In this document: in pieces, positions 1 to 44,163 of the stretch
Layout of the letters: each line of letters opens with the position of its first letter
Numbering within the stretch: the stretch's first letter is position 1
UHGV virus genome: UHGV-0207246
Direction: 5' to 3' (one strand)
Source: a virus
DNA length: 44,163 bases
Made by a program: the position numbers and the translations under genes
The notes under the pieces: generated by a model
Seen by the model: only the letters and a program-made list of their open reading frames with translations
Databases searched by the model: none
Told to the model about the DNA's origin: nothing

Positions 1-387
1 ATGAATCTTAAAGCAACTGTCGTAGCAGGAGCATGTTTCGTCATCCTGGCTTACGCACACGGCATCTACCAGTACCGCATCGGCTGGAACGAAGGCCGCG
101 CTAATCTCGTTTCGCAGCAACAGCAGAAATCACAGGCCGAGCTGGTAAAGAAAACACAACGGCAGCAGCAGGACGAATCGAAGGCCGCCGCCGCTGACAA
201 CGAAGGCAAGACGAAATCAGAGGTGATTACCCGTGAAGTCGTTAAGTACATTAGAACGCCTGGTCGCAGCGTGTGCACTTTTGACCCTGAGCGCGTGCAG
301 CTCAAGTCCCGCGCCGTCGCAAACGCCAATTCCATCCCCGGATATGACAATGATGCAGCCGCCGTGCAAGCTGGCGCTGCCAAGTAG
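1..387 (+). CDS. i-spanin (Rz-like) candidate: N-terminal transmembrane anchor, Q/K/E-rich coiled-coil periplasmic domain, single Cys
   Basis: ORF track; N-terminal hydrophobic segment VVAGACFVILAYA then charged coiled-coil-like region; overlapped by a lipoprotein ORF in another frame; RBS AAGGAGA at window end 44154-44160 precedes ATG at 1. Confidence 0.55.
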   Translation: MNLKATVVAGACFVILAYAHGIYQYRIGWNEGRANLVSQQQQKSQAELVKKTQRQQQDESKAAAADNEGKTKSEVITREVVKYIRTPGRSVCTFDPERVQLKSRAVANANSIPGYDNDAAAVQAGAAK

Positions 388-502
388 CGACGCCGATGAG
401 GATTTGGCTATCGACGTTCAGAACGCCGAATGTGTACGGCAACTGAGGCTGAAAGTGTTCATGTTGCAGGATTACGTGAGGAACATAACAAATGCCGACT
501 AA
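233..502 (+). CDS. o-spanin (Rz1-like) candidate lipoprotein, overlapping the i-spanin gene in a different frame
   Basis: Signal peptide with lipobox LSAC followed by Pro-rich segment SSSPAPSQTPIPSP and a Cys; begins inside and extends past the 1..387 ORF (overlapped spanin architecture). Confidence 0.5.
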   Translation: MKSLSTLERLVAACALLTLSACSSSPAPSQTPIPSPDMTMMQPPCKLALPSSDADEDLAIDVQNAECVRQLRLKVFMLQDYVRNITNAD

Positions 503-620
503 ACCGTTCAGTTTAGAAGACCTTAAACACCAGAAACTTAAGAACGCTATCAAGGCTATTGCCAACCCGGTTAAGCGGGAATCTTTGTATCGCAACCGTA
601 AGCTGTGGCGGGGTAGTTGA
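492..620 (+). CDS. hypothetical small basic protein (42 aa)
   Basis: ATG at 492 with GAGGAA about 12 nt upstream; 43 codons hand-translated MPTKPFSLEDLKHQKLKNAIKAIANPVKRESLYRNRKLWRGS; below ORF-track threshold. Confidence 0.25.
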   Translation: MPTKPFSLEDLKHQKLKNAIKAIANPVKRESLYRNRKLWRGS

Positions 621-717
621 GTAAATTATTCCAGGTTGCAACATAATCAGTAATAATTTATTCTTGACATGTAAATCCGGGTGGCCCGGGTTCCAACGTC
701 CAGGGGACATACTGACT

Positions 718-1419
718 ATGAATCGTTTTTTACGTTATCCGTTCCGGGAAGAAGCTGGGGTAGAAGATAAAGCCGGTGGCGGTGGCGCGCCGAAAATGTT
801 CACCGCTGAAGAAGTTCAGGCGCTGATTGAGAAAGAAGTTGCCGGGCTTAAGGCCAATCAGGAAGCATTGCTGGCGGAGAAGAAAGAAGCCGCTCGCAAA
901 GCAAAAGAGGCCGAAGAAGAACGGCAGCGCGCACACCAGGAGGCGTTAAAAGCCGCAGGTAAGATGGACGAGTTCGAAAAGACGATTCGTAGCCAGTATG
1001 ACCCGGTGTTAGCCGAGAAAGACGGTCGCATCTCCAGAATGGCGGAGCGCATCCTCGGCAGCGAACGTAAAGCGGTGTTAGGCTCTTTCGCAGGTGACTT
1101 TATTACCCCGGAAGCAGTGGACATCCTTGCGCCGTTCGTCAAGACTGAGTTCGAAGGTGACGATGTGGTTACTAAGTTTGTTGGTGCAGACGGAAACGTA
1201 ATCACGACTGACCCGGAACAGTTCCGTAAATATCTGCGTGAACACAAAGCGTTTTCGCATTTGATTAAAGCAAATGCAGCTTCCGGCGGCGGGGCTTCCG
1301 GTAGCAAAGGCGGCGGGGCCGCACCAGCGTTTAAAGACATGAGTGAAGCGGAGCGTTTAGCTCTGTATAAATCGAACCCTGCCGAATTTGAACGGCAACT
1401 TAAAGCCCTGAGGAAATAA
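718..1419 (+). CDS. scaffolding protein candidate
   Basis: Immediately upstream of capsid gene; Ala/Glu/Lys-rich predicted coiled coil (EALLAEKKEAARKAKEAEEERQRAHQEALKAAG); start chosen at first ATG (track ORF begins at an in-frame TTG at 664). Confidence 0.5.
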   Translation: MNRFLRYPFREEAGVEDKAGGGGAPKMFTAEEVQALIEKEVAGLKANQEALLAEKKEAARKAKEAEEERQRAHQEALKAAGKMDEFEKTIRSQYDPVLAEKDGRISRMAERILGSERKAVLGSFAGDFITPEAVDILAPFVKTEFEGDDVVTKFVGADGNVITTDPEQFRKYLREHKAFSHLIKANAASGGGASGSKGGGAAPAFKDMSEAERLALYKSNPAEFERQLKALRK

Positions 1420-1421
1420 TA

Positions 1422-2471
1422 ATGGCAATTACCACTATCGGCGATATCGTAACTGGCAACATCCCGGTCCTGGCGTCTTATATGACCGAGGACCCGGTAG
1501 AAAAAACCGCGTTCTTCCAGTCTGGTATTCTGACCCCGACCCCATACGCCGCCGAGATTGCCCGCGGCCCGTCCAACATCGCTAATATTCCTTTCTGGAA
1601 AGCGATTGATACATCTATCGAGCCAAACTACTCGAACGACGTATACCAGGACATCGCTACCCCGCGTAATGTCCAGACCGGTGAGATGATGGCGCGCGTA
1701 GCTTACCTGAACGAAGGTTTTGGCCAGGCTGACCTGACCGTTGAACTGACCAGCCAGAACCCGCTGCAATCTGTGGCTTCTCGCCTGGATAACTTCTGGC
1801 AGCGCCAGGCGCAACGCCGTCTGATTGCTACTGCGCTTGGCCTGTATAATGACAACGTGGCCGCTACCGACGCATACCACGAGCAGAATGACATGGTAAT
1901 CGACGTGTCATCTACTCTGGGCTTCGACGCGGGCGCGTTCATCGACGCTACCCAGACTATGGGTGATGCTCTGATGGGTAACGGCGGTGAAGTGCTGGGC
2001 GCTATCGCGATGCACAGCTTCGTTTATGCGCAGGCCCGTAAGCAGCAGCTTATTGACTTCATCAAAGACGCCGACAACAACACCATGTTCGCCACCTACC
2101 AGGGCTACCGTGTTATTGTTGACGACAGCATGACCGTAGTCGGTACTGGCCCTAGCCGTAAGTTCATCTCCATCATCTTCGGTAACGGCGCTATCGGTTA
2201 CGGTGAAGGTTCTCCGTCCAACCCGCTGGAATACGAGCGCGAAGCGTCCCGCGGCAATGGCGGCGGCGTTGAAACCCTGTGGACCCGTAAGACCTGGTTG
2301 CTGCACCCACTGGGCTACAGCTTCACCAGTGCGGTAATCACCGGTAACGGTACTGAGACTACCCCGCGCTCTGCTTCATGGCAGGACCTGGCGAACGCCT
2401 CCAACTGGAACCGTGTTGTTGAGCGTAAGCATGTGCCGATTGCCTTCCTGGTAACTGGTGTCGGTGCTTAA
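1422..2471 (+). CDS. major capsid protein
   Basis: 349 aa ORF directly after scaffold, strong RBS GAGGAAATAATA, followed by a strong rho-independent terminator; gene order typical of HK97-fold capsid genes. Confidence 0.75.
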   Translation: MAITTIGDIVTGNIPVLASYMTEDPVEKTAFFQSGILTPTPYAAEIARGPSNIANIPFWKAIDTSIEPNYSNDVYQDIATPRNVQTGEMMARVAYLNEGFGQADLTVELTSQNPLQSVASRLDNFWQRQAQRRLIATALGLYNDNVAATDAYHEQNDMVIDVSSTLGFDAGAFIDATQTMGDALMGNGGEVLGAIAMHSFVYAQARKQQLIDFIKDADNNTMFATYQGYRVIVDDSMTVVGTGPSRKFISIIFGNGAIGYGEGSPSNPLEYEREASRGNGGGVETLWTRKTWLLHPLGYSFTSAVITGNGTETTPRSASWQDLANASNWNRVVERKHVPIAFLVTGVGA

Positions 2472-2487
2472 GGTTAAGCTATAATCG

Positions 2488-2511
2488 AGAGGGACTTCGG
2501 TCCCTCTTTTC
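2488..2511 (+). terminator. rho-independent terminator after capsid gene
   Basis: AGAGGGAC-TTCG-GTCCCTCT hairpin followed by TTTT. Confidence 0.7.
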
Positions 2512-2532
2512 ATTTACTAAGAGGATTCCTCA

Positions 2533-2874
2533 ATGGCAGACGTATTGAAACGACGCATCACCGGCGTCTCCGCTGACGCCCCGGGCGCTAAGATCGACAT
2601 GGCAACTATTTCTCCTGCGTCTTTCTCTTCCGCGCTGGCGGCTACTACCGCAGTGACCGCAGGTGAAACTATGACCCTGACCGTCGCAGTAACTGGCGGC
2701 CTGGAGCCATATTCCTACCAGTGGTACAAGAACAACAACGCTATCGCCGGGGCAAACGCTGCTTCCTATGCGAAGGCGTCCACTACTACCGCCGATTCAG
2801 GCACGTATAAAGTGGTTGTTCACGATGTGTATGGTAATATTATCTCCAGCAGCACCGTAGCAACTGTGTCTTAA
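2533..2874 (+). CDS. Ig-like domain protein (candidate capsid decoration/accessory)
   Basis: Pattern LTVAVTGGLEPYSYQWYKNNNAI...ADSGTYKVVVHDVYGN resembles bacterial Ig-like (I-set/Big) domains; paralogous domain in 42778..43239. Confidence 0.5.
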   Translation: MADVLKRRITGVSADAPGAKIDMATISPASFSSALAATTAVTAGETMTLTVAVTGGLEPYSYQWYKNNNAIAGANAASYAKASTTTADSGTYKVVVHDVYGNIISSSTVATVS

Positions 2875-2910
2875 TACAACAGCCCTTCGGGGCCGTAATA
2901 AGGAAAGGTC

Positions 2911-3090
2911 ATGGCAGATAATTATGTAATCCGAGAAAAGTATACCCACGTTGACATTGTCGATGGTCAGGTGATGCCTGTTCGCGGTGTGGTAGAAGCG
3001 GATGAACTGGTTGCAACCCAACAGGACAACGAAGAAGCGCACAACAACGGCGGCGGTACCAAGCGTCGTCGCCGTAAGTCAGAGGAATAA
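2911..3090 (+). CDS. hypothetical small protein (59 aa) with basic C-terminus GGGTKRRRRKSEE
   Basis: ATG at 2911 with RBS AAGGAAAGG; 60 codons hand-translated; below ORF-track threshold. Confidence 0.4.
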   Translation: MADNYVIREKYTHVDIVDGQVMPVRGVVEADELVATQQDNEEAHNNGGGTKRRRRKSEE

Positions 3091-3093
3091 TTT

Positions 3094-3606
3094 ATGCCGC
3101 TAATCGTGGAAGATGGGTCAATAGTACCTGGCGCTGACAGTTACATTAGTCTGGCTGACGCCCGCGCGTTAGCGGCTAATTATGGTCTGGAGTTGCCGGC
3201 AGACGATACCGCCGCAGAGGTGGCCTTGCGAAACGGCGCTACTTATGTAGGGCTTGCAGAACCGCAGATGTGCGGGCGTCGCGTATCCGCTGAACAGTCT
3301 CTGGCGTACCCTCGCACCGGTGTTACGTTAAACGGGTTCCCTGTCGCGAACAACGCCATTCCGAAACAGGTAATTCTTGCGCAGGTAATCGCCACGGCTA
3401 CATACGGTGCGGGTACTGAGGTTCGGGCTAACTCAGACGGTCGTTCCGTGCAGACTGAGCGTGTAGAGGGTGCAGTGACAGTGACCTACTTCAACAATGG
3501 CGACAGTGGGGCCACAACCGCGATTACCGCGGCGGATGACGCTCTACGCCCGTTACTGTGTGGTGGTCTCAACAATGGCTTCTCGTTTAACGTGTACCGG
3601 GGTTAA
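3094..3606 (+). CDS. head-tail connector/adaptor protein candidate
   Basis: Position between capsid and tail genes; weak resemblance to gp6-like connector N-termini; function inferred mainly from synteny. Confidence 0.4.
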   Translation: MPLIVEDGSIVPGADSYISLADARALAANYGLELPADDTAAEVALRNGATYVGLAEPQMCGRRVSAEQSLAYPRTGVTLNGFPVANNAIPKQVILAQVIATATYGAGTEVRANSDGRSVQTERVEGAVTVTYFNNGDSGATTAITAADDALRPLLCGGLNNGFSFNVYRG

Positions 3607-3608
3607 AA

Positions 3609-4223
3609 ATGGCGAAGACTAAATCAGAGATGTTTACCCTTATCGGAGCGAACCTTCCCGATAACACCACCGGGCTTATCACCCCCGAGAAGTTACGCGA
3701 AGTAATGACACAGATGGCCGACTCACCTATTTACGCCACTCCGGGGGTTAAAGAGGTTGAAGTCCTTCGCGCTGCGTCTACCGTAATACAGGCGCCAACA
3801 GCGACGGACACGGCGTTGCAGTTAACTTTCGGCTCCGCTCAGGGAAGTACATCCGACCCGGTAATGATTAATGCTGCGGGGCTGGTTACGTTCAACGCCG
3901 CGGGTAACTACGCCGTTCGCATCAAGTTACAGGCTGGTCGTACTGGTGCGAGCGGGACGTCTATTCTGCTATCACGCATTTTAATAAACGGCACTCAATA
4001 CGGATCTCCGGCAGCTACGAAACTGGTCAGCGCGGATGTGACCATTCCTATTGAATCCCGCGTCGTTATTAACCCTACCGCAGGTCAGACGTTTGCTGTT
4101 CAGATTATGCGAGATAGCGCCGGAACTAACTTCGGCGGCGTATACCCACAAGCAGCTACTGTAACCGCATGGGGCACCGCGCCATCCGCGCTACTGGTTA
4201 TCTCGAGACTGGAGGCCGCGTAA
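3609..4223 (+). CDS. hypothetical structural protein
   Basis: ORF track; synteny within head-tail joining module. Confidence 0.4.
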   Translation: MAKTKSEMFTLIGANLPDNTTGLITPEKLREVMTQMADSPIYATPGVKEVEVLRAASTVIQAPTATDTALQLTFGSAQGSTSDPVMINAAGLVTFNAAGNYAVRIKLQAGRTGASGTSILLSRILINGTQYGSPAATKLVSADVTIPIESRVVINPTAGQTFAVQIMRDSAGTNFGGVYPQAATVTAWGTAPSALLVISRLEAA

Positions 4224-4321
4224 TGAATAAGTTCTTATGGGGCGCAGTTTTTGGTTTTCTTACCGCGGTAGTCTTGCACAGTTACGGTGTTCTTTTGACG
4301 CTGCAAGAGGTGTTAAAATGA
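4223..4321 (+). CDS. hypothetical small hydrophobic peptide (32 aa)
   Basis: TAATG overlap with upstream stop and ATGA overlap with downstream start; RBS GGAGG 8 nt upstream; MNKFLWGAVFGFLTAVVLHSYGVLLTLQEVLK. Confidence 0.3.
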   Translation: MNKFLWGAVFGFLTAVVLHSYGVLLTLQEVLK

Positions 4322-4677
4322 GCACAGCTTTCAGTAAACGTATGCAAGGCGTTGGTACACGCCTGCTAACCAAATTCGGCAGCACAGTATCTCTAATTCG
4401 TTCCGGCTCGAAAGTGTGGGATGAAGTTCTCGGTGAGTACGTCTGGTCTGATGATGAAGTGCTGCCGTTGAATGCCGTCCCGGTTCCGGTAAACGTGGAA
4501 CGGGTAAACGGTACGACGATTCAGGCCGGTGACGTGATTGTTAAAGCCGATTGCAGTGTCGTTCCGAAGATGGAAGACAAGGTGCAATTTGACGGCGGGC
4601 AATGGTCTGTCGTAGCCATCGAGAAGAAGATGGTTAATGGTGATGTCGTAGCCTACTTTATTCAGGTGAGAAAATGA
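4318..4677 (+). CDS. head completion / head-tail joining protein candidate
   Basis: Start at internal ATG with RBS AGAGGTG; synteny. Confidence 0.4.
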   Translation: MSTAFSKRMQGVGTRLLTKFGSTVSLIRSGSKVWDEVLGEYVWSDDEVLPLNAVPVPVNVERVNGTTIQAGDVIVKADCSVVPKMEDKVQFDGGQWSVVAIEKKMVNGDVVAYFIQVRK

Positions 4678-5069
4678 GTTTCGCGCTTGATGTCTCTAAG
4701 TTCGTCGAAAAGGCGAAGAAGAATCCCGAGAAGGTGATGCGTCAGGTGTCTATCAAGTTGTTTTCCGCTATCATAAAGGCGAGTCCGGTAGATACAGGCC
4801 GATTCCGTATGAACTGGATGGCATCCGGCGGTACTCCTGCTCCCGGAGTTACAGATGCAACGGATAAATCAGGGAACATAGCTACTGGAAACGCTACAAG
4901 TTTCGTGCTGAAAGCCGCTGACTGGCACGAGTTTACGCTGACAAATAACCTGCCGTATGCACAACGGCTGGAGTATGGTTGGTCACAACAGGCGCCAGCC
5001 GGGGTTGTCAGGACTAATATATCGCGTTTCCAGCAACTCATTAATGAAGAAGCCAACAAGGTGAAATGA
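4674..5069 (+). CDS. tail completion / neck protein (HK97 gp10-like)
   Basis: Motif PVDTGRFRMNW resembles the conserved PVDTGRLR motif of HK97 gp10-family proteins; ATGA-coupled to neighbours. Confidence 0.5.
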   Translation: MSFALDVSKFVEKAKKNPEKVMRQVSIKLFSAIIKASPVDTGRFRMNWMASGGTPAPGVTDATDKSGNIATGNATSFVLKAADWHEFTLTNNLPYAQRLEYGWSQQAPAGVVRTNISRFQQLINEEANKVK

Positions 5070-5482
5070 TGGGCTACTTTGAGGACTTAACAAAAGCGTT
5101 CGATGTGCCGCTGGTAGCCTTCGGAACCGCCAACGGCATCAAGGTTGCACTTGAAAACATCGACGCGCCGACGTCAACCGATACCCCGTATCTGGCGAGT
5201 TACATGCTACTCGCGGATACCGAGCAGGCGGATTTGTTCTTCACGGAACAACGCTCTGGTATCTATCAGGTCGACATTAACTACGCATCGGTGAAAGGTA
5301 GCGCGCCAATCAATAAAATGGCAGACTTACTTAACACGGCGTTTAAAGCAGGTAAGTCATTTTCACGTAACGACATCTGCGCCGAGGTTCAATCGGTTAG
5401 CCTGGGGCCGCTGATTGTAGAAAACGGATGGGCCAAACGGCCATTGTCAATTAACTTTATTGCATTCACCAAGAGGCTGTGA
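5066..5482 (+). CDS. tail terminator protein candidate
   Basis: Synteny immediately upstream of major tail protein. Confidence 0.4.
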   Translation: MMGYFEDLTKAFDVPLVAFGTANGIKVALENIDAPTSTDTPYLASYMLLADTEQADLFFTEQRSGIYQVDINYASVKGSAPINKMADLLNTAFKAGKSFSRNDICAEVQSVSLGPLIVENGWAKRPLSINFIAFTKRL

Positions 5483-6651
5483 ATATGGCTACAACTCCTT
5501 TTAAGGGCGCGAATACCGCGCAATTCTATGTGGCGGAAGTGACCCCGGGCGTAACACCGGATAACCCGGTATGGTCGCCGTTGCGCAATACGGGCGGTGT
5601 TCCGGCCATTACCCGCGACACGCTGACCTCCAATGAACTTGACGGCAGCCGTGAAACTACATCCATCCGCACCGGCAACAAGCAGGTTAGCGGAGAATAC
5701 GCTATTGAGCTTAGCTCGAAAAGCCAGGACGACTGGTTAGCCGGGGCTTTAGGCTCTACGTGGCAATCCGGCGTTTCTCTGTCCGGGCTGTCTATTACCG
5801 TCGCACCGGCGGGAAAGACATTCACCCGTGCAGAAGGTAGCTTTATTTCTGACGGCGTTGAAGTGGGGGACTTAATCGCGTTCACCGATTTAACTGGCGA
5901 TAACGCCAAACCGTTTATCGTAACCGAGGTAAGTGCGACAGTTGTCACCGGTGCTGGTACCCAACATACTCTGACCACTGAGACCGCCACTACTGCGGCT
6001 AAAACTGGCGATAAGCTGGAAACCGGTAGCCAGTGTAAGACGTTCTCTATTCTCACCTGGTACAAAGGCCAGTGTGGTGGGGCCGACGCGTACACGCTGA
6101 CCAAAGGCGTGGAAGTTTCTGGCTTCACTATTGAGCAGGCCGTTAACGCGATGGTAACTGGCAGCTTCCCGTTCATCGGTCGCAGTCAGGAGATTCTCGC
6201 CACGCAGCCGACAGGTTCTGATTTCTCCTCTGTCACGTTTGGTGACGAGCCGTTCTCTTCGGTTGACGTTTCTGTGTTCGATGGCTCAACACCGTTGCGC
6301 TGCGACAGCCTGGCCATCACCAACGACAACAGCGCGTCCGCTCAGTTCGAACTCGGCAACACTAACGTGGCGTTTGTGGAGCGTAGCCGCGCGGCTAACA
6401 CCTTCTCTATCTCTGGTAAGCTGTACGACATGGCTATGATTCAGAAGTTTATCAACGAACAGCAGGTAGAGATTAACTCTATTCTGGCGGGGGTAAACGG
6501 GGCTATGTCTTTCAGTTTAAAACGTGCGGAACTGACAGCGGTTACACCTGAGATTGGCGGACCTGAGTCAATCACTCAGTCTATTGAAGGCCAGGCTACT
6601 GGCAACCAGTACCAGTCGTCTATTGTTATTCAGCGTATCACCTACGCATAA
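5479..6651 (+). CDS. major tail (tube) protein
   Basis: 390 aa ORF after neck genes and before chaperone/tape-measure genes; followed by strong terminator. Confidence 0.6.
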   Translation: MNMATTPFKGANTAQFYVAEVTPGVTPDNPVWSPLRNTGGVPAITRDTLTSNELDGSRETTSIRTGNKQVSGEYAIELSSKSQDDWLAGALGSTWQSGVSLSGLSITVAPAGKTFTRAEGSFISDGVEVGDLIAFTDLTGDNAKPFIVTEVSATVVTGAGTQHTLTTETATTAAKTGDKLETGSQCKTFSILTWYKGQCGGADAYTLTKGVEVSGFTIEQAVNAMVTGSFPFIGRSQEILATQPTGSDFSSVTFGDEPFSSVDVSVFDGSTPLRCDSLAITNDNSASAQFELGNTNVAFVERSRAANTFSISGKLYDMAMIQKFINEQQVEINSILAGVNGAMSFSLKRAELTAVTPEIGGPESITQSIEGQATGNQYQSSIVIQRITYA

Positions 6652-6655
6652 AACT

Positions 6656-6679
6656 AAGGCCCCGAAAGGGGCCTTTTCT
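6656..6679. terminator. bidirectional rho-independent terminator
   Basis: AAGGCCCC-GAAA-GGGGCCTT flanked by A-run and T-run between convergent genes. Confidence 0.75.
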
Positions 6680-6909
6680 TACTCATCAATATTGCTTCGG
6701 TATTCCCGTAACTTCTCCAGACTTTCAATTGCTTCCGCTAAGTCTGTTCCGGTATCCTTGTGACCGCGCAGGCCCATACACAACAGCTTCTTCAATGCGT
6801 GCTGTAGCGCCGGGTCACGGATATCGAAAGCACGGAGAACATCATAAACGTCTACTGTCATAGTGCTGCCGTGAATGTTTGTCATTGTTCGGTTGTATTT
6901 TGAAGTCAT
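6679..6909 (-). CDS. DUF3310-like small phage protein
   Basis: Pattern VYDVLRAF...LQHALKKLLCMGLRGHKDTG.DLAEAIESLEKL resembles the DUF3310 family consensus (from memory). Confidence 0.45.
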   Translation of the reverse strand: MTSKYNRTMTNIHGSTMTVDVYDVLRAFDIRDPALQHALKKLLCMGLRGHKDTGTDLAEAIESLEKLREYRSNIDE

Positions 6910-8036
6910 CCCAGCATCTCCGGTGAAATAGTTAAACGTGCGACCTCACCATATTCGGCGCTATAAGTAATTACATTAGCACTGCGGCCCGACATCCATC
7001 CGCCGCGGGAGGCGTAGGCGTCTTTAGCCGCTAAGGTGCGGTGTTGCTCAACAACCATGTTACGGCTTTCTACAATCTTCTGGTGGTGCAGATGGCCTAC
7101 GTGGGCGTAGCTGTAAACACTCTCGCCGAACGCTTTGCGGAACTTGGCAATCATAACCGGTTCGATAGCATCGAAGCGCGATTTATGCCCGTGGTGAAAG
7201 AACAACGTCGTTTTGCCGTGTTGCACCATCTTGTAAACGTCTGGTGACGTATCGACAATCACTCGGCTGTCGTTTGAGTATAAAACCGTGAACATTTCGG
7301 CGAGCCATACAGAGCCTACAGGGTCGTGGTTACCTTGAACTATTAAGAGTTTGACTGTGTGATGTTTAACAAGCGCCATATCGACAACACGACGCACCAT
7401 ACGAATCATGTAGCGAACTAGTTTCTGATAGCGAGTATCGGCGTCTAACACATGACGCGACTCAGGGGTAACGGCATCAAGACTATCGAAGTGCGCGAAG
7501 TCTCCTAGCAGATTAATAACTCCTGTTCCCGCGTCCGGTGCTTTCTGAAACGCCGCGTCGAACCATCGAGAGAACAGGTCTTCTGCAATCTTCATGTCCC
7601 AGTCGTCGCCGCTCTCGTCTGCCCATGCAAGCATACCGAGATGGAAATCAGACACAGTGTAAAGATTGAGAAGTTTATCGTCGCGTTTGGCGCGAGTCGC
7701 TTTAACAGGCGCAACAGGTGTAATCTCTGACTTCATGCCTTCAATTACGGCTTTCATCAACTCGACCTGACGTTCAGCATCGGTGTCAGTCTTAACCCAT
7801 TGCAACTTAGTGTTGCCGAACTCGTCCACCAGGGACGACGTGCCTTTAATCTTGTAGCCGTCCGGCACAAGGTGACTAACGTCGCGCCCGTGGCCTACAC
7901 CTTTCTTAGCCAGCTTCGCTTTACGGATACGAATAACGCGGTCTGAGATGCCGTATTTACGGGCGATATCAATAATCTTCATCCCGGCGTTCAATTCTTC
8001 CTGTAACTGTTCGTCGGTTATTTTCTTCTGGGCCAT
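6906..8036 (-). CDS. N-terminal HTH domain fused to calcineurin-like metallophosphoesterase
   Basis: MPP motifs in order: DFHLG, GDFAHFD, GNHD, GHLHH; N-terminal IIDIARKYGISDRVIRIRKAKL is HTH-like; RBS GAGGAAG. Confidence 0.65.
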   Translation of the reverse strand: MAQKKITDEQLQEELNAGMKIIDIARKYGISDRVIRIRKAKLAKKGVGHGRDVSHLVPDGYKIKGTSSLVDEFGNTKLQWVKTDTDAERQVELMKAVIEGMKSEITPVAPVKATRAKRDDKLLNLYTVSDFHLGMLAWADESGDDWDMKIAEDLFSRWFDAAFQKAPDAGTGVINLLGDFAHFDSLDAVTPESRHVLDADTRYQKLVRYMIRMVRRVVDMALVKHHTVKLLIVQGNHDPVGSVWLAEMFTVLYSNDSRVIVDTSPDVYKMVQHGKTTLFFHHGHKSRFDAIEPVMIAKFRKAFGESVYSYAHVGHLHHQKIVESRNMVVEQHRTLAAKDAYASRGGWMSGRSANVITYSAEYGEVARLTISPEMLG

Positions 8037-8101
8037 GCTTACTTCCTCGTGTTTAGGATTTGTCCTATTTAACCACAGTGCATTCCTTTAAATAAAGGCG
8101 A

Positions 8102-8428
8102 CTATTTACTTTCTGCGCCTATCGCCCACCCTGTCATTACCATTTGCAGACGGGTGGCTGTCAGTAGGCTATAGAAAGCATCTCCGTTTTTCTCTACCGA
8201 ACGTATCACTGTGTAGGTTACGGCCTGCGGGGGTAGGCCCGATTTACCAACCTCTACAGCGGCCTCACACTCGCGAACGGTAGAGTCCTTAAATGCCTTT
8301 ACAATAGTAGGGTCGGCTTTATCGAGAACACCAGAAGTCATAAGAACAGATTCACTAAATACCTGTTCGCACGGAGACCCAAAAGCGGCAAAAGACATAA
8401 ACCCCAGAGCTAATACTAATTTACGCAT
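8102..8428 (-). CDS. secreted/periplasmic protein (signal peptide), function unknown
   Basis: N-terminal MRKLVLALGFMSFAAFGS signal-peptide-like; first gene downstream of an early-type promoter. Confidence 0.5.
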   Translation of the reverse strand: MRKLVLALGFMSFAAFGSPCEQVFSESVLMTSGVLDKADPTIVKAFKDSTVRECEAAVEVGKSGLPPQAVTYTVIRSVEKNGDAFYSLLTATRLQMVMTGWAIGAESK

Positions 8429-8456
8429 AATTATTTCCTCAGTAGGTTACAGGTGA

Positions 8457-8485
8457 ATAGTACCCTATTATATTGGGGTGTGCAA
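8457..8485 (-). promoter_or_regulatory. class I early-type promoter (TTGCAC-17-TACTAT) for the minus-strand island
   Basis: Reverse complement TTGCACACCCCAATATAATAGGGTACTATTCACC matches the 30384-30412 promoter at about 32 of 35 positions; contains AATAG-N4-CTATT inverted repeat. Confidence 0.6.
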
Positions 8486-8592
8486 GTAGTGTGTTAGAAT
8501 AAGTTTGCGCCTAGTGTCGCACACGAAAAGCGGGTGGTTCCCGTCTGGCGCAACACCATCAACCAGTAACCTCTTAACCAAAGGATTAAAGA

Positions 8593-9009
8593 ATGAAACT
8601 TTCTGATTTTTATTTTGCGGACCGCCACGCCGCCGGTACTAAAATGCCTATCCTTCTGCCCAGTGGTAAAGATTCCGGTGAATGGTTGCAGGTCATCGGC
8701 CCCGATTGTGACGCTGGTGTTCGTGCGGGCCGTGCCTACACAACGGCAATTCGACGCCTTACGGAAGAACTTGCGCCATTAGATAAAGAGTGCGAGGCGC
8801 TGAATAACTGGGCGCGCTATAATGATGAGAAGGGCTGGCGGGTGATGGACCTGAACAAGCAGCTTGCCGTGGAAATCGTCACCGGTTGGTCATTCGACGA
8901 ACCATTCAGCAAAGAGGCGCTTGCTAACCTGTTCGACCAGTACAGTGGGTTGGCAGAGGCCGTAGTTAAGCATCACACCGATAGCCGTGAGAAACTCTCG
9001 GAAAAGTAA
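8593..9009 (+). CDS. tail assembly chaperone (gpG-like)
   Basis: Position immediately upstream of tape measure; followed by overlapping ORF in -1 frame. Confidence 0.55.
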   Translation: MKLSDFYFADRHAAGTKMPILLPSGKDSGEWLQVIGPDCDAGVRAGRAYTTAIRRLTEELAPLDKECEALNNWARYNDEKGWRVMDLNKQLAVEIVTGWSFDEPFSKEALANLFDQYSGLAEAVVKHHTDSREKLSEK

Positions 9010-9098
9010 AAGCGCTGTATGAATTTGCGCAATGGTGCTTTGTCGACCGCCACAAACGTAAGCAATTCGACGACATCGCGGCGGGCCACCAGGCGGCT

Positions 9099-9371
9099 TT
9101 GATTGCAATGGGCGTGATTAAAGAACCGCAGATGAAAGAAGCGACGGGGCCGGAATGCCCCGTTTCTCTTATCGACGTGTTCGAGAAATACCGTGCCATT
9201 AAATTCCTACAGCGCGAAACAGATGATACTATCGTTATAATCCCGCGCGATGCGCTCAAATGGCAAGATTTGGTAGCGTTTCGTGATGTCGCCGGTTACG
9301 GCATAAGTTTGTTCGAAGCCGAGGTTATCATGGGCTTAGACGGAATATTTGAGGGCAGAGAAGATGGCTGA
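9099..9371 (+). CDS. tail assembly chaperone extension (gpT-like), probably expressed as a -1 frameshift fusion with 8593..9009
   Basis: -1 frame is open from 8991; shifty A_AAG at 9003-9006 just before the zero-frame stop; classic G/GT arrangement before tape measure. Confidence 0.45.
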   Translation: MIAMGVIKEPQMKEATGPECPVSLIDVFEKYRAIKFLQRETDDTIVIIPRDALKWQDLVAFRDVAGYGISLFEAEVIMGLDGIFEGREDG

Positions 9372-11676
9372 TACGGCTTCCCTAATTGCCAGAGTAAAAA
9401 CAGAAGGCGCTGATGTAGCCGCTAAACAGCTTGACGCTATGGCGGCATCCGCAGACCGTGCGGACACATCCGTAAACAAACTAACGCCGGATGTTAATAA
9501 AGTAAACTCCGCTACGTCTAAAGCGGCTTCTGACGGTTTCGCTAAATTCCGTAACGCCGCCGGGCAGGTAGGCTTCCAGGTGCAGGACATGGTCGTCCAG
9601 TTGCAGTCCGGCACGTCTGCATTCGTAGCAATCGGGCAACAAGGCTCTCAGCTTGCGGGTGCTTTCGGCCCTGGTGGCGCGGTGCTTGGGGCCGTAATTG
9701 CTCTTGCGTCAGCAATCGGTGGTGTCCTGTATAAATCGTTAACCGAAGCAGAAGGCAGTTCAAAAGACCTCGAAGCCGCACAGAAACAGCTAAAAGATAC
9801 TTTCCAGCAAACGGCGTCCGGCTCTCTCGAACTGACAGACGGCCTTATCCAGCTTACCCAAATCAGCAGAGAAGCGGCGGAGACTCAGCTTGCGCTGGCT
9901 AAGGCTAACGCGGACCTTATCGCACAGCAAACAGCTAAAGCTGTTCGTGAGGACGCAGAATCATGGGAGACATGGAAGGCATCCACAGCATCAGCTATCA
10001 GCCAGTACGATGCATTGGTCTCTAAAGGTGCGGATGTAGGCGACACGTTAGAAAAACTCGGTGGCACTTACGAGGGTAACATCGTAGGCGTCAACATGCT
10101 GGCGCAGAATATCGCAGAGCTTAGCAGTAAGTTTGGGGTTAACCGTGACCAGGCGCTGGAGATGATAGCGGCGCAGAGTGCGTTTAACAAAGAGCCAACC
10201 GCCGAGAATGCCCGTCGCATCGCCGATGTGTTTACCGACTGGCTCGGTAATACAAAACAGTTGAACCCGGAACTTATCCGCCTGACCGACAATGCCAACA
10301 AGAACGCCACGGCACTGGAGAACGCGGAGAAGTCCGCAAACGCGGCGGCGGAGGCCCAAAAGAATCTTGGTCGTAACGTCAACTCAACAACGCAGAGATT
10401 CCAGGAACAGAACGAAGCTATCGTCAAAAACCAGCAAATCGCTATCTTAAGTGACCGCGAGCGTATCCGTGCGCAAGCTGAACTGGATAAGCAGGCGTTC
10501 GCTAAACGTGAAGCTGTCACCAAAGAACAGATCGCCGCGTATAATGCTGCGCGTGACACGGAAGCACAACAAGACATCGCTCGCATCGACGCTACCGAAA
10601 AAGCGAAGGCCGACCGCGAGGCCAAATCGAACGAGAAACGGCTGGCGGCACAAGCCAAACGCGAAGAAACGGCGGCTGAACGACAGAAAAAAGCGGCGGA
10701 AGATTTCCTGGCTACTGTCGACCGCACAACCGGAGATGAGATTTCGCGCATTACCGCTGCGGAAGAACAGAAACTGGCGAAACTGGAGGAGTTCAACCGC
10801 GCCGGAACGATAAGCCAGCAGCAGTATGAAAACGCCAAAACTCAAATTATGCTCACAGCCGAGCAGGCCAGACAGGAAGAACTGGATAAGAAAAGAAAAG
10901 AGCAGCAGGAAAAGCAGCAGAAAGGCGAGGACTTCATGGCACAGATTATGGGTCAGAACGCTACTGAGCTTGAGCTTCTCGACATCCAGGAACAGCAGAA
11001 ACTGGAGGTAGCGGATAAGTACCGTGAGCAGGGGCTTATTAGTGAGAAGCAGTACCAGGCGGCGCTTAACGCCATCAATGAGCAGTATGCTACGAAGCGT
11101 GCCGACGCAACGGCAACCGCCTTCGGTAACATGGCTTCAAACATCGGGTCTGCGTTGGGTGAGGCTTCTGGCGCGTATAAGGCATTCGCTATCGTACAGG
11201 CCACTATAGCCACGTACACCGCAGCTATTGAAGCGTATAAGTCAACGGCTGCTATCCCTGTAGTTGGCCCGTTCCTGGCCCCCGTAGCCGCTGCTGCTGC
11301 AGTTGGGGCGGGTATGGCGCAGATTTCCGCCATCAGGTCCGCGCGTGAGCAGGGCGGTCAGTTATCCGCAGGACAGGCTTCCACCATCGCCGAACGCGGT
11401 AAACCCGAAGTTATCATGCCCGCTGGGGCATCGCGTGTGCGCACGGCACAGCAGATGAAAGAAATTATGGGGCAAAACGGGTCTTCTTCCGGCCCATCTA
11501 ATGTTACTATCGTAAATAACACGAGTTCTCAAATTGGCAACGTATCCACCGAACAAGATGATGAAGGCCGTTTGCGTATCATCATCGAGGAGCAGGTGGC
11601 CGCCTCTTTGCAGAACAGCAACAGTAAGATTAGCAAGGCCCGCAAGGCCACAAGAAATGCGCCGGGGTTCAAATAA
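9364..11676 (+). CDS. tail tape measure protein
   Basis: About 770 aa, Ala/Gln/Glu/Lys-rich coiled coil, hydrophobic Gly/Ala-rich segments, located after chaperone pair; start at ATG with RBS GAGGG (track uses upstream TTG). Confidence 0.8.
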   Translation: MADTASLIARVKTEGADVAAKQLDAMAASADRADTSVNKLTPDVNKVNSATSKAASDGFAKFRNAAGQVGFQVQDMVVQLQSGTSAFVAIGQQGSQLAGAFGPGGAVLGAVIALASAIGGVLYKSLTEAEGSSKDLEAAQKQLKDTFQQTASGSLELTDGLIQLTQISREAAETQLALAKANADLIAQQTAKAVREDAESWETWKASTASAISQYDALVSKGADVGDTLEKLGGTYEGNIVGVNMLAQNIAELSSKFGVNRDQALEMIAAQSAFNKEPTAENARRIADVFTDWLGNTKQLNPELIRLTDNANKNATALENAEKSANAAAEAQKNLGRNVNSTTQRFQEQNEAIVKNQQIAILSDRERIRAQAELDKQAFAKREAVTKEQIAAYNAARDTEAQQDIARIDATEKAKADREAKSNEKRLAAQAKREETAAERQKKAAEDFLATVDRTTGDEISRITAAEEQKLAKLEEFNRAGTISQQQYENAKTQIMLTAEQARQEELDKKRKEQQEKQQKGEDFMAQIMGQNATELELLDIQEQQKLEVADKYREQGLISEKQYQAALNAINEQYATKRADATATAFGNMASNIGSALGEASGAYKAFAIVQATIATYTAAIEAYKSTAAIPVVGPFLAPVAAAAAVGAGMAQISAIRSAREQGGQLSAGQASTIAERGKPEVIMPAGASRVRTAQQMKEIMGQNGSSSGPSNVTIVNNTSSQIGNVSTEQDDEGRLRIIIEEQVAASLQNSNSKISKARKATRNAPGFK

Positions 11677-13073
11677 TGAGCGACTTATATTTCCCGCGTA
11701 GCCTTAAGCCCATTGTGTCAAAAGGCTACTCAATGACCAGACGTAACAACGTCTGGAGTGTAGATTTAGCTGGTGGCGGAGTGCGTCAGGGCCGTGACAC
11801 ATATTACGACGTGTTTCCGGTGAGCGTAACCCTGATTACATCCGCAATGGGGCGGCAGGCGTTTCTGTCGTTCCTTGAGAAAGTCGATGGCGGTGCGTCA
11901 AGTTTCTGGATGGCACATGACTTCGGCATGGGTATCGAGGATTACCAGGTAACAATCACGTCAACCATCGCTGAGTCCACCGAAGACGGGATTAACTGGA
12001 CAATTACTTTCACGGCAACCGCTGAGAAATCGCCGTTCCAGGACCTTGAGAACCAGTGCCTGATTAACAATCTGCCAGATTTGTACGGCTGTTACGGGGA
12101 TTGTCTGGGTAGTTTCCTGAAAATATACGCTAACTATGTGACGACGTTCCCGCGCATCTGGAGCAATGAAGGGCCTGCCGGGTATCCACCTATTAACCTT
12201 CTGGCGTCGACTCTTGATAGCCGCATTGTGTATGACGGGCCGCAGGTTTATTACATCAACCGCAACGGCAATCTTGTGCAGTCCGCCGCTAATGAATGGC
12301 CTCTTACGTTTATTGATGGGGTTGCTGTTGGACGTGTTCCGCCGGAATCCGCGTCCAGTAATATCCTGATTAAATCGTCGAAATTATCTGACGCATCGTG
12401 GACTAAAACTAGAGCAACAGTGTCGGATGCAGTTGACGGATTTCTAAACGGTGGTACGTTCTCGCTAGTCCCGAACCAGACAAACGACAGCCATCTCGTA
12501 TATCAATCGGTGTCTTCCGCTTTTGCGGAGGGTGATGTATACACTCTCAGTTACGTTGCTAAGGCCTATGGTTATAATTATGCGAGACTTCGCGCCGCTG
12601 ATGATGCTGGGTTTATCGCGGATTGTGTTGCTAACTTATCGACAGGGGTTATTTACGCAGGCGCCCCCGGCAGCGATATAGCAGAGCTTGGTAATGGTTG
12701 GTATCGATTTACAGAAACGGTAGCTATACGCCAGGGTGGCGCGTCTTCTCTGCTTTTAGCGTCATGGGTGTACAACAACTCCGCCGTTGGTTCATTTGTC
12801 GGTGACGGGGTTAGTGGTATATTAGTGTGCGCGATGCAAATAGAAAAATCACCGTTTGCCACATCGCCGATAGTAACCGACGCATCACCATCCGCACGCC
12901 CTATGGCATCGGCAAAAGTAGTAATGAACGGTGCAACAAGCATTGATATTACATATTCAGACGGCTCTGTGGTAAACGTTCCGTCTGTTGACGGTTACGC
13001 CGCCATCCCTCAAGCAGACTCTGCGTGGGGAAGCAAGTACATCACCCGTATTGATTTTAATGTGGACGGATAA
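11676..13073 (+). CDS. minor tail protein with lambda gpM-like N-terminal domain
   Basis: N-terminal region (YDVFPVSVTL...FLSFLEK.DGG..SFW) resembles gpM family; C-terminal extension. Confidence 0.45.
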   Translation: MSDLYFPRSLKPIVSKGYSMTRRNNVWSVDLAGGGVRQGRDTYYDVFPVSVTLITSAMGRQAFLSFLEKVDGGASSFWMAHDFGMGIEDYQVTITSTIAESTEDGINWTITFTATAEKSPFQDLENQCLINNLPDLYGCYGDCLGSFLKIYANYVTTFPRIWSNEGPAGYPPINLLASTLDSRIVYDGPQVYYINRNGNLVQSAANEWPLTFIDGVAVGRVPPESASSNILIKSSKLSDASWTKTRATVSDAVDGFLNGGTFSLVPNQTNDSHLVYQSVSSAFAEGDVYTLSYVAKAYGYNYARLRAADDAGFIADCVANLSTGVIYAGAPGSDIAELGNGWYRFTETVAIRQGGASSLLLASWVYNNSAVGSFVGDGVSGILVCAMQIEKSPFATSPIVTDASPSARPMASAKVVMNGATSIDITYSDGSVVNVPSVDGYAAIPQADSAWGSKYITRIDFNVDG

Positions 13074-13076
13074 CTT

Positions 13077-13592
13077 ATGAGTCAGGAATCAGTAGAAGCA
13101 GCCTACCGCCGTAAGTTGGCCTCAAACCCCGACGGCGAGATGGACTACATCACGTTGCAAATCAGCCACCCGTTGTTGTCGAAGACGTACTATCTTGTGC
13201 GCGGGCTACAGGAACTTACCGCAACACTGGAGACAGGCGAAATTATCACGTTCGAGCCAACCCCGATGGAGGCGTCGGGAGCCGCTAACAACAGTGATAT
13301 GGACCAGACGACGACGTTTACTTTACCGGATATTCTCAATCAACTGGATGATGAGATGGATAAAATCCCGATGAGTAACACCGAGTTGCCGAAGTTCGTC
13401 TTCCGCCGTTACGTCAGTACCGACCTGTCTTATCCGGCTGACGGTCCTGTCGGGTACGAGTTACAGGCCATCAACCAGGAGAAAGGCGAGTTCTCCGCGG
13501 ATGTCGGTACGCCTATGCTGAACCAACGAAGCACTGGTATACTGATGACACCTAAAGAGATACCGTTATTACGCGGCCTGTTGACCACATGA
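13077..13592 (+). CDS. minor tail protein (gpL-like) candidate
   Basis: Synteny M-L-K-J. Confidence 0.4.
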   Translation: MSQESVEAAYRRKLASNPDGEMDYITLQISHPLLSKTYYLVRGLQELTATLETGEIITFEPTPMEASGAANNSDMDQTTTFTLPDILNQLDDEMDKIPMSNTELPKFVFRRYVSTDLSYPADGPVGYELQAINQEKGEFSADVGTPMLNQRSTGILMTPKEIPLLRGLLTT

Positions 13593-13954
13593 ATATTAAC
13601 GACTACACGGGCATACCTTACGACTTTCGCAAACGCAATTGCTGGCATCACGTGCGCATTGTCCGCGCGGATGCCGGGTTAGAAACACCGGCGTTCGACG
13701 TTACAAACCCAACGGCGATTAACGAAGCGTTTGACGAAGGACATCGCAACACGAAGGGGCTTACAAAAATTGATAAGCCCGAAAACTTCTGTGCGGTGTT
13801 GATGGGGTATCACCGCGGCGGTCGTATCGTGTGGCATGCAGGAGTTTACTTCGACGGGATGGTGAGTCATTGTGAGCTTGCTTCTCGCCAGGTACGGCTT
13901 GACAGGCTGGCGGACCTCAGAGACACGTACACGGAGATTGAATTTTGGCGATAA
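13589..13954 (+). CDS. tail assembly protein (gpK-like) with NlpC/P60-like Cys-His motifs
   Basis: Motifs RNCWHHV and HAGVYFDGMVSHC; synteny. Confidence 0.4.
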   Translation: MNINDYTGIPYDFRKRNCWHHVRIVRADAGLETPAFDVTNPTAINEAFDEGHRNTKGLTKIDKPENFCAVLMGYHRGGRIVWHAGVYFDGMVSHCELASRQVRLDRLADLRDTYTEIEFWR

Positions 13955-16503
13955 TCTTGCACTACACGCGAAACGCGGAAGGCGCTTTCGCCCGTACAAA
14001 ACACGTCGGGATGCCGATGGAGTTTGTCGTTAACCGTATCCCGGACGGCGTGCCGGTGCGCGTCTACCTCGGCGAGATTGGCGATGATACAGACGTAACG
14101 GACGACTTCGATGCGCTTAAAGACGAGGACGCCGTGTACCACATTATTGAGGGAGCGGGTAGCGGGGCGCTTGGTGCCGTTAGTAAGGTATTTGGTTTTA
14201 TCCTTAAGCCAATTGCCAAGTTGTTCGGCCTTAACACAGCCACCAACGCCAACTACACGGCGACTAACAACCAGACAACATCACCAAATAACAGCCTCAC
14301 AGACCGCTCCAACAAACCACGCCCTTACGAGCGCTCTTATGACATCTGCGGGACTGTACAGACAATCCCTAACGACCTGATGCAGACGTATAAGGCGTTC
14401 AACTCCACCGGTGCTTTGCTGGAGTATTCATACTACGACGCAGGGCGCGGGCATCTGTATATTGAGGCCGATGGCGTCACGGAAGGTGACACCCTGATAA
14501 GCGACATCACAGGTTCCTCTGTTGCCGTGTATGCGCCGTATACGTCGCCGAACAACACCACATCTCCGCAACTACAAATCGGCGACGTCATTGACCAGAA
14601 ACTCTATGTGACATACTCCAACGACGACGTTGACGGTATTGTACTGAAAGCTCCAAACGACATTGGGGCTAACCCAAGCGCCGACGGGAAAGTTCGTTAT
14701 GACTCGTCAACTAAAATAGGCTACATATATGATAGCTCTGGGGATTCCGCCTTCACCGAGTTTCTTAACGTCGGAGACATCGCGGTCTTAACTGAATTTT
14801 GGGTTAAGGACGTTGCCGTTTTAGACGGGGAGTTTGAAGTGCTTTACGTGGACGATTTTGAGGTGAGAATAGCTACAGGTGGCACTAACCAATGGCCTAA
14901 CCTCGGAAGCACCACCTACAACCTGACCGAGCAATCAATCACGTTTATCGGGCCCAAAGACACTTATGAACCATCGCTTTCGGACTGGTACTACATGGTG
15001 CGCGGAGAAGTTGACCGGGTGCTAGTTAACGTTGCGGGGCAAAATGGCCTCTACAAATACGACGGCGGCTATAACCGCACCAGCGTAACTGTAGAACTCC
15101 AGTACCAGATGATTGACTCTCAGCGTAACCCTTTGAGCGGCATTTACACGGTACGGGCTACAATTACTGGTAATAGCACGGATTACGTCGGTACGTCTAT
15201 CTACGGGCAATTGCCGACCGCGTCTCGTTTCCGCGCCCGTATGCGCCGTATAACGAATTTCGATAAGGACTACGACGGTACAGTAAGTGACGAGATAACC
15301 TTCATCAACCTGTACGGGCAATCACTAGACACCACCCCGCACTACGGCAACAGAACTACCGTACATTGCGCACGTAAACAGACGCCGCGGGCCGCCAGTA
15401 TCGATAACCCTGAACTGCGCATGATTGCGACCGAGATGTGCTACAAATACCTCGGCAATGGGGTATTCGATACAGTAATGACACCGAACACGCAAGCCGT
15501 ACAATCTCTAATTCGACTGGCGCGCGACCCCGCAGTAGGCAATCTGGAACTGACAACGGCAAACATGGACAAGTTACTTGCTGTGCAGGAAGAAATTGAG
15601 TCCTATTTCGGAAGTGAATTAGCAGGGCAATTCTGCTACACGTTCGACGACTATGACACAACCATGCAGGACATCGTTCAGACCATAGCGGAAGCCGTGT
15701 TCTGTACCGCGTACCGTAAAGGTGCGGATATTATGCTGCGATTCGACCGTCCTGTCGCGGGGCCTGAAATGGTGTTCACCCACCGCAGTAAGACGACGGG
15801 TACGGAGAAATGGACCCGCACGTTCAACGATTCGACAACCTACGATAGCCTGTCGTTCTCGTACATCGACCCGTATACTAACGTACAGGAGACAATTTAT
15901 ATCCCGGAAGAACTCGGTGCAAACACCGAGGAATACGAATCGAAGGGCGTGCGCAACTACCAACAGGCATATTGGCTGGCATGGCGTCGCTACCAGCGCA
16001 ACGCGTTAAGTAAAGTTGTCGTAGAGTTCGAAGCTACAGAAGAAGGCGCTCTCGCTACACCCGGCGGTGTAATCAGCGTGGTTAAGGGCTCCCGCATCGC
16101 CCCGCAGGATGGTTATGTTGTTGCCGTTAACGGGCTTACACTTACACTATCTCAGCCGGTTACGTTTACCCCGGGCGACGACCACTCCATTATCCTCAAG
16201 AAGCGCGACGGCTCTGTGCAGAGTATCTCTGTTATCAAAGGAAGCCACGACCGCGAAGTGATTATGCTCTCCGCACCGGAGGAGGCAATCTACACGGGGA
16301 ATAGTGCGCTAAAAACTGAGTTTTCATTCGGCAACGAAGCAAGGCATAATGCTCAGAAGATAGTTGTTTCTTCAATCGACCCCGGCGACGACCGCACGGT
16401 CAAGATTACGGGCTACAACTATGATGACGGATTCTATAAATACGACGGCGTCGCGCCATACGGCAGCGGTTTCTCCGACGGATTCAGCAATGGTTTTAAT
16501 TAA
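13945..16503 (+). CDS. tail tip / host specificity protein (gpJ-like)
   Basis: 852 aa ORF after gpK-like gene; TTG start with RBS GGAG; start codon uncertain. Confidence 0.55.
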   Translation: MAIILHYTRNAEGAFARTKHVGMPMEFVVNRIPDGVPVRVYLGEIGDDTDVTDDFDALKDEDAVYHIIEGAGSGALGAVSKVFGFILKPIAKLFGLNTATNANYTATNNQTTSPNNSLTDRSNKPRPYERSYDICGTVQTIPNDLMQTYKAFNSTGALLEYSYYDAGRGHLYIEADGVTEGDTLISDITGSSVAVYAPYTSPNNTTSPQLQIGDVIDQKLYVTYSNDDVDGIVLKAPNDIGANPSADGKVRYDSSTKIGYIYDSSGDSAFTEFLNVGDIAVLTEFWVKDVAVLDGEFEVLYVDDFEVRIATGGTNQWPNLGSTTYNLTEQSITFIGPKDTYEPSLSDWYYMVRGEVDRVLVNVAGQNGLYKYDGGYNRTSVTVELQYQMIDSQRNPLSGIYTVRATITGNSTDYVGTSIYGQLPTASRFRARMRRITNFDKDYDGTVSDEITFINLYGQSLDTTPHYGNRTTVHCARKQTPRAASIDNPELRMIATEMCYKYLGNGVFDTVMTPNTQAVQSLIRLARDPAVGNLELTTANMDKLLAVQEEIESYFGSELAGQFCYTFDDYDTTMQDIVQTIAEAVFCTAYRKGADIMLRFDRPVAGPEMVFTHRSKTTGTEKWTRTFNDSTTYDSLSFSYIDPYTNVQETIYIPEELGANTEEYESKGVRNYQQAYWLAWRRYQRNALSKVVVEFEATEEGALATPGGVISVVKGSRIAPQDGYVVAVNGLTLTLSQPVTFTPGDDHSIILKKRDGSVQSISVIKGSHDREVIMLSAPEEAIYTGNSALKTEFSFGNEARHNAQKIVVSSIDPGDDRTVKITGYNYDDGFYKYDGVAPYGSGFSDGFSNGFN

Positions 16504-16515
16504 AGAGGACTCTAT

Positions 16516-18471
16516 ATGTCAAGCGGATGCGGTGACGTTTTAAGCCTGGCGGATTTACAAACCGCCAAGAAACACCAAATTTTTGAAGCTGAAGTTATCA
16601 CCGGTAAATCTGGTGGTGTCGCAGGTGGCGCTGATATTGATTACGCAACAAACCAGGTTACAGGACAGACACAGAAGACGCTCCCGGCGGTGTTACGTGA
16701 CGCTGGGTTTTCTCCTGTGTCGTGGGACTTCTCTACCGGCGGTACGTTAACTGTTAATGACCGCGACAAAGTTGTCTACGACCCCGTAAGTGAAACATGG
16801 TATTCGTACGTAGGTGCACTTCCTGTTACAGTTCCCGCTGGTTTTAACCCAGTAGGAAACGCTGACTGGAAACCTCGGACAGACCCTAATTTGAGAGAAG
16901 ATTTGGCCAGCATAGATGGCTTAAGTTTGGTATACCTCCCGAGCTACGATGATTTGCGCGCGTATTCTGGCCCGGCAACATATCTGTATGTCAGAGGCCG
17001 TAGCGCTGGAGCAACAATGGCTGGCGGATGGTTTAGCGTAATTTCAGGCGATGCTACAACGCAAGATGATGATGGGACCGTTTTAGTAGATGCAATCAAT
17101 CGGAGATGGGGCCGCGTATTTAATGGGGTTTTACTCCCAGAATGGTTTGGGGCCGATCCATCAGGTACCTCAGATTGCACGAGTGCTTTTAATAAGTGTT
17201 TTGCGTCTGCAAAAGGAAAAGAAGTAAGGCTCGGTGGTAAGTATAAATTCCTTAGCCCTATTGTAGTTGACTACGAGGACCAATATAGCCTCAAGGTGAT
17301 AGGTACTGGAAGTTCAAACCATAAGAGCGGCGCGAAGACAGATAACTACTGTTATCTTGATTTTGATGATATTCCAGAAAACTCAAGAGCTTTAACATTC
17401 AAAGGTGTTAGAGGGCTTACCTTAAATGATTTCCATATATCACACCGTAAAGTTAGCCCATCACTATCAGTTGCGTTATGGGTTACGCAACTTGATAACT
17501 TTAAAATTGATGGTGTAACTATCGATTCAAATTCTGGCCCGGCCGGGCAGGGTATGCGTTTCGGCGAGTCTGGAGGAGAAGACTGTGCCTTCATGGGTTC
17601 GGTGGATAACTGTAAAATATGGATGCACGGAGGAGGCCCGGCGGTTGCCGTACAACCTCTATGTACATCCATAACATTTAAAAACTGCTACCAAATTGGG
17701 GGCTACTACTACTTCCAGAGCTGCATTTATACCTCCATGGTAACCTGCGCTTCAGAAGGAAGCGAGGTAAAAGGTTATGGCTATGTTCTGTATGCCGTAA
17801 AAGGGTTTACAGCTATAAACTGTGCGGGCGAAGCCAATAAAAACGGGGTGTTCTATATTTCTAATGGCTCTAGTAATGTAGAAATACTCTCTCCTTTTGG
17901 TGCAGGTAATAACACAGGCAATACAGCAGTAGCTGGTGCGCTTGTTTTGGTGGATGGCAGTGGTGGGTATAATGCTAATATTCATATAGATAATCCAGTA
18001 AGCCTGACCCCAGGTTCAAACGCACAGCATGATATTGGTTTTCTTTCGGCCAATAAAAACATGAGTGTCACAAACGTGTACGCAGAAAACCTACTGAAAG
18101 GTATTGGTGGTGAATCTTCGTGGGCGGCTTCAAACCTCAGCCTTAGTGGAGACCTCTCTCAAAGAGATTTCACGTTCACCATCCCAGGTTGGACGGTAAC
18201 ATCTCCAGTGATGAGTGGGAAGTATATTCGCAGCGGTAAGCGTGTTGATTTTACACTCACCGTGAGTGGTAACTCCCTATCAACATCGCTTGGTATAAGC
18301 TTTATACAACTTCCATTTGGTACATTATCGGCACAAACTGTCTGCTCCGTAGCCAGTACTACTGGAAATAGCTTTGGTAGCGCGGTTATAGATAGCACTG
18401 GCAAAATATTTGTACCAACAACCTCGGGGGCGTCTGGGATTATAATTTCTGGGTCTATCCTTACGCTGTAA
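16516..18471 (+). CDS. tailspike / receptor-binding protein with pectate-lyase-like beta-helix (depolymerase candidate)
   Basis: Motif LLPEWFGADPSGTSDCTSAFNKCFASAKGKEV typical of pectate lyase superfamily beta-helix tailspikes; last gene of structural module. Confidence 0.6.
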   Translation: MSSGCGDVLSLADLQTAKKHQIFEAEVITGKSGGVAGGADIDYATNQVTGQTQKTLPAVLRDAGFSPVSWDFSTGGTLTVNDRDKVVYDPVSETWYSYVGALPVTVPAGFNPVGNADWKPRTDPNLREDLASIDGLSLVYLPSYDDLRAYSGPATYLYVRGRSAGATMAGGWFSVISGDATTQDDDGTVLVDAINRRWGRVFNGVLLPEWFGADPSGTSDCTSAFNKCFASAKGKEVRLGGKYKFLSPIVVDYEDQYSLKVIGTGSSNHKSGAKTDNYCYLDFDDIPENSRALTFKGVRGLTLNDFHISHRKVSPSLSVALWVTQLDNFKIDGVTIDSNSGPAGQGMRFGESGGEDCAFMGSVDNCKIWMHGGGPAVAVQPLCTSITFKNCYQIGGYYYFQSCIYTSMVTCASEGSEVKGYGYVLYAVKGFTAINCAGEANKNGVFYISNGSSNVEILSPFGAGNNTGNTAVAGALVLVDGSGGYNANIHIDNPVSLTPGSNAQHDIGFLSANKNMSVTNVYAENLLKGIGGESSWAASNLSLSGDLSQRDFTFTIPGWTVTSPVMSGKYIRSGKRVDFTLTVSGNSLSTSLGISFIQLPFGTLSAQTVCSVASTTGNSFGSAVIDSTGKIFVPTTSGASGIIISGSILTL

Positions 18472-18476
18472 CAATG

Positions 18477-18500
18477 AAAAGGCCCCAAACGGGGCCTTTT
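18477..18500. terminator. bidirectional rho-independent terminator
   Basis: AAAAGGCCCC-AAAC-GGGGCCTTTT between convergent modules. Confidence 0.75.
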
Positions 18501-18502
18501 CT

Positions 18503-18640
18503 CTACTCTTCTGATAACTTCTCAAGTACAAACGCCAGTTGCGCATTAGCGGCGTCTCTTTGCTGGCGTAGTCGTAGAACCTCCTCCTCGAGTTCCTTGA
18601 TACGTTTTTGCAATGCTGGAATCGGGGCTATGATGTTCAT
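18503..18640 (-). CDS. hypothetical small coiled-coil protein (45 aa)
   Basis: ATGA overlap with helicase stop; hand-translated MNIIAPIPALQKRIKELEEEVLRLRQQRDAANAQLAFVLEKLSEE. Confidence 0.3.
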   Translation of the reverse strand: MNIIAPIPALQKRIKELEEEVLRLRQQRDAANAQLAFVLEKLSEE

Positions 18641-20061
18641 TTCTTACCTCGTCTCTTCATGTAATTAAGCAACTCTTCCTGCACCGATTTCTTCTCGTCA
18701 GTACGCGCGGCAACAACCTCATCAAGCGTGTCTTTAGCAACGATATGATAGAGGAACACCGGGCGCTCGTGGCCCGCCTGTTTCTGGCGGACCGGGCCAA
18801 TACGCTCGACAACCTGCAAATAGTGCTCAAGGTTCCAGCCTTGCGAAATAAACGCCAGATGATGTCCGCCGTCCTGCAAATTCAAACCATGCCCCGCTGA
18901 CGCGGGGTGCACGCATAAGATTTCGATTTCGCCACGGTTCCACGCTTCCATCTGCTTATTGCCCTTAACACCTTTGGCGAACGCCTGCGCCTGCGGGAAC
19001 CGCTTAAGGATACGTTCCAGTTCGTGCTTGAACTGATAAGCCACAAGCAGCGGCGCACCCTGTAACTCCTCAACAATCGACTCGAGCGCATCCAGTTTCG
19101 TGTCGTGCACTCTCTCCCAGTCTTTGGTTGCTTCGCCATCCGGCCCGGACACATATACGGCACCGGATGCAATCTGCAGGCACTTCGACGTCTTCGCCGC
19201 CGCGTTAGCCGCTTCAACTTCCCCGCTCTCCAGTTCCGCAAATAATTTTTCCTCCATATCAATGTACGCCTGACGCGCCTTCTTCGGCAGGTCGATTTCA
19301 ACCGGTACAATAATCGGCGCTTCACAACCAAACCACTCGGCGGCGTCAATCGTAAGGCTGATGTCTTTCATCTTCTGATGAATCTCGTTATCAGCCCCCG
19401 GGCGTGCGTGATATTCACGGGCCATAGCTGATTTGCCTTTCTGCACCGAGTTAAACCAGCGGTCGGTGAATGCCGTGTACGATGAGCCGAGGCGCTCGCC
19501 TGCGTCGATAAACCAGTTCTGCCCCCACAGGTCTTTGAGGCCGTTTGGTGATGGTGTGCCGGTGAGGTTAATAAAACGCTTAACCTTACCGAACGCCACT
19601 TTACTAAGCGCCTTTGCTCGCTTGCTGCCACCAGAACGGCTACGGAACGATTTCAGCTTCGTGCTTTCATCGGCAACGATAACCGTAAAAGGCCAGTCGT
19701 CTTTGCCGTAGTAGTCAATCAGCCACTCGATAACTTCGTAGTTCGTGCACACCACATTAGCGTCAGACTCCAGCGCCGCGATGCGGCGCTTCTCCGAACC
19801 CGTTGCATCGACGACACGCAGACACGGGAAACCCCACTTAGTTTGTTCTGCGGGCCACGTACCTGACGCAACACGTAAAGGGGCGAGGATTAACACGCGG
19901 TCCTCTTCCGTAAGCTGCCCGTTGCGGAACAGGCGGTTTAATGCCCACAGTACGCTGCCAGTCTTCCCGGCACCCATGCTCGCCCATATGTTGCAGCGAT
20001 GGTGTTGCAACATGAACGAAGTCATGAGCTTCTGATATTCGCGCCTTTGAAACTTACTCAT
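18637..20061 (-). CDS. SNF2/DEAD-box family DNA helicase
   Basis: Walker A GAGKTG and DExx-like box ADESTKLK; 474 aa. Confidence 0.7.
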   Translation of the reverse strand: MSKFQRREYQKLMTSFMLQHHRCNIWASMGAGKTGSVLWALNRLFRNGQLTEEDRVLILAPLRVASGTWPAEQTKWGFPCLRVVDATGSEKRRIAALESDANVVCTNYEVIEWLIDYYGKDDWPFTVIVADESTKLKSFRSRSGGSKRAKALSKVAFGKVKRFINLTGTPSPNGLKDLWGQNWFIDAGERLGSSYTAFTDRWFNSVQKGKSAMAREYHARPGADNEIHQKMKDISLTIDAAEWFGCEAPIIVPVEIDLPKKARQAYIDMEEKLFAELESGEVEAANAAAKTSKCLQIASGAVYVSGPDGEATKDWERVHDTKLDALESIVEELQGAPLLVAYQFKHELERILKRFPQAQAFAKGVKGNKQMEAWNRGEIEILCVHPASAGHGLNLQDGGHHLAFISQGWNLEHYLQVVERIGPVRQKQAGHERPVFLYHIVAKDTLDEVVAARTDEKKSVQEELLNYMKRRGKK

Positions 20062-20249
20062 TTTGCCACCAGAACTAACTCTTTACGCCCGAACGCTGTA
20101 ACATTGCCTGTTACATCTTCGATAACCAGTTTACCGTTTGACTCGACGAACACCGTATCAACGGCAACAGGCTGGCGGGTCTTAACGTTGAAAATCATGT
20201 CGCCAGGTACGATGTCACGTGCTGGTTTACGGTCATATTCGTATTTCAT
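20058..20249 (-). CDS. hypothetical protein
   Basis: ORF track; ATGA-coupled to helicase; first gene after class II promoter. Confidence 0.4.
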   Translation of the reverse strand: MKYEYDRKPARDIVPGDMIFNVKTRQPVAVDTVFVESNGKLVIEDVTGNVTAFGRKELVLVAK

Positions 20250-20279
20250 CTATCAATTCCTTATATTGTTGGTGTAGGG

Positions 20280-20564
20280 CTAACTATAATAGTTCGCTAT
20301 TAGGTCGTCAACCTGTTTGAACGACCCGACGACAAAAACATTCGCACCACGTTTACGCATCCGCTCATGCTCTCGTAACTGGTGTGGGTCAGGCTTCGTG
20401 CTTTCGTCTTTCTTCACCTCGACGAACCAGACGATGCCGCCCGGGAGAATTACCAGCAGGTCGGGAGCGCCGGAGCGCCCCTCATAAGACAGTTTACGGA
20501 CGAGGCCCCCGATGGCCTCGAATCGCTCTTTTGCGTATTTCTGTATTTTTCCTTCCGGGGTCAT
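20280..20564 (-). CDS. VRR-NUC domain nuclease (PD-(D/E)XK)
   Basis: Motif GAPDLLVILPGGIVWFVEVKK; start set at ATG (track begins at upstream TTG). Confidence 0.55.
   Translation of the reverse strand: MTPEGKIQKYAKERFEAIGGLVRKLSYEGRSGAPDLLVILPGGIVWFVEVKKDESTKPDPHQLREHERMRKRGANVFVVGSFKQVDDLIANYYS
20283..20311 (-). promoter_or_regulatory. class II promoter (TTGACG-17-TATAGT)
   Basis: Reverse complement TTGACGACCTAATAGCGAACTATTATAGT; near-identical spacer to promoters at 24601 and 26753; lies within 3' end of upstream CDS. Confidence 0.6.
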
Positions 20565-20713
20565 GAGCGCAGAACCCAAGTTATAAATGCCCCGCCCAGA
20601 ACGGCAACGCCAACAAACTTAAAGAACAGGCCGTAACAGAACATCGCAGCTATTCCCGCGCCGAGTAACAGTGCGAGCATGGTTACTATGGTCCAAAATA
20701 CAAACTTTGTCAT
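20561..20713 (-). CDS. small membrane protein (50 aa, two hydrophobic segments)
   Basis: RBS GAGGGG; ATGA overlap with VRR-NUC start; hand-translated MTKFVFWTIVTMLALLLGAGIAAMFCYGLFFKFVGVAVLGGAFITWVLRS. Confidence 0.4.
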   Translation of the reverse strand: MTKFVFWTIVTMLALLLGAGIAAMFCYGLFFKFVGVAVLGGAFITWVLRS

Positions 20714-20795
20714 AATACACACCCCTCACGTTTCGTATGTTCAGTACCGCAGCGCGGACAGATTCGACAGTCTTCTTCATAAAACCAGTAGATTT

Positions 20796-20927
20796 TCATT
20801 CCAGCACCCACAGATAAATTGCGATGAACATGCCCAATATGGCAACCATCATGCCGTATTGACCCTCGTGACAGTAGACACCGGCAGCAAATCCCGCCAG
20901 TACCGCGATAATCAGTTTACTTGGCAT
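20796..20927 (-). CDS. small membrane protein (43 aa)
   Basis: RBS AAGGAG 9 nt upstream; hand-translated MPSKLIIAVLAGFAAGVYCHEGQYGMMVAILGMFIAIYLWVLE. Confidence 0.35.
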   Translation of the reverse strand: MPSKLIIAVLAGFAAGVYCHEGQYGMMVAILGMFIAIYLWVLE

Positions 20928-21612
20928 CTCTACATTCTCCTTCAGGCCACCTATTAGGAAAAGACGGTATATGTGAAACTTCTCTCGCCGCTTTTATTCT
21001 TTTAATGGCGGGACCTATCTCCGTGACCATTTCAATGAATGTAAACCGGTGTCCTCTGGTAAGATTACATGTCTGACAACAAGAAACGCAGTTAGATACT
21101 ATGTGCCCGCTTGTATTATCTATGCGGTCTACCCCGACTTTTGTAGTGCTTCCGCAATAATGGCATGGCTGTGATATTAGTTTAATAACGCTTTCCAGTG
21201 TTAAATCGCAGATAAGCCCTTTTCCTGAATCTGCTCTTTTGTATCCTAACAAAAGCGCGTACGCCCGCGTCCTTTGGTCCTTATTCACCAGTTCCCTGCG
21301 TTGCTTGTTGAGACACTCCCGGCAATCTTTCCTGATATGAGAGCCATTACTTTTATTTCCTTTCCTGAAGTTTTCCTCTGTTAAAGGTTTTACCTCCCCA
21401 CACTTTCTGCATTTAACAGGCTTCCCAGTGAAAACATACCAAGGGCTTTCTCGTCTGGATTTACCTTGTAATTTAAGTTTTTCGTCATACTTTTCCTTCC
21501 TGTTAGCATTTACACACTCTTTACACCAGCGTTGCAGCCCGAGGCGCGTTGACTTTGAAAAATACTCTGTAGTCGCCGGTTTATCTTCGCCGCATCTTGA
21601 ACACTTTTTCAT
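20917..21612 (-). CDS. HNH homing endonuclease with two N-terminal Cys4 zinc-ribbon repeats
   Basis: Repeats CSRCGEDKP...CKEC and CRKCGEVKP...CREC then HNH core CHYCG...DRIDNTSGH...CN; start at ATG with RBS GGAG. Confidence 0.7.
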   Translation of the reverse strand: MKKCSRCGEDKPATTEYFSKSTRLGLQRWCKECVNANRKEKYDEKLKLQGKSRRESPWYVFTGKPVKCRKCGEVKPLTEENFRKGNKSNGSHIRKDCRECLNKQRRELVNKDQRTRAYALLLGYKRADSGKGLICDLTLESVIKLISQPCHYCGSTTKVGVDRIDNTSGHIVSNCVSCCQTCNLTRGHRFTFIEMVTEIGPAIKRIKAAREVSHIPSFPNRWPEGECRDAK

Positions 21613-21623
21613 TAATAACTCCA

Positions 21624-21658
21624 AAAAAAAATACCGACATAGCCATTATATCGGTATT
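21624..21658 (-). terminator. rho-independent terminator downstream of DNA polymerase
   Basis: On minus strand ATACCGA-loop-TCGGTAT followed by T9. Confidence 0.5.
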
Positions 21659-21672
21659 TACATTTTCTACAA
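21645..21672 (-). promoter_or_regulatory. candidate promoter for HNH gene (TTGTAG-16-TATAAT)
   Basis: Perfect TATAAT on minus strand located in the loop of the terminator hairpin. Confidence 0.35.
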
Positions 21673-21689
21673 CGTATTTCCTAAATCTA

Positions 21690-23861
21690 CTACTTGGCGT
21701 ATCTGTACATTTCGCTACCTTCTGCTACAAGAGGGAACCCCTCCGCCCATTCCGGCAATTCGCACATCAACCGCTCAAGCTCTGCTACATTGTATTCCGG
21801 TGAATCTGGTGTCTCGCAGATAATCTCATCGTGTACGTGAAGTACAATCGGGTAGCCGTTTGCTTCTACGTTCAGCAGGGCATTAGCCAGCAAATCACGG
21901 CACAATGCCTGAGTGCAGTTTTCCACCAGTTTACCCGAGTAGGTGTACTGGAACCCCCACTGACGGGTTAGCTGATTTTCGCCCTGGTACTTAATGCGCA
22001 CGTTAGTAGACACTTTTCCATCTTCGTCTGTTTCTTTCGACACGCTCAACCCGACGCCTGGATAAGACATAACGCGACCAGACGGCAACGTCATGCGCAG
22101 CCACCAACCGGCGACTTTGTTGCCGTTGTTATCTGTCTCCACGTTGCGCGAAAACTTAACGCCACGCGGCCCTGCGGTGAACTCTTTACCTGGGTTGCGG
22201 ATAGCCGCCATAGCCGCGTCTTCAATATCGCGCCAGAATTGGACTATTGCAGGATTAGCTTCCCGGTACATGCGCTTTAAAGCGTCACAGGTGCGCCAAA
22301 CTTTCTTATCAAGGATATATGAGGGTCGGTCATCTTTTTCACCAGGACGTGGTGGTCGCTTGGCTTCCTGAATACGCGCCCATTCGTATCCGCGTGCGGT
22401 AGCGGCCCAAATATGGTCCGGGAATGTACCGTCTAAAGTGTTAGTCATGTCATTCAAATCAAGACCTAAGTTTTTAGCAAACGTGACGAAAGCACCGACG
22501 CCCCCCGCGTAGCCGAGTCCCAGAACCATTGCTTTGGCTATTTGTCTTTGGTCCTTTGTTACGGCTTCATATGCAACATTGAACACCGTTGATGCGAGTT
22601 TCTTATACACATCAACCCCGTTTACAAATACTTCGATTAAATCGTCTTCACCCGCCAGCCACGCAAGCCCGCGACCCTCAACGTTAGAGTAATCGGCGAC
22701 GACAAACTTATGCCCTGCTTCCGGTATGATGCAACTGCGAACCGTCGATGCCGTTAGCTTGGCTACGTCAAATCGGCGGTGCGCACGGCCCTTAAGTAAC
22801 GCAGAAATGCCTTTATCCAGTTCATCATCATGATAGTACCCGCGCGCCAGGTTCTGCGGCTGGAAGCCTTTACCGGCAAATCGTAATGTACGCTTAGCTC
22901 CACCATACTGTATGCAACCGCGTCGGCGGTCGTCCGAAGAGCGGCCCAGCAGCAGCGGGGTATATTTCGTTGACGCTGTTGACGCGGCCCCGAGGCGCAT
23001 TTCGATAATCATCCGGGCGTCGTCCGGTAAATCATCATCTGCCAACAGGTCGTTAAGCGTCGACTTCTGTGCATTGTGTATGCGGTGCGCGGGCGAAAGT
23101 TCACGCAGAATCGGAAGGAAGTCTTTACCGGTAAGCGAGCCGCCATATTTACGTTGAGCTTCTTCCTGTAACTGTGCCTTGTGCTTCTCTACGGCTTCAA
23201 TCGCGGCTTCCGCCAGTGCGACGTCAACCTTAAATCCGCGGTCGTTGATTAACTGGTCAAGTTCCAGTACACGGTCTTCGAACTCGGAGTTACCCCAACG
23301 CGGCAGCTTATGGAAGACTTCACGCATCGCAGTGATGTCGCTCACGGCGTACTTGATGAACAGCGCCCACTCATCCGGGTGCGTTTCAGCAGTGTAGCGG
23401 CGGATTTTGTAGTTCTTCGGTGTCGGTTTAGAAAAACGCTGAATAAGCGCTTTGCCTCGTTTGTCTTTCGCGTTGTCTGCGGACACGCCAAGCACTTCAC
23501 ACAGCGCATCAAGAGAACCCGGCAGCGCGTGACGAAACGCCCAAATCATCGTATCGATAGTGTTGCTTACCGGAATATCAAAGCCCCAGCAATGCTTCAT
23601 GACGAGCCTGTCGAACATTGAGCCATTGTGCCACACCATCTTAATGCGACTGTTTGGCTTAACCAGACGGCGCAGTGCGCGGTGCAAATCCCCCGGCATG
23701 TCGCTGCCGTCTGTGCAATCCCATACCTGTACAGGCTCGTCATCAAAAGCATAGGTACAGATAAGCACTTCGGTAGTCGGGTGTTCGGCGTAAGCATAGG
23801 AGCCGAATTTCTTTAAATCGGCTTCGGAGAATGTTTCAAAGTCTAAGAACAGGTAACTCAT
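21690..23861 (-). CDS. family A DNA polymerase with 3'-5' exonuclease domain
   Basis: Exo I FLDFETFS; Pol motif A DYSNVEGR, motif B RQIAKAMVLGLGYAGG, motif C LHVHDEI. Confidence 0.85.
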   Translation of the reverse strand: MSYLFLDFETFSEADLKKFGSYAYAEHPTTEVLICTYAFDDEPVQVWDCTDGSDMPGDLHRALRRLVKPNSRIKMVWHNGSMFDRLVMKHCWGFDIPVSNTIDTMIWAFRHALPGSLDALCEVLGVSADNAKDKRGKALIQRFSKPTPKNYKIRRYTAETHPDEWALFIKYAVSDITAMREVFHKLPRWGNSEFEDRVLELDQLINDRGFKVDVALAEAAIEAVEKHKAQLQEEAQRKYGGSLTGKDFLPILRELSPAHRIHNAQKSTLNDLLADDDLPDDARMIIEMRLGAASTASTKYTPLLLGRSSDDRRRGCIQYGGAKRTLRFAGKGFQPQNLARGYYHDDELDKGISALLKGRAHRRFDVAKLTASTVRSCIIPEAGHKFVVADYSNVEGRGLAWLAGEDDLIEVFVNGVDVYKKLASTVFNVAYEAVTKDQRQIAKAMVLGLGYAGGVGAFVTFAKNLGLDLNDMTNTLDGTFPDHIWAATARGYEWARIQEAKRPPRPGEKDDRPSYILDKKVWRTCDALKRMYREANPAIVQFWRDIEDAAMAAIRNPGKEFTAGPRGVKFSRNVETDNNGNKVAGWWLRMTLPSGRVMSYPGVGLSVSKETDEDGKVSTNVRIKYQGENQLTRQWGFQYTYSGKLVENCTQALCRDLLANALLNVEANGYPIVLHVHDEIICETPDSPEYNVAELERLMCELPEWAEGFPLVAEGSEMYRYAK

Positions 23862-23878
23862 TATTTTCGACCCTTAGT

Positions 23879-23901
23879 AAAAAGGCCCAATGAAGGGCCT
23901 T
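23879..23901 (-). terminator. rho-independent terminator
   Basis: AAGGCCC-TTCATT-GGGCCTT then T5 on minus strand. Confidence 0.55.
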
Positions 23902-23920
23902 AGTTAAATTGATTCAGATA

Positions 23921-24547
23921 TTAGCGGCGACGACGCTCGCGGCGCGGTGCTTCATCTTCTTCGTCGTCTTCCAGGTCATTGACGCTTGCAGCGACTTTAG
24001 AACCGCCAAACGCTTTACCTTCACCAACGTATTTAATCGCCAGCAGGTTAACACCGAGGACTTTGTATTTCTGACTGAACCAGATTTCGACGCTTACGTT
24101 AGCAACGCAGCCGCTGTAAACCTGTTCGCCTTCAATCTGTTCACCGTCTACATTGAAGTCCTGTTCTACCTGAGTCTCACCTTTTTTAGAGGTTACAATC
24201 AGTGGCTGTTTCTGTGCCTTCGCTTTGAAGTAGAAGCCTTCCGGGAAGTCTTCAAACGGATTGTCGCGCTCGGCGATGTCTTTAATCGCGCATTTATCCA
24301 TGTGCTTACCTTCGCCGTAGTTGGACTTCATCCACTTCTCGGCGGCGGCTGCACCTAATGCTTCTTCAACTACAGCGTAGACTGTGTCGTAGAGCGCATC
24401 GATTTGCGCGTGGTCAGACGGCAGGATGATAGTTGCGCTATACTGACCTTTAGTGATTGAGCCATCATCGTTTTCACGGTCTTTTTCGCGTTCGAATACG
24501 TTAACCCAAGCAGTGTTTACTTTACGCAGATTTAATTTCAGTCCCAT
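23921..24547 (-). CDS. SSB-like protein (DUF2815-like) candidate
   Basis: Acidic C-terminal region; position between Cas4-like nuclease and PolA resembles the DUF2800-DUF2815-PolA arrangement (recalled, not searched). Confidence 0.4.
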   Translation of the reverse strand: MGLKLNLRKVNTAWVNVFEREKDRENDDGSITKGQYSATIILPSDHAQIDALYDTVYAVVEEALGAAAAEKWMKSNYGEGKHMDKCAIKDIAERDNPFEDFPEGFYFKAKAQKQPLIVTSKKGETQVEQDFNVDGEQIEGEQVYSGCVANVSVEIWFSQKYKVLGVNLLAIKYVGEGKAFGGSKVAASVNDLEDDEEDEAPRRERRRR

Positions 24548-24600
24548 CTTGATTTCTCGCTTTTAAGTTTACTCCGGGAACCGCCCGGCCAGTGATTAGA

Positions 24601-24629
24601 ACTATAATAGCTTACTATTCAGGTGTCAA
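24601..24629 (-). promoter_or_regulatory. class II promoter (TTGACA-17-TATAGT)
   Basis: Reverse complement TTGACACCTGAATAGTAAGCTATTATAGT. Confidence 0.65.
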
Positions 24630-24633
24630 CACT

Positions 24634-25908
24634 TTATTCTAAATCTTCTTCACTAACCTGATCCCACTCAGGACGTTTGTCGTCTGCCGTTGCGACACAT
24701 GGTGCGCCTGGCTTACGGGTAATAAAGTCTTTCAGTTCTTCTTCCGGTATAACTTTAACCGCTTCGGTGGGCGTCATGAGAACTACCTTTTGCAGCATAG
24801 TACCGTACTTCTCGAATACTGCATCGGTATCTTTCCACGCACGATTACCCGGGCGACCCTCAACCAGTTTGTACCCTGGAACTTTCTTACCGGAATGCAA
24901 CGCGGCAGCCATAGCTTTCTCAACCTTGTCGATGTGCTGGCGCAGCATCGGCAACTTCTCATACTCAGCTACGAGTTGCTCAGGAGTGAGTTCCAGCGCA
25001 AAGTCGTCCTCCAGTTCTTCCGCCAGTACGGAATTAACCGTCTTTGTACGCGCGGCGCATTGTTCCGAGAACCTACACCACTGACAACCATCGACCGACG
25101 GCCTGAAGTCCGACGCTTTCAGGTTCTTCTTACCGCGGAAATAAGCATCAAGCGCTAACAGCGCGCGTTTCTGTGCGAACTTAGCGAACAGTTCCAGACC
25201 TTCAACCGAGATGTCCCACTCCGACGCACCGCCCGCGTATGGCTGGAAGATGACCAGACGAACCACGGTGATGTTATAACGTCTCTTGAGTCGGCGATAA
25301 ACACCAAGAGCGTAAAGCATAAGCTGTTTGTTTTCTTTCGCTTCGACGCGATGCCGTCCTGTTTTCAGGTCTGTGATATTAAGTATAAATTCGTCTGTAT
25401 TTGCTTTTTCTAGCACGGCAACAAGGTCAGCGGTTCCGAACGTCTCTAAATCATCCTCCTCGCCTTCTTCACCATCAGCGGGTACTTTGTAGCCAGGATG
25501 TAGCACCTGAGTAAGATTTACGCGCATCTCGAGCTTGGCATAAGTCGCTACGTCGATAATCGCTTTGCAGTAGTCGGTGTACTTGCGCACCTGCTCAATC
25601 ATGTCCGCCGTAATCAGTACCGCGCCTTTCATAGGACTGATTAGCGCCTTAATCTGGCCTTTACCCTCATCCAGCACGTAAGCACCTACTTCGCGCTCTA
25701 ACGGCAACGCAGTGCCTTTGATGTACTGGTTTAAGTGCATCTCAGCTATGGTGTGCATAGCCGTTCCTAATACGGCGGCTTTACCTGACGTGTTAGGAAT
25801 ATCTTTTTCACAGGCCAGTGATGCACTGCACGCCAGCCACTTTTTAGCACCAGACGGCGACAGTAAGGCGTGCACATCGTTATTGCCGCCGCGTTCCTTT
25901 AAAATCAT
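24634..25908 (-). CDS. PD-(D/E)XK nuclease, Cas4/RecB-like (DUF2800-like) with C-terminal Cys cluster
   Basis: Motifs ITDLKTG, QLMLYA, C-terminal CQWCRFSEQC; start at ATG with RBS GGGAGAG, ATGA-coupled to upstream gene. Confidence 0.6.
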   Translation of the reverse strand: MILKERGGNNDVHALLSPSGAKKWLACSASLACEKDIPNTSGKAAVLGTAMHTIAEMHLNQYIKGTALPLEREVGAYVLDEGKGQIKALISPMKGAVLITADMIEQVRKYTDYCKAIIDVATYAKLEMRVNLTQVLHPGYKVPADGEEGEEDDLETFGTADLVAVLEKANTDEFILNITDLKTGRHRVEAKENKQLMLYALGVYRRLKRRYNITVVRLVIFQPYAGGASEWDISVEGLELFAKFAQKRALLALDAYFRGKKNLKASDFRPSVDGCQWCRFSEQCAARTKTVNSVLAEELEDDFALELTPEQLVAEYEKLPMLRQHIDKVEKAMAAALHSGKKVPGYKLVEGRPGNRAWKDTDAVFEKYGTMLQKVVLMTPTEAVKVIPEEELKDFITRKPGAPCVATADDKRPEWDQVSEEDLE

Positions 25909-26177
25909 ACCCTGCTCTCCCACTGGTCAATTAAATGTCGTGTCTTATGGTCGCAGTGCATAGCCCACCCATACATCGACTCGAAGACATAAAAGTCAGG
26001 TTTGGCGAAAGTCGTGCGCTTAATATGTGACACGTGGCGGCCTATGTCTTTAGGCCGTGGCACTTTGCCTAAGTACGCCATCTCTTCCATCTGGTGCGCA
26101 CCGGACGGCGCACGCAACAGCCATAGCGCATCTGTGTTATCCCGCCTGTCAACGGCGCGGTAGAGTTGGTAAATCAT
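25905..26177 (-). CDS. hypothetical protein
   Basis: ORF track; ATGA coupling. Confidence 0.4.
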   Translation of the reverse strand: MIYQLYRAVDRRDNTDALWLLRAPSGAHQMEEMAYLGKVPRPKDIGRHVSHIKRTTFAKPDFYVFESMYGWAMHCDHKTRHLIDQWESRV

Positions 26178-26220
26178 AATTCCGACCCTCAGTTAAAGCG
26201 GCCTGAAGGCCGCCAGATAA

Positions 26221-26721
26221 TTATTCTTCTTCGAAATACTTGTTCTTGATCGCCGTCAGGCGTTCCAGGTACTCTGCCAGGTCTTCATCTTTAATCGCGG
26301 CAATCTTCATCTTCTTACCGGTGAACTCTTCCAGCAGTTCGTCAGAATCGTCGCACGCGGCATCGCTTGGACCTTCGTTAATCGCATCGTCGATAGCCTG
26401 AATCTGGTCCCGAAGAGACTGGTAATCGACTTCTTCTTTCTCTTCTTCCGGCTCTGGCGTAGGCTCCTCTGCTTTAGCTTTACGCGGCTTGCGTTTAGGC
26501 TTCTCGTCTTCCGCCGGTTTAGTGTCGACGATGTTTTCACCTTCGACCGGGATTTCTTTTGTTGCTTCTTCGGTGCACTCGGCTACCGCTTCTTTGGCAT
26601 ACACTACCGTCTCTACTTCCAGCGGCGCGGCAACCTGAACAACCTGTTTCACACTGTTCGCAGCAATCAGTTCATGCGCAACTACGAAACGTTCCAGTAA
26701 TTTCAGAAATTGTTCTAACAT
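26221..26721 (-). CDS. highly acidic protein (candidate DNA mimic / host takeover factor)
   Basis: First gene after strong class II promoter, RBS GAGGAGAG; E/D-rich with KPKRKPRKAKAEE linker. Confidence 0.5.
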   Translation of the reverse strand: MLEQFLKLLERFVVAHELIAANSVKQVVQVAAPLEVETVVYAKEAVAECTEEATKEIPVEGENIVDTKPAEDEKPKRKPRKAKAEEPTPEPEEEKEEVDYQSLRDQIQAIDDAINEGPSDAACDDSDELLEEFTGKKMKIAAIKDEDLAEYLERLTAIKNKYFEEE

Positions 26722-26752
26722 TTGTTTCTCTCCTCTCGTTTGGTATGGGCTA

Positions 26753-26781
26753 ACTATAATAGCGAACTATTCACATGTCAA
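26753..26781 (-). promoter_or_regulatory. class II promoter (TTGACA-17-TATAGT)
   Basis: Perfect -35, 17 bp spacer TGTGAATAGTTCGCTAT, -10 TATAGT, about 30 nt upstream of ATG. Confidence 0.7.
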
Positions 26782-26845
26782 TGGGTTTTTCTAAAATAAT
26801 TAATATGGTACTATTCGCATATCAACTAACTAAGGAGTAATTGAT

Positions 26846-27061
26846 ATGCAACCCTCTGAACTAGGCATCCGTGTAGAACAACGCCGCAAAGAACTCGGCA
26901 TCTCCCAGCGCCGTCTGGCTGTCCTGGCTGGCGTTTCACAGGGCGCGATTAACCAGCTGGCACTTGGGGTAACTCAGGACGTCCGCCCGGCAACGCTGTT
27001 TAAACTGGCGGAAGTGCTGGAAGTAGACGCCAAGTGGCTGGCGTTCGGTGAAGGGGCTTAA
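26846..27061 (+). CDS. XRE-family helix-turn-helix transcriptional regulator (Cro/CI-like)
   Basis: HTH ISQRRLAVLAGVSQGAINQLALG; RBS TAAGGAG; isolated plus-strand gene with its own terminator. Confidence 0.7.
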   Translation: MQPSELGIRVEQRRKELGISQRRLAVLAGVSQGAINQLALGVTQDVRPATLFKLAEVLEVDAKWLAFGEGA

Positions 27062-27078
27062 AGCCCCTTTCTTTTTTA
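27052..27078 (+). terminator. rho-independent terminator
   Basis: GGGGC-TTAAA-GCCCC followed by TTTCTTTTTT. Confidence 0.7.
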
Positions 27079-27079
27079 C

Positions 27080-29299
27080 CTATTCCAAATCCTCTTCTGT
27101 CACTACCAGCATTTCATTCGGTTCGTATATTGTCTTCGGTCTTAGTCTATCCCCTATTCTTTCAGGTATACGATACGTTCTCGGTACTACTTCGCCATTA
27201 GCATCACAGCCTAGCATTAGTTCACCATCTTTCAGCATTTTATCAAGATGGGTGTTAGTCACAGAAAAGTCACCGGAACGGGCAACTATCTGCTGCTGAG
27301 TAAAACCGCGACCTGTGTCATCTGACTGTTGCAGGTCTTCCAGTGCCGAAAGTATTGACTCCTTCCTTACTTCATCCTTCCCACGTTTTACGGCATTCTT
27401 TACGTTTTCTTTACCTTCCTTTGCCAGCCCTTCTTCGCGCTCTTTCTCCTCGTCGGTTTTGAACGGCTCGAAGCCCCACGGCATCAGCACAAGTGCCTTA
27501 TGCGGCTCAGGAAGGTCCAGGTTTACGATTGTGCCGTATTCTTCTGTGCTACCCAGGAACTCAACAGCACGGTATTCTTTCGGCGGCGGGGCTTCACGGA
27601 ACTGTACAGACTCAAGCACCATGCCGACGGTTTTCTGTTGAGGCCCGTGCTTAAATTTCGAGTGGTATACGTTTATCTGGCGGTCGGTAGCGCGTTCGAT
27701 TGTCAGCTCGACGTCGACACCTGCATACAGTGCCCCGCTGCCACGGGCTTTCTTTCCACCCTTCGGCGTATGGTGGACAACGCCCACCGCGGCTTTAGTC
27801 GCATCACGTACTTCTTTCAGGATGGCGATAACTTTACCCATACCGATTGCCGTGGACGAACTGTTCTCGTCGAACTTATCAATCGTCAGGGCTAGCGTCT
27901 GGTTAAGGGTATCAAACGCGACCACCCCAATTGGCTCATCGCCAGCAGTTTCACGCATTAACTTAATCAGGCTTTTCAGTTTTCCGACTTCGCCCATATC
28001 GATAACATGTACATAATCTTTACCTTCCTCGCCATATTTAGCCGCTAGCGCATCAATACGTGTACGTGTAGCTGCACCGCCTTCGCCATCGATATAGAAA
28101 TGGTGGCAACGCTGGGTATCCGCCCCTGCAAACCGGTATCCGGCGGCGCTCAGGTACATCATCCCCAGCGTATAGAATGATTTGTACGTACCAGATTCAC
28201 CGACAATATCCCATATGCAATCTGACGGCATGTACCCCTCAACGACGAAATCAGCCTTTACCGGTTCCGGTAGCTCGTCCTCTTCTGAGCCCTCGTCTTC
28301 CAGGTCGTCGAGGCTGCAAGTTACTGGATCCTCGTTCTCTGTGCGGTGTAGTTCTTCAATCTCTTCTTCCGGTAAATCAGGTAGAGCCGCACGAATGCTG
28401 TTAATGCTGATAGGTTGCTTATCTACGTTAAGCTCGTCGGGTAGGCCACACATACGCAGGGCCAAATGCTGCCTACGGTTAAGCTCGGTGCAAGCGCCGT
28501 TGTTTGTATGCTGGCAGACAAAGCGAACTTCTTTACCGTCGAGCATGATGCTGGTGGAGCCCTTGCCTGTATGCAGATGTTCGTTAGGGCATGGCACTTC
28601 GTACCCGCGACCAGAAGATAAGACGTCAAGGCCAAGCTCGGCTTCGCAGAAATGCGCTATATCTGCGTTAAGCCCATGCTCATCGGCGGCAAGTGTCTTA
28701 GCTTCGCGTTTACGCAACCCCATCTCTTCGGCTTTCTTGATGTACCGCTCGGCACGGATAACACGCCCTTCTGTAACCGTTATCTTCGACTCTCTATGTG
28801 GCAGGTAGATGAGGCGGTTGCCATCTTCCGTGCAGTGGTCGCGCAATGCTTCGTCTATTTCTAACTCTGCACAAATAGCCCGTTGAACCATCCACGCGTC
28901 GTTAGAGTTAAACGGCGTGCGAGCCGGTACGAGAACGCGGAAGGCGTAATCACCGTTTTTACACGCATGTTGATGCGATGCCGTTGTGTGCAGAATATTG
29001 AAGAACGGTGCGATCTTGAATTTGCGGGTAAGGTCGCGGTACTGAGTACGGTTTAGATGGTCGAAGTCGAACTTAACCACACTGTCTTCCAGAATAGCGT
29101 TTTTACGGCGGCCACCAACAGGCGCAATAGCTTTCTGTTTAATCTTGGCAGCGTCGTACTCTTCTTTAGTCCATGACGGGTCCACGGACAAACGCTTTGA
29201 TGTATCACAGACATACTCTACGAACTGCTCCAGCGGCATTTCACGCGCTACAGGGTTTTTATCGAATGTGTTACGCAGCGTTGCAAAAACAATATTCAT
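27080..29299 (-). CDS. DNA primase/helicase (primase-polymerase-like N-terminus, RecA/DnaB-like ATPase C-terminus)
   Basis: N-terminal DFDHL; Walker A-like GESGTYKS and Walker B-like IGVVAFDTL. Confidence 0.65.
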   Translation of the reverse strand: MNIVFATLRNTFDKNPVAREMPLEQFVEYVCDTSKRLSVDPSWTKEEYDAAKIKQKAIAPVGGRRKNAILEDSVVKFDFDHLNRTQYRDLTRKFKIAPFFNILHTTASHQHACKNGDYAFRVLVPARTPFNSNDAWMVQRAICAELEIDEALRDHCTEDGNRLIYLPHRESKITVTEGRVIRAERYIKKAEEMGLRKREAKTLAADEHGLNADIAHFCEAELGLDVLSSGRGYEVPCPNEHLHTGKGSTSIMLDGKEVRFVCQHTNNGACTELNRRQHLALRMCGLPDELNVDKQPISINSIRAALPDLPEEEIEELHRTENEDPVTCSLDDLEDEGSEEDELPEPVKADFVVEGYMPSDCIWDIVGESGTYKSFYTLGMMYLSAAGYRFAGADTQRCHHFYIDGEGGAATRTRIDALAAKYGEEGKDYVHVIDMGEVGKLKSLIKLMRETAGDEPIGVVAFDTLNQTLALTIDKFDENSSSTAIGMGKVIAILKEVRDATKAAVGVVHHTPKGGKKARGSGALYAGVDVELTIERATDRQINVYHSKFKHGPQQKTVGMVLESVQFREAPPPKEYRAVEFLGSTEEYGTIVNLDLPEPHKALVLMPWGFEPFKTDEEKEREEGLAKEGKENVKNAVKRGKDEVRKESILSALEDLQQSDDTGRGFTQQQIVARSGDFSVTNTHLDKMLKDGELMLGCDANGEVVPRTYRIPERIGDRLRPKTIYEPNEMLVVTEEDLE

Positions 29300-29424
29300 T
29301 TCTTTTTCTCCGCACGTTCTAAGGCTTCCTGCATACGGCGCATTGCGCGGTTCATCTTTACCGGTGCGAAGAAATCAGCGCCGTGTTTCTGGCGGCGTAG
29401 CTGTGGAACTATCAACTTTGTCAT
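29296..29424 (-). CDS. hypothetical small basic protein (42 aa)
   Basis: RBS AAGGA; ATGA overlap with primase start; hand-translated MTKLIVPQLRRQKHGADFFAPVKMNRAMRRMQEALERAEKKK. Confidence 0.3.
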   Translation of the reverse strand: MTKLIVPQLRRQKHGADFFAPVKMNRAMRRMQEALERAEKKK

Positions 29425-29493
29425 TGTATAATCCTTGTGCTTACTTTGATGATTTGTACTTTAACCCCGACGTTCTGGCGTTGGGGTTTCTTT

Positions 29494-29784
29494 TCACCGT
29501 TTAGCCAACTCTTCCAGCAAATTTTTATACTCTTCAAAATATTCCTCGACCAAATCGTCGCCGAAATAGAAGTCGATATACTCGATATTATCTCCTACGT
29601 TAAGCGATGCCGACATGGTGCTTAGTTGGCGTAAGCTAATTAGCTTCATTTCTGTTTCTACGCAGAAAGGCCGGTAGGTATCAAGGTGACAAGAGATATT
29701 GAAACATAAGGCGAACTCTCCCGCCACGGTGTGGACCATATACACTTCGTTTTCTGCTTTATTGTGGAAAATTACACCTTTCAT
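29494..29784 (-). CDS. hypothetical protein
   Basis: ORF track; ATGA-coupled downstream of HTH gene. Confidence 0.4.
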   Translation of the reverse strand: MKGVIFHNKAENEVYMVHTVAGEFALCFNISCHLDTYRPFCVETEMKLISLRQLSTMSASLNVGDNIEYIDFYFGDDLVEEYFEEYKNLLEELAKR

Positions 29785-29963
29785 TTCACGTTCTCCTTAA
29801 TCCACGCTTCAACTTTATTTCGATCAAATGTACCGGGTAAACGGCGACCCATAACCTTAATACAACAATCCGGGAATTTACCACTGCGCAACCAGTTATT
29901 AATTGTCTGACGTGTTACCCCGATACGTTCGGCGACTTCATTCTGTGTCATGTAATGCTGCAT
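29781..29963 (-). CDS. small HTH DNA-binding protein (AlpA/excisionase-like fold)
   Basis: MTQNEVAERIGVTRQTINNWLRSGKFP; first gene of leftward operon. Confidence 0.55.
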   Translation of the reverse strand: MQHYMTQNEVAERIGVTRQTINNWLRSGKFPDCCIKVMGRRLPGTFDRNKVEAWIKENVK

Positions 29964-29995
29964 TTTTTATATCTCCTGTTTGTTTAGTGAAACCG

Positions 29996-30024
29996 AGTAT
30001 AGGATAGCGGGAATGTAAAAGCAA
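29996..30024 (-). promoter_or_regulatory. leftward promoter (TTGCTT-17-TATACT)
   Basis: Minus strand TTGCTTTTACATTCCCGCTATCCTATACT, about 35 nt upstream of ATG with RBS AGGAGA. Confidence 0.55.
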
Positions 30025-30061
30025 CCAATCCCTGCAATATTTAATCTTTACAAAAAAGTTA

Positions 30062-30091
30062 TTGAAAGTTCTTGACTCATGTTTGTATAAT
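30062..30091 (+). promoter_or_regulatory. rightward promoter (TTGAAA-18-TATAAT) of a non-coding unit
   Basis: Perfect -10 TATAAT, -35 TTGAAA with 18 bp spacer; no ORF before the terminator at 30291. Confidence 0.55.
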
Positions 30092-30118
30092 GGTTTTGGG
30101 ACTTGTATGTATTACGGA

Positions 30119-30150
30119 GTTGACGAACCCTCCCCGAGGGATTCGTCAAC
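30119..30150. repeat. 32-bp near-perfect palindrome GTTGACGAACCCTCCCCGAGGGATTCGTCAAC
   Basis: Outer arms GTTGACGAA/TTCGTCAAC and inner arms CCCTC/GAGGG. Confidence 0.8.
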
Positions 30151-30290
30151 CCCTCCCAGACAGCTGAGATGCTTGCCTTGGGGTTTAAGGATAAGTGTAT
30201 CTAAATCTCATTTAAAGAAGTAACCAGCTGAAATATCTACTGTTTCTTCCTATGCCGTAGATTCGCAACCGTAAAAATGTAACGATTATT

Positions 30291-30318
30291 GGGCAGGCTT
30301 AAGGCCTGCCCTTTAGTT
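30291..30318 (+). terminator. rho-independent terminator
   Basis: GGGCAGGC-TTAAG-GCCTGCCC followed by TTTAGTT. Confidence 0.6.
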
Positions 30319-30383
30319 ACCAAGTAATAAGAATAAAGGCACAACCTTCCCCGAAGAATCACAACGGCAACGTAACTATTCTC

Positions 30384-30412
30384 TTGCGCACCCCAACATA
30401 ATAGGATACTAT
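30384..30412 (+). promoter_or_regulatory. class I early-type promoter (TTGCGC-17-TACTAT)
   Basis: TTGCGCACCCCAACATAATAGGATACTAT; conserved leader to RBS GAGGAG. Confidence 0.6.
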
Positions 30413-30445
30413 TCACTTATCGAAACGAGACAGAGGAGTGGGGTT

Positions 30446-30643
30446 ATGTTTAAGAAGGGTCAGTTGGCTAGGGATATAGGTACAGGGCTTTTAGTTCAGG
30501 TTGTCAGCGAGCCTATTAATATTGAATCTGAATTTAAAGGATTCTTGCCTGTTAAAACTGTTACAGGTTCATGGATAGCGTATCGCAAGCCATCCGATTT
30601 AGAACTCATCGGCAACAATTTTAAATTCAAAGGGGCGAAGTGA
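30446..30643 (+). CDS. hypothetical early protein
   Basis: ORF track; RBS GAGGAG. Confidence 0.45.
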   Translation: MFKKGQLARDIGTGLLVQVVSEPINIESEFKGFLPVKTVTGSWIAYRKPSDLELIGNNFKFKGAK

Positions 30644-30882
30644 TGGAAGAATTAATTTGTGTGAAAAGTAAATTAGCTGAGTTCAAGCCGGGAAGTTCAT
30701 ATGTCGGCTATTCAACACCTGATTACGATTATGTAATAGATGAAACAGGAAGCGAATGGGTAGTTGACCAGTTCGGGGACGACGAATTCGGGGTGTTCGA
30801 TGGTGGACTGAAAGCTTCATTCACAACGGCATCGAATCATGATGCTCGCGCCGACGACTCTGAGGGAGGTTGCCGTGAATAA
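30640..30882 (+). CDS. hypothetical acidic early protein
   Basis: ORF track; ATGA coupling. Confidence 0.45.
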   Translation: MMEELICVKSKLAEFKPGSSYVGYSTPDYDYVIDETGSEWVVDQFGDDEFGVFDGGLKASFTTASNHDARADDSEGGCRE

Positions 30883-30942
30883 TTACCCGTTCATTTTAAT
30901 CATCAGCTCCGTTTATGTGGTGCACGCGCTGTGGGGTTTGGT

Positions 30943-31143
30943 GTGAGCAAGTGGGTTAAGTGTAGTGAGCGGATGCCGTGCTGCGAGCCGGGTAGGTGGT
31001 CAAAAGATGTTATTGCACTAAGTGATACCGGGGATGTGTTCCGTCTAGCCTGTCAAGGTGAATACTGGCAAAGAACGTCAGCATTCGTTGAATCCGGTTC
31101 CGAAAAAGTGGTTGCATGGATGCCGTTTCCCGAGGAGGACTAA
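30943..31143 (+). CDS. DUF551-like protein (paralog 1)
   Basis: (M)SKWVKCSERMP...VVAWMPFPEED parallels paralog MSKWIKCSEQMP...THWRKLPKPP; GTG start inferred from paralog alignment. Confidence 0.5.
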   Translation: MSKWVKCSERMPCCEPGRWSKDVIALSDTGDVFRLACQGEYWQRTSAFVESGSEKVVAWMPFPEED

Positions 31144-31146
31144 GTT

Positions 31147-31290
31147 ATGAGAGAAGCATTCGAACGGTGGGCTGTCGTCGAGGGTCTGCCGGTTAACAAA
31201 GGTTCAAAGAAAGAGTACCTGAACGTTAAGACGCGTCTAGCGTGGCGGGCGTGGAAAGCTGGTGTGCAAGCTGTGATGAATACGAGGTGA
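31147..31290 (+). CDS. hypothetical small protein (47 aa)
   Basis: Strong RBS GAGGAGGA; hand-translated MREAFERWAVVEGLPVNKGSKKEYLNVKTRLAWRAWKAGVQAVMNTR. Confidence 0.4.
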   Translation: MREAFERWAVVEGLPVNKGSKKEYLNVKTRLAWRAWKAGVQAVMNTR

Positions 31291-31293
31291 GAT

Positions 31294-31494
31294 ATGAGTA
31301 AGTGGATTAAGTGCAGTGAGCAGATGCCCGCTCCTTTCTCTCATGTACTTGTGACTGATGGGGGAGAGGTTGAGATTAAATGGTTCGATGATGATTCGGA
31401 TGAGTGGGATAGTTGGGATGAATTCAACTCTGTCATAGACAACGAGGATATAACGCACTGGAGGAAATTGCCTAAACCGCCGAAACTGGTGTAA
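31294..31494 (+). CDS. DUF551-like protein (paralog 2)
   Basis: ORF track; RBS GAGGTGAG; C-terminal W..LP.PP motif. Confidence 0.5.
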   Translation: MSKWIKCSEQMPAPFSHVLVTDGGEVEIKWFDDDSDEWDSWDEFNSVIDNEDITHWRKLPKPPKLV

Positions 31495-31629
31495 CAGGTC
31501 AATAGGTTACTATTTGACTGAGTGACTTACGCTGCTACACAGCAGCGTACAACTTTAGATTAGTGTCGTCAAAAAGCGACACTTTCACCGAACGCAACAA
31601 TAGAAGCGATTATTGCAGGAGATGCAACA

Positions 31630-31800
31630 ATGAAACTGAATGACATCGTGACCTGGGCCGGTAGAAACGGAAAAAAGCGATTCGGGCTTATTGTTGCGTC
31701 AGACGGCAACAAGTACCGGGTTATGAGGTGGCGTCAGTTGGCACGACGCCCGAGGTACTATTGGATTCGCGGCGAACAATTATCGTTAAAACACCAATAA
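31630..31800 (+). CDS. hypothetical small basic protein (56 aa)
   Basis: ATG with RBS AGGAG; hand-translated MKLNDIVTWAGRNGKKRFGLIVASDGNKYRVMRWRQLARRPRYYWIRGEQLSLKHQ. Confidence 0.3.
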   Translation: MKLNDIVTWAGRNGKKRFGLIVASDGNKYRVMRWRQLARRPRYYWIRGEQLSLKHQ

Positions 31801-31807
31801 AATTTAT

Positions 31808-31836
31808 TTGCACACTAAGATAGAATAGGCTACTAT
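31808..31836 (+). promoter_or_regulatory. class I-type promoter variant (TTGCAC-17-TACTAT)
   Basis: TTGCACACTAAGATAGAATAGGCTACTAT; downstream leader ACAAACGAGAGGAGAG parallels the 30413-30445 leader. Confidence 0.55.
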
Positions 31837-31867
31837 TCATTTACACAAACGAGAGGAGAGACGGAAG

Positions 31868-32035
31868 ATGAAAGAAGTAACTAAAGATGAGTTTTTCAGC
31901 ACAGTAGAAGGTCTTATGTATCACATGGTTATTAATGCGGGTACGCCAGAGTCTATCTACATAGATAGCGGTAATAATCTTGTCGCTAAAGCAACATGGG
32001 GTTACCCGGAAACTTTGTATGAGGTTGCGCAATGA
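31868..32035 (+). CDS. hypothetical small protein (55 aa)
   Basis: RBS GAGAGGAGAG; ATGA overlap with next gene. Confidence 0.4.
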   Translation: MKEVTKDEFFSTVEGLMYHMVINAGTPESIYIDSGNNLVAKATWGYPETLYEVAQ

Positions 32036-32259
32036 CCCCCGCAAAAGCACGTGCGCTGTTACGCCGCAAGGGGATTCTCGATGAGGTGGACATCCTTGTA
32101 GAGAGATACGGCATCCACATGATAGGTCGCCAGTCGAAAGGTGATATGCGTTGGATGGCGGGTATCCCTGGTACGCCAGGCGTGTCATACGGCGACACAT
32201 TAACCCATGCGGTCCATACTTACATTATTGAGTCGGTGTTAGGGGAAACCAATGAGTAA
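32032..32259 (+). CDS. hypothetical protein
   Basis: ORF track. Confidence 0.45.
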   Translation: MTPAKARALLRRKGILDEVDILVERYGIHMIGRQSKGDMRWMAGIPGTPGVSYGDTLTHAVHTYIIESVLGETNE

Positions 32260-32608
32260 CAAAAACGAAGTATTCGAGTACCTGATTGACCGGCTACGGC
32301 AGCAGGTAATTAACAACCCATACAAACAACAGTGTGAAGACCTGGCGCATGAGGTGCAGTCACTTAAGAATCAGTTACGTGATGCTTCGGTGCAGATTAA
32401 GGAGCTACATCTGGCGCTGGTTAAGGCCGCCGGTGATGTAGAGGCTTACAAACTTATCCGCAAGGGTGGGTACGTCAATGGCGGTCGGCGATATGTAGTA
32501 GGTGAGCACGGGCTGGAGCAATCCGGTTGCCAAATAGGTGAGCATGATTGGGTGTTAGACGCCGACGAGGATTATTTTGTGTGCCGCAGATGTGGGGAAA
32601 CGACATGA
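32252..32608 (+). CDS. hypothetical protein with coiled coil and C-terminal Cys pair (zinc-ribbon-like)
   Basis: ORF track; C-terminal CQIGEHDW...CRRCG. Confidence 0.45.
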   Translation: MSNKNEVFEYLIDRLRQQVINNPYKQQCEDLAHEVQSLKNQLRDASVQIKELHLALVKAAGDVEAYKLIRKGGYVNGGRRYVVGEHGLEQSGCQIGEHDWVLDADEDYFVCRRCGETT

Positions 32609-32808
32609 CCAGCATCTTATTTATATGGGTACTGTCCGCGGGCCAGATGCAACTCGCGGCAGCAGAAACGTTTTACTCGATGGAGGCGTGCCAGTCAGCG
32701 GCACGTGCCACAGAGAACTCGCACTTCCTGTTTCAGGGCGACAAGCCCAACGATTCAGAGGTACGCGCTATCTGCTCACCCAAGCGACTTGGTAAACAGG
32801 AGAAGTGA
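32605..32808 (+). CDS. small secreted protein (signal peptide)
   Basis: ATGA-coupled start; N-terminus MTSILFIWVLSAGQMQLAAA. Confidence 0.4.
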   Translation: MTSILFIWVLSAGQMQLAAAETFYSMEACQSAARATENSHFLFQGDKPNDSEVRAICSPKRLGKQEK

Positions 32809-32810
32809 TT

Positions 32811-33065
32811 ATGGTACAGAGATATAACGCTTCATATAACGACTATTATGAAAACGATGCCGGTGAGTTTGTAAGTTATGAAGACTATGCGAAACTCGAA
32901 GCAGATTTTAAGGCGTACAAAGCCTCTGCTTACATGGTTGCAGAGCAGTATGCGGGGGTAATTAAGGAACTCGAAGCCGAGTTACAGAAATACAAAGACC
33001 AGTTCCCGGATTACGTCGAGTGCGCGAACTGTGGGTCAGTTACACATGTGGAAGAGGTGGAGTGA
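32811..33065 (+). CDS. hypothetical protein with C-terminal CxxC
   Basis: ATG with RBS AGGAGAAG (track ORF begins at upstream GTG 32805). Confidence 0.4.
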   Translation: MVQRYNASYNDYYENDAGEFVSYEDYAKLEADFKAYKASAYMVAEQYAGVIKELEAELQKYKDQFPDYVECANCGSVTHVEEVE

Positions 33066-33370
33066 TGGTTGACGCGTATATCTATTGGAGCGGGATAGCT
33101 TTTAATTTCACCCTTGTCGCCGCGTTTCTTTGGGCGCTTTGGTGTTGGGTACTATTCCCTGCTGTAGAAGCCGCCAGCATGGCACGGTACTACAGAAGAC
33201 TCGGGAAAGTGCACAGGATTAAAGTGCACAACTGGTTCAGGCTCTTCCTCGCTAACTACGAATTGTTTGGGCGCACGTTCACAGCGCAGCGGTGTGCCTA
33301 CGGATACTGGGAAGGAGTGGGGCAATGGGTCGTATTTCCTGCGGAGGATGAGAATGAGCCTCGCAACTGA
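33065..33370 (+). CDS. small membrane protein
   Basis: TGATG overlap; hydrophobic segment IAFNFTLVAAFLWALWCWVLFPAV. Confidence 0.4.
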   Translation: MVDAYIYWSGIAFNFTLVAAFLWALWCWVLFPAVEAASMARYYRRLGKVHRIKVHNWFRLFLANYELFGRTFTAQRCAYGYWEGVGQWVVFPAEDENEPRN

Positions 33371-33647
33371 CATCCTGAAAAGAAGCGGCCTTGCGCCGCT
33401 GTCACCGAGAGCGAACACCAGGATATACAAGCGCCGAGGTAACGCGCTGTACCCTGAGATTCAGGCCAGACGCAAAGCTGTCCGCGCCTGTGGGTTCCAG
33501 AACGGGAAGGCCGTGAATCTGGGTGAGTTCAAGACAAAGGAACGCGCAGCAATCGCTAACCGGCTATTTAATTACTGGAAATCGCTGGGATACGAGGATA
33601 TTCCAACGAAACCGCAGAGACGACAATACATCTGGAGACATAAATGA
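33354..33647 (+). CDS. AP2-like DNA-binding domain protein candidate
   Basis: Motif NGKAVNLGEFKTKERAAIANRLFNYWKSLGY resembles AP2-type domains; RBS GGAGG. Confidence 0.35.
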   Translation: MSLATDILKRSGLAPLSPRANTRIYKRRGNALYPEIQARRKAVRACGFQNGKAVNLGEFKTKERAAIANRLFNYWKSLGYEDIPTKPQRRQYIWRHK

Positions 33648-34084
33648 CGACTATCGCGTTTGACGGAAAGACAATGGCATGTGACACGCGTGTTGTGTGC
33701 GGGAGTAACTGTTACAACACAGACACGAAGATATACGAGAACGATTTTGCTGTTATCGGGGTGGCTGGTGATGCGGGGGTAGGGGATATTCTCGTTGGTG
33801 ACCGAGGAATTTTAGTGCCAAAGCGCTATGACTTCGATTTCGAAGCTCTGGTGTTCGTGAAAGACACAGAAAAGGTGTACAAAGTCGCGTTTTATAAATC
33901 GTGGGATTGTGCACTTAGTTCAGTTATTCCGGTTGCCGATAGTTTTTCAGCCGTGGGGTCTGGTTCTCCTTATGCACTGGCAGCTATGGAATGTGGATAC
34001 TCGGCACACGGTGGTGTAGCCGTTGCGTCGAAGTTCGACACTAACACCGGCGGCAAGATTATTACCAAACAACTATTAGGATAA
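33644..34084 (+). CDS. HslV/proteasome beta-subunit-like Ntn hydrolase peptidase
   Basis: N-terminal MTTI (Thr nucleophile after Met removal), IGVAGDAGVGD and SAVGSGSPYALAAME paralleling E. coli HslV motifs. Confidence 0.5.
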   Translation: MTTIAFDGKTMACDTRVVCGSNCYNTDTKIYENDFAVIGVAGDAGVGDILVGDRGILVPKRYDFDFEALVFVKDTEKVYKVAFYKSWDCALSSVIPVADSFSAVGSGSPYALAAMECGYSAHGGVAVASKFDTNTGGKIITKQLLG

Positions 34085-34143
34085 TTCCTAACCGTGGTAT
34101 CCTCCAGTTACTGCATACTTAATACGCACCTGGAGGATTCATC

Positions 34144-34452
34144 TTGGATAAATTTACTGAAACAGTGACAGGCTGGCTTCTGGCTGCCGCACTAGCCGGT
34201 GGGGTAATCGGACTACGACAACATAAGTCCGTTATTTCTGGCCCTATCGACGGCTTCTGCTTTATCGCTACTGGCTTCACTTGTGCCGTATTTGGCGCAC
34301 CTCTCGCAGCTCAATGGTTCGGTATCACTGGCGACCGTGAAATCGCTGGCCTGGGCTTCATTATCGCTATTCTCTGGATGCCTATCTATTCCCGTCTCTC
34401 TGGTATCGTCGCCGGAGAATACATTGCACGTCGAGGAGGCACAGATGAATGA
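34144..34452 (+). CDS. holin candidate (three hydrophobic segments)
   Basis: TTG start after RBS GGAGGA; membrane protein directly upstream of second membrane protein and endolysin. Confidence 0.5.
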   Translation: MDKFTETVTGWLLAAALAGGVIGLRQHKSVISGPIDGFCFIATGFTCAVFGAPLAAQWFGITGDREIAGLGFIIAILWMPIYSRLSGIVAGEYIARRGGTDE

Positions 34453-34717
34453 GCTATTCTGGTTCGGCGGTATGCTGGTAATAGGAGGCACATCGCTGTT
34501 TAATGTATATCACCCCAGCGTGGACGACGGGTTATTCGGTCGGGTGCTCTATATCCTGACTGCCATCGTCTGTGCTGCCGGATGTATACACCTGTTACAG
34601 AGCAGCATGTCACCAACGCTGCCTGAGACGTTAATCACATTAGTTGCGCTGCGTCAGATTCGTCAGGCGTGGCTGTCATACGGAGGACATAAGCGTGTCT
34701 CGAAACATTTCAGATAA
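34445..34717 (+). CDS. second lysis membrane protein (holin/antiholin candidate)
   Basis: Two hydrophobic segments; overlaps holin stop and endolysin start. Confidence 0.45.
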   Translation: MNELFWFGGMLVIGGTSLFNVYHPSVDDGLFGRVLYILTAIVCAAGCIHLLQSSMSPTLPETLITLVALRQIRQAWLSYGGHKRVSKHFR

Positions 34718-35180
34718 TGGATTGCATTTTACCGCCGCGTTCGAGGGATTCCGCGGTACCGCGTATCGCGCTACCCCAAATGAGAAGTACCTGACTATAG
34801 GCTACGGTCACTACGGGCCAGACGTAACACCAGGTAAGACCATCACCCCGGGGCAAGGCCTCCTGTTACTGAACCGTGATATGGCTAAGGCCGTAGCTGC
34901 GGTTGATGCAGCGGCGCACCATTCACTGACACAGGCGCAGTTCGACGCAGTGTGTGACCTGGTGTATAACGCTGGCGCTGGCGTGATTGCGTCTACTACG
35001 GGCACAGGCAAGGCACTGCGTTCTGGTGATACTGCAACACTGCGGGCTAAGCTGGCACTGTTCATCAACCAGAACGGCAAACCACTACTTGGCCTGCGTC
35101 GCCGTACAGCCGGGCGGCTGGCATTGTTCAACGGTAAACCGTGGCAGGAGGCGGAGGCTATTGGGAGGGCTGTTAAATGA
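34695..35180 (+). CDS. endolysin, GH24-type lysozyme
   Basis: Motif TAAFEGFRGTAYRATPNEKYLTIGYGHYG; GTG start after RBS GGAGGA. Confidence 0.7.
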   Translation: MSRNISDNGLHFTAAFEGFRGTAYRATPNEKYLTIGYGHYGPDVTPGKTITPGQGLLLLNRDMAKAVAAVDAAAHHSLTQAQFDAVCDLVYNAGAGVIASTTGTGKALRSGDTATLRAKLALFINQNGKPLLGLRRRTAGRLALFNGKPWQEAEAIGRAVK

Positions 35181-35308
35181 TGGACGAATACGAAGGCGTT
35201 TAGTAAACTTATCCCTACGCTGCTTGTGCTTGCATACTAAGCCCCGGTAAACCCGAAGCAGCAGCCCAAGCGGTGGAGACTGCGTAGGGTTCAGGGGCTT
35301 ATGACCGA

Positions 35309-35339
35309 AACCCGGACCGCGAATCCGGGTTTTATTTTA
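35309..35339 (+). terminator. rho-independent terminator
   Basis: CCCGGA-CCGCGAA-TCCGGG then TTTTATTTT. Confidence 0.6.
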
Positions 35340-35413
35340 CCAATTGACACCTGAGACTAATCCGACGATACTTAAATCACCTCCTGTTCCATCCATCTGC
35401 TCTCCAGTTTTAT

Positions 35414-35445
35414 CCCGGCCCTGACCCAGCCGGGATTTTTTTTTA
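35414..35445 (+). terminator. rho-independent terminator (second, tandem)
   Basis: CCCGGC-CCTGACCCA-GCCGGG then ATTTTTTTTT. Confidence 0.65.
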
Positions 35446-35466
35446 TCTGTTTTCTGTAATGACTAG

Positions 35467-35495
35467 TTGACTATTACCTTAGACCCTATTATATT
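35467..35495 (+). promoter_or_regulatory. promoter (TTGACT-17-TATATT)
   Basis: TTGACTATTACCTTAGACCCTATTATATT; shares the CCCTATTATATT core with class I elements. Confidence 0.55.
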
Positions 35496-35529
35496 TACTC
35501 CATCGACAATGAGAACGGAGTAGAGAGAA

Positions 35530-35679
35530 ATGAAAATCACAGATATCGAAGCATTCAAAGACGCGCAACTGATGGCACGCATTGCCGTTAGTAATCTGAG
35601 CAGTAGCATTCCAGCGGACGCGTTCTGGTTCGCTGCGATGCAGACCATGAAGGCCGCTTATGCAGGAGAGAAGAAATGA
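35530..35679 (+). CDS. hypothetical small protein (49 aa)
   Basis: RBS GGAGTAGAGAGAA; ATGA coupling. Confidence 0.35.
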   Translation: MKITDIEAFKDAQLMARIAVSNLSSSIPADAFWFAAMQTMKAAYAGEKK

Positions 35680-35873
35680 AAGTTAAAGCCGCTAAAATTC
35701 TCTGGTTAGCCGCCCTTGACTATGTGACAGAGGGTAAAGTGTACGATGTATACAACCCGACAGCTACTGGTTTCGGTTATATAGTCGCCGACGACGACTG
35801 CGATATTTTCATAGACTTTGGTAACGATGAAGGTGATGGTTTCCACGGCGTTAAATGGGAGGTTGTAGAATGA
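35676..35873 (+). CDS. hypothetical protein
   Basis: ORF track. Confidence 0.45.
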   Translation: MKVKAAKILWLAALDYVTEGKVYDVYNPTATGFGYIVADDDCDIFIDFGNDEGDGFHGVKWEVVE

Positions 35874-36028
35874 GCGAACAAGGTCAGGTAAGCCAACCAT
35901 TACGAGTAGGCCGTAAAGTCAGTCACACCCCGTTCCCGACACGCGAGGAACTGATGAAACGTAACAGTTTCCCGGGGCCGGACAAGAACAAGTATCTCAA
36001 TCGCATGTGGGGAGAGCGTAAAGAATGA
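35870..36028 (+). CDS. hypothetical small protein (52 aa)
   Basis: ATGA overlaps at both ends. Confidence 0.35.
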   Translation: MSEQGQVSQPLRVGRKVSHTPFPTREELMKRNSFPGPDKNKYLNRMWGERKE

Positions 36029-36261
36029 CCGACCGCGAATACGAAAAGATGATGGTTGAGGCTGTTAACAGCGGCGTAGACATAAGCCACGTGATGCACG
36101 TCCTGAATACTAAAATCGCGGTAGCCGAGCAAATGGTAGAGTCGCTTTATGAGACACGCCGTGAACTGATTAACCGCTTCAACCTAAATAAGGGGCGCAC
36201 TATTTCTGATGATTTCGATGGAGATTACCGAAATGGCGATTTTTATGAGGGGGCTGAATAA
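36025..36261 (+). CDS. hypothetical protein
   Basis: ORF track. Confidence 0.45.
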   Translation: MTDREYEKMMVEAVNSGVDISHVMHVLNTKIAVAEQMVESLYETRRELINRFNLNKGRTISDDFDGDYRNGDFYEGAE

Positions 36262-36399
36262 TGCCTAAAATAACAATCGCATCACTTGAGCGTCGTATTA
36301 TGGTGCTTGAGTCGGAGAAATAGACGTTAGGCGGGCAACTGTCAATTAATGGCGAGTTTCAACTGGAGGCGTTTAAATTGTTGCTTGAACGCATGAAGA

Positions 36400-36582
36400 A
36401 TGAAAGCGCCTGAGCCAGTAGTTATCGATGGCGTCCTGTGGAAGCCCTACTCGGTTAACCACATCGACGCCGACGGGAAGAAGTTTAGTTTCTACATTTT
36501 TGCAATTAGCCGTGAGCACGCCGCGTGTGTGGTTGACGATATACGAGAAACGGCGTGGCTTGGTGATGAGATAGTGTGGTAA
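36400..36582 (+). CDS. hypothetical protein
   Basis: ORF track. Confidence 0.4.
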   Translation: MKAPEPVVIDGVLWKPYSVNHIDADGKKFSFYIFAISREHAACVVDDIRETAWLGDEIVW

Positions 36583-36584
36583 GT

Positions 36585-36755
36585 ATGTTCAGTGATATCA
36601 ACGCAGCAATCGAAGAAGCAATCTGGCGTCGCTACAACGGCGAGCAACAACGGCACTTCTGCCTCGTGCAACGAGGTAACATGGTTGCCGTAGTACAGGA
36701 CCGCGATAACAAATACCCGAATGCGATGTGGACAACGAGGAATTTCTTAGGATGA
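36585..36755 (+). CDS. hypothetical small protein (56 aa)
   Basis: Hand-translated MFSDINAAIEEAIWRRYNGEQQRHFCLVQRGNMVAVVQDRDNKYPNAMWTTRNFLG; ATGA overlap with next gene. Confidence 0.3.
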   Translation: MFSDINAAIEEAIWRRYNGEQQRHFCLVQRGNMVAVVQDRDNKYPNAMWTTRNFLG

Positions 36756-36988
36756 TTACCAGCATTCCGAACCTGATTAAAGAATTCGGCACGATGGCGG
36801 AGACATGCCGACAAACCGGCATCAACGAAATGACGATTGCGAAGTACAGCAAAGACGTGAACTGCGAGCGCCACGTAATTTATAACAACCGTCTGATGAC
36901 GCACGTTAAGACAAGCCCGGTGTTATTCACGCGCCGGGGTATCACTAAAACAGAGCAACGTATCACTAAAGAGGGGAGAGGGGAATGA
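36752..36988 (+). CDS. hypothetical protein
   Basis: ATG with RBS GAGGAA (track begins at upstream GTG 36728). Confidence 0.4.
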   Translation: MITSIPNLIKEFGTMAETCRQTGINEMTIAKYSKDVNCERHVIYNNRLMTHVKTSPVLFTRRGITKTEQRITKEGRGE

Positions 36989-37134
36989 TTGAGTTTGATG
37001 ATGTTTTATTTGAGGAATACCACGGAATGGTGTTTTTGACCGTGATGTACGGTGTTTACTCAAAGTCCTTTAACGGGTTTTCGGAAGCAGATTGCATAAA
37101 TCAATTACTGCAATGGGTGGCAAGCCGAAAATAA
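36985..37134 (+). CDS. hypothetical small protein (49 aa)
   Basis: RBS GGGGAGAGGGGA; ATGA coupling. Confidence 0.35.
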   Translation: MIEFDDVLFEEYHGMVFLTVMYGVYSKSFNGFSEADCINQLLQWVASRK

Positions 37135-37144
37135 CCACACCACA

Positions 37145-37168
37145 AGCCCTCTACGGAGGGCTTTTCTG
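37145..37168 (+). terminator. rho-independent terminator
   Basis: AGCCCTC-TACG-GAGGGCT then TTTTCTGT. Confidence 0.6.
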
Positions 37169-37202
37169 TACATCCCGCCTAATACCCCTATATAATCCCT
37201 TT

Positions 37203-37245
37203 AGACGCGTAGGGCGCGTCTGGTGCGCTCTGATGGTCAGACGCA
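37203..37245. repeat. interlocking inverted repeats built on GACGC/GCGTC just upstream of terS (candidate pac/terminase recognition or regulatory site)
   Basis: AGACGCG-TAGGG-CGCGTCT and CGTCTG...CAGACG within 43 bp, preceded by TATAAT at 37191-37196. Confidence 0.3.
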
Positions 37246-37261
37246 TATGCAAGGGGATTCT

Positions 37262-37774
37262 ATGAAGCTGAAACTTAAGCAGCCATCACCAGAGGTGGTG
37301 CAAGCTGCACATGAAGAAGCTGTTAGCGCAAACCGTCGCCGTAAACGACCGCGCGGTAAACAGAGCCTTTATCAATCATCCCGTAATTCCGCCGCGTTGT
37401 GGGACCCGGACTATTGCGACGAATTGATTCGTTTCTTCGACCGCACGTCGTGGGAACTTGTACCTACGTCTAAGGGTGACGAACGCCCCCTTATTCAGGA
37501 TAAGCCGCCGTCATTGGCCCGCTTTGCCTTACACATCGGCGTCACTATCCCGATTATTAAGCTGTGGTTGCGCGAGATTCCAGCATTTGCGGAAGCCTAT
37601 GAAACAGCACAGGCGCTGGAAGAGGCGTATTTCACTGAGACAGGGGCTGCGGGTATCTCCGCTACGTTTGCTGCCGCGAAACTGGGGCTGAATAAGAAAG
37701 AAGAATCGACTGGCGAGGGTTCTGAACCTATCGAGATTCGTTTTGTTAAGGCTGTTAAACCGGGGGTGGAGTAA
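37262..37774 (+). CDS. terS: terminase small subunit
   Basis: About 170 aa gene immediately upstream of and overlapping the large terminase; RBS AAGGGGA. Confidence 0.55.
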   Translation: MKLKLKQPSPEVVQAAHEEAVSANRRRKRPRGKQSLYQSSRNSAALWDPDYCDELIRFFDRTSWELVPTSKGDERPLIQDKPPSLARFALHIGVTIPIIKLWLREIPAFAEAYETAQALEEAYFTETGAAGISATFAAAKLGLNKKEESTGEGSEPIEIRFVKAVKPGVE

Positions 37775-39009
37775 TGGATATCCCATTAACCGAACCCCAA
37801 CAAGACTTTGTATTCAGCACAAAAACACATCCGGCTATTGTCGCAGGACTGGGGGCGGGTAAGTCCCGCGCGGCAACGATGCGCCTTTTGTATCTTATGT
37901 TGCGCGAGCGCGGGATAAACACCCTGTACACCATGCCTACGTATGACCTGTTGAAGCTGCGCGCCATCCCTGGTGTGGTTGATGACCTGAATATGATGGG
38001 GCTTAAGTATGACCTCAACAAATCGGAATACAGTATCCACGTTAAGGGGTACGGTACTATGTTTTTCAGGTCATACGACAACCCGAACCGTCTAATCGCT
38101 TTTGAAGTAGCCCATTCTGTCGCCGATGAACTTGACGTTCTTACTAAAGAACAGGCGTCTCTGGTGTGGCGTAAAATTTCAGAGCGTACCCGACAGCCTT
38201 GCAGAGGGGGTAACAGTATTGCCGCTGTGACTACCCCTGACCAGGGATTCTCTGGATTTGTGTATGACTATTGGGTCACTAACGCTGACAGTTCTACGGA
38301 ACTGATTAAGGCGTCTACATTGTCGAACCCATATTTACCTGACGGCTACGTCGAACAGATACGCAGGAACTACGATGCGGCTTTAGCCGATATGTATATC
38401 AACGGTGAATTTGTCAGTTTGACTGCTAATAAGGTGTATCACTATTTCAAACGAAGCACCCATGACTCCACTCGCACCTTGCGGAACGGAGATGCGCTCC
38501 ACATAGGGCTGGACTTTAATATTGGTGGATGTTGCGCCACCGTGAGCGTTATCGAAGACGGCAACCCGACGGTTGTTGATGAGTTTGTCAGCCATAATAC
38601 CGACGACTTCGTCAATAATGTCAGGATACGGTATCCAGGCCATACGGTTACGGTTTACCCTGACGCGTCTGGTCGCTCAGGCCACACTAACGCATCATTA
38701 TCCGACATAGGTATCATCGAAAAGGCCGGCTTACGCGTTAACGCTCCAAGTAAGAACCCATTCGTTAAAGACAGAATAAACGCGGTTAACGCTCTTTTGT
38801 CGCATAGCCGTTTGAGGGTTAACACTTCAAAATGCCCTAAACTAACGCAGTCACTGGAGACGCAGGGGTATAACGATAATGGTGAACCAGAGAAGTTTAA
38901 AACCCACCCGGCGATTGACGACTGGAACGACAGTTTAGGCTATTGTATGCATAGGTTGTTCCCTGTTGTTCGCCCTGTTATCAATACACCAGTTCGTTTC
39001 GCACTTTAA
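37774..39009 (+). CDS. terL: terminase large subunit
   Basis: Walker A-like GLGAGKS near N-terminus; position between terS and portal. Confidence 0.7.
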   Translation: MDIPLTEPQQDFVFSTKTHPAIVAGLGAGKSRAATMRLLYLMLRERGINTLYTMPTYDLLKLRAIPGVVDDLNMMGLKYDLNKSEYSIHVKGYGTMFFRSYDNPNRLIAFEVAHSVADELDVLTKEQASLVWRKISERTRQPCRGGNSIAAVTTPDQGFSGFVYDYWVTNADSSTELIKASTLSNPYLPDGYVEQIRRNYDAALADMYINGEFVSLTANKVYHYFKRSTHDSTRTLRNGDALHIGLDFNIGGCCATVSVIEDGNPTVVDEFVSHNTDDFVNNVRIRYPGHTVTVYPDASGRSGHTNASLSDIGIIEKAGLRVNAPSKNPFVKDRINAVNALLSHSRLRVNTSKCPKLTQSLETQGYNDNGEPEKFKTHPAIDDWNDSLGYCMHRLFPVVRPVINTPVRFAL

Positions 39010-39021
39010 GAGGATTATTCA

Positions 39022-40491
39022 ATGTTAACTATGAACGGTCAGAATCAGGGTGTTAAGACTAAACACCGGGAATGGCTGCATCACTTCGATAAATGGCAGA
39101 AGGTACGCCATGCGCTGGAGGGCGACCTTATTCGCTATCTGCGTAACGTTGGGAAGAACGAACCTGACCCGACCTATGCGGCCCAACGGCAGGAAGAGTA
39201 CGAGAACGGCGCTATCTGCTACAACTTCACCAAACGTACCCTGGCCGGGATGGTTGGTAGCGTCATGCGCAAAGACCCAGAGCAGATTATACCTCCTGAA
39301 ATGGAGTACCTGCTGCGTAATGCCGACGGTTCCGGTGTCGGGCTGTGGCAGCACGCTCAGGATTCTTTGATGGAGATTGACTCGGTGGGCCGTGGGGGGC
39401 TGCTGGTGGACGCGCCGGAGACAGCAGCAGCAACGGCGGCAGAACAGAACGCGGGGCTATTAAACCCGGTCATTGCATTCTACACTGCAGAGAACATCAT
39501 CAACTGGCGGCTGACCCGCGTCGGCTCAGTGAACCGTGTGACGATGGTCGTATTGCGCGAGGTGTGGGAATACTCAGAACCAGGCGCAGAGTTTGAAACA
39601 AAGTTCGGGGAGCAATACCGTGTTCTCGATTTGATTGAAGGCCGTTACCGTCAGCGCATTTACCGCTTCGATGCTGAAGGCGGTGCTCAGGATGAAGTAA
39701 TCGAAATCTTCCCGGAACTTGGCGAACAGTTACGCGGTAAAATACCGTTCACTTTTATTGGGGCAAGCAACAATGACGCAACCATTGACGACGCACCTTT
39801 GCTGCCGTTGGCTGAGCTTAATATCGGGCATTTCCGCAACAGTGCGGACAATGAGGAATCCAGTTTCGTCGTAGGTCAGCCTACTCTGTTCATCGCCCCG
39901 GGCGAGAACATGAGCATGGAACAGTGGAAAGAAGCCAACCCTCACGGCGTACGCATGGGGTCGCGCTCGGGTCATAACATCGGTTACGGCGGCAATGCGT
40001 TTCTGGTTCAGGCGGAGGAGAACAACCTCGCTAAACAGAATATGCTGGATAAAGAGAACCAGGCCATTCAGATTGGTGCGCAGCTTATCACCCCGACGCA
40101 GCAAATCACCGCTGAATCTGCCCGTCTGCAACGCGGGGCGGATACGTCCGTTATGGCAACAATCGCACGTAACGTAAGTATGGCGTATACCGATGCGTTG
40201 CGCTGGGTAGCGGCGATGCTGGGACTGCGGGAAGACACAGAGATTGAGTTCAAGCTGAATATGGAGTTCTTCTTGCAACCTATGACTGCTCAGGACCGCG
40301 CACAGTGGATGGCGGATATTAACGCCGGCCTGTTACCCGCTACTGCTTACTACGCGGCATTGCGTAAGGCTGGTGTAACTGACTGGACTGACGAGGACAT
40401 TCAGAACGCTATCGAGGATGCACCACTGCCGTTAGGCGCTGTCACTCAGGCGGCGGGGGAGATTCCGCAGTCGGCGCAGCAACAGGAGTAA
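39022..40491 (+). CDS. portal protein
   Basis: 489 aa ORF directly after terL and before head morphogenesis gene. Confidence 0.65.
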   Translation: MLTMNGQNQGVKTKHREWLHHFDKWQKVRHALEGDLIRYLRNVGKNEPDPTYAAQRQEEYENGAICYNFTKRTLAGMVGSVMRKDPEQIIPPEMEYLLRNADGSGVGLWQHAQDSLMEIDSVGRGGLLVDAPETAAATAAEQNAGLLNPVIAFYTAENIINWRLTRVGSVNRVTMVVLREVWEYSEPGAEFETKFGEQYRVLDLIEGRYRQRIYRFDAEGGAQDEVIEIFPELGEQLRGKIPFTFIGASNNDATIDDAPLLPLAELNIGHFRNSADNEESSFVVGQPTLFIAPGENMSMEQWKEANPHGVRMGSRSGHNIGYGGNAFLVQAEENNLAKQNMLDKENQAIQIGAQLITPTQQITAESARLQRGADTSVMATIARNVSMAYTDALRWVAAMLGLREDTEIEFKLNMEFFLQPMTAQDRAQWMADINAGLLPATAYYAALRKAGVTDWTDEDIQNAIEDAPLPLGAVTQAAGEIPQSAQQQE

Positions 40492-40493
40492 AG

Positions 40494-40518
40494 AAAAAGG
40501 CCCCTTTCGGGGCCTTAG
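40494..40518. terminator. bidirectional rho-independent terminator
   Basis: AAAAAGGCCCC-TTTC-GGGGCCTT then AGTTTTATT. Confidence 0.7.
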
Positions 40519-40520
40519 TT

Positions 40521-40733
40521 TTATTCATGTGTCGCTGCTCTGAAATTAAGTTCTTCACGAGGGATAAAACCTCTATCAGTTTTCACATAACAAGTTGTGT
40601 AACTATACATTACCTCTCTGCCTGTGACATCTCCGTAGTTCTCACACCCGTGTTTATCTAAGCTACGTACACCAGCAGCAATTACCAGTGAAACTGCCAG
40701 TGTCGTCAATACCGCGATAATTAATTCTTTCAT
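40521..40733 (-). CDS. small exported/membrane-anchored Cys-containing protein (70 aa)
   Basis: N-terminal hydrophobic MKELIIAVLTTLAVSLVIAAG; driven by class I early-type promoter. Confidence 0.45.
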   Translation of the reverse strand: MKELIIAVLTTLAVSLVIAAGVRSLDKHGCENYGDVTGREVMYSYTTCYVKTDRGFIPREELNFRAATHE

Positions 40734-40766
40734 CTTTAAATCCCTTATCTCTCGTTTCGATAGCTG

Positions 40767-40795
40767 AATAGTACCCTATTATATTGGTGTCTGCA
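40767..40795 (-). promoter_or_regulatory. class I early-type promoter (TTGCAG-17-TACTAT)
   Basis: Reverse complement TTGCAGACACCAATATAATAGGGTACTAT; same region may carry a rightward TCGATA-17-TATATT promoter. Confidence 0.55.
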
Positions 40796-40840
40796 AATAT
40801 TATTTTTATGCGTTACACTGGCGATACTACAGGAGGGCAT

Positions 40841-42778
40841 ATGAGCTTACTTACATCCCTAATCAGCCACCAGATATGGCTGCAACGCACCGCATCCGGC
40901 GAAGTGAAAGACCTCACACCGTTCATTCAGGAGATGCGGGATGAAATCAAACGGCAGGTGCTGTTATTCGGTGACGACGGGCGAAGCACTGCGCGACTGA
41001 ATAAATTGTTACGCGACCTAGAAGAAGCACTGACAGGACTTACGGGTGACTGGCAAACAAAGCTGACAGAAGACCTTAAGGACCTGGCGGCGTATGAGGC
41101 TGAGTGGAATGTAAAGACACTCACGGCCAACGTCAACGCTGAATTTGTTACGCCTACTGCCGAACAGGTGTGGGCCGCTGCCGAGTTTCAGCCTCTGTCG
41201 TTAAGCGACAAGCCAGTAGATTTCACTAAGCTGATGGGTGGCTGGGGTGAAACAGAAGTATCGCGCCTGGTAACTGGCGTTAAGATGGGCTTTGTTCAGG
41301 GTCAAACCACACGGCAGATTGTTAAGAATGTTGTAGGCGCTGGCGGACTGGCCGACATCTCTGAGCGTAACGCCGCTACCGTAATACGTACGGCGCTGGC
41401 TCACGTATCCAACGAAGCCCGTAACGAGACGTACCGCCAGAACGACGACATCATCGAGAAATACGAGTGGGTGTCAACGCTGGACAGCCGTACCAGTACA
41501 ACGTGTTTCACGGCTGAAACAGAATTAGCGCCCATCGCGGGGATGGACGCGGTAATGCGCGGACTCTATTCAGGAAAAATCTTTACCATCGAACTTTCCA
41601 ACGGCGAGAAGTTCAGTGGCACCCCGAAACACCCTGTACTCACGCAATACGGATGGACTCCGCTTGATGAACTCGATCCAACTAAGCATGTCTTGTATAC
41701 CACTGTTGACAAAGTGACTGTGCTCGAAACAGTGAAGAACATAAACATGCCAGCCAGAGCGGATTATATTTTTAATACGCTCGCTGATTTCCCCATCAGG
41801 AAAATGGTAAGCACGAGTCCCGCGGCAACAGATTTCTATGGCGATGGAGTGGGACTCAATGGCAAAATCGACATTGTACGGGCCGATTGCAAACTGCGGA
41901 ACTACGTCCACGCCAGCGGAATTAAACAATTCAAAAGCGAGGGTTTCAGTCTTATTCATAGCGCCGCTTTGCTGTCGGACGATAGCTCTGGCGATTTTCT
42001 CCTCCGGGGTGAATGTCCTGTGAGTGTGCCCGCGCTTAGCGAGGCCAAGTGTTTTGACCATAGAATAGAAAACTGTTTTGCTTACTTGGGTCCTTCTTAT
42101 GCACTCAATAGGCGGGACGCCGGACTCGAACAATTCTATAGCCCTTTTTTGATTCAAAATGGTGTCGTTAGAAACCCAACCACGGGGTCGATCATGCATG
42201 AGTCCGAGCTTCTTGAGAAATGTTGTTACCGTGGTGGTAGTGACGCCGTAATTCTTGGCTATGATGCTGGCGGGAGTGCCATCTCGGTACAAAGAACAAA
42301 TATCATCCGCATAAGCGTCGAGTTTAGAACGTGCCATGTTTATACCCTCTCTAGTAGTCAAGGATATTATACAGCAGGTAGTGCGATAGTCAAGAATTGC
42401 AGGGCCAGAGACGGAATGACGTGGGAAATTGGAAAAGGGCCGATGCCGCCAGCGCATCCGAATTGCAGAAGTACCACGGCCCCGGTGATTAGCTCGGAGT
42501 TCGACTTCCTTGATAAAGGCGCAAAACGCGCGGCACGCGGGGCGGACGGCGGTACTCAGGTAAGCGCGGACACAACCTACTACGAGTTCCTTAAACAACA
42601 GCCCGCATGGTTTCAGGACCAGGCGCTCGGCCCTGTTCGCGGTAAGATTTTCCGTAACAGCGGTATATCACCAGAGGAGTTTCGCGTAATATCTGTAGAT
42701 GGTTTTGGGCGTCCGCTCACGCTTAAGCAGATGGCGGAACTCGATAAACGTGTTGCTGATTATCTGAAAGGGGAATAA
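40841..42778 (+). CDS. head morphogenesis protein (Mu F / SPP1 gp7-like) containing a 298-codon intein
   Basis: RBS AGGAGGG; extein motif LDSRTSTT | C RARDGMTWEIGKGPMPPAHPNCRS is contiguous only after removing residues 241-538 of the track ORF. Confidence 0.6.
   Translation: MSLLTSLISHQIWLQRTASGEVKDLTPFIQEMRDEIKRQVLLFGDDGRSTARLNKLLRDLEEALTGLTGDWQTKLTEDLKDLAAYEAEWNVKTLTANVNAEFVTPTAEQVWAAAEFQPLSLSDKPVDFTKLMGGWGETEVSRLVTGVKMGFVQGQTTRQIVKNVVGAGGLADISERNAATVIRTALAHVSNEARNETYRQNDDIIEKYEWVSTLDSRTSTTCFTAETELAPIAGMDAVMRGLYSGKIFTIELSNGEKFSGTPKHPVLTQYGWTPLDELDPTKHVLYTTVDKVTVLETVKNINMPARADYIFNTLADFPIRKMVSTSPAATDFYGDGVGLNGKIDIVRADCKLRNYVHASGIKQFKSEGFSLIHSAALLSDDSSGDFLLRGECPVSVPALSEAKCFDHRIENCFAYLGPSYALNRRDAGLEQFYSPFLIQNGVVRNPTTGSIMHESELLEKCCYRGGSDAVILGYDAGGSAISVQRTNIIRISVEFRTCHVYTLSSSQGYYTAGSAIVKNCRARDGMTWEIGKGPMPPAHPNCRSTTAPVISSEFDFLDKGAKRAARGADGGTQVSADTTYYEFLKQQPAWFQDQALGPVRGKIFRNSGISPEEFRVISVDGFGRPLTLKQMAELDKRVADYLKGE
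41570..42337 (-). CDS. antisense gene inside the intein: tandem HTH DNA-binding repeats plus DUF559 (Vsr-like PD-(D/E)XK) endonuclease, candidate homing endonuclease
   Basis: IGPYNVDFA...IAIEI...GWHVYVL pattern matches DUF559 (GGYRLDFA...LAVEVDG...GWRVLRF); HTH segments ASIIAKNYGVTTTTVTTFLKKLGL and IECIRRTQVSKTVFYSMVKTLGL; RBS GAGGG 7 nt before ATG. Confidence 0.55.
   Translation of the reverse strand: MARSKLDAYADDICSLYRDGTPASIIAKNYGVTTTTVTTFLKKLGLMHDRPRGWVSNDTILNQKRAIELFESGVPPIECIRRTQVSKTVFYSMVKTLGLAKRGHTHRTFTPEEKIARAIVRQQSGAMNKTETLAFELFNSAGVDVVPQFAIGPYNVDFAIESHSIAIEICCRGTRAYHFPDGEISERIKNIIRSGWHVYVLHCFEHSHFVNSGIQDMLSWIEFIKRSPSVLREYRVFRGATELLAVGKFDGKDFS
42366..42393 (-). promoter_or_regulatory. 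promoter for the antisense endonuclease gene (TTGACT-16-TATAAT), encoded within intein blocks F/G
   Basis: Minus strand TTGACTATCGCACTACCTGCTGTATAAT about 30 nt upstream of the antisense ATG. Confidence 0.5.
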
Positions 42779-43239
42779 TGATGGGCTTTTTCAAAGTAAC
42801 TGACGTACCGTCGCGTCGCGTAGTCCAGTACGCCCGTGTGTCTGGCTCCGGTGAGAACGTGGTATTTATTGAAGATGAAAGTGTACTCGGTACACCTGTA
42901 GACGATATGCCGTTTGCAGATAAAACTGGTATTGCGCTACCGACCGCAGGTATGCTTTACGAGATTCCGTATCTGGCAGACGCTGGAGACGTGTATTTCT
43001 CTGCGCAACCGCAGGATACCGAACTGACAGACGGCAGCGCGACTCTCACTGTCGAAGTTAAGGCTGGTAAAGCGCCATATGTGCTGACCTGGTACAAAGA
43101 CGGTAAGGAAGTGGTAAACGCACCTGAAGAGGCTTTGTCTCTGACGGTTAATGCAGTCGGTGAATACTTCGTCAAGGTTACCGATGCCGATGGCGTAGAG
43201 GCCTTCAGTAAAGCGGCGAAGGTCACTAAGCCAGAATGA
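42778..43239 (+). CDS. Ig-like domain protein (paralogous domain to 2533..2874)
   Basis: ATLTVEVKAGKAPYVLTWYKDGKEV...VGEYFVKVTDADG parallels LTVAVTGGLEPYSYQWYKNNNAI...SGTYKVVVHDVYG. Confidence 0.5.
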   Translation: MMGFFKVTDVPSRRVVQYARVSGSGENVVFIEDESVLGTPVDDMPFADKTGIALPTAGMLYEIPYLADAGDVYFSAQPQDTELTDGSATLTVEVKAGKAPYVLTWYKDGKEVVNAPEEALSLTVNAVGEYFVKVTDADGVEAFSKAAKVTKPE

Positions 43240-43240
43240 T

Positions 43241-43272
43241 AAAAGGCCCCGTATGGGGCCCTAGTTTTATTT
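43241..43272. terminator. bidirectional rho-independent terminator
   Basis: AAAAGGCCCC-GTAT-GGGGCC then AGTTTTATTT. Confidence 0.65.
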
Positions 43273-43788
43273 AAATCGCGCAGGCATTAACACCATAAAG
43301 GCCGTGTTTGAAAATAGTATTTTACATCCTCTGGTTTGGTCCTGGAAATCGAAACGAGCAATTTCATTTTTGTATGCCTTAGAAATCTTGTACGCGTCTG
43401 CCAAATAACGCAGGGTGAACCCTATACTATCGACAACACCCGGTGTGATGTGCGCCACGCGTCTCCAGTCAGGAAAGTTTCCTTCTACAACATCTACCGG
43501 AAGTGTACATATAAGCGCACGATTATCGTCATAGAAAGATACACTGCCGTTGTCGTGGTTTACCTCCGCGTAGTTAAATTTAGAAGGCTCTCTCCCTTTG
43601 ATGTCTATGAGAGTCCCTTTCTCAACGTTGGTCTTCACATTGTCGCAGAACAATCTATGACCGTCCGTAGACACTATCAATCCTTCAGGGTCTATGTAAA
43701 AAGCGTTCAAATAGTAGCGAACATCATTTTTAGCCCTGCATATTTTCGCCCCTACATACGCAGGGAAAGTAATTACTGTAGTAACCAT
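43267..43788 (-). CDS. hypothetical protein (173 aa) expressed from class I early-type promoter
   Basis: ORF track; RBS AGGAGATGAAAA. Confidence 0.5.
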   Translation of the reverse strand: MVTTVITFPAYVGAKICRAKNDVRYYLNAFYIDPEGLIVSTDGHRLFCDNVKTNVEKGTLIDIKGREPSKFNYAEVNHDNGSVSFYDDNRALICTLPVDVVEGNFPDWRRVAHITPGVVDSIGFTLRYLADAYKISKAYKNEIARFDFQDQTRGCKILFSNTAFMVLMPARFK

Positions 43789-43815
43789 TTTTCATCTCCT
43801 GTTTAAATTAACTGA

Positions 43816-43844
43816 ATAGTACCCTGTTATGTTGGTGTGCGCAA
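43816..43844 (-). promoter_or_regulatory. class I early-type promoter (TTGCGC-17-TACTAT)
   Basis: Reverse complement TTGCGCACACCAACATAACAGGGTACTAT. Confidence 0.55.
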
Positions 43845-43898
43845 ACTATTTATTTACGTATTCCAGTTATTCCACCGAATTGTAAATGTTAGAATAAA

Positions 43899-43912
43899 CT
43901 ATTCGAATAGTT
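43899..43912. repeat. perfect 14-bp palindrome ACTATTCGAATAGT abutting a -35 element
   Basis: Uses the same CTATT/AATAG pentamer found in the promoter families. Confidence 0.7.
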
Positions 43913-43939
43913 GACTTTTCACTAAAAATATGATAAGCT
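43911..43939 (+). promoter_or_regulatory. rightward promoter (TTGACT-17-TAAGCT with TGn extended -10)
   Basis: TTGACTTTTCACTAAAAATATGATAAGCT. Confidence 0.45.
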
Positions 43940-43945
43940 CCACCT

Positions 43946-44147
43946 GAGCTTGTGAAGTATGAACAAGCGACCGCGGCGCGGGCAGGTAACGGAGCGGGAC
44001 GTAAGTCCTGAGTGTAGTTACGCTGACGCGTTCGGAAGGGCCATACTCTATTGCTTGTGTAAAAAGTAACTGGTTTACTGAGATTACGCCGTTTCTATGT
44101 TTAAATGATAAGGACTAGCGCCCCGCTTTAAGGCGGGGCTTTACTTA
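43946..44147 (+). ncRNA. candidate non-coding transcript or structured leader (about 200 nt)
   Basis: No ORF over 10 codons between promoter 43911-43939 and terminator 44120-44147. Confidence 0.3.
44120..44147 (+). terminator. rho-independent terminator/attenuator upstream of the spanin RBS
   Basis: GCCCCGCT-TTAA-GGCGGGGC then TTTACTT. Confidence 0.55.
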
Positions 44148-44163
44148 TCGAGAAAGGAGAAAC

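Follow-up and report, generated by a model that had tools for sequence, protein, structure and literature searches.

The two-component spanins of phages lambda (Rz/Rz1) and P2 (LysB/LysC) each consist of a type II inner membrane protein and an outer membrane lipoprotein that are encoded by the same DNA, the second in the +1 frame, and in both phages the spanin genes come last in the holin-endolysin cassette. The T4 spanin genes pseT.3 and pseT.2 are linked neither to the holin gene t nor to the endolysin gene e and provide a precedent for non-linkage. T4 is shown as an example of spanin architecture by Kongari et al. 2018 (PMC6139136), who also described a 'Jersey' spanin family of 25 overlapped and three nearly separated members; the overlap in phage Jersey is 155 bp (PMC6139136). 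In published annotations of two Guernseyvirinae phages the spanin genes are separated from the holin and endolysin genes, at ORF7/8 versus ORF66–68 in Golestan (PMC7203180) and at Gp9/10 versus Gp63–65 in SeF1 (PMC9409062).

The stretch of DNA analysed here (UHGV virus genome UHGV-0207246, 44,163 nucleotides, referred to as the window) showed 92–96% nucleotide identity to E. coli phages of the genus Kagunavirus when its first 3 kb, its last 2.2 kb and a query spanning the join of its two ends were searched. The matches included Golestan, K1G/K1H/K1ind, Schulenburg and the BASEL phages Bas70–76, all of which are Guernseyvirinae; Salmonella phages of the genus Jerseyvirus were weaker matches than Kagunavirus. 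We assign the window to a virulent, Kagunavirus-like siphophage of E. coli within the Guernseyvirinae, the genome of which it contains in full. A search for tRNA and tmRNA genes in the window found none. The gene order was as in the relatives, with the replication genes on the minus strand, whereas the plus strand encoded small ORFs, two holins, an endolysin, further small ORFs, terS (37223), terL, portal, minor head and Hoc-like genes, followed by the spanin, scaffold, capsid, connector and tail genes.

Two overlapping genes were found at the start of the window, which an earlier sequence-only reading had described as an overlapped Rz/Rz1-like pair at 1–502:

1–387, plus strand: i-spanin gene (Rz-like, 128 aa), matching phrog_2536 'Rz-like spanin' (3e-54)
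233–502, plus strand: o-spanin gene (Rz1-like, 89 aa), matching phrog_5672 (1e-29) and phrog_1267 (5e-20), both 'Rz-like spanin'

Hydropathy analysis of Rz revealed a single N-terminal hydrophobic segment at approximately amino acids 5–23 (mean Kyte-Doolittle value of 1.7 over 19 amino acids), followed by a Gln-rich (Gln/Lys/Ala) part, predicted to be helical and periplasmic, that contained Cys92. The start codon of Rz1 was a GTG six bases after its ribosome-binding site, GAGGTGAT. Rz1 was in the +1 frame relative to Rz (an offset of 232 nt), overlapped it by 155 bp and extended 115 bp beyond the Rz stop codon. The Rz1 signal, MKSLSTLERLVAACALLTLSA followed by C, had a basic n-region, a hydrophobic core, Ser rather than Asp at +2 and the lipobox LSAC (codons 287–298), and its mature part was 68 amino acids long with eight Pro and two further Cys. 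The lipobox Cys was kept in all related loci, in which the box read LSAC, LASC, LSGC or LNGC, and the C-terminal half of Rz1, past the Rz stop, was nearly invariant among relatives. Spanin prediction therefore gave both the inner membrane anchor on Rz (by hydropathy) and the LSAC lipobox on Rz1, and with the PHROG matches and the 155-bp overlap this upheld the description of the pair; an N-terminal anchor, a lipoprotein signal, a short Pro-rich mature part and overlapping genes were all found.

The pair shared phrog_2536 and phrog_5672/1267, the overlapped layout, the 155-bp overlap and its genome position with the Jersey family. As the match to that family extended even to the length of the overlap, we consider 1–502 to be a routine member of it, that is, a predicted two-component spanin of the published 'Jersey' family. 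It differed in sequence only, with 85–94% amino acid identity to the Kagunavirus alleles and 60–75% to Jerseyvirus-type alleles, and the C-terminus of Rz1 read NITNAD, caused by an insertion, instead of NILE. A divergent spanin allele with a 13-nt overlap was found at the same genomic site in one related locus (L037) and parallels that of FSL SP-031. Outside the family, the overlapped layout resembled that of P2 LysB/LysC, whereas no sequence similarity to lambda Rz was detected beyond the PHROG 'Rz-like' label, a Pfam DUF2514 match being below threshold, and the T4 spanins, of the 'separated' type, come from other families. By analogy with lambda Rz/Rz1, Rz in the inner membrane and Rz1 as an outer membrane lipoprotein would bridge the periplasm and would fuse or disrupt the outer membrane once the holins and the GH24 endolysin have destroyed the murein.

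The lysis cassette was encoded elsewhere in the window:

34144–34452, plus strand: holin gene with a TTG start (phrog_2359)
34445–34717, plus strand: second holin or antiholin gene (phrog_2508)
34695–35180, plus strand: GH24 endolysin gene (Pfam Phage_lysozyme, 4e-27)
approximately 35311–35337 and 35412–35445: two terminator-like hairpins that close the lysis cassette, read from the sequence

The distance from the endolysin stop codon to the Rz ATG, counted across the join, was 8,983 bp with the cassette upstream, in agreement with the approximately 9 kb by which the spanins had been placed downstream of the holin-holin-endolysin cassette (34144–35180). Unlike lambda and P2, the window had its spanins in the head module, and no contiguous canonical holin-endolysin-spanin cassette was present; the packaging, portal, minor head and decoration genes lay between the two loci. 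The hairpins after the endolysin gene were followed by unrelated small ORFs, and no candidate for a lipoprotein or a u-spanin was found in a search near the endolysin gene. Extending the second holin frame N-terminally to a GTG at 34337 brought in a lipobox-like motif, which was rejected, as the GTG had no ribosome-binding site and the relatives start at an ATG.

The order portal, minor head, Hoc-like, an optional antisense gene, leader, Rz/Rz1, scaffold and major capsid protein was found in all 48 loci collected from IMG/VR and in phiEap-2, an unclassified Guernseyvirinae phage; repeating the search with a Jerseyvirus Rz gave essentially the same contigs. The nearest outgroup, PMBT28, the capsid protein of which was 44% identical, had no spanins at this site and only 78 bp between its minor head and scaffold genes, which indicates that the spanin block was either gained at the base of the subfamily or retained since then. 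Separation of the spanins from the cassette is therefore the rule across the Guernseyvirinae and is already present in published annotations. As spanins act only after the holin and endolysin, they have no say in the timing of lysis and do not need linkage to the holin.

The spanin genes were flanked by the following features:

718–1419, plus strand: scaffold gene, directly downstream of the spanins (synteny in all loci; annotation of relatives)
1422–2471, plus strand: major capsid protein gene (synteny; annotation of relatives), followed by a terminator at 2487–2508
492–620, plus strand: rare ORF encoding a basic protein of 42 aa, in an insertion of approximately 130 nt between Rz1 and the scaffold gene
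43267–43788, minus strand: optional antisense gene (173 aa; phrog_3007, 2e-35), between the Hoc-like gene and the leader
43243–43262: bidirectional terminator before the antisense gene

The insertion of approximately 130 nt is what altered the C-terminus of Rz1 from NILE to NITNAD. Searches of 50,697 phage records gave no match to the insertion or the 42-aa ORF at either the DNA or the protein level; one 88%-identical homologue, also of 42 aa, was encoded at the corresponding position of a 43-kb contig. The antisense gene was present in only approximately ten of the 48 loci and was at another site in one locus (L029).

The join between the two ends of the window falls within the translation-initiation region of Rz:

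44154–44160, plus strand: Shine-Dalgarno sequence AAGGAGA of the i-spanin gene, read from the sequence, 4 nt (AAAC) before the ATG at base 1

The window ended in '...GAGAAAGGAGAAAC' and started with 'ATGAATCTT...'. In an alignment of 47 related loci the Shine-Dalgarno sequence was kept as AAAGGAGAAAC or AAAGGGGAAAC, and the arrangement AAGGAGA, AAAC, ATG bears out the earlier proposal that the site at 44154–44160 serves the ATG at base 1. The same reading had proposed that the two ends are contiguous, which was confirmed: they adjoin without a gap in more than 16 related GenBank records, 48 IMG/VR loci and eight metagenome contigs. When 43500–44163 was joined to 1–621, megablast aligned the query as a single piece across the join, with 92–96% identity, in at least 16 phage GenBank records, and in phage XY2 the two ends of the window mapped to the adjacent bases 34000 and 34001. 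Across 47 distinct related upstream regions, the last 60 bases of the window ('...GAGAAAGGAGAAAC', followed by ATG) aligned base for base, so that the join neither lacks nor repeats any sequence. Additionally, the exact 128-aa Rz was encoded internally on eight metagenome contigs, with a Hoc-like gene and the same leader upstream.

It is highly improbable that the window ends are true physical termini, either cos or short direct terminal repeats, located after the ribosome-binding site of Rz but before its start codon. The one observation in its favour was that PhageTerm gave no call of termini for one Kagunavirus (PMC13507304). Such termini are at odds with the seamless joining of the ends in relatives and in the contigs encoding an identical Rz, and a cut at this point would split a conserved Shine-Dalgarno sequence from its ATG, which is implausible. 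No repeat shared by the two window ends was found when looked for. GenBank records of relatives place the join locus at widely differing coordinates and on one strand or the other, so the family has no agreed start, and PhageTerm analysis of the Jerseyvirus SeF1 gave headful/pac packaging (PMC9409062). As the relatives were opened at many positions and a Jerseyvirus was called headful, the opening of the window was arbitrary, as had been suggested.

The terminase genes were less informative. The depositors of the Schulenburg record reported an HHpred match of TerS to P22 gp3; TerS of the window had no match in Pfam or among PDB sequences, and TerL matched only generic Pfam terminase domains (Terminase_6N/6C) and no PDB sequence, so the type of packaging rests on the relatives. 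Judged from these, such genomes are probably packaged by a headful mechanism, and physical circular permutation of the genome is likely. The genome would then have no natural ends, and the deposited copy would have been written from the ATG of the i-spanin gene, leaving its ribosome-binding site at the far end.

Rejoining the ends placed the spanins behind an intergenic region of 375 bp. As the gene upstream of this region is antisense and is preceded by the terminator at 43243–43262, both of which would have to be crossed for the spanins to be co-transcribed with the upstream head genes, transcription of the spanins is expected to start within the intergenic region. Two features were identified there:

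43911–43939, plus strand: sigma-70 type promoter with an extended -10 (TTGACT-N14-TGa-TAAGCT), read from the sequence
43858–43912, strand unspecified: conserved upstream region with TATTCC/GAATA half-sites, from the alignment

A scan of the window found this extended -10 promoter architecture at no other site, its key bases were invariant in 48 loci and, for phage PVP-SE2, a promoter has been predicted at this position. The -10 hexamer TAAGCT was nearly repeated 5 nt downstream as TGAGCT (43945–43950), which has no A at position 2; in a second sequence type of the leader (type B, the window being type A) the hexamer TACGCT occurred twice. A perfect 16-bp palindrome, AACTATTCGAATAGTT, was present at 43897–43912 and overlapped the -35, and an analogous dyad was found in the Jerseyvirus and phiEap-2 versions; the region is probably an operator for a dimeric regulator, which a Cro-like gene (26846–27061) or an HTH gene (approximately 29781–29963) might encode. 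An operator-like site upstream of the holin gene (34071–34086) was dismissed as a chance occurrence, having three mismatches, an expectation of 0.2 per window and no promoter after it. Neither the leader nor a promoter of this type occurred a second time in the window, the region before the lysis cassette included, and no other promoter-like site was found at 1–2700. The spanin genes would thus be the first two cistrons after the promoter, with a constant place in the head-morphogenesis module downstream of the Hoc-like decoration gene and ahead of those for scaffold and capsid, and the spanin, scaffold and capsid genes would form one late transcript that starts near 43946 and passes through the leader. 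All of this, from the promoter to the ends and 'late' timing of the transcript, is predicted from the sequence; a literature search found no study of transcription or RNAs in the Guernseyvirinae.

Approximately 200 nt of leader separated the promoter from the spanins, and contained:

43948–44042, plus strand: structured leader RNA core of 95 nt (covariance model R1, covariation)
44120–44148, plus strand: hairpin rich in G+C (GCCCCGC-UUUAAG-GCGGGGC) with UUUACUUAU after it, similar to an intrinsic terminator and located 15 nt upstream of the Shine-Dalgarno sequence of the spanins

The core comprised a short hairpin (P0), an interrupted hairpin of approximately 23 bp (P1-P2-P3, with a GUAA loop) and an invariant GGAAGG. 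Between the near-repeat of the -10 hexamer and the hairpin at 44120–44148 lay a stretch rich in G+C and then one rich in A+U that contained conserved blocks, and the spanin ribosome-binding site came after the hairpin; the conserved single-stranded blocks downstream of the core hairpins were CUAUUGCUU, AAGAUU and CGCCGU. Of the 181 records that matched the type A leader, 179 were at least 95% identical, some Salmonella phages reaching 100%, and the leader remained 97–98% identical where the Rz and scaffold genes were only 75–84% identical. A second leader sequence type was present in 269 Jerseyvirus records, and phiEap-2 and one contig (L230) each had a further type.

The sequence types differed from one another by compensatory changes. 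Covariance model R1 found exactly one match per genome. In the R1 alignment 96% of cells were paired, versus 29–40% when the pairing partners were slid by one to three columns. Both sides had changed in 14 of the 29 pairs and none of 500 shuffles reached the observed values, in an alignment that was fitted to the model and that represents few independent lineages, perhaps five or six. The four sequence types also folded independently into the same two-hairpin shape, with the GUAA loop in three of them; the folding energies of types B and C were not unusual compared to shuffles. The G-U pairs in P1 showed the sense strand to be the plus strand. The hairpin at 44120–44148 had compensatory changes in its stem and a freely varying loop. 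Its U-tract was imperfect, and weaker in types B and C than in type A, so that it may not terminate transcription; the hairpin could act as a weak terminator, as a site of processing or as an element that affects stability.

A search of Rfam at the gathering threshold and at permissive thresholds returned only noise (e.g. wcaG, E=1.2). When IMG/VR was scanned with a loose DNA pattern to find distant leaders, the output filled with chance matches, only one of the 80 listed and screened loci being real, and a stricter leader pattern, searched against 185,579 bacterial genomes, gave three chance matches and one 738-bp contig resembling phage contamination. The leader is therefore apparently an undescribed, conserved structured RNA without an Rfam family.

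The region upstream of Rz is annotated differently in several GenBank records, among them those of Schulenburg and PVP-SE2, in which a 36-aa ORF (43959–44069 in the window) is a hypothetical protein. There is very little chance that the region codes for this small protein. The frame was cut to 9–17 amino acids or shifted by one-base indels in five related loci (L003, L004, L017, L020 and L026), its ATG was replaced by GTG in L015 and missing from L028, no equivalent existed in types B to D, and the substitutions in the region tracked base pairing rather than codons. With its frame broken by indels and its start lost in two relatives, the ORF was rejected as a real gene, and the leader is treated below as an RNA.

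Four readings of the function of the leader, namely control of read-through, processing by RNase III, a trans-acting sRNA and a protein-binding leader, each have a modest probability. As a tentative reading that we find somewhat less likely than not, the leader (core 43948–44042) would represent a new, Guernseyvirinae-specific class of cis-regulatory RNA that controls read-through, processing or translation of the late transcript. A cis-regulatory role would account for the 97–100% identity of the leader across E. coli and Salmonella phages when the neighbouring genes are 75–84% identical. Such an RNA could be, for example, a protein-independent antiterminator that is put-like but unrelated to put by sequence.

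The put sites of HK022 (putL/putR; PMC9378689) are among the closest described systems. Antiterminators of the put type act in cis on RNA polymerase (beta′ zinc-binding domain). Like the leader, they form a bulged two-stem RNA after a sigma-70 promoter, with an early -10-like element and terminators downstream. It is possible, if doubtful, that the leader is a cis regulator of elongation of this kind, either a put-like antiterminator that renders RNA polymerase resistant to the hairpin and to later terminators or an attenuator whose read-through is set by a factor of the phage or the host, which would gate the spanin, scaffold and capsid genes. The RNA directly followed the promoter with two bulged stems as in putL (PMC9378689), the -10 hexamer was repeated just downstream (TAAGCT/TGAGCT for type A, two copies of TACGCT for type B), the RNA was separated from the first gene by a terminator-like hairpin that showed compensatory changes, and the core was backed by covariation and its leader conserved beyond the flanking genes. 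On the other hand, homology of the leader to put, in sequence or in structure, is not supported: R1 had no match in the HK022 genome at E<=1 and there was no Rfam match. The put RNAs are approximately 70 nt compared to the 95-nt core, and the leader was present in a single copy before late, not early, genes. The type A hexamer repeat lacked the key A at position 2 and the U-tract was weak in types B and C. Inspection for an alternative, anti-terminator pairing between the core and the hairpin revealed nothing conserved, a CGGCG/CGCCG option being broken in L019 and L028.

That no Q-like protein was detected also weighs against control of elongation. No Q-family antiterminator was found among the Pfam and PHROG matches of the ORFs upstream of the lysis cassette and terminase genes, nor in the annotation of Schulenburg; Q-like proteins of an unrecognised kind are possible in the window. 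The layout shared features with the PR'-6S RNA-tR' region of lambda and with StxS (PMC7547250): a constitutive-looking promoter, a transcript of approximately 200 nt that ends in a hairpin, and lysis and head genes after it. As to a -10-like pause element and a terminator approximately 200 nt further on, the hexamer repeat was present in types A and B, but the type A copy (TGAGCT) has no A at position 2, and the hairpin was present with an imperfect U-tract. The window differed from the lambda PR' system in having no recognised Q-like protein and in that, of the lysis genes, the leader precedes the spanins alone and not the holin and endolysin; lambda 6S RNA, unlike the leader, is not known for a covarying structured core.

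The same layout bears on whether the unit from promoter to hairpin is a stable trans-acting sRNA of approximately 200 nt, comparable to lambda 6S RNA or StxS, that acts on targets of the host or the phage, with the spanins merely downstream. The promoter, the approximately 200 nt and the terminator-like hairpin correspond to the layout of PR'-tR' short transcripts, some of which can be regulatory sRNAs (PMC7547250), and the extreme sequence conservation would fit an sRNA. Efficient termination, however, would leave the spanin, scaffold and capsid genes without an evident promoter, there being none other at 1–2700, the U-tract in types B and C was poor and a target was not identified, which together make an sRNA decidedly unlikely.

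The interrupted hairpin of approximately 23 bp could instead be a site for RNase III, or another nuclease, that sets the stability or translation of the late mRNA. RNase III sites occur in the T7 and lambda N leaders. In each of the four sequence types the hairpin spanned approximately two helical turns and had small internal loops, and it is located in a 5′ leader, as such a site would be. RNase III sites, however, usually keep their shape and not their sequence, whereas type A was at least 95% identical in 179 records, and a nuclease site would leave the conserved single-stranded blocks downstream (CUAUUGCUU, AAGAUU and CGCCGU) unexplained; we consider this reading rather unlikely.

We hold with considerable confidence to the account as a whole, in which an arbitrarily opened genome, probably of the headful type, encodes Jersey-family spanins in its head module, within a predicted late unit whose expression would pass through the leader. 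The separation of the spanins and the arbitrary opening are the normal and already annotated state of a well-sampled subfamily; what is new is the conserved structured leader RNA just upstream of the join. Opening a genome within a translation-initiation region means that genes and regulatory elements across the join are easily lost by annotation pipelines, and spanin genes outside the lysis cassette matter for tools that search only beside endolysins. More than 400 sequenced E. coli and Salmonella phages that are therapeutic candidates share this unrecognised leader RNA, which is often mis-annotated as a hypothetical protein. If the leader gates late transcription, it would provide a simple handle on late gene control in the Guernseyvirinae.

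The conserved elements upstream of the spanin genes, and the neighbouring features that varied among relatives, were located on the genome as follows.

43948-44042: structured RNA core, conserved, inside the leader (43946-44148) that precedes the spanin genes
43858-43950: TATTCC/GAATA repeats and a perfect 16-bp palindrome, AACTATTCGAATAGTT, at a conserved extended -10 promoter
43267-43788, minus strand: 173-aa antisense gene, separating the Hoc-like gene from the late leader
40784-42778: minor head (Mu F-like) protein gene, 664 aa
486-660: insertion of ~130 nt in the gap between Rz1 and the scaffold gene, carrying an ORF (492-620)

The RNA core folded into a short hairpin followed by a long interrupted hairpin, a structure supported by covariation, and was more conserved than the genes flanking it. 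It had no match in Rfam. The annotation of some relatives placed a 36-39-aa hypothetical protein over the leader RNA; this ORF was not conserved among relatives and the candidate was rejected. Among bacterial genome assemblies, that of Taishania pollutisoli contained a very small contig (scaffold48, 738 bp) with a Jerseyvirus-type leader, scoring 30 bits with model R1, the covariance model of the core; this most likely represents phage contamination of the assembly.

The repeats and palindrome overlapped the -35 of the promoter, and a second copy of the -10 hexamer lay just downstream (TAAGCT then TGAGCT in the window; TACGCT twice in Jerseyvirus). The repeats, palindrome and duplicated hexamer may serve as an operator together with a sigma-dependent pause element. 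An imperfect copy of the palindrome (34071-34086, three mismatches) was present ~60 nt 5′ of the first holin gene. Its position before the first holin gene is suggestive, but the match carries little statistical weight, with 0.2 expected by chance, and it is not followed by a promoter.

The antisense gene was present in only about one fifth of relatives and was located elsewhere in L029, a related locus used for comparison. Its annotations disagreed, PHROGs giving 'RusA-like resolvase' whereas a weak Pfam match and the depositors gave 'beta-clamp domain'. The gene behaves like a mobile accessory gene. The minor head protein, at 664 aa compared to ~350 aa in most relatives, showed a weak intein-splicing match at amino acids 254-317, and its relatives were either annotated as intein-containing or had an HNH endonuclease close by; it probably contains an intein.

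None of the 50,697 phage records contained the ~130-nt insertion, which changed the final residues of Rz1. The ORF in the insertion encoded a basic product of 42 aa, and an ORF of equal length, 88% identical, occupied the same slot in one 43-kb metagenome contig. A divergent spanin allele was found in the same genomic slot of IMG/VR contig 3300045988_013393 (L037, 4001-4589), with 69% identity in Rz and 41% in Rz1, and there the overlap of the two genes was just 13 nt. This locus is mosaic, its spanin architecture switching between overlapped and nearly separated genes.

Follow-up and report, generated by a model that had tools for sequence, protein, structure and literature searches.

Organization of the opposite-strand islands

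Three groups of minus-strand genes lie inside the plus-strand structural operons of a Kagunavirus genome, and we asked what kind of unit they form and by which signals they are expressed. The window, meaning the whole 44,163-nt stretch of DNA that was analysed (UHGV-0207246), is about 94% identical to the phages Bas73 and KMB35. Coliphages of this group are small and common; they now form part of the BASEL collection and serve in synthetic-biology work. The annotations of the relatives Bas73 and K1G list neither an integrase nor a lysogeny module, and the phage group has been described as virulent (PMC9825357).

An earlier reading, made from the letters alone (the sequence-only reading), had placed opposite-strand genes at 6679-8428, 40521-40733 and 43267-43788. 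These genes are present in the ORF list, as minus-strand frames at 6679-6909, 6906-8036, 8102-8428, 40521-40733 and 43267-43788. The first ATG of each island unit is found 27-34 nt downstream of a -10 hexamer, and the short leaders have a strong Shine-Dalgarno sequence. On its 5' side each island faces a divergent intergenic region, and its 3' end converges on the upstream plus-strand gene. The reading that we favor, with a probability of about 0.6, takes each of the three islands as a self-standing cassette of accessory genes in a virulent Kagunavirus, of the same kind as morons or PeSL (promoter-early stem-loop) cassettes. The data support the view that they are autonomous units whose promoter type is common to the non-structural genes.

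A standardised putative promoter precedes each island

The sequence-only reading had also proposed a nearly identical promoter in front of each island and at 30384-30412 on the plus strand. When the window was searched with the full 29-nt pattern (TTGCRC-N17-TACTAT), allowing up to three mismatches, exactly four matches were obtained, the first four elements listed here; the pattern did not occur in 100 dinucleotide shuffles, and the observation of a repeated motif held.

8457..8485, minus strand: class I promoter of island 1 (-35 TTGCAC at 8480-8485, 17-nt spacer, -10 TACTAT at 8457-8462)
40768..40796, minus strand: class I promoter of island 2 (TTGCAG-N17-TACTAT; palindrome at 40767-40780)
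43816..43844, minus strand: class I promoter of island 3 (TTGCGC-N17-TACTAT; palindrome with one mismatch at 43815-43828)
30384..30412, plus strand: class I promoter before the rightward small-ORF region (palindrome at 30400-30413)
31808..31836, plus strand: fifth promoter of class I form (TTGCAC-N17-TACTAT), within the rightward small-ORF region (palindrome at 31824-31837)

Alignment of the copies revealed conservation over about 32 nt, TTGC...TACTATTCA. The family is larger than the four copies first reported, because it also includes the element at 31808-31836, three minus-strand promoters that we call type B, and a degenerate copy at 26802-26815. The spacing is exactly 17 bp in every class I copy. 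The fit to the consensus is poor (TTGCAC 3/6 and TACTAT 4/6, 7/12 together), there is no extended -10, and the class I promoters were not among the predictions of a generic sigma-70 scan of the window. Judged by its hexamers, the class I promoter is weak, which raises the possibility that an activator is required. Upstream of the copy at 30384 lies a far stronger, near-consensus promoter with its own terminator (30062-30091).

In the window together with IMG/VR contigs of 41-45 kb, the exact 21-nt core of the motif was counted 87 times, and in this set it precedes at least 18 unrelated first-gene families. In 83 contexts the TTGC of the -35 element and the TACTAT were invariant. The motif family itself is not new; the genome papers on fBC-Eco01 and Golestan list it among "phage promoters" detected with PHIRE.

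A palindrome links the islands to the replication genes

The core of the motif is a palindrome of 14-16 bp, (T/G)AATAG-N4-CTATT(A/C), which in island 1 (AATAGTACCCTATT, 8456-8469) overlaps the -10 hexamer. Promoters of the small-ORF region and near-consensus promoters of replication genes likewise have this palindrome across their core, and it is conserved in Jerseyvirus. The type B promoters of the replication genes are the following.

20283..20311, minus strand: TTGACG-N5-ATAG-N4-CTAT-TATAGT, upstream of the helicase block, with the same palindrome in a different register
24601..24629, minus strand: TTGACA-N17-TATAGT, before the genes for the ssDNA-binding protein and DNA polymerase; its spacer contains the palindrome
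26753..26781, minus strand: TTGACA-N17-TATAGT with the palindrome, divergent from the XRE regulator gene

An unbiased count of 5+5 palindromes ranked AATAG-N4-CTATT first in the window (8 copies versus 0.04 expected) and likewise in Bas73, K1G, XY1, S4lw and EnJE1, and the same count found it absent from Cornellvirus and Dhillonvirus. Its half-sites are fixed while its centre varies, with 20 different tetranucleotides in 33 unique sites. Read from the sequences, the palindrome is set in three different registers with respect to the two promoter hexamers, which argues for an independent operator rather than a part of polymerase recognition. We conclude that the palindrome is probably an operator. 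Because it overlaps the -10 or the spacer, repression would be the most likely effect of binding, and because it is common to these promoters, the islands are expected to be switched together with the non-structural genes and not with the structural genes that surround them.

Two small HTH proteins are candidates for the binder, which would act as a dimer.

26846..27061, plus strand: 71-aa XRE/DicA-like HTH protein, an opposite-strand gene in the replication module, with the degenerate palindrome (26802-26815) upstream
29781..29963, minus strand: 60-aa excisionase-family HTH protein, first gene of the leftward array

The recognition helices of the XRE protein (SQGAINQ in Kagunavirus, SQSLITH in Jerseyvirus, TQSAISH in Cornellvirus) do not track the operator, and those of Kagunavirus and Jerseyvirus differ despite an identical half-site. 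The 60-aa protein is the second candidate because its distribution matches that of the palindrome, a correlation across eight whole genomes plus a record count that fits the group. Both proteins are confined to essentially one phage group, so that their distribution does not discriminate between them. The HTH domain of the island-1 metallophosphoesterase is unlikely to be the binder, since the Dhillonvirus EK99P-1 has a full-length homologue that is 73% identical and has no palindrome. A variant operator in Cornellvirus, ATTAG-N4-CTAAT, was rejected: two of its three sites precede islands, and a count of three is at chance level.

Bidirectional terminators and exchange of cassettes among relatives

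The islands had been described as bounded by bidirectional terminators. This is correct for the 3' end of each island; the 5' side is the divergent intergenic region.

6648..6677, both strands: bidirectional terminator of island 1 (hairpin 6656-6675), the exact reverse complement of 40495-40524
40495..40524, both strands: bidirectional terminator of island 2 (hairpin 40497-40516)
43241..43271, both strands: bidirectional terminator of island 3 (hairpin 43243-43262)

The three hairpins score as terminators on both strands, with folding energies of -15 to -17 kcal/mol on either strand, and the terminator element is present in five copies. The empty sites of Bas73 and K1G have a different, one-way terminator. 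We suggest that the hairpin would stop the island transcript before it could enter the upstream structural gene in antisense, and that the same hairpin would also end that gene's own transcript.

Comparison with related phages indicates how the cassettes move. The 70-aa and 173-aa genes of islands 2 and 3 are absent from Bas73, K1G, S4lw, EnJE1 and XY1; in Bas73 and K1G these two islands are missing in the form seen in the window, and the flanking structural genes adjoin each other. In fBC-Eco01, a segment corresponding to 43241-43859 of the window (96.5% identity) lies between the portal and head-morphogenesis genes, which is the island-2 site, and in EC3-1 the segment 40495-40801 (94.8% identity) lies at the island-3 site. 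The overlaps at the ends of the swaps (31-32 nt at the terminator and 53-56 nt at the promoter) fall exactly on the shared elements. As read from these alignments, sites 2 and 3 have exchanged cassettes in two independent events, which show that terminator, cargo and promoter travel as a single unit, between two or more sites and between phages, and that the exchange breakpoints are located within the terminator and promoter repeats. The 70-aa cassette is rare and mobile, and the 43241-43859 cassette is found at the island-2 site in phages other than fBC-Eco01 as well. In relatives, the same islands often contain genes for homing endonucleases.

The description of the island genes as accessory is accurate for islands 2 and 3, which vary among relatives and have a low GC content (40% for the 70-aa gene and 43% for the 173-aa gene, versus 50% for the whole genome). 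It does not extend to the metallophosphoesterase gene of island 1, a core gene of Kagunavirus and Jerseyvirus with a GC content of 50%, which occurs in Dhillonvirus too.

Cargo of the islands

Among the five predicted products are an envelope-targeted protein in what is, in most relatives, an Imm slot, a metallophosphoesterase with an HTH, a small Cys protein of the membrane or periplasm and a putative mini beta-clamp.

8102..8428, minus strand: 108-aa protein (phrog_14165) with a predicted Sec-type signal peptide, MRKLVLALGFMSFAAFG/SP
6906..8036, minus strand: 376-aa HTH-metallophosphoesterase (phrog_704), with an N-terminal three-helix HTH and a calcineurin-like domain
6679..6909, minus strand: 76-aa protein, similar to longer phage proteins (phrog_2452, phrog_17613) over their C-terminal part
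40521..40733, minus strand: 70-aa protein that has two Cys and a hydrophobic segment at its N-terminus, either an anchor or a signal
43267..43788, minus strand: 173-aa mini beta-sliding-clamp by prediction, in which the DnaN motifs TDGHRL, FPDWRRV and C-terminal MPxR are kept

The sequence-only reading had listed a signal-peptide protein among the products, and the 108-aa protein has a predicted signal peptide of the Sec type. Its family is restricted to Guernseyvirinae (22 clusters only), and the protein had no match in Pfam at E values up to 1, Imm_superinfect (PF14373) included. In K1G the same slot encodes gp23, which scores 48.6 bits for Imm_superinfect against a gathering cut-off of 27.9. 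An Imm family fills the first slot of island 1 in K1G, fBC-Eco01, XY1, EnJE1 and most IMG/VR relatives, where short Imm-like membrane proteins are the first gene behind 20 of 28 island-1 promoter copies; only counts at the island-1 site were used, since typing of the "early" copies by their upstream flank is confounded by a paralogous 145-nt element. By sequence comparison, then, the 108-aa protein is unrelated to Imm and occupies a slot that is held by an Imm-family gene in most relatives, so that any exclusion function would be suggested by position alone.

The metallophosphoesterase assignment is confirmed by the motifs DxH, GD, GNHD, H and GHxH, all of which are present, and by a fold match. 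In 30 diverse homologues D130, H132, G178, D179, N236, H237, H282, G314 and H317 are invariant. The AF2 model (pLDDT 88) gave Mre11, Rv0805 and PolD DP1 as top folds, with E values down to 3e-9. At the level of sequence the matches are weak: the Pfam scores are below the gathering cut-off, nothing significant was found in the PDB with either the single sequence or a profile, and Mre11 and SbcD reached only E 0.09-0.15 in the profile search. By fold, the cyclic-nucleotide phosphodiesterase Rv0805 scores equal to Mre11, and no SbcC-like gene adjoins the metallophosphoesterase gene. The 76-aa protein had been called DUF3310-like, a name that was not borne out, as there is no match to Pfam DUF3310 at E values up to 1. 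The DUF3310 name does appear in one GenBank record.

For the 70-aa protein, both Cys are kept in the single distant homologue aligned. The 173-aa protein had been listed as unknown; by sequence, model and fold search it is beta-clamp-like. Its model has a pLDDT of 94.7, and Foldseek relates it to DnaN with an E value of about 1e-7 and a query-normalised TM score of 0.68. It aligns with residues 144-252 plus 312-365 of the 366-aa DnaN, and the invariant residues of the phage family include stretches that align with DnaN 172-177 and 241-247. The likeness to DnaN thus comprises the fold and the conserved pocket motifs; the difference is one of size, since at 173 aa versus 366 aa the protein is less than half of the three-domain DnaN monomer and does not supply the three domains of the ring. 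We therefore describe it, from sequence and model, as a mini beta-sliding-clamp.

Superinfection exclusion or anti-defence had been the functions proposed for the islands. The exclusion idea has real support from position, through the Imm family in the island-1 slot of relatives. The proposal is not supported by the 108-aa protein, which is no Imm homologue, or by the largest cargo, since the HTH-metallophosphoesterase and the mini beta-clamp look more like DNA-metabolism proteins than like exclusion or anti-defence factors.

Expression of the islands and alternative explanations

The sole RNA-seq study of a Kagunavirus, phage K1B4, gives the temporal class of part of the genes in its supplements (PMC12645636). 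The island-1 Imm gene is classed there as "late", alongside the DNA polymerase and the methylases and in a temporal class different from that of the structural genes, and only four genes are "early", among them the homologue of the 60-aa HTH protein (PMC12645636). The grouping of the Imm gene with the DNA polymerase is consistent with the cassette reading. Phage reads peaked at 8.9% and sampling extended to 120 min against a latent period of 30 min (PMC12645636); because of the low phage reads, the long sampling and the "late" class of the DNA polymerase itself, the experiment is of limited value here. The proposed early expression of the islands is unproven.

The K1B4 classes bear on a different account of the class I elements, in which they are activator-dependent middle or late promoters, a phage factor reads the invariant box TTGCRCACMCC in a manner like MotA of T4, and the islands come on after the immediate-early genes. 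Besides the position of the Imm gene in the latest class and the short list of early genes (PMC12645636), this account can point to the weak hexamers (7/12) missed by the generic scan, to the 11 nt TTGCRCACMCC, almost invariant in 83 contexts and well beyond the needs of sigma-70, and to the presence, a short distance before the "early" copy, of a near-consensus promoter that has a terminator of its own. On the other hand, a 17-bp spacer, a -10 of the form TAnnnT and AT-rich sequence further upstream all suit sigma-70, the same palindrome is found in near-consensus TTGACA-17-TATAGT promoters for which no activator is required, and the design of the supporting RNA-seq is poor. We consider this account rather unlikely. 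It is improbable that the elements act mainly or also as promoters for the downstream plus-strand structural genes, in the type B register, restarting late transcription after the islands. Two copies do read promoter-like on the plus strand (GTTACA-17-TATATT at 8446-8474 and TCGATA-17-TATATT at 40757-40785), the head-morphogenesis gene starts only about 45 nt past the element, and a terminator confronts the upstream late transcript at every island. Yet the -35 hexamer in this direction is unconserved in the 83 contexts (TCGATA 23, AAGTTA 15, GGTGTA 15, GTTACA 7, others), as against the invariant TTGC opposite, and K1G has no usable -35 at that position. Moreover, the copies at 31808 and 30384 have no reverse-direction gene to serve, the reverse strand of 31808-31836 having no promoter-like reading at all, and island 3 has a separate plus-strand promoter at 43912-43940.

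Cassette breakpoints inside the repeats, together with the homing endonuclease genes frequent in the islands of relatives, would also be expected if the repeats were recombination or homing boundaries only, with no transcriptional role. The constant position and orientation of the elements, with the -10 placed 27-34 nt before the first start codon of the unit, the conserved hexamer spacing and the copy at 31808 within a same-strand gene array make this very unlikely. Hardly any weight can be given to the label used in the fBC-Eco01 genome paper, whose authors presented seven copies of the PHIRE motif as promoters of a phage RNA polymerase: PHIRE detects repeated motifs only and is blind to the polymerase used, the geometry of the motif is that of sigma-70, and promoters of this kind were ruled out because the annotation of four relatives (Bas73, K1G, XY1 and S4lw) includes no gene for an RNA polymerase and none is evident among the ORFs of the window.

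Under the cassette reading, which we prefer, the host sigma-70 RNA polymerase would produce the island transcripts from the standardised phage promoter, and the 71-aa XRE or the 60-aa excisionase-family protein would act on its palindrome. A more extended model can be put forward only tentatively and as a whole. Kagunavirus and Jerseyvirus might carry operator-gated, plug-and-play cassettes in which one small HTH protein times cargo and replication genes through the promoter palindrome; promoter and bidirectional terminator might serve as recombination substrates that move cargo among defined landing sites in the structural operon; and late rightward transcription from promoter-leader-terminator units, similar to lambda PR'-tR', might cross the islands and silence them by convergent transcription. 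The homologues of the two non-coding leaders, at 30098-30311 and 43941-44139, are about 97% identical, too alike for covariation, and an Rfam scan of the whole window gave no matches.

Comparison with known systems

The islands are an ordinary kind of phage gene cassette, some parts of which are already in the literature. In PeSL cassettes, repeated promoter and terminator motifs surround variable, mostly unknown ORFs, and the insertions, deletions and swaps that distinguish close relatives have their ends within these motifs. Such cassettes of T4-type phages were reportedly described by Arbiol et al. in 2010 and Comeau et al. in 2014. The likeness is close, with at least five promoter copies and five terminator copies around variable ORFs here, breakpoints inside the motifs, and regulatory repeats that double as recombination substrates in both systems. 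The differences are that our cassettes are carried by a 44-kb siphovirus rather than a T4-type myovirus, that they lie on the opposite strand in a structural operon whereas PeSL cassettes are co-oriented in hyperplastic regions, and that they have a bidirectional terminator and a putative palindromic operator common to replication-gene promoters.

A moron is an additional gene, equipped with a promoter and a terminator, that lies between genes of a late operon, is patchy in its occurrence among relatives and is atypical in GC. Morons of lambdoid phages are said to go back to Juhala et al. and Hendrix et al., both in 2000. The islands resemble them in that promoter-like and terminator-like elements flank each one and the flanking structural genes are neighbours in Bas73 and K1G. 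The genes for the 70-aa and 173-aa proteins further resemble them in patchy presence and deviating GC. Morons, however, are defined for temperate phages, and it is usually the prophage that expresses them, whereas this phage is virulent and offers no prophage expression, so that the analogy is one of architecture only. In addition, the cassettes share their promoter type with the phage's own non-structural genes, and the metallophosphoesterase island is core. No current idea is overturned; the moron and PeSL concepts are extended to another phage group.

With T4 Imm (PF14373) the likeness lies in the slot of the relatives and the difference in the unrelated, presumably secreted 108-aa protein of the window. 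For gene discovery, the cargo offers a list of candidates for superinfection exclusion or host takeover, namely the 108-aa and 70-aa envelope proteins and the mini beta-clamp, and more than 12 further families behind the same promoter are also worth testing. For engineering, the three defined landing sites are natural insertion points that come with a ready-made promoter-terminator expression module.

In Cro/CI- or Cox/Apl-type circuits, early promoters are repressed through palindromic operators that overlap the core promoter. The window is similar in having a short HTH gene beside, and divergent from, operator-bearing promoters, with putative operators overlapping the -10 or the spacer; it differs in having no lysogeny module and in its roughly ten putative operators, which are dispersed and reach into the structural region. 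The common palindrome suggests a simple, testable circuit in a virulent siphovirus.

Gene layout and the class I promoter motif

In a megablast search, positions 6000-9500 of the window matched 442 phage records; the best matches were Escherichia phages KMB35 and Bas73 (~94% identity, full query covered), and the others belonged mostly to the Guernseyvirinae genera Kagunavirus and Jerseyvirus. The layout derived from the Bas73 annotation and the window's ORFs consists of two arrays:

From 30446, across the window end, to ~18668, plus strand: rightward array of small ORFs, lysis genes, terminase, portal, head and tail genes
29963 down to 18637, minus strand: leftward replication array

The sequence-only reading had proposed that an early-type promoter (class I, TTGCRC-N17-TACTAT) precedes both the early genes and three minus-strand islands within the late structural module (island 1, 6679-8428; island 2, 40521-40733; island 3, 43267-43788). 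The five minus-strand ORFs of these islands were all found among the window's ORFs, and a search with the full 29-nt pattern, allowing up to 3 mismatches, recovered exactly the four named sites (8457-8485, 40768-40796 and 43816-43844 on the minus strand and 30384-30412 on the plus strand) and none in shuffled sequences. The conserved block covers ~32 nt, from TTGC through TACTATTCA. By consensus, the class I promoter is predicted to be weak: its hexamers match at 3/6 and 4/6 positions, and a generic scan did not list it. Two copies can also be read as promoters in the plus direction. The direction was checked in IMG/VR contigs, where the exact 21-nt core stands in 83 distinct contexts: TTGC at the proposed −35 was invariant among them, and the hexamer for the reverse reading varied widely. 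Because, in addition, K1G has no usable reverse −35 at this element and the copy at 31808-31836 is embedded in a same-strand gene array, the proposed orientation is favoured.

The motif and several of the genes are already known from the literature or annotations. The fBC-Eco01 genome paper lists seven PHIRE copies with the consensus tgAATAGTa-ccTATTat-T and ascribes them to a phage RNA polymerase (PMC9825357), and the Golestan paper likewise reports seven PHIRE motifs (PMC7203180). The fBC-Eco01 consensus is the reverse complement of the window core. We rejected the attribution to a phage RNA polymerase because no such gene is annotated in four related genomes. A good sigma-70-like promoter at 35470-35498 (plus strand, TTGACT-17-TATATT), 3′ of the endolysin gene, includes CCCTATTATATT, half of the class I core, and may be where transcription of the small-ORF and terminase block starts.

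A palindrome as candidate operator

A looser search with the core revealed further copies beyond the four. In an unbiased census of all 5+5 palindromes in the window, AATAG-N4-CTATT was the commonest (8 exact copies versus 0.04 expected). It is also the top palindrome in the Kagunavirus genomes Bas73, K1G and XY1 and in the Jerseyvirus genomes S4lw and EnJE1, and is missing from Cornellvirus SP-031 and Dhillonvirus EK99P-1. The half-sites are fixed and the central 4 nt are free, with 20 different tetranucleotides at 33 unique sites; the flanking positions favour T/G and A/C. Relative to the promoter hexamers the palindrome takes at least three registers. In class I (TTGCRC-N11-ATAG-N4-CTAT), the right half-site overlaps the −10 TACTAT; type B is a near-consensus sigma-70 promoter of the form TTGAC(A/G)-N5-ATAG-N4-CTAT-TATAGT; and the island-1 promoter of Jerseyvirus has the palindrome displaced by 3 bp. 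The type B promoters of the window are:

20283-20311, minus strand: before the helicase gene block
24601-24629, minus strand: before the SSB/DNA polymerase gene block
26753-26781, minus strand: before the 166-aa gene block

From this fixed geometry, free centre and variety of registers over core promoters, we infer that the palindrome would be the operator of a dimeric DNA-binding protein. An exact copy at 31501-31514, between early small ORFs and with no recognisable promoter nearby, may be a stand-alone operator. The Dhillonvirus EK99P-1 carries a different palindrome, TTGGT-N5-ACCAA, in three copies (6037, 36438 and 39521); one precedes an opposite-strand island of the head module, and the other two precede early-region genes. 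This suggests that a neighbouring genus uses the same design with an operator of its own.

Candidate binding proteins

Three HTH proteins were weighed as binders of the palindrome, including:

26846-27061, plus strand: XRE/DicA-like 71-aa protein, opposite-strand gene within the replication module
29781-29963, minus strand: excisionase-family 60-aa protein

The 71-aa gene and a type B promoter diverge, and a degenerate palindrome precedes the gene, which is a classic autoregulatory arrangement. The recognition helix of its product is not the same in Kagunavirus and Jerseyvirus, despite the identical half-site, and Cornellvirus has an XRE homologue but no palindrome. The 60-aa protein is present in 6/6 palindrome-bearing genomes and 0/2 genomes without the palindrome; the 443 phage records that contain it essentially coincide with the phage group. 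The third candidate, the HTH of the island-1 metallophosphoesterase, is unlikely, since Dhillonvirus has a 73%-identical protein and no palindrome. The XRE gene is present but unannotated in the Bas73 (34027-34239) and K1G (33428-33640) records at 96-97% identity; the Bas73 record instead shows a minus-strand CDS (37112-37432) across the early promoter, which is probably spurious.

Timing of expression and neighbouring leader elements

For Kagunavirus there is one time-resolved RNA-seq study, on vB_Eco_K1B4. Its design allows limited conclusions: phage reads peaked at 8.9%, sampling extended to 120 min against a 30-min latent period and even DNA polymerase was "late". In it, the homologue of the 60-aa HTH protein was one of four "early" genes, most structural genes were middle, and the island-1 Imm gene was late, alongside DNA polymerase and methylases (PMC12645636). 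These classes place island 1 among the replication genes and apart from the structural genes around it, which a shared operator would lead one to expect, and they leave the "early" label of the sequence-only reading unsupported. Given this late class and a consensus promoter, equipped with a terminator of its own, immediately before the "early" class I copy, an activator-dependent middle class is a serious alternative for the islands.

That upstream element (30062-30311, plus strand) has the promoter TTGAAA-18-TATAAT, matching the consensus at 11/12 positions, lies immediately before the class I copy at 30384, and ends in an intrinsic terminator (30291-30311). No ORF of at least 50 aa starts downstream of the promoter within the ~200 nt that follow; the transcript folds unusually well (z = −4.9), with a long, nearly perfect hairpin, and could be a small RNA or a termination-controlling leader. 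At 43912-44139 (plus strand), running on into position 1 of the window, behind the promoter TTGACT-17-TAAGCT come 180 nt of non-coding leader closed by a terminator (44120-44139) and then the RBS and ATG of Rz spanin and the head genes, a layout like that of lambda PR′-6S-tR′. The leader is ~97% identical among 20 unique homologues, more conserved than the surrounding coding DNA. Before the early promoter, many relatives have a paralogue of this element (78-88% identity) in place of the 30062-type one.

Terminators and cassette movement

Three hairpins (6656-6675, 40497-40516 and 43243-43262) were scored as terminators in both directions; whichever strand is folded, the energy is −15 to −17 kcal/mol. 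The islands had been described as bounded by bidirectional terminators; the bidirectionality holds, and the bounding applies to the 3′ end of each island only. The terminator, too, recurs as a standard part, in five copies; copies 6648-6677 and 40495-40524 are exact reverse complements of each other. Where Bas73 and K1G have an empty site, the terminator there is of another kind and one-way.

A unit of terminator, mini-clamp gene and promoter, 43241-43859, follows the Hoc-like gene in the window, fEg-Eco19, fFiEco02 and Schulenburg, and lies between portal and head morphogenesis genes in fBC-Eco01, SHAK7693, phage 26, Shashou and Sciku. By pairwise mapping, the site-2 flanks of fBC-Eco01 are ~89% identical to site 2 (the island-2 position) of the window and the interior is 96.5% identical to site 3, the two alignments sharing 32 nt at the terminator and 53 nt at the promoter. 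In EC3-1, site 3 is occupied by the window's cassette for the 70-aa protein (94.8%), and the alignments overlap by 31 and 56 nt. Cassettes thus exchange sites between relatives, and the same core promoter stands before at least 18 unrelated first-gene families. The proposed feature is real, and the proposal of independent accessory units is upheld in outline. GC content is 40% for island 2, 43% for island 3 and 50% for the genome.

The islands are best read as moron-like or PeSL-like cassettes combining a standard promoter, with its predicted operator, and a standard bidirectional terminator. Their architecture matches that of morons; PeSL promoter-terminator cassettes, which bring about modular shuffling in T4-type phages (PMC2839356, PMC4122927), are the closer match. 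Other opposite-strand cargo of relatives at these or further sites includes, in XY1, a 216-aa gene (5247-5897) flanked by those for the tape measure and a minor tail protein, in EnJE1 a gene annotated "amidase" (37211-37861) whose one match, to KilA-N, is weak, a protein with a PAPS-reductase domain in S4lw (30464-31276) and a dpnA-type methylase in ER23.

Cargo of the islands

Both Kagunavirus and Jerseyvirus keep island 1; its 376-aa gene is core and the genes beside it vary, being in relatives a polynucleotide kinase and ATPase, HNH endonucleases or a DNA-binding protein. In IMG/VR, its first slot holds a short Imm-like membrane-protein family (20/28), the 108-aa family (7/28) or a 97-aa membrane protein (1/28); K1G gp23 scores above the Pfam gathering threshold for Imm_superinfect. 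The 108-aa protein of the window has a typical signal peptide, no Pfam match and homologues only within Guernseyvirinae; its slot alone hints at a role in exclusion. In the 376-aa protein, a member of a large family (4557 representative clusters), every metallophosphoesterase motif is invariant among 30 diverse homologues. In the confident AF2 model the N-terminus forms a three-helix bundle, and the closest folds among solved structures are those of Mre11, the cyclic-nucleotide phosphodiesterase Rv0805 and PolD DP1; sequence profiles assign the protein to no solved subfamily, so either a nuclease or a phosphodiesterase function would fit. The 76-aa protein, earlier called DUF3310-like, gave no Pfam DUF3310 match.

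The 70-aa protein of island 2 has a hydrophobic N-terminal segment, and both of its cysteines are present in the aligned Dhillonvirus homologue; related genes occur in Enterobacter phages and T4-like Acinetobacter phages.

As judged from sequence and predicted structure, the 173-aa protein of island 3 is a mini β-clamp. It aligns to E. coli DnaN 144-252 and 312-365 (phmmer), and the top Foldseek matches of its AF2 model (pLDDT 94.7) are exclusively β clamps. The family-invariant residues T41, D42, G43, R45, P106, W108 and R109 map to DnaN 172-177 and 241-247 (TDGHRL and FPDYRRV), which we take to form the clamp's protein-binding cleft, and a C-terminal MPxR is nearly invariant. Because the invariant residues line this cleft, the protein could bind clamp-binding motifs, and it might sequester or recruit proteins that carry them. 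Several GenBank records already name it sliding clamp; the PHROGs label for the family, "RusA-like Holliday junction resolvase", looks like a misannotation.

What the first reader, a model, noticed from the sequence alone, without database searches (positions are those of the whole stretch)
6906..8036. HTH-fused calcineurin-like metallophosphoesterase in an early-promoter island
All MPP signature motifs are present in order (DFHLG, GDFAHFD, GNHD, GHLHH) behind an N-terminal HTH-like segment. GNHD rather than GNHE suggests a phosphodiesterase or nuclease (Mre11/SbcD-like or cyclic-nucleotide phosphodiesterase-like) rather than a PPP protein phosphatase. A nucleic-acid-targeted phosphoesterase expressed early from an island inside the tail genes is a plausible anti-defence or host-takeover factor, for example one that degrades signalling nucleotides or modifies DNA ends.
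Basis: partly seen in the sequence, partly recalled or inferred. Interest (0 to 1): 0.55.

Follow-up and report, generated by a model that had tools for sequence, protein, structure and literature searches.

The report
Phage HTH-fused Mre11-like metallophosphoesterase gene
This is a real, well-conserved phage gene for a DNA-binding domain fused to a two-metal phosphoesterase that most resembles DNA nucleases; it belongs to a family already catalogued in about 2,000 sequenced phages (including classical phage T1), but nobody has tested what that family does.

Summary
The window is a Kagunavirus-type siphophage; the protein is 98.7% identical to Bas71_0022 ("DNA repair exonuclease"). It matches PHROG 704 end to end (E 1.6e-161). 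The family occurs in 2,014 phage records, including T1 gp16, and has 4,557 50%-identity clusters. All metal-ligand residues are invariant in 78 diverse members.

It is not an Mre11/SbcD orthologue: it has no capping domain and no Rad50/SbcC partner. Neighbours of distant members are DNA-metabolism genes (EndoVII, Pnkp-type HAD phosphatase, P-loop kinase, ligase, Dam).

Best reading: a DNA-tethered Mn-dependent nuclease acting on DNA ends or host DNA. A signalling-nucleotide phosphodiesterase is less likely but not excluded.

The three-gene antisense island with its own conserved sigma-70-type promoter is real; "early" timing is untested. This is an ordinary member of a catalogued, uncharacterised family.

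The parts
6906..8036 (-). CDS of the HTH-MPP protein (376 aa plus TGA stop)
   Evidence: ORF list. PHROG 704 full-length match, E 1.6e-161. 98.7% identical to Bas71_0022.
7905..8015 (-). N-terminal tri-helical helix-turn-helix domain (residues 8-44; net charge of residues 1-55 is +6)
   Evidence: AF2 helices at 8-16, 21-28 and 32-44 with pLDDT 94-96. Family members hit Sigma70_r4_2, GerE, HTH_1 and HTH_8. The profile hits GerE 1fse at E 0.026. Charge.
7725..7856 (-). Family-specific beta-hairpin (residues 61-85, near-invariant G74 and W80) plus helix 87-104, linking the HTH to the catalytic core
   Evidence: AF2 secondary structure. Conservation in A1. Retained in the HTH-less Campylobacter phage member, which matches phrog_704 from profile position 78.
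6909..7682 (-). Metallophosphoesterase catalytic core (residues 119-376)
7635..7649 (-). MPP motif I, DFHLG (D130 and H132 invariant)
   Evidence: aligns with DWHLG of T. maritima Mre11
7485..7505 (-). MPP motif II, GDFAHFD (G178 and D179 invariant; H182 and D184 at 90% or more). Mre11-type GD(L/F)xH spacing.
   Evidence: aligns with GDLLH of T. maritima Mre11
7323..7334 (-). MPP motif III, GNHD (N236 and H237 invariant)
7185..7196 (-). MPP motif IV, HHGH (H282 invariant)
7083..7097 (-). MPP motif V, GHLHH (G314 and H317 invariant, H315 at 90% or more)
8042..8048 (-). Shine-Dalgarno sequence GAGGAAG of the MPP gene
   Evidence: read from the sequence
6679..6909 (-). Downstream 76-aa ORF. Its ATG overlaps the MPP stop codon (ATGA), which suggests translational coupling. 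It matches the C-terminal part of PHROG 2452, of unknown function.
   Evidence: conserved next to the MPP in Jerseyvirus
8102..8428 (-). First gene of the island: 108-aa protein with an N-terminal signal-peptide-like segment (PHROG 14165, unknown function). This slot is variable; in Jerseyvirus EnJE6 it holds a superinfection-immunity gene.
8457..8485 (-). Candidate sigma-70 promoter of the island: TTGCAC, 17 nt, TACTAT
   Evidence: Both hexamers and the spacing are conserved in four Kagunavirus and Jerseyvirus genomes while the spacer diverges. The match to consensus is weak (7 of 12), and the consensus scan did not report it.
6656..6675 (.). Bidirectional intrinsic terminator (8-bp GC-rich stem) separating the end of the island from the end of the major tail gene

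Best explanation
The gene encodes a stand-alone, DNA-tethered binuclear (probably Mn2+) metallophosphoesterase that acts as a DNA nuclease. The N-terminal HTH, and probably the conserved beta-hairpin, hold the enzyme on DNA. An Mre11/SbcD/DP1-like active site, built from D130/H132, D179, N236/H237, H282 and H315/H317, hydrolyses phosphodiester bonds. The gene is transcribed by host RNA polymerase from its own promoter, independently of the surrounding tail operon. Its likely job is processing DNA ends or structures during phage replication and recombination, and/or breaking down host DNA. The second role has been shown for the unrelated mycobacteriophage MPE Gp48.

Shown here: the gene, the domain architecture, the intact catalytic residues, the fold neighbourhood, the family breadth and the genomic contexts. 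Inferred: the substrate (DNA), the metal, the timing and the biological role.
For: - All five MPP motifs are invariant across 78 members at 33-50% identity, so catalysis is under selection.
- Motif II has the Mre11-type GD(L/F)xH form and aligns with T. maritima Mre11 GDLLH.
- A DNA-binding HTH is fused throughout the family and is duplicated in some members (P0136).
- Distant homologues sit among DNA-metabolism genes. Era103: EndoVII, MPP, Pnkp-type HAD phosphatase, P-loop kinase, ligase. Webervirus: helicase, Dam, MPP, HAD_PNKP (E 9e-18), kinase, with overlapping ORFs. Fletchervirus: RusA, ligase, MPP. T1: helicase, Dam, gp16.
- Precedent: a phage MPE (A10ZJ24 Gp48) is an early-expressed DNA nuclease that degrades host DNA in vivo and in vitro (PMC12287305).
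Against: - No biochemical or genetic data exist for any member of this family (literature searches).
- The protein lacks the Mre11 capping domain and any Rad50/SbcC partner, so its substrate handling cannot be copied from Mre11.
- Genomic context is not conserved between phage groups, and in this window the neighbours are uninformative small ORFs.
- An HTH can also mean transcriptional regulation rather than substrate tethering.
- Gp48 and Bxb1 gp47 are related only at superfamily level (hhalign probability 14.5%; different PHROG).
Confidence: 0.5

Rival explanations
1. Signalling-nucleotide phosphodiesterase used as counter-defence. The MPP core would hydrolyse cyclic mono-, di- or oligonucleotides or other second messengers of CBASS, Pycsar, Thoeris or type III CRISPR, blunting abortive infection.
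Against: A small-molecule hydrolase has no obvious need for a conserved, sometimes duplicated, DNA-binding HTH. The best structural neighbours are nucleases, not Rv0805. Neighbours of distant homologues are DNA-metabolism genes. There is no PADLOC hit and no literature report of a phage MPP degrading immune signals. Kagunavirus phages show no unusual resistance in the BASEL defence panel, though that panel is mostly RM systems and Old (PMC11990801).
Confidence: 0.1
2. Nucleic-acid end-healing enzyme (2',3'-cyclic phosphodiesterase or 3'-phosphatase). It would work with a Pnkp-type kinase/phosphatase and a ligase to repair DNA or RNA ends cut by host nucleases, like the MPP domain of bacterial Pnkp.
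For: There is a recurrent MPP, HAD_PNKP phosphatase, P-loop kinase gene string in Era103 (followed by a ligase) and in Webervirus. The HAD genes of the two phages are 51% identical and the kinases 39% identical, across two unrelated phage families. In Fletchervirus a ligase lies directly upstream.
Against: In those modules a 3'-phosphatase (the HAD) is already present, so the MPP more plausibly contributes a different activity such as trimming. The window phage has no detectable HAD, kinase or ligase (tblastn E > 0.05), and in T1 they are encoded far from gp16. The protein is structurally closer to the nucleases than to lambda-phosphatase-like enzymes.
Confidence: 0.12
3. Primarily a DNA-binding regulator or accessory factor whose MPP fold is used structurally, as Bxb1 gp47 serves as a recombination directionality factor. 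It could be a transcription regulator or a replication or packaging accessory protein.
For: The N-terminal HTH resembles regulator-type domains such as LuxR/GerE, sigma region 4, Fis and LysR. From general knowledge, the Bxb1 MPE homologue gp47 has a non-enzymatic role in excision; in the record shown it is annotated only as a metallophosphoesterase.
Against: Every metal-ligand residue is invariant across very divergent members, which argues for retained catalysis. The Campylobacter phage members lack the HTH altogether but keep the catalytic core.
Confidence: 0.08
4. Protein Ser/Thr/Tyr phosphatase like lambda PP, as some GenBank records label it ('phosphatase', 'serine/threonine protein phosphatase').
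For: Generic MPP motifs are present. Several deposited records carry that label.
Confidence: 0.04

Closest known systems
PHROG 704 ('DNA repair exonuclease'), e.g. Bas71_0022, phage T1 gp16 (ST16), Era103 gp26
   Same: Full-length profile match at E 1.6e-161. 98.7% identity to Bas71_0022. Same length and architecture as T1 ST16 (377 aa).
   Different: Nothing of note; this is an orthologue. The family's name is an annotation transfer. I found no experimental characterisation of it.
Mre11 / SbcD nucleases (e.g. T. maritima Mre11 3qg5/4o43, S. aureus SbcD 7dog)
   Different: There is no C-terminal capping domain and no Rad50-binding region. No Rad50/SbcC gene is present in the genome. It has an N-terminal HTH plus beta-hairpin instead. 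Identity is 13-18%.
Archaeal PolD small subunit DP1 (3'-5' proofreading exonuclease, 5ihe)
   Different: There is no DP2 partner. The phage polymerase here is a family A enzyme, and T1-like phages with this gene have no annotated polymerase. Identity is 12%.
Mycobacteriophage A10ZJ24 Gp48 / Bxb1 gp47 metallophosphoesterase (PHROG 221)
   Same: A phage-encoded MPP. Gp48 is early-expressed and was shown to be a DNA nuclease that degrades host DNA and is needed to overcome host defences (PMC12287305). It is the best functional precedent.
   Different: It is a minimal 255-aa MPE with motif I at residue 10 and no HTH. It is related only at motif level (BLASTP 27% over 135 aa; hhalign probability 14.5%; different PHROG).
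Pseudomonas putida MPE nuclease (6nvo)
   Different: It is a much smaller protein with no HTH, and it is structurally more distant than Mre11 or DP1.

Membership tests
Calcineurin-like metallophosphoesterase (MPP) superfamily | Five ordered motifs: DxH, GD, GNH(D/E), H, GxH | tested here: met
   DFHLG 130-134, GDFAHFD 178-184, GNHD 235-238, HHGH 281-284 and GHLHH 314-318. The ligand residues are invariant in 78 members.
Calcineurin-like metallophosphoesterase (MPP) superfamily | Beta-alpha-beta-alpha-beta sandwich fold | tested here: met
Calcineurin-like metallophosphoesterase (MPP) superfamily | Pfam Metallophos or Metallophos_2 gathering score | tested here: not met
   21.8 bits against a cut-off of 27, and 17.0 against 21.5. 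Only 19 and 14 of 78 members reach E of 0.01 or better. This is a divergent family, but motifs and fold leave superfamily membership in no doubt.
PHROG 704 phage 'DNA repair exonuclease' family | Full-length profile match | tested here: met
   E 1.6e-161; residues 3-375 align to profile positions 1-389 of 390.
Mre11/SbcD | MPP nuclease domain with a conserved His three residues after the motif II Asp (GDLFH type) | tested here: met
   H182 is conserved at 90% or more. It aligns with GDLLH of T. maritima Mre11, though the overall alignment is weak (E 0.26).
Mre11/SbcD | C-terminal capping domain and Rad50-binding helices | tested here: not met
Mre11/SbcD | Partner Rad50/SbcC SMC-like ATPase encoded with it | tested here: not met
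   None appears among the PHROG hits of the large window ORFs or in the full annotation of the 93%-identical genome Bas71. T1 has none either.
Mre11/SbcD | Mn2+-dependent exo/endonuclease activity on DNA | not testable with these tools
   Requires biochemistry.
PPP protein phosphatases (lambda PP type) | GDxVDRG and GNHE signatures; close fold match | tested here: not met
Class III cyclic-nucleotide phosphodiesterases (Rv0805/CpdA/Icc) | Hydrolysis of cyclic nucleotides; closest fold neighbour | tested here: inconclusive
Cluster A mycobacteriophage MPE (Gp48 / Bxb1 gp47; PHROG 221) | Sequence-family membership | tested here: not met
   hhalign probability 14.5%. Bxb1 gp47 falls in phrog_221, not phrog_704.
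PolD DP1 | OB-fold plus PDE domain, working with the DP2 catalytic subunit | tested here: not met
   No DP2-like gene is present; the phage polymerase is family A (phrog_17). The similarity is confined to the PDE core.

The most novel reading that the evidence does not exclude
PHROG 704 could be a large, unstudied class of Rad50-independent, HTH-guided Mre11-like nucleases. It occurs in about 4% of sequenced phages, including T1, Drexlerviridae, Dhillonvirus and Guernseyvirinae. Virulent phages might use it either to dismantle the host chromosome, which would give nucleotide supply and silence defence genes as shown for the unrelated mycobacteriophage Gp48. Alternatively it could form a phage DNA-end repair pathway together with split Pnkp (HAD plus kinase) and ligase, undoing damage from host defence nucleases.
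Probability: 0.3. Interest if true: 0.55.

Novelty: new member of a known kind. Interest (0 to 1): 0.3.

Why it matters
The gene itself is an ordinary orthologue of a gene already annotated in hundreds of close relatives. What matters is the family. It is very widespread (2,014 of 50,697 phage records; 4,557 clusters at 50% identity in metagenomes) and highly conserved. It is present in model and BASEL-collection phages that are easy to manipulate, such as T1, Bas18 and Bas70-76. It carries a label, 'DNA repair exonuclease', that I could not trace to any experiment in the searched literature. Showing whether it is a host-DNA-degrading nuclease, an end-processing enzyme or something else would replace an annotation-transfer guess for thousands of genes. 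It could also explain part of how small virulent siphophages take over the cell.

Tried and rejected
- NCBIfam and PADLOC scans gave nothing useful.
- A single-sequence PDB search gave no meaningful hit.
- The search for related loci with the family alignment failed because no stretch was conserved enough.
- I recalled phage PTXU04 (CRISPRi-ART fitness screen) as a Kagunavirus. The paper shows an unrelated phage with a 2,198-aa polyvalent protein, so I dropped the lead.
- The genome-reduction study of phage seszw concerns a Skatevirus, so I did not pursue it.
- The BASEL completion paper describes Kagunavirus Bas70-76 but says nothing about this gene.
- One GenBank record labels the overlapping 76-aa ORF as DUF3310, and I suspected a link to T7 gp1.7 nucleotide kinase. 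Pfam gives no DUF3310 hit even at E of 5 or less. tblastn with gp1.7 finds nothing at that locus. The two proteins share no PHROG family. Rejected at this sensitivity.
- The end-healing hypothesis came from Era103's 'polynucleotide kinase' neighbour. That protein is actually a HAD phosphatase (DLDGT), and the window phage lacks HAD, kinase and ligase, so I kept it only as a minor rival.
- A literature search for Jerseyvirus transcriptomics returned only irrelevant papers.
- The consensus promoter scan found no significant excess of promoter-like sites (6 found against 2.7 +/- 1.8 expected). The promoter call rests on cross-genome conservation instead.
- The composition check showed no atypical GC for the MPP gene (0.504, equal to the genome mean).

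Full report

Yes. An ATG-to-TGA ORF runs from 8036 down to 6906 on the minus strand and encodes 376 aa. A GAGGAAG ribosome-binding site precedes it.
- DFHLG, residues 130-134
- GDFAHFD, residues 178-184
- GNHD, residues 235-238
- GHLHH, residues 314-318
- a motif IV histidine in HHGH, residues 281-284

The protein matches PHROG 704 ('DNA repair exonuclease') over its whole length at E 1.6e-161. Pfam's Metallophos models are reached only below their gathering scores. NCBIfam and PADLOC give nothing.

**2. What is the window, and how common is the gene?**

The region is 93% identical in DNA to Escherichia phage Bas71 and other Kagunavirus phages, and 80-90% identical to hundreds of Salmonella Jerseyvirus phages. 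The window is therefore a near-complete Guernseyvirinae siphophage genome.

The protein is 98.7% identical to Bas71_0022. tblastn finds the family in 2,014 of 50,697 phage records. These include Guernseyvirinae, Dhillonvirus, Drexlerviridae including Webervirus, the podovirus Era103, and Vibrio, Campylobacter, Rhodobacter and Roseobacter phages. T1 itself carries a member: ST16, 377 aa, annotated 'DNA repair exonuclease' in the T1 record and cited as 'p16 protein of phage T1' in Era103's annotation.

An exhaustive HMMER scan of 1.84 billion cluster representatives gives 4,557 clusters at E of 0.001 or better and 1,120 at E of 1e-30 or better. Most of those listed are 370-420 aa and align over most of the query length. 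Deposited names are inconsistent: DNA repair exonuclease, phosphatase, calcineurin-like phosphoesterase, DNA polymerase II small subunit, Ser/Thr phosphatase, recombination endonuclease subunit. All are annotation transfers.

**3. Anatomy**

In an alignment of 78 members sharing 33-50% identity with the query, D130, H132, G178, D179, N236, H237, H282, G314 and H317 are invariant. H182, D184 and H315 are conserved at 90% or more. The two-metal active site is therefore under strong selection.

AlphaFold2 with this alignment gives a confident model (pLDDT 93.6, pTM 0.83) with three parts:
- A tri-helical HTH at residues 8-44.
- A long beta-hairpin at 61-85, with near-invariant G74 and W80, followed by a helix at 87-104.
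- The MPP sandwich at 119-376, which runs to the C-terminus.

The HTH is corroborated family-wide. Individual members hit HTH_1, Sigma70_r4_2 (best E 1.5e-9), HTH_8, GerE (best E 2.4e-8) and others at that position, and the profile hits GerE in the PDB. Some longer members carry two HTHs in tandem (P0136). The Campylobacter Fletchervirus members lack the HTH but keep the hairpin and the core.

**4. Fold neighbourhood**

At motif level the family's D(l/f)HLG and GDF(l/a)H align with DWHLG and GDLLH of T. maritima Mre11. The histidine three residues after the motif II aspartate is, to my knowledge, typical of Mre11.

**5. Genomic context here**

The gene is the middle one of three genes on the minus strand, inserted between the major tail gene (ends 6651) and the tail assembly chaperone gene (starts 8593):
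- A 108-aa protein with a signal-peptide-like N-terminus (8428..8102; PHROG 14165).
- The MPP gene.
- A 76-aa ORF (6909..6679) whose ATG overlaps the MPP stop codon as ATGA.

A strong bidirectional terminator lies at 6656-6675. The island keeps this position across Guernseyvirinae, even in Jerseyvirus EnJE6 where the MPP is only 55% identical. There the first slot is a superinfection-immunity gene, and an HNH endonuclease and an Ant-like protein are added.

Alignment of the upstream intergenic region from four genomes shows TTGCA(C/T), 17 nt, TA(C/T)TAT with a divergent spacer, at window 8485-8457 on the minus strand. This is a plausible host sigma-70 promoter. It is a weak match to consensus, and the simple scan did not pick it up. 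'Early' expression is therefore plausible but untested. The MPP gene's GC content equals the genome mean.

**6. Context elsewhere**

The neighbours of distant homologues are consistently DNA or nucleotide-metabolism genes:
- Era103: exonuclease, EndoVII, MPP, a HAD phosphatase (mis-labelled polynucleotide kinase; it has a DLDGT motif), a P-loop kinase ('T1 p62-like'), and an ATP-dependent ligase.
- Webervirus: helicase, Dam, MPP, HAD_PNKP (Pfam E 9e-18), and a P-loop kinase, with overlapping ORFs.
- The two HAD genes are 51% identical and the two kinases 39% identical, so the module recurs in unrelated phage families.
- Fletchervirus: RusA, ligase, MPP.
- T1: helicase, Dam, gp16, with the HAD and kinase pair encoded elsewhere.

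The window phage has no detectable HAD, kinase or ligase. Its other DNA genes are a helicase, an EndoVII-like nuclease, a family A polymerase, a gp2.5-like SSB/annealing protein, a DUF2800 PD-(D/E)XK exonuclease and a helicase-primase.

**7. Literature**

I found no experimental work on this family. The nearest precedent is mycobacteriophage A10ZJ24 Gp48. It is an early-expressed MPE that degrades linear, plasmid and genomic DNA in vitro and host DNA in vivo, and it is required to replicate in M. tuberculosis (PMC12287305). Its catalytic residues (D10, D41, H175) show that it has no N-terminal extension. Its Bxb1 homologue gp47 matches the present family only at superfamily-motif level and belongs to a different PHROG. 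Gp48 is therefore a functional analogy, not a relative.

**8. Best explanation and rivals**

- **DNA-tethered Mn-dependent nuclease (about 0.5).** It is anchored on DNA by its HTH and acts on DNA ends or structures, or on host DNA. The evidence is the invariant active site, the nuclease-like fold neighbourhood, the Mre11-type motif II, the persistent DNA-binding fusion, the DNA-metabolism neighbours and the Gp48 precedent.
- **End-healing phosphoesterase working with Pnkp and ligase (about 0.12).**
- **Mainly regulatory or structural protein (about 0.08).** The invariant catalytic residues and the HTH-less members argue against it.
- **Protein phosphatase (about 0.04).** The signatures are absent.
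- The remainder is unassigned.

**9. Verdict**

The gene is not unusual. It is an orthologue of an already annotated, very widespread phage family that happens never to have been characterised. Novelty: a new member of a known kind. Interest is modest (0.3), and it comes from the size and experimental accessibility of the uncharacterised family rather than from anything peculiar to this locus.

Noticed in passing
window 8504-8568 (+ strand), in the intergenic region between the island and the tail assembly chaperone gene: Full-length, near-threshold match to the Rfam int-alpA RNA motif (RF02996): 34.1 bits against a gathering score of 35.8, E 1e-4. The Bas71 copy (L001:7905-7969) scores exactly 35.8. 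The block is almost invariant across Kagunavirus and Jerseyvirus (alignment A2). It lies about 25 nt upstream of the chaperone start codon, in a virulent phage rather than next to an integrase or alpA gene.
   Followed up: partly
window 33644-34084 (+): A 146-aa ORF beginning MTTIAFDGKTMACDT, with a weak Pfam Proteasome hit (E 0.0026). It may be an HslV/proteasome-beta-like N-terminal-threonine hydrolase, encoded just upstream of the lysis genes.
   Followed up: no
L003 (Era103) 4998-8200; L006 (Klebsiella Webervirus) 3504-5738; L014 (T1) 4948-6534: A split T4-Pnkp-like pair recurs in unrelated phages: a HAD_PNKP phosphatase plus a small P-loop kinase ('T1 p62-like'). The pair is often directly downstream of the PHROG 704 MPP, and in Era103 it is followed by a DNA ligase. 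The HAD gene is mis-annotated as 'polynucleotide kinase' in Era103 and T1, and the kinase as 'dNMP kinase' in Webervirus.
   Followed up: partly
window 6679-6909 (-): A 76-aa ORF, probably translationally coupled to the MPP gene (ATGA overlap), that is conserved with it in Jerseyvirus. It matches only the C-terminal third of several longer PHROG families (phrog_2452; phrog_17613 'ATPase'). The 'DUF3310' label in one GenBank record is not supported by Pfam, and the ORF shares no PHROG with T7 gp1.7.
   Followed up: partly
L012 (Salmonella phage EnJE6) 2259-5195, and relatives 590B, NTEC3 and AV104: The antisense island between the tail tube and chaperone genes is a hotspot for accessory and selfish genes. 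It holds a superinfection-immunity gene, an HNH homing endonuclease and an Ant-like anti-repressor in different Guernseyvirinae, while the MPP and the 76-aa ORF stay constant.
   Followed up: partly
window 9099-9371 (+) relative to 8593-9009 (+): The two tail assembly chaperone ORFs both match the single PHROG 15027 profile, at positions 1-138 and 170-259. This fits the usual programmed-frameshift G/GT arrangement upstream of the tape measure gene.
   Followed up: no

What the first reader, a model, noticed from the sequence alone, without database searches (positions are those of the whole stretch)
8991..9371. Candidate programmed -1 frameshift in the tail assembly chaperone pair
The ORF ending at 9009 is overlapped by a -1 frame that is open from 8991 to 9371 and ends just inside the tape measure gene. 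The overlap contains GAA-AAG with a shifty A_AAG (9003-9006) right before the zero-frame stop. This is the conserved G/GT-type arrangement, but the heptamer is not a canonical X_XXY_YYZ site.
Basis: partly seen in the sequence, partly recalled or inferred. Interest (0 to 1): 0.4.

Follow-up and report, generated by a model that had tools for sequence, protein, structure and literature searches.

The report
Tail chaperone frameshift with long-range RNA helix
This is the expected tail-assembly-chaperone frameshift of an E. coli Kagunavirus phage, already annotated in a close relative; it uses a minimal A_AAG slip site beside the stop codon, followed by a conserved long-range RNA helix that seems not to have been described.

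Summary
G (8593-9009) ends GAA-AAG-TAA. The -1 frame is open from 8991 to 9371 and ends 8 nt inside the tape measure gene.

The window is a Kagunavirus (Guernseyvirinae), 99% identical to phage 590B. The predicted 259-aa fusion (…SEK|VKAL…) is identical to GenBank ADA82316.1 / YP_009168853.1 of phage K1H. So the frameshift itself is already annotated, although most related records call two separate ORFs.

Across 84 related loci, down to 46% protein identity:
- A_AAG is invariant, while the preceding codon varies (GAA, GCA, GTA, TCA).
- In 27 of 29 lineage representatives a TAA or TAG stop follows A_AAG directly.
- The -1 frame stays open for about 360 nt in all 49 loci where this was measured.
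- No start codon is conserved in T, and 7 of 29 lineages have none in its first 45 codons.

This is therefore a single tRNA-Lys slip on a tetramer, not an X_XXY_YYZ tandem slip.

One feature seems new. An invariant GCGCUG starts 5 nt after the slip site and forms the 5' arm of a helix (9012-9026 with 9201-9215, 14 of 15 pairs, 174-nt loop). The helix is supported by compensatory changes, by synonymous-site constraint, and by relocation of the 3' arm in some clades. It is probably the stimulator that a tetramer site needs. Nothing here has been tested experimentally.

The parts
8593..9009 (+). Gene G: tail assembly chaperone, 138 aa, 15.6 kDa. This is the zero-frame product ending ...SEK-stop. 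Its Shine-Dalgarno AGGA is at 8582-8585.
   Evidence: ORF list. Pfam PF08748 Phage_TAC_4, E=1e-8. PHROG 15027 positions 1-138. Annotated as tail assembly chaperone in relatives. Mass and AGGA.
9003..9006 (+). Slip site A_AAG. The full local heptamer is G_GAA_AAG, 9000-9006. tRNA-Lys decoding AAG (9004-9006) re-pairs with AAA (9003-9005).
   Evidence: Sequence. Invariant in 84 related loci, while the preceding codon varies among GAA, GCA, GTA and TCA. In L049 and L051 a -1 frame TAA two codons upstream confines the shift to C_GCA_AAG.
9007..9009 (+). Zero-frame stop TAA immediately 3' of the slip site. It overlaps the first -1 frame codon after the slip (GTA, Val).
   Evidence: The next zero-frame codon is TAG in 17 and TAA in 10 of 29 lineages. 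One lineage has TGA and one has TTA followed by TAG.
9006..9371 (+). T segment, read in the -1 frame only after the slip: 121 codons plus TGA at 9369-9371. The fusion GT = join(8593..9006, 9006..9371), 259 aa, 29.3 kDa.
   Evidence: Pfam PF23812 Phage_TAC_18, E=9.5e-18, and PHROG 15027 positions 138-259. The fusion is identical to ADA82316.1 / YP_009168853.1. Codon-position divergence upstream of any start is 0.25/0.25/0.56.
9012..9026 (+). 5' arm of the long-range RNA helix (GCGCUGUAUGAAUUU). It starts 5 nt after the G of A_AAG.
   Evidence: Inverted repeat I2, 93% complementary. GCGCUGU is the most conserved nucleotide block of the junction, including synonymous positions.
9201..9215 (+). 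3' arm of the long-range RNA helix (AAAUUCCUACAGCGC). It lies 174 nt downstream of the 5' arm, within T codons K-F-L-Q-R.
   Evidence: In alignment A2 the helix has 86% of cells paired against 22-49% for slid controls, and 8 double-change cells against 0 of 500 shuffles. RNAalifold finds it unaided. It closes the minimum-energy fold of 9007-9222, z=-3.5. It is the top-ranked of 26,565 possible 9-bp helices.
9364..11676 (+). Tape measure gene (ATG 9364). It overlaps the T stop by 8 nt and provides the downstream context of the G/GT pair.
   Evidence: PHROG 1538, E=1.9e-198. Relatives annotate the start at the equivalent of 9364.

Best explanation
The site is a programmed -1 ribosomal frameshift that makes two tail assembly chaperones from one mRNA.

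Most ribosomes translating G (8593-9009) terminate at TAA 9007 and release the 138-aa G protein. A minority slip back one base on A_AAG (9003-9006): tRNA-Lys un-pairs from AAG and re-pairs with AAA. These ribosomes then read GUA (Val) across the stop and continue for 121 codons to TGA 9369-9371. The product is a 259-aa G-T fusion (...SEK|VKALYEF...).

The slip is essentially a single-tRNA event on a tetramer of the NNA_AAG 'hexanucleotide' type, because the preceding codon is not conserved. In this window the preceding codon is GAA, which could re-pair with GGA through a central G.U pair.

Two features are inferred to raise the slip to a useful level:
- The adjacent stop codon, which would give a slow A site.
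- An RNA helix whose 5' arm (9012-9026) begins 5 nt after the slip site and whose 3' arm lies 174 nt downstream (9201-9215).

Zero-frame ribosomes terminate just before the helix. The T region is therefore rarely translated, so the long-range fold can persist.

By analogy with lambda gpG/gpGT, the G part binds the tape measure protein and the T part recruits the tail tube protein.

Status of each step:
- Shown: the sequence architecture and its conservation.
- Inferred: the slip mechanism, the stimulatory role of the helix and the stop, and the protein functions.
For: Identity and prior annotation
- The window is a Kagunavirus, 99% identical to phage 590B.
- G and T hit chaperone families, and a fused 259-position PHROG profile covers both.
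- The predicted fusion is identical to the deposited K1H protein. The alternative junction ...SGK... is not in the collection.
- Shemara (Cornellvirus) is annotated the same way.

Slip site
- In 84 loci (67 unique sequences) A_AAG is invariant. In 29 lineage representatives the Lys codon is AAG 29 of 29 times, against a background of 0.53.
- The preceding codon is GAA in 15, GCA in 9, GTA in 4 and TCA in 1 lineage.
- A stop follows directly in 27 of 29 lineages as TAA or TAG, and as TGA in one more.
- A -1 frame stop confines the shift to the last two codons in L049 and L051.

T is not independently initiated
- No start codon is conserved, and 7 of 29 lineages have none in 45 codons.
- The T N-terminus shows divergence of 0.25/0.25/0.56 by codon position in the -1 frame.

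Helix
- The arms are 14 of 15 complementary in the window.
- 86% of cells are paired, against 22-49% for slid controls. Double-change cells and the covariation score are each reached by 0 of 500 shuffles.
- RNAalifold predicts the helix independently.
- It is the best of 26,565 candidate helices: 0.935 of cells paired, against 0.74 for the best unrelated candidate.
- Lineage L024 carries four compensated pairs (GUUGAAAU/AUUUCAAC). TAC always pairs with a G in the partner column.
- Synonymous codon choice is fixed in the arms: GCG 29 of 29 (background 0.37), CTG 27 of 29 (0.20), CGC 25 of 28 (0.35).
- In the 12 core pairs G.U outnumbers A.C 17 to 3, which points to a plus-strand RNA.
- Clades that lack the +207 partner have a partner at about +121 to +140 instead. 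This includes a GCGUUG/CAACGC compensation in Jerseyvirus Ent2 and Sciku.

Literature
- In E. coli reporters A_AAG is by far the best tetramer. It is near background alone and reaches up to 5.6% with a strong downstream structure (PMC4066793).
- NNA_AAG sites are used by B. subtilis cdd and by IS1222 (PMC5009743).
Against: - I found no experimental evidence for this phage group: no fusion protein detected and no reporter assay.
- One genome announcement for a relative states there is 'no canonical slippery sequence' (PMC6776780). Most records annotate T as a separate ORF, some with a CTG start.
- Covariation in the helix is modest. Most columns are invariant. Only 3 of 15 pairs show double changes, and 13 of 500 shuffles reach that count.
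- Both arms are coding, so part of their conservation is protein-level.
- Lineage L088 has only a weak helix.
- A closing helix with a 174-nt loop is not a typical bacterial stimulator.
- No upstream Shine-Dalgarno-like stimulator is present.
- Whether the slip happens with AAG in the A site or in the P site (stop in the A site) cannot be decided from sequence.
Confidence: 0.82

Rival explanations
1. T is a separate protein, initiated on its own at TTG 9099 or ATG 9108, and no frameshift occurs.
For: ORF callers list a 90-aa ORF from TTG 9099. Pfam PF23812 starts its match exactly there. Several GenBank records annotate a stand-alone ORF.
Against: - Neither codon is conserved: Met 36 is Ile or Gln in many lineages.
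- Seven of 29 lineages have no ATG/GTG/TTG in the first 45 T codons.
- No Shine-Dalgarno sequence precedes these codons in most lineages.
- The 30 codons upstream of them are the most conserved part of T, with -1 frame periodicity.
- This scenario would leave the invariant A_AAG unexplained.
Confidence: 0.03
2. T is made by termination-reinitiation. Ribosomes stop at TAA 9007 and restart at the nearby CUG (9015-9017), giving a 118-aa T protein. This is how Bas75 and other records annotate it, and it matches PHROG 4557.
For: CUG (or UUG) at T codon 5 is nearly invariant. Bas75 and Ent2 annotate this start. PHROG 4557 is a 118-position profile beginning there.
Against: - Two lineages have CUC at that codon, which is not a start.
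- No Shine-Dalgarno sequence is present.
- The invariance of CUG is explained by the helix, since the synonymous G pairs with the C of CAGCGC.
- Reinitiation would not require A_AAG, yet AAG is 29 of 29 and the preceding base is always A.
- CUG is a very weak initiator in E. coli (general knowledge).
Confidence: 0.05
3. The frameshift is real, but the long-range helix is not its stimulator. The helix instead serves the sparsely translated T region in another way: protection from RNases, blocking Rho loading so that transcription reaches the tape measure gene, or modulating termination or recycling at the G stop.
For: - The whole 9007-9222 domain folds unusually well (z=-3.5).
- It contains a terminator-like hairpin.
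- A 174-nt loop is atypical for a frameshift stimulator.
- For lambda G/GT, to my recollection, no downstream structure is required.
Against: - The 5' arm is fixed in position (pos +9, a 5-nt spacer) and in sequence in every lineage, while the 3' arm moves between about +130 and +207. That ties the element to the slip/stop site rather than to general structure.
- In lineage L036 the stop is displaced by a codon, yet the arm keeps its distance from A_AAG.
- A_AAG alone is near background in E. coli and needs a downstream stimulator (PMC4066793).
- No other stimulator, such as a Shine-Dalgarno-like motif or a local hairpin, is present.
Confidence: 0.3
4. The fusion arises from transcriptional slippage on the A run, not from ribosomal slippage.
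For: The site contains a short A run: AAAA in the window.
Against: The run is only 4 A in the window and 3 A in lineages with GCA, GTA or TCA before AAG. That is far shorter than the runs known to give polymerase slippage (established knowledge; reviewed in PMC5009743).
Confidence: 0.01

Closest known systems
Phage lambda G/GT tail assembly chaperone -1 frameshift (Levin, Hendrix & Casjens 1993; Xu, Hendrix & Duda 2004, 2013, 2014; summarised in PMC5009743)
   Same: - Two overlapping ORFs lie directly upstream of the tape measure gene.
- The second ORF is in the -1 frame and has no start of its own.
- The A-site event is the same: Lys AAG to AAA.
- A short abundant product and a rare fusion are expected.
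   Different: - Lambda uses the heptamer G_GGA_AAG, with cognate P-site re-pairing. Here the P-site codon is unconstrained (GAA, GCA, GTA or TCA).
- Here the stop follows the slip codon directly.
- A conserved long-range helix follows the site.
- Three opposite-strand genes separate the tube gene from G.
K1H ORF19A/19B (ADA82315.1 / ADA82316.1; RefSeq YP_009168853.1) and the Shemara 'tail assembly chaperone frameshift product' (QEA10354.1)
   Same: The K1H fusion protein has an identical sequence, and the junction (…EK|VKAL…) is the same in both records.
   Different: These are database annotations only. I found no description of the slip motif, no evidence of its conservation, no RNA structure and no experiment.
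Tetranucleotide/hexanucleotide NNA_AAG -1 sites: B. subtilis cdd (A_CGA_AAG), IS1222 (G_CGA_AAG), and A_AAG reporters with the IS3 pseudoknot (PMC5009743; PMC4066793)
   Same: - A single tRNA-Lys slips from AAG to AAA.
- The 5' codon ends in A but is not itself slippery.
- Efficiency depends on an added stimulator.
   Different: - The stimulator here is neither a local pseudoknot nor an upstream Shine-Dalgarno-like sequence. It is a helix closed over about 100-175 nt.
- The stop codon is immediately adjacent.
- The host gene is a phage chaperone.
E. coli dnaX (A_AAA_AAG with an upstream Shine-Dalgarno-like element and a stem-loop 6 nt downstream)
   Same: The same host and the same tRNA-Lys slip, with a downstream structure at a similar spacing (5-6 nt).
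   Different: dnaX has a full heptamer, an upstream Shine-Dalgarno-like stimulator and a compact hairpin. Its efficiency is about 50%.
Long-distance RNA interactions in plant-virus -1 frameshifting (for example umbravirus-like RNAs, PMC10602861)
   Same: Base pairing between sequences far apart contributes to the structure next to the slip site.
   Different: In those viruses a local stem-loop is supplemented by pairing to a distant 3' element. Here the helix adjacent to the slip site is itself the long-range pairing, both arms are coding, and the system is bacterial.

Membership tests
G/GT-type tail assembly chaperone programmed frameshift (Xu, Hendrix & Duda 2004) | Two ORFs lie between the major tail (tube) gene and the tape measure gene, immediately upstream of the tape measure gene. 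| tested here: met
   The tube gene is 5479-6651 (PF18906), G is 8593-9009, T runs to 9371 and the tape measure gene starts at 9364. Caveat: three opposite-strand genes (6679-8428) sit between the tube gene and G.
G/GT-type tail assembly chaperone programmed frameshift (Xu, Hendrix & Duda 2004) | The second ORF overlaps the 3' end of the first in another frame and lacks its own conserved start and ribosome binding site. | tested here: met
   The -1 frame is open from 8991. No start codon is conserved, and 7 of 29 lineages have none in 45 codons.
G/GT-type tail assembly chaperone programmed frameshift (Xu, Hendrix & Duda 2004) | A canonical X_XXY_YYZ slippery heptamer lies in the overlap. | tested here: not met
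   The heptamer is G_GAA_AAG in the window, and C_GCA_AAG, G_GTA_AAG or G_TCA_AAG in relatives. Only the A_AAG tetramer is conserved. This affects the type of site, not the arrangement.
G/GT-type tail assembly chaperone programmed frameshift (Xu, Hendrix & Duda 2004) | Both parts belong to tail assembly chaperone protein families. | tested here: met
   PF08748 (E=1e-8), PF23812 (E=9.5e-18), and PHROG 15027 and 313.
G/GT-type tail assembly chaperone programmed frameshift (Xu, Hendrix & Duda 2004) | A short product and a fusion are made in a fixed ratio, both are needed for tail assembly, and both are absent from virions. | not testable with these tools
   This needs western blotting or mass spectrometry and genetics. 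I found no published data for Guernseyvirinae.
Tetra/hexanucleotide NNA_AAG -1 frameshift sites (cdd, IS1222; Sharma et al. 2014) | Zero-frame AAG is preceded by A, so that tRNA-Lys can re-pair with AAA. The 5' codon is not required to re-pair. | tested here: met
   A_AAG is present in 84 of 84 loci, and the 5' codon varies.
Tetra/hexanucleotide NNA_AAG -1 frameshift sites (cdd, IS1222; Sharma et al. 2014) | A flanking stimulator is present: a downstream structure or an upstream Shine-Dalgarno-like sequence. | tested here: inconclusive
   A conserved helix starting 5 nt downstream is predicted and supported by covariation. No Shine-Dalgarno-like element is present. Stimulation itself was not measured.
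Downstream RNA stimulators of -1 frameshifting (stem-loop or pseudoknot) | A stable structure starts about 5-9 nt 3' of the slip site. | tested here: met
   The 5' arm starts at 9012, 5 nt after 9006. It extends to a 3-4 nt spacer in some lineages. Duplex energies are -17 to -28 kcal/mol in 25 of 29 lineages.
Downstream RNA stimulators of -1 frameshifting (stem-loop or pseudoknot) | The element is compact and local (a hairpin or H-type pseudoknot). | tested here: not met
   No conserved local hairpin is found within 60-135 nt. The helix closes a 174-nt loop, or about 100 nt in the 'near' clades.

The most novel reading that the evidence does not exclude
Guernseyvirinae set their G:GT ratio with a minimal A_AAG tetramer placed against the G stop codon. 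The tetramer is made productive by a long-range RNA helix whose 5' arm is fixed 5 nt from the slip site. The 3' arm has moved during evolution between about +130 and +207.

Only frameshifted ribosomes ever melt this helix. It could therefore act as a self-resetting stimulator that keeps the ratio independent of translation load.
Probability: 0.45. Interest if true: 0.6.

Novelty: new variant of a known kind. Interest (0 to 1): 0.42.

Why it matters
- Annotation. Hundreds of Kagunavirus, Jerseyvirus and Cornellvirus genomes, many of them phage-therapy candidates, annotate this locus inconsistently. T is called a 'hypothetical protein' or given a CTG or TTG start. At least one paper states that no slippery sequence exists. 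The rule 'A_AAG + TAR + nnGCGCUG' gives a simple, testable way to join the two ORFs.
- Mechanism. This would be a natural case in which a tetranucleotide site does the job of a heptamer in a conserved phage chaperone. It would add a long-range closing helix to the short list of bacterial -1 frameshift stimulators.
- Tool building. Frameshift predictors that look only for heptamers and local hairpins would miss this site.

Tried and rejected
- Local downstream structure: RNAalifold on 60-135 nt after the slip found nothing conserved, and single-sequence folds were inconsistent.
- Upstream Shine-Dalgarno-like stimulator: anti-SD duplex energies 6-22 nt upstream are no better than the gene background.
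- Known RNA families: no Rfam match at E<=1 in 8900-9400.
- Solved structures and NCBIfam: no informative hit for G, T or the fusion.
- The large protein database returned only G-half homologues at 50-65% identity and no fused ones. The fused entry was found only by exact look-up.
- Alternative junction ...SGK|V...: not in the collection.
- Literature: searches for frameshifting in Kagunavirus, Jerseyvirinae and Guernseyvirinae returned only the Shashou announcement. Licznar et al. 2003 and Anany et al. 2015 are not held, so what I recall of them is used only as a lead.
- Distant G homologues (Pseudomonas phage Almagne, Vibrio phage 1.207.B) have a T-like ORF in another frame with a longer overlap and a different site. 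I did not pursue them.

Full report
**What is in the sequence**

The ORF 8593-9009 (138 aa) ends TCG GAA AAG TAA. The -1 frame has TGA at 8988-8990 and is then open from 8991 to TGA 9369-9371. That stop lies 8 nt inside the tape measure gene, which starts at ATG 9364. A_AAG is at 9003-9006 and the heptamer 9000-9006 is G_GAA_AAG.

**What the genes are**

- The window is a Kagunavirus (Guernseyvirinae) siphophage of E. coli, 99% identical to phage 590B over this stretch. A total of 495 phage records share similar DNA.
- G hits Pfam Phage_TAC_4, and the -1 frame part hits Phage_TAC_18.
- PHROG 15027 is a 259-position 'tail assembly chaperone' profile. G covers positions 1-138 and T covers 138-259, so it is a profile of the fused protein.
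- The tube gene (5479-6651) and the tape measure gene (9364-11676) flank the pair. Three opposite-strand genes lie between the tube gene and G.

**The frameshift is already annotated**

RefSeq K1H carries a two-piece CDS, ORF19B. Shemara (Cornellvirus) carries a 'tail assembly chaperone frameshift product'.

A slip at A_AAG in the window gives a 259-aa protein (…SEK|VKALYEF…). An exact look-up shows it is identical to ADA82316.1 / YP_009168853.1. The alternative junction …SGK… is not on record.

Most other records annotate two separate ORFs. Examples are Bas75 with a CTG start, SETP3 with a TTG start, Ent2 and Sciku. The Shashou genome announcement says there is 'no canonical slippery sequence' (PMC6776780). 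I found no experimental test.

**Comparative test of the frameshift**

I collected 84 related loci from IMG/VR, metagenomes and GenBank, with G identity down to about 46%.

- In all 49 loci where it was measured, the -1 frame is open for about 356-365 nt after the G stop.
- A_AAG is invariant across all 84 loci. In 29 lineage representatives (below 92% identity) the Lys codon is AAG 29 of 29 times, against 0.53 elsewhere in the gene.
- The preceding codon is GAA (15), GCA (9), GTA (4) or TCA (1). P-site re-pairing is therefore not conserved. The motif is the A_AAG tetramer, of the NNA_AAG hexanucleotide type.
- The next zero-frame codon is TAG (17) or TAA (10). One lineage has TGA, and one has TTA followed by TAG.
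- In L049 and L051 a -1 frame TAA lies two codons upstream, so the shift must happen within C_GCA_AAG.

**T is not initiated on its own**

- The T translation is conserved from its first residues: KVxAL[YC]x[FY]xxWx[FY]V….
- Between the helix arm and the first candidate start of the window, divergence by -1 frame codon position is 0.25/0.25/0.56. This makes it the most conserved part of T.
- TTG 9099 and ATG 9108 are not conserved. Seven of 29 lineages have no ATG, GTG or TTG in the first 45 T codons.
- The CUG at T codon 5 is nearly invariant, but it is CUC in two lineages, and its invariance has another explanation (see the next section).

**A conserved long-range helix**

The most conserved nucleotide block of the junction is AAAGUAR-nn-GCGCUGU, including the synonymous third positions of GCG and CUG. 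Short-range folding found no conserved hairpin.

The complement CAGCGC lies at +207 in most lineages. In the window, 9012-9026 (GCGCUGUAUGAAUUU) pairs with 9201-9215 (AAAUUCCUACAGCGC). That is 14 of 15 pairs with a 174-nt loop.

Evidence from an alignment of the 29 lineage representatives:
- 86% of cells pair, against 22-49% when the partner is slid by 1-3 columns.
- There are 8 double-change cells, against 1.8±1.0 in shuffles (0 of 500 reach 8). The covariation score is also reached by 0 of 500 shuffles.
- Only 3 of 15 pairs show double changes, and 13 of 500 shuffles reach that count.
- RNAalifold predicts the same helix without being told.
- Of 26,565 possible 9-bp helices in the alignment, the ten best are all registers of this one. 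The best scores 0.935 of cells paired, against 0.74 for the best unrelated candidate.

Individual lineages show compensation:
- L024 changed four pairs together (GUUGAAAU/AUUUCAAC), altering residues in both arms.
- UAC always goes with G in the partner column (L036, L050, L073, L080, L088).
- L046 keeps pairing through G.U.

Further support:
- Codon choice in the arms is far from background: GCG 29 of 29 (0.37), CUG 27 of 29 (0.20), CGC 25 of 28 (0.35).
- Third-position divergence is 0.30-0.33 in the arms, against 0.56-0.66 elsewhere.
- In the 12 core pairs G.U outnumbers A.C 17 to 3, as expected for a plus-strand RNA.
- The minimum-energy fold of 9007-9222 is closed by this helix, with z=-3.5.

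**The 3' arm has moved**

Twenty-five of 29 lineages have the 'far' partner, with duplex energies of -17 to -28 kcal/mol. Three clades that lack Q-R at +207 have almost no far pairing (-4 to -6). They have a 'near' partner at +121 to +140 instead, at -18 to -25 kcal/mol.

Jerseyvirus Ent2 and Sciku belong to the near type. They carry GCGUUG paired with CAACGC, which is a compensated change. One lineage (L088) is weak at both sites.

The 5' arm keeps its distance from A_AAG in every case. This includes L036, where the stop is displaced by a codon.

**How it most likely works**

In E. coli reporters A_AAG is by far the best tetramer. It is near background on its own (about 0.15%) and reaches up to 5.6% with a strong structure placed 5 nt downstream (PMC4066793). 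NNA_AAG sites are known from cdd and IS1222 (PMC5009743).

A helix beginning 5 nt after the tetramer is therefore the expected partner. No Shine-Dalgarno-like element or other stimulator was found.

I infer the following sequence of events. The helix resists unwinding as AAG is decoded and translocated. tRNA-Lys re-pairs with AAA. The ribosome then faces GUA instead of the stop. The adjacent stop probably adds a slow A site.

Zero-frame ribosomes terminate just before the helix. The T region is therefore rarely translated, and a long-range fold can persist there.

The protein functions are taken from lambda gpG/gpGT by analogy: G binds the tape measure protein and T recruits the tube protein.

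**Limits**

- Nothing here is experimental.
- The helix covariation is real but modest, and both arms are coding.
- A role for the helix other than stimulation (RNA stability, avoidance of Rho, or an effect on termination) cannot be excluded. I give that about 0.3.
- Whether the slip occurs with AAG in the A site or in the P site is open.

**Verdict**

The frameshift is the ordinary, conserved chaperone frameshift, and it is already in GenBank for an identical protein.

What I could not find in the papers and databases I could search is the site type (a tetramer set against the stop codon) and the conserved, relocatable long-range helix. These make it a modestly interesting variant and give a clear annotation rule for the whole subfamily.

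Noticed in passing
window 9143-9164 (+), with the U-rich tract to about 9175: A terminator-like hairpin (ACGGGGC-CGGAAU-GCCCCGU followed by UUUCUCUUAUC) lies inside the T reading frame, over the G-P-E-C-P codons. In about half of the related lineages it is sharper: GGGGCC-N6-GCCCC followed by UCUAUUUUU, with an A-rich stretch upstream. It could be a partial transcription terminator or attenuator between G and the tape measure gene, or just part of the folded T-region RNA.
   Followed up: partly
window 6679-8428 (- strand): Three opposite-strand genes interrupt the tail module between the tube gene (5479-6651) and G. They are a 76-aa ORF, a 376-aa phosphoesterase or 'DNA repair exonuclease', and a 108-aa protein with a signal-peptide-like N-terminus. 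Sciku and SETP3 annotate the ORF in the position of the 108-aa protein as superinfection immunity (Imm-like), but I did not compare it with the window protein. G, T and the tape measure gene therefore probably have their own promoter in 8429-8592.
   Followed up: no
window 9099-9368; Pfam PF23812 and PHROG 4557: The Pfam Phage_TAC_18 match starts exactly at the TTG 9099 ORF call, and PHROG 4557 starts at the CTG 9015 call. Both miss T's N-terminus, which is its most conserved part. The family models appear to have been built from ORFs truncated by gene callers, not from the frameshift product.
   Followed up: partly
L036 and L077 (AAAGTTATAG); L080 (AAAGTGA): There are natural variants of the stop context. 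In one lineage the stop moved one codon downstream, so G ends ...AKL. Another lineage uses TGA. Both keep A_AAG and the GCGCUG arm in place. They are useful natural controls for the role of the stop.
   Followed up: partly
alignment A2 columns 23-31 with 97-105 (window about 9013-9021 with 9087-9095): The second-best conserved pairing of the 5' arm is with the GAGGCGGC region about 80 nt downstream (0.74 of cells paired). This is also the best duplex in the SETP3-type sequences. It may be an alternative conformation of the element.
   Followed up: no
window 9068-9091 / 9271-9294 and 9062-9080 / 9246-9264: Two further imperfect long inverted repeats (71-74% complementary) lie in the T region. 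Their 3' arms lie outside the main helix, so they would be pseudoknotted with it or compete with it. Their conservation was not examined.
   Followed up: no
L105 (Pseudomonas phage Almagne), L106 (Vibrio phage 1.207.B): Distant G homologues (25-29% identity) also have a T-like ORF (…LDRIYW…) in another frame before the tape measure gene. The overlap is longer and there is no A_AAG-stop motif. The slip-site type is therefore specific to Guernseyvirinae and their close relatives.
   Followed up: partly

Follow-up and report, generated by a model that had tools for sequence, protein, structure and literature searches.

A conserved 14-bp inverted repeat within Kagunavirus promoters as a putative operator for a phage Cro-like protein

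Introduction

The operators of phage 434 are 14-bp dyads with conserved outer ACAA sequences and a 4-bp centre that is not contacted by protein; they are grouped in two clusters. The C proteins of restriction-modification systems, which are timing devices, are small Xre-fold dimers that act on dyads inside promoters, both activating and repressing the one or two promoters of their own operon. We analysed a 44,163-nt viral sequence (UHGV-0207246; hereafter "the window"), the genome of a virulent E. coli phage of the genus Kagunavirus (Guernseyvirinae), in which a 14-bp inverted repeat, AATAG-N4-CTATT, recurs at promoters. As in 434, the dyad has a 5-N4-5 arrangement with near-invariant half-sites and a variable N4, the putative operators overlap core promoter elements, more than one of them lies in the divergent control region by the gene for the candidate binding protein, and that protein, of 71 aa, is all-helical with the fold of 434 Cro. 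Unlike in 434, the sites are scattered over about a dozen promoters genome-wide, the half-site sequence differs, and only Q28 is kept of the residues with which the 434 proteins read DNA. The arrangement likewise differs from that of the C proteins in the large number of promoters and in that only repression is proposed.

The motif is already known from two genome papers. For phage fBC-Eco01, PHIRE yielded the consensus tgAATAGTa-ccTATTat-T at seven sites, which were assigned to a phage-encoded RNA polymerase (PMC9825357), and for phage SGP-C the PHIRE-reported motif, TAATAGTACCCTATTATGTT, has the same sequence as the dyad (PMC8790156). Neither paper notes the dyad symmetry, the different registers of the repeat or a candidate binding protein, and our literature search found no published binding, footprint or transcription-start results for Guernseyvirinae. 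We rejected the interpretation of the sites as phage-RNA-polymerase promoters: no RNA polymerase gene is annotated in phages Bas74 or EC3-1, and the sites carry sigma-70-type hexamers.

Results

The repeat occurs at promoters throughout the genome

We counted eight exact copies of AATAG-N4-CTATT in the window, whereas shuffled sequences had 0.03 on average and one at most. Allowing one mismatch raised the number to 15, with 1.1 expected. Four of the seven one-mismatch dyads (26802, 35462, 43815 and 43906) are promoter-associated and kept in relatives; the other three (15594, 29126 and 42064) are intragenic, and their number is that expected by chance. Each of the eight exact and four conserved one-mismatch dyads is located at a promoter or in an intergenic gap (Table 1), and a position weight matrix exceeded 10 bits only at promoter or intergenic positions of the window. 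Common to every site is an extended, directional module, TGAATAG-N4-CTATTAT. An unbiased scan for 5-N(0–8)-5 palindromes returned the dyad as the commonest in the window, a PHIRE-like 20-mer scan detected only two repeat families, one being the dyad and the other the terminators, and an Rfam search of the window gave no match.

Table 1. Putative promoter-operator sites and candidate DNA-binding proteins in the window
Feature	Coordinates	Strand	Repeat and promoter elements	Context
Class I promoter-operator (putative)	8456–8485	-	Exact repeat 8456–8469, AATAGTACCCTATT; -10 TACTAT 8462–8457; -35 TTGCAC 8485–8480	Upstream of leftward 108-aa gene (8102–8428), within late-gene region; 27 nt from repeat to ATG
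Class II promoter-operator (putative)	20283–20311	-	Exact repeat 20288–20301 in spacer; TTGACG-17-TATAGT	In front of 63-aa gene and helicase operon
Class II promoter-operator (putative)	24601–24629	-	Exact repeat 24606–24619; TTGACA-17-TATAGT	ssDNA-binding protein gene, then, beyond terminator at 23883, DNA polymerase gene
Class II promoter-operator (putative)	26753–26781	-	Exact repeat 26758–26771; TTGACA-17-TATAGT	In front of 166-aa gene and exonuclease operon; divergent from Cro-like gene
Imperfect operator (putative)	26786–26815	+	Repeat 26802–26815, AATATGGTACTATT, over -10 TACTAT	Cro-like gene's own promoter
HTH_3 (Xre/Cro-type) protein, 71 aa	26846–27061	+		Monocistronic; terminator 27050–27070
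HTH_17 (excisionase/MerR-like) protein, 60 aa	29781–29963	-		Second candidate of the first-pass annotation
Class I promoter-operator (putative)	30384–30413	+	Exact repeat 30400–30413; TTGCGC-17-TACTAT	First rightward block of small early genes; ATG 30446
Orphan repeat	31501–31514		Exact repeat, AATAGGTTACTATT; no recognisable -35	
Class I promoter-operator (putative)	31808–31837	+	Exact repeat 31824–31837; TTGCAC-17-TACTAT	
Class III site	35462–35495	+	One-mismatch repeat ACTAGTTGACTATT enclosing -35 of TTGACT-17-TATATT	Upstream of small genes and terminase block
Class I promoter-operator (putative)	40767–40796	-	Exact repeat 40767–40780; TTGCAG-17-TACTAT	In front of leftward 70-aa gene (40521–40733)
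Class I promoter-operator (putative)	43815–43844	-	One-mismatch repeat 43815–43828 (AACAG half-site); TTGCGC-17-TACTAT	In front of leftward 173-aa gene (43267–43788)
Everted palindrome overlapping class III-like repeat	43898–43919	+	ACTATTCGAATAGT 43898–43911; AATAGTTGACTTTT 43906–43919; embedded TTGACT	

The first-pass annotation of this genome had claimed that the inverted repeat recurs at promoters, and the counts and the palindrome scan bear this out. Its class II coordinates are exact, the promoter scan giving 26781–26753, 24629–24601 and 20311–20283, and its class I coordinates agree with the sequence except that 40767–40795 should read 40768–40796. The weaker variant that it placed near 26786–26814 on the plus strand corresponds to the one-mismatch repeat over the -10 hexamer of the Cro-like gene, and the perfect palindrome that it described near 43911 is present. 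Both of its promoter families, our classes I and II, exist; the division into two is incomplete, since an exact orphan repeat (31501–31514) and a third geometry (35462–35475 and 43906–43919) had been overlooked.

The position of the dyad relative to the promoter hexamers differs between classes. In class II, the repeat fills the spacer between a -35 hexamer of TTGACA or TTGACG and a -10 hexamer of TATAGT; these hexamers score 10–11 of 12, and the sites were the top promoter-like sites of the region in a promoter scan. In class I, the repeat lies over the -10, and the hexamers (TTGCRC, 3/6; TACTAT, 4/6) are weak and under the promoter-scan threshold, yet both are near-invariant in orthologs. 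In class III, the repeat encloses the -35, TTGACT. The dyad is thus centred at about -12.5, -18.5 and -33.5 in classes I, II and III, respectively, and phage SE2 has an additional register, with TTGCAT-17-TATTAT. Since there are at least three registers relative to the -35 and -10, fixed RNA polymerase contacts cannot account for the repeat. The 17-bp spacers satisfy the sigma-70 layout, being within the 16–18-bp range, and at nine sites a start codon with a Shine-Dalgarno sequence follows 26–58 nt past the dyad. From these features we infer that the sites are active promoters.

Individual sites vary in how they are kept among relatives. The 8456 site was also found in Bas74 and EC3-1. At the orphan repeat, relatives keep the left half while the right half is degenerate, and a conserved hairpin (31528–31549) lies downstream. 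Jerseyviruses have a mirror-image version, AATAGTTGACTAGT, of the class III site at 35462. The element at 43898–43919 is also present in EC3-1, and SE2 has AAAAGTAGACTTTT at this position.

Half-sites are conserved beyond the needs of sigma-70

We compared 38 Kagunavirus contigs, locating orthologous promoters through their flanks. Among class II promoters, only 3 of 27 half-site columns were variable, as against 15 of 24 linker and N4 columns (Fisher p = 2.8e-4); the -35 and -10 were near-invariant, with one or zero variable columns each. At the 26758 site, both half-sites were invariant in 29 unique orthologs, and the mismatch of the 26802 site was likewise invariant in 29 unique orthologs. 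The first-pass annotation had proposed a motif search across relatives, and had taken conservation past the needs of sigma-70 as a sign of a shared operator for a phage regulator; the almost invariant half-sites in these contigs, together with the differing registers, support that proposal. Most likely, the dyad inside about a dozen promoters reflects a fairly ordinary, but real, kind of phage gene control.

Outside Kagunavirus, the Jerseyvirus core is the same AATAG-N4-CTATT. The flank position beside AATAG differs, being T in 21 of 21 unique Jerseyvirus sites versus G in 76% of Kagunavirus sites. Cornellvirus VSiP and Serratia phage Otaku have no shared or diverged dyad, only vestigial half-sites.

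A 434 Cro-like protein is the favoured reader of the dyad

The first-pass annotation had named two small helix-turn-helix proteins as candidate regulators. Of these, we favour the 71-aa HTH_3 protein over the 60-aa HTH_17 protein for its homology to 434 Cro, the sites that flank its control region and its invariant recognition helix. The 71-aa protein matches Pfam HTH_3 with E = 2.3e-12 and 434 Cro, over its full length (residues 6–68), with E = 5.4e-7. Its AF2 model has five helices (pLDDT 80); Foldseek aligned the model to 434 Cro and 434 repressor with TM 0.73–0.76, with P22 c2 and SinR as further structural matches and C.AhdI and C.BclI among the best. The 26758 and 26802 sites, 44 bp apart, flank the divergent control region of its gene. 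In 38 of 39 Kagunavirus loci the recognition helix is the invariant SQGAINQLALG, which is unchanged even in homologues of 78–87% overall identity; the motif is likewise constant. In the lambdoid phage CobraSix, a Cro of 39% identity adjoins three ACAGN-N4-NCTGT dyads, also 14 bp long and of matching geometry. The comparison between genera also favours this protein, in that Jerseyvirus has both a different helix (SQSLITHLATG) and a different base beside AATAG.

Two observations count against this protein as the reader. In Jerseyvirus, Xre shares only 51% identity and its recognition helix differs at four positions, whereas the core dyad is the same, and VSiP and Otaku keep an Xre homologue (42–43% identity) although the dyad is absent. 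For both helix-turn-helix proteins, a word-indexed protein search retrieved only close relatives; none came from an independent, distant phage sharing the recognition helix. Weighing this evidence, which is drawn from sequence comparison and structure prediction, we consider that the dyad is probably an operator in host-type (sigma-70) promoters, read by the phage's own 71-aa Cro-like protein.

The locus does not have the make-up of a lambdoid immunity module. The annotations of Bas74 and EC3-1 list neither an integrase nor CI, and we rejected a cI-cro switch: the 166-aa acidic product of the gene divergent from the Cro-like gene has no helix-turn-helix.

Alternative explanations for the conserved repeat

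A distinctly unlikely alternative is the 60-aa HTH_17 protein as reader of the dyad, in the role of repressor, activator or antiterminator-loading factor. The pattern of presence and absence across genera fits this protein at least as well as Xre: HTH_17 is restricted to Kagunavirus and Jerseyvirus, the two genera with the motif; the proteins of these genera share 82% identity and have helices that are almost alike (TRQTINNW and TRRTLNNW); and VSiP and Otaku have neither HTH_17 nor the dyad. The promoter of the HTH_17 gene itself has no dyad, which also fits. RNA-seq of a Kagunavirus placed a helix-turn-helix gene among four early genes, with timing at gene level (PMC12645636); judging by gene number this would be the HTH_17 gene, and the supplements to that paper do not give the identity of the early genes. 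By contrast, within Kagunavirus the HTH_17 helix has at least three variants, such as STMTLNRW in EC3-1, L017 and L032, that alter the residues likeliest to read bases, while the orthologous sites are all unchanged. Moreover, L030 and L031 have unrelated genes, of 149 aa and 47 aa, in place of the HTH_17 gene, and L031 retains six exact dyads. A few Escherichia phages likewise have Xre but gave no HTH_17 hit. We found no close solved homologue of HTH_17, and small proteins of this family are not known to have the MerR dimerisation helix. A MerR-type spacer operator was also rejected, the spacers being 17 bp rather than an over-long 19–20 bp and the 60-aa protein being without a coiled-coil dimerisation helix.

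We regard as still less probable the possibility that no protein reads the repeat, and that the similarity of sites is a by-product of duplicated, gene-converted promoter cassettes that serve as recombination joints. In T4-type phages, near-identical promoter/early stem-loop cassettes flank hypervariable small genes, probably as recombination joints, and the loci described here are similar: paralogous sites are near-identical in promoter and leader, including a common AAACGAGAGGAG leader; promoter and leader are retained while the downstream gene is exchanged between phages, so that the conserved 31824 cassette heads different genes in different phages; and copies of the second repeat family, the terminators, are near-identical as well. 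Homogenisation would, however, keep whole blocks, whereas the linker and N4 vary among orthologs and paralogs with the ten half-site bases fixed, and the dyad is retained in differing registers with otherwise unrelated flanks. It would also leave the dyad symmetry unexplained. Unlike the T4-type cassettes, in which a stem-loop is transcribed, the conserved core here is a short intra-promoter dyad, and its footprint pattern is indicative of a site for protein.

Recognition of the dyad by a host DNA-binding protein, from E. coli or Salmonella, is very improbable. Phages that infect two host genera share an identical core motif despite the diverged phage Xre, and the SlyA consensus, TTAGCAAGCTAA, shares a TAG-N4-CTA core with the dyad. 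Cornellvirus, which likewise infects Salmonella, is nonetheless without the dyad, and the concerted genus-specific differences at the flank position point to a phage-encoded partner.

That the repeat works as a hairpin or cruciform, by way of DNA structure, is hardly credible: the dyad is a perfect 5-bp inverted repeat and one SE2 site has a symmetric change (AGTAG...CTACT), but the arms are just 5 bp and A/T-rich, the stability predicted for the single strand reaches only -1.5 to -1.9 kcal/mol, and the sites are upstream of the putative transcription starts and would hence be absent from RNA.

Separately, the 63-aa protein encoded at 20058–20249 shares 98% identity across genera and is missing wherever the motif is. 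We set it aside as a candidate reader; from its sequence it is apparently beta-rich, without a DNA-binding signature.

Discussion

We infer that the 71-aa Cro-like protein binds the dyad and that the effect on transcription is repression. Like 434 Cro on its 14-bp operators, the protein would act as a dimer whose two recognition helices each engage one half-site. Given that the dyad lies in the spacer (class II), over the -10 (class I) or around the -35 (class III), occupancy should exclude RNA polymerase. As the protein accumulated, the promoters of early genes, replication genes and small leftward genes would then be turned down together, and the conserved imperfect operator at its own promoter would provide weaker autoregulation.

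A broader proposal, which as a whole we think unlikely, is that one Cro-like protein is the master timer of a strictly virulent phage without cI: a dimer bound between back-to-back promoters would silence the small leftward or early promoter and spare or help the opposite promoter of a major operon, and the cassettes would double as gene-swap joints. The putative promoters concerned are back to back, with a dyad between them, within the late-gene region and where early and replication genes meet. The nine strong sites all share the same directional module, whose TATRKT side faces a major operon in eight of the nine; that side is degenerate at one (31824) of two sites that need no promoter in that direction. 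At the 40767 site, for example, the opposite reading is TCGATA-17-TATATT on the plus strand, facing a gene with its ATG at 40841. If reverse readings of class I sites were real late-operon promoters, simple repression would hit late genes too. We set aside the minority idea that these readings are conserved late promoters: a -10-like TATRTT is kept and the -35 is not conserved, with GTTACA in the window versus GGTGTA in Bas74 and EC3-1 in one case, and TCGATA versus GCTATA at the 30400 site.

Phages of the genera Kagunavirus and Jerseyvirus are common isolates in work on therapy and biocontrol, and have been proposed as a small chassis for phage engineering. If one repressor and one 14-bp operator do act at most non-structural promoters, they would offer a simple handle with which to time or switch phage genes. 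The same reading, if true, would correct the attribution of these sites, in one of the genome papers, to a phage RNA polymerase, and would mean that a Cro-type circuit persists without cI in a purely lytic phage.

The repeat is enriched and lies at predicted promoters

By sequence search the window is ~92% identical to Kagunavirus phages such as Bas74 and Bas72, and several hundred Salmonella Jerseyvirus genomes are more distant matches. Kagunaviruses are siphoviruses of the Guernseyvirinae that infect E. coli. Based on the annotation of relatives, structural and lysis genes run rightward, replication genes form a leftward block at roughly 18.6-30 kb, and small early genes form a rightward block starting at about 30.4 kb; genes for an integrase, a CI repressor or an RNA polymerase are absent from that annotation.

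We observed eight exact copies of the inverted repeat AATAG-N4-CTATT in the window, as compared with 0.03 expected from dinucleotide-preserving shuffles, and 15 sites versus 1.1 expected when one mismatch was allowed. The dyad ranked first in an unbiased count of all 5-N(0-8)-5 palindromes in the window, and a PHIRE-like search of the window (≤4 mismatches) returned only two recurrent 20-mer families: the dyad and a set of near-identical terminators. A position weight matrix built from the nine strong sites gave no intragenic match above 10 bits in the window; shuffled genomes gave 0-4 hits.

The first-pass annotation had described two promoter families sharing the repeat. Both were found, but the description was incomplete, since it overlooked an exact orphan dyad at 31501 and a third geometry, at 35462 and 43906, in which the repeat surrounds the -35 TTGACT. 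The class II coordinates were exact, and within the region no promoter-like sites score better than these three (TTGACA/G-17-TATAGT). The class I reading, TTGCRC-17-TACTAT, also stands, with one coordinate pair corrected from 40767-40795 to 40768-40796. The perfect palindrome ACTATTCGAATAGT is present, at 43898-43911. Directly after the orphan dyad is a hairpin, TACGCTGCT-ACAC-AGCAGCGTA, that is preserved in both genera, even without the right half of the dyad.

Copies of the terminator hairpin are near-identical, two or more of them carry T-runs on each strand, and the hairpin also occurs in the Salmonella phage SE2 and in Cornellvirus VSiP. A -35-like TTGACT followed by ~200 nt of non-coding DNA and a strong terminator immediately precedes the first rightward late gene, which starts at base 1. 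This arrangement has a similar counterpart in SE2 and resembles the lambda PR'-tR' leader, which hints that the late genes may be under antitermination control.

Coordinates of features in the window and in related phages
Feature	Position (strand)	Remark
Terminator hairpins AAGGCCCC-N4-GGGGCCTT	6656-6675, 18479-18498, 23883-23902, 40497-40516, 43243-43262	operon ends
63-aa protein	20058-20249 (-)	phrog_4879, function unknown
Shared leader AAACGAGAGGAG(AG)	26721-26745, 30420-30445, 31845-31867, 40734-40760	includes Shine-Dalgarno
Xre, 71 aa	26846-27061 (+)	HTH_3 domain
HTH_17 protein, 60 aa	29781-29963 (-)	HTH_17 domain, excisionase/MerR-like
HTH_17/primase promoter	29996-30024 (-)	TTGCTT-17-TATACT
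Divergent promoter	30062-30091 (+)	TTGAAA-18-TATAAT
Terminator downstream of it	30291-30311	
Hairpin after orphan dyad	31528-31549	
Hypervariable slot	31868 onward	loci L009-L045
Reverse promoter reading	40757-40785	
Leader-like region before first late gene	43911-44139	terminator 44120-44139
HTH_17 replacement	L031 12559-13144 (-); L030 3627-4209 (-)	HTH_17 and neighbour
Direct GTGAATAGTTAT copies	VSiP (L003) ~37163-37195	two copies, 10 nt apart

Half-sites are conserved and occur in several promoter registers

The dyad is centred at -12.5 in class I (over the -10), near -18.5 in class II (in the spacer) and at -33.5 in class III (around the -35), and SE2 has one site in a further register (TTGCAT-17-TATTAT); the occurrence of several registers rules out a fixed RNA polymerase contact as the cause. 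We then compared the Xre gene region of 38 Kagunavirus contigs, with orthologous promoters found via their flanks and not via the motif. In class II, 3 of 27 half-site columns were variable, versus 15 of 24 columns in the 4-nt linker and central N4 (Fisher p = 2.8e-4), with mean minor-base fractions of ≤0.013 versus 0.13-0.24; the -35 and -10 hexamers were essentially invariant. At nine sites a start codon with a Shine-Dalgarno sequence lies 26-58 nt past the dyad, and at 31824 the promoter and leader are constant while the downstream gene changes between phages. Together, register, footprint and promoter context indicate that the dyad is more than a promoter element. The proposed conservation beyond sigma70 needs was borne out, with half-sites constant and linker and N4 free; the motif is enriched in the window, and its half-sites are preserved in Kagunavirus orthologs.

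The slot behind the 31824 leader is hypervariable, with at least eight different gene starts. Class I and class II leaders have a segment in common (see table).

A Cro-like protein is the favoured reader

Two small helix-turn-helix proteins had been suggested as candidate regulators; homology to 434 Cro and a constant recognition helix favour Xre. Xre aligns to phage 434 Cro across nearly its entire length (E = 5e-7), and its AF2 model (five helices, pLDDT 80) best matches 434 Cro, 434 repressor, P22 c2, SinR and restriction-modification controller proteins. Operators of 434 are likewise 14-bp dyads, in which the outer bases are conserved and the central 4 bp are not contacted; the dyad described here has this geometry. 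In the lambdoid phage CobraSix, a Cro 39% identical to Xre adjoins three ACAGN-N4-NCTGT dyads. Two dyad sites 44 bp apart flank the Xre gene; the one over Xre's own promoter is mismatched (AATAT), and all 29 unique orthologs share that deviation. Of 39 Kagunavirus loci, 38 encode the recognition helix SQGAINQLALG without change, as do homologues with only 78-87% overall identity.

Recognition by the HTH_17 protein is disfavoured, because the motif stays constant while the HTH_17 helix varies or its gene is replaced. Kagunaviruses have at least three helix variants (TRQTINNW, TRRTLNNW and S[T/P]MTLNRW) with the same motif, and in contigs L030 and L031 the gene is swapped for unrelated 149-aa and 47-aa genes with the motif unaltered; exact dyads number eight in EC3-1, a Kagunavirus, and six in L031. 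The comparison between genera is less clean. Jerseyvirus HTH_17 is 82% identical and the core motif is shared, whereas Xre there shares only 51% identity and has another helix (SQSLITHLATG). Some differences are coordinated: the base beside AATAG is T in 21/21 unique Jerseyvirus sites versus G in 76% of Kagunavirus sites, and Jerseyviruses retain deviant half-sites at the two putative operators closest to the Xre gene. Cornellvirus VSiP and Serratia phage Otaku encode an Xre homologue (42-43% identity) and lack HTH_17; only vestiges of the shared dyad were found in them. This pattern fits either protein, leaving some doubt about the reader.

The 47-aa replacement protein has a CxxC...CxxC motif. 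Each GTGAATAGTTAT copy in VSiP, downstream of the primase gene, contains a GAATAG half-site. The 63-aa protein, whose gene overlaps the helicase gene start and is the first behind the 20288 promoter, shows 98% identity between its Kagunavirus and Jerseyvirus versions, well above the average for the genomes, and is missing in VSiP and Otaku.

The HTH_17/primase operon appears to use a promoter that lacks the dyad, as does the divergent partner of this promoter; SE2 has TTGATT-17-TATACT at the position of the former. The strong divergent promoter faces ~200 nt without a convincing gene, up to a terminator. The last ~90 nt, terminator included, hardly differ between Kagunavirus and Jerseyvirus and are better conserved than the coding DNA, and the region may encode a small RNA; an Rfam search of the window gave no match. 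Kagunavirus RNA-seq, in a study without promoter mapping, identified a helix-turn-helix gene as one of four early genes (PMC12645636), which we infer from gene numbering to be HTH_17.

Bidirectional promoters, with or without a toggle function, are a minority reading. The nine strong sites, oriented alike, form one directional module, TGAATAG-N4-CTATTAT, and class I sites read in reverse present a -10-like TATATT or TATGTT toward a major operon. This element is degenerate (TCTATC) at 31824, one of two sites needing no promoter that way, and one reverse reading passes a promoter scan. However, no matching -35 is conserved between the relatives compared. A structural role as folded DNA is unlikely, since the predicted folding energy of the single-stranded repeat is just -1.5 to -1.9 kcal/mol.

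Published descriptions and proposed mechanism

The repeat sequence is already in print. The fBC-Eco01 genome paper lists seven PHIRE "phage promoters" (consensus tgAATAGTa-ccTATTat-T) and names a phage RNA polymerase as the enzyme that uses them (PMC9825357), and the SGP-C paper gives TAATAGTACCCTATTATGTT as a putative regulatory element (PMC8790156). Neither remarks on dyad symmetry, registers or a binding protein, and no experimental study of how Guernseyvirinae control transcription turned up in literature searches. The dyad finding is real and improves on these descriptions.

The dyad is most likely an operator bound by a dimer of the Cro-like Xre. Since the dyad covers part of the promoter core in every geometry, its occupancy would shut out RNA polymerase, and promoters of the early, replication and small leftward genes would be turned down jointly as Xre accumulates; the imperfect site on Xre's own promoter would give weaker autoregulation. 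A Cro-type repressor with its operator is a system of a familiar kind, but here it would belong to a strictly virulent phage, with sites spread over about a dozen promoters.
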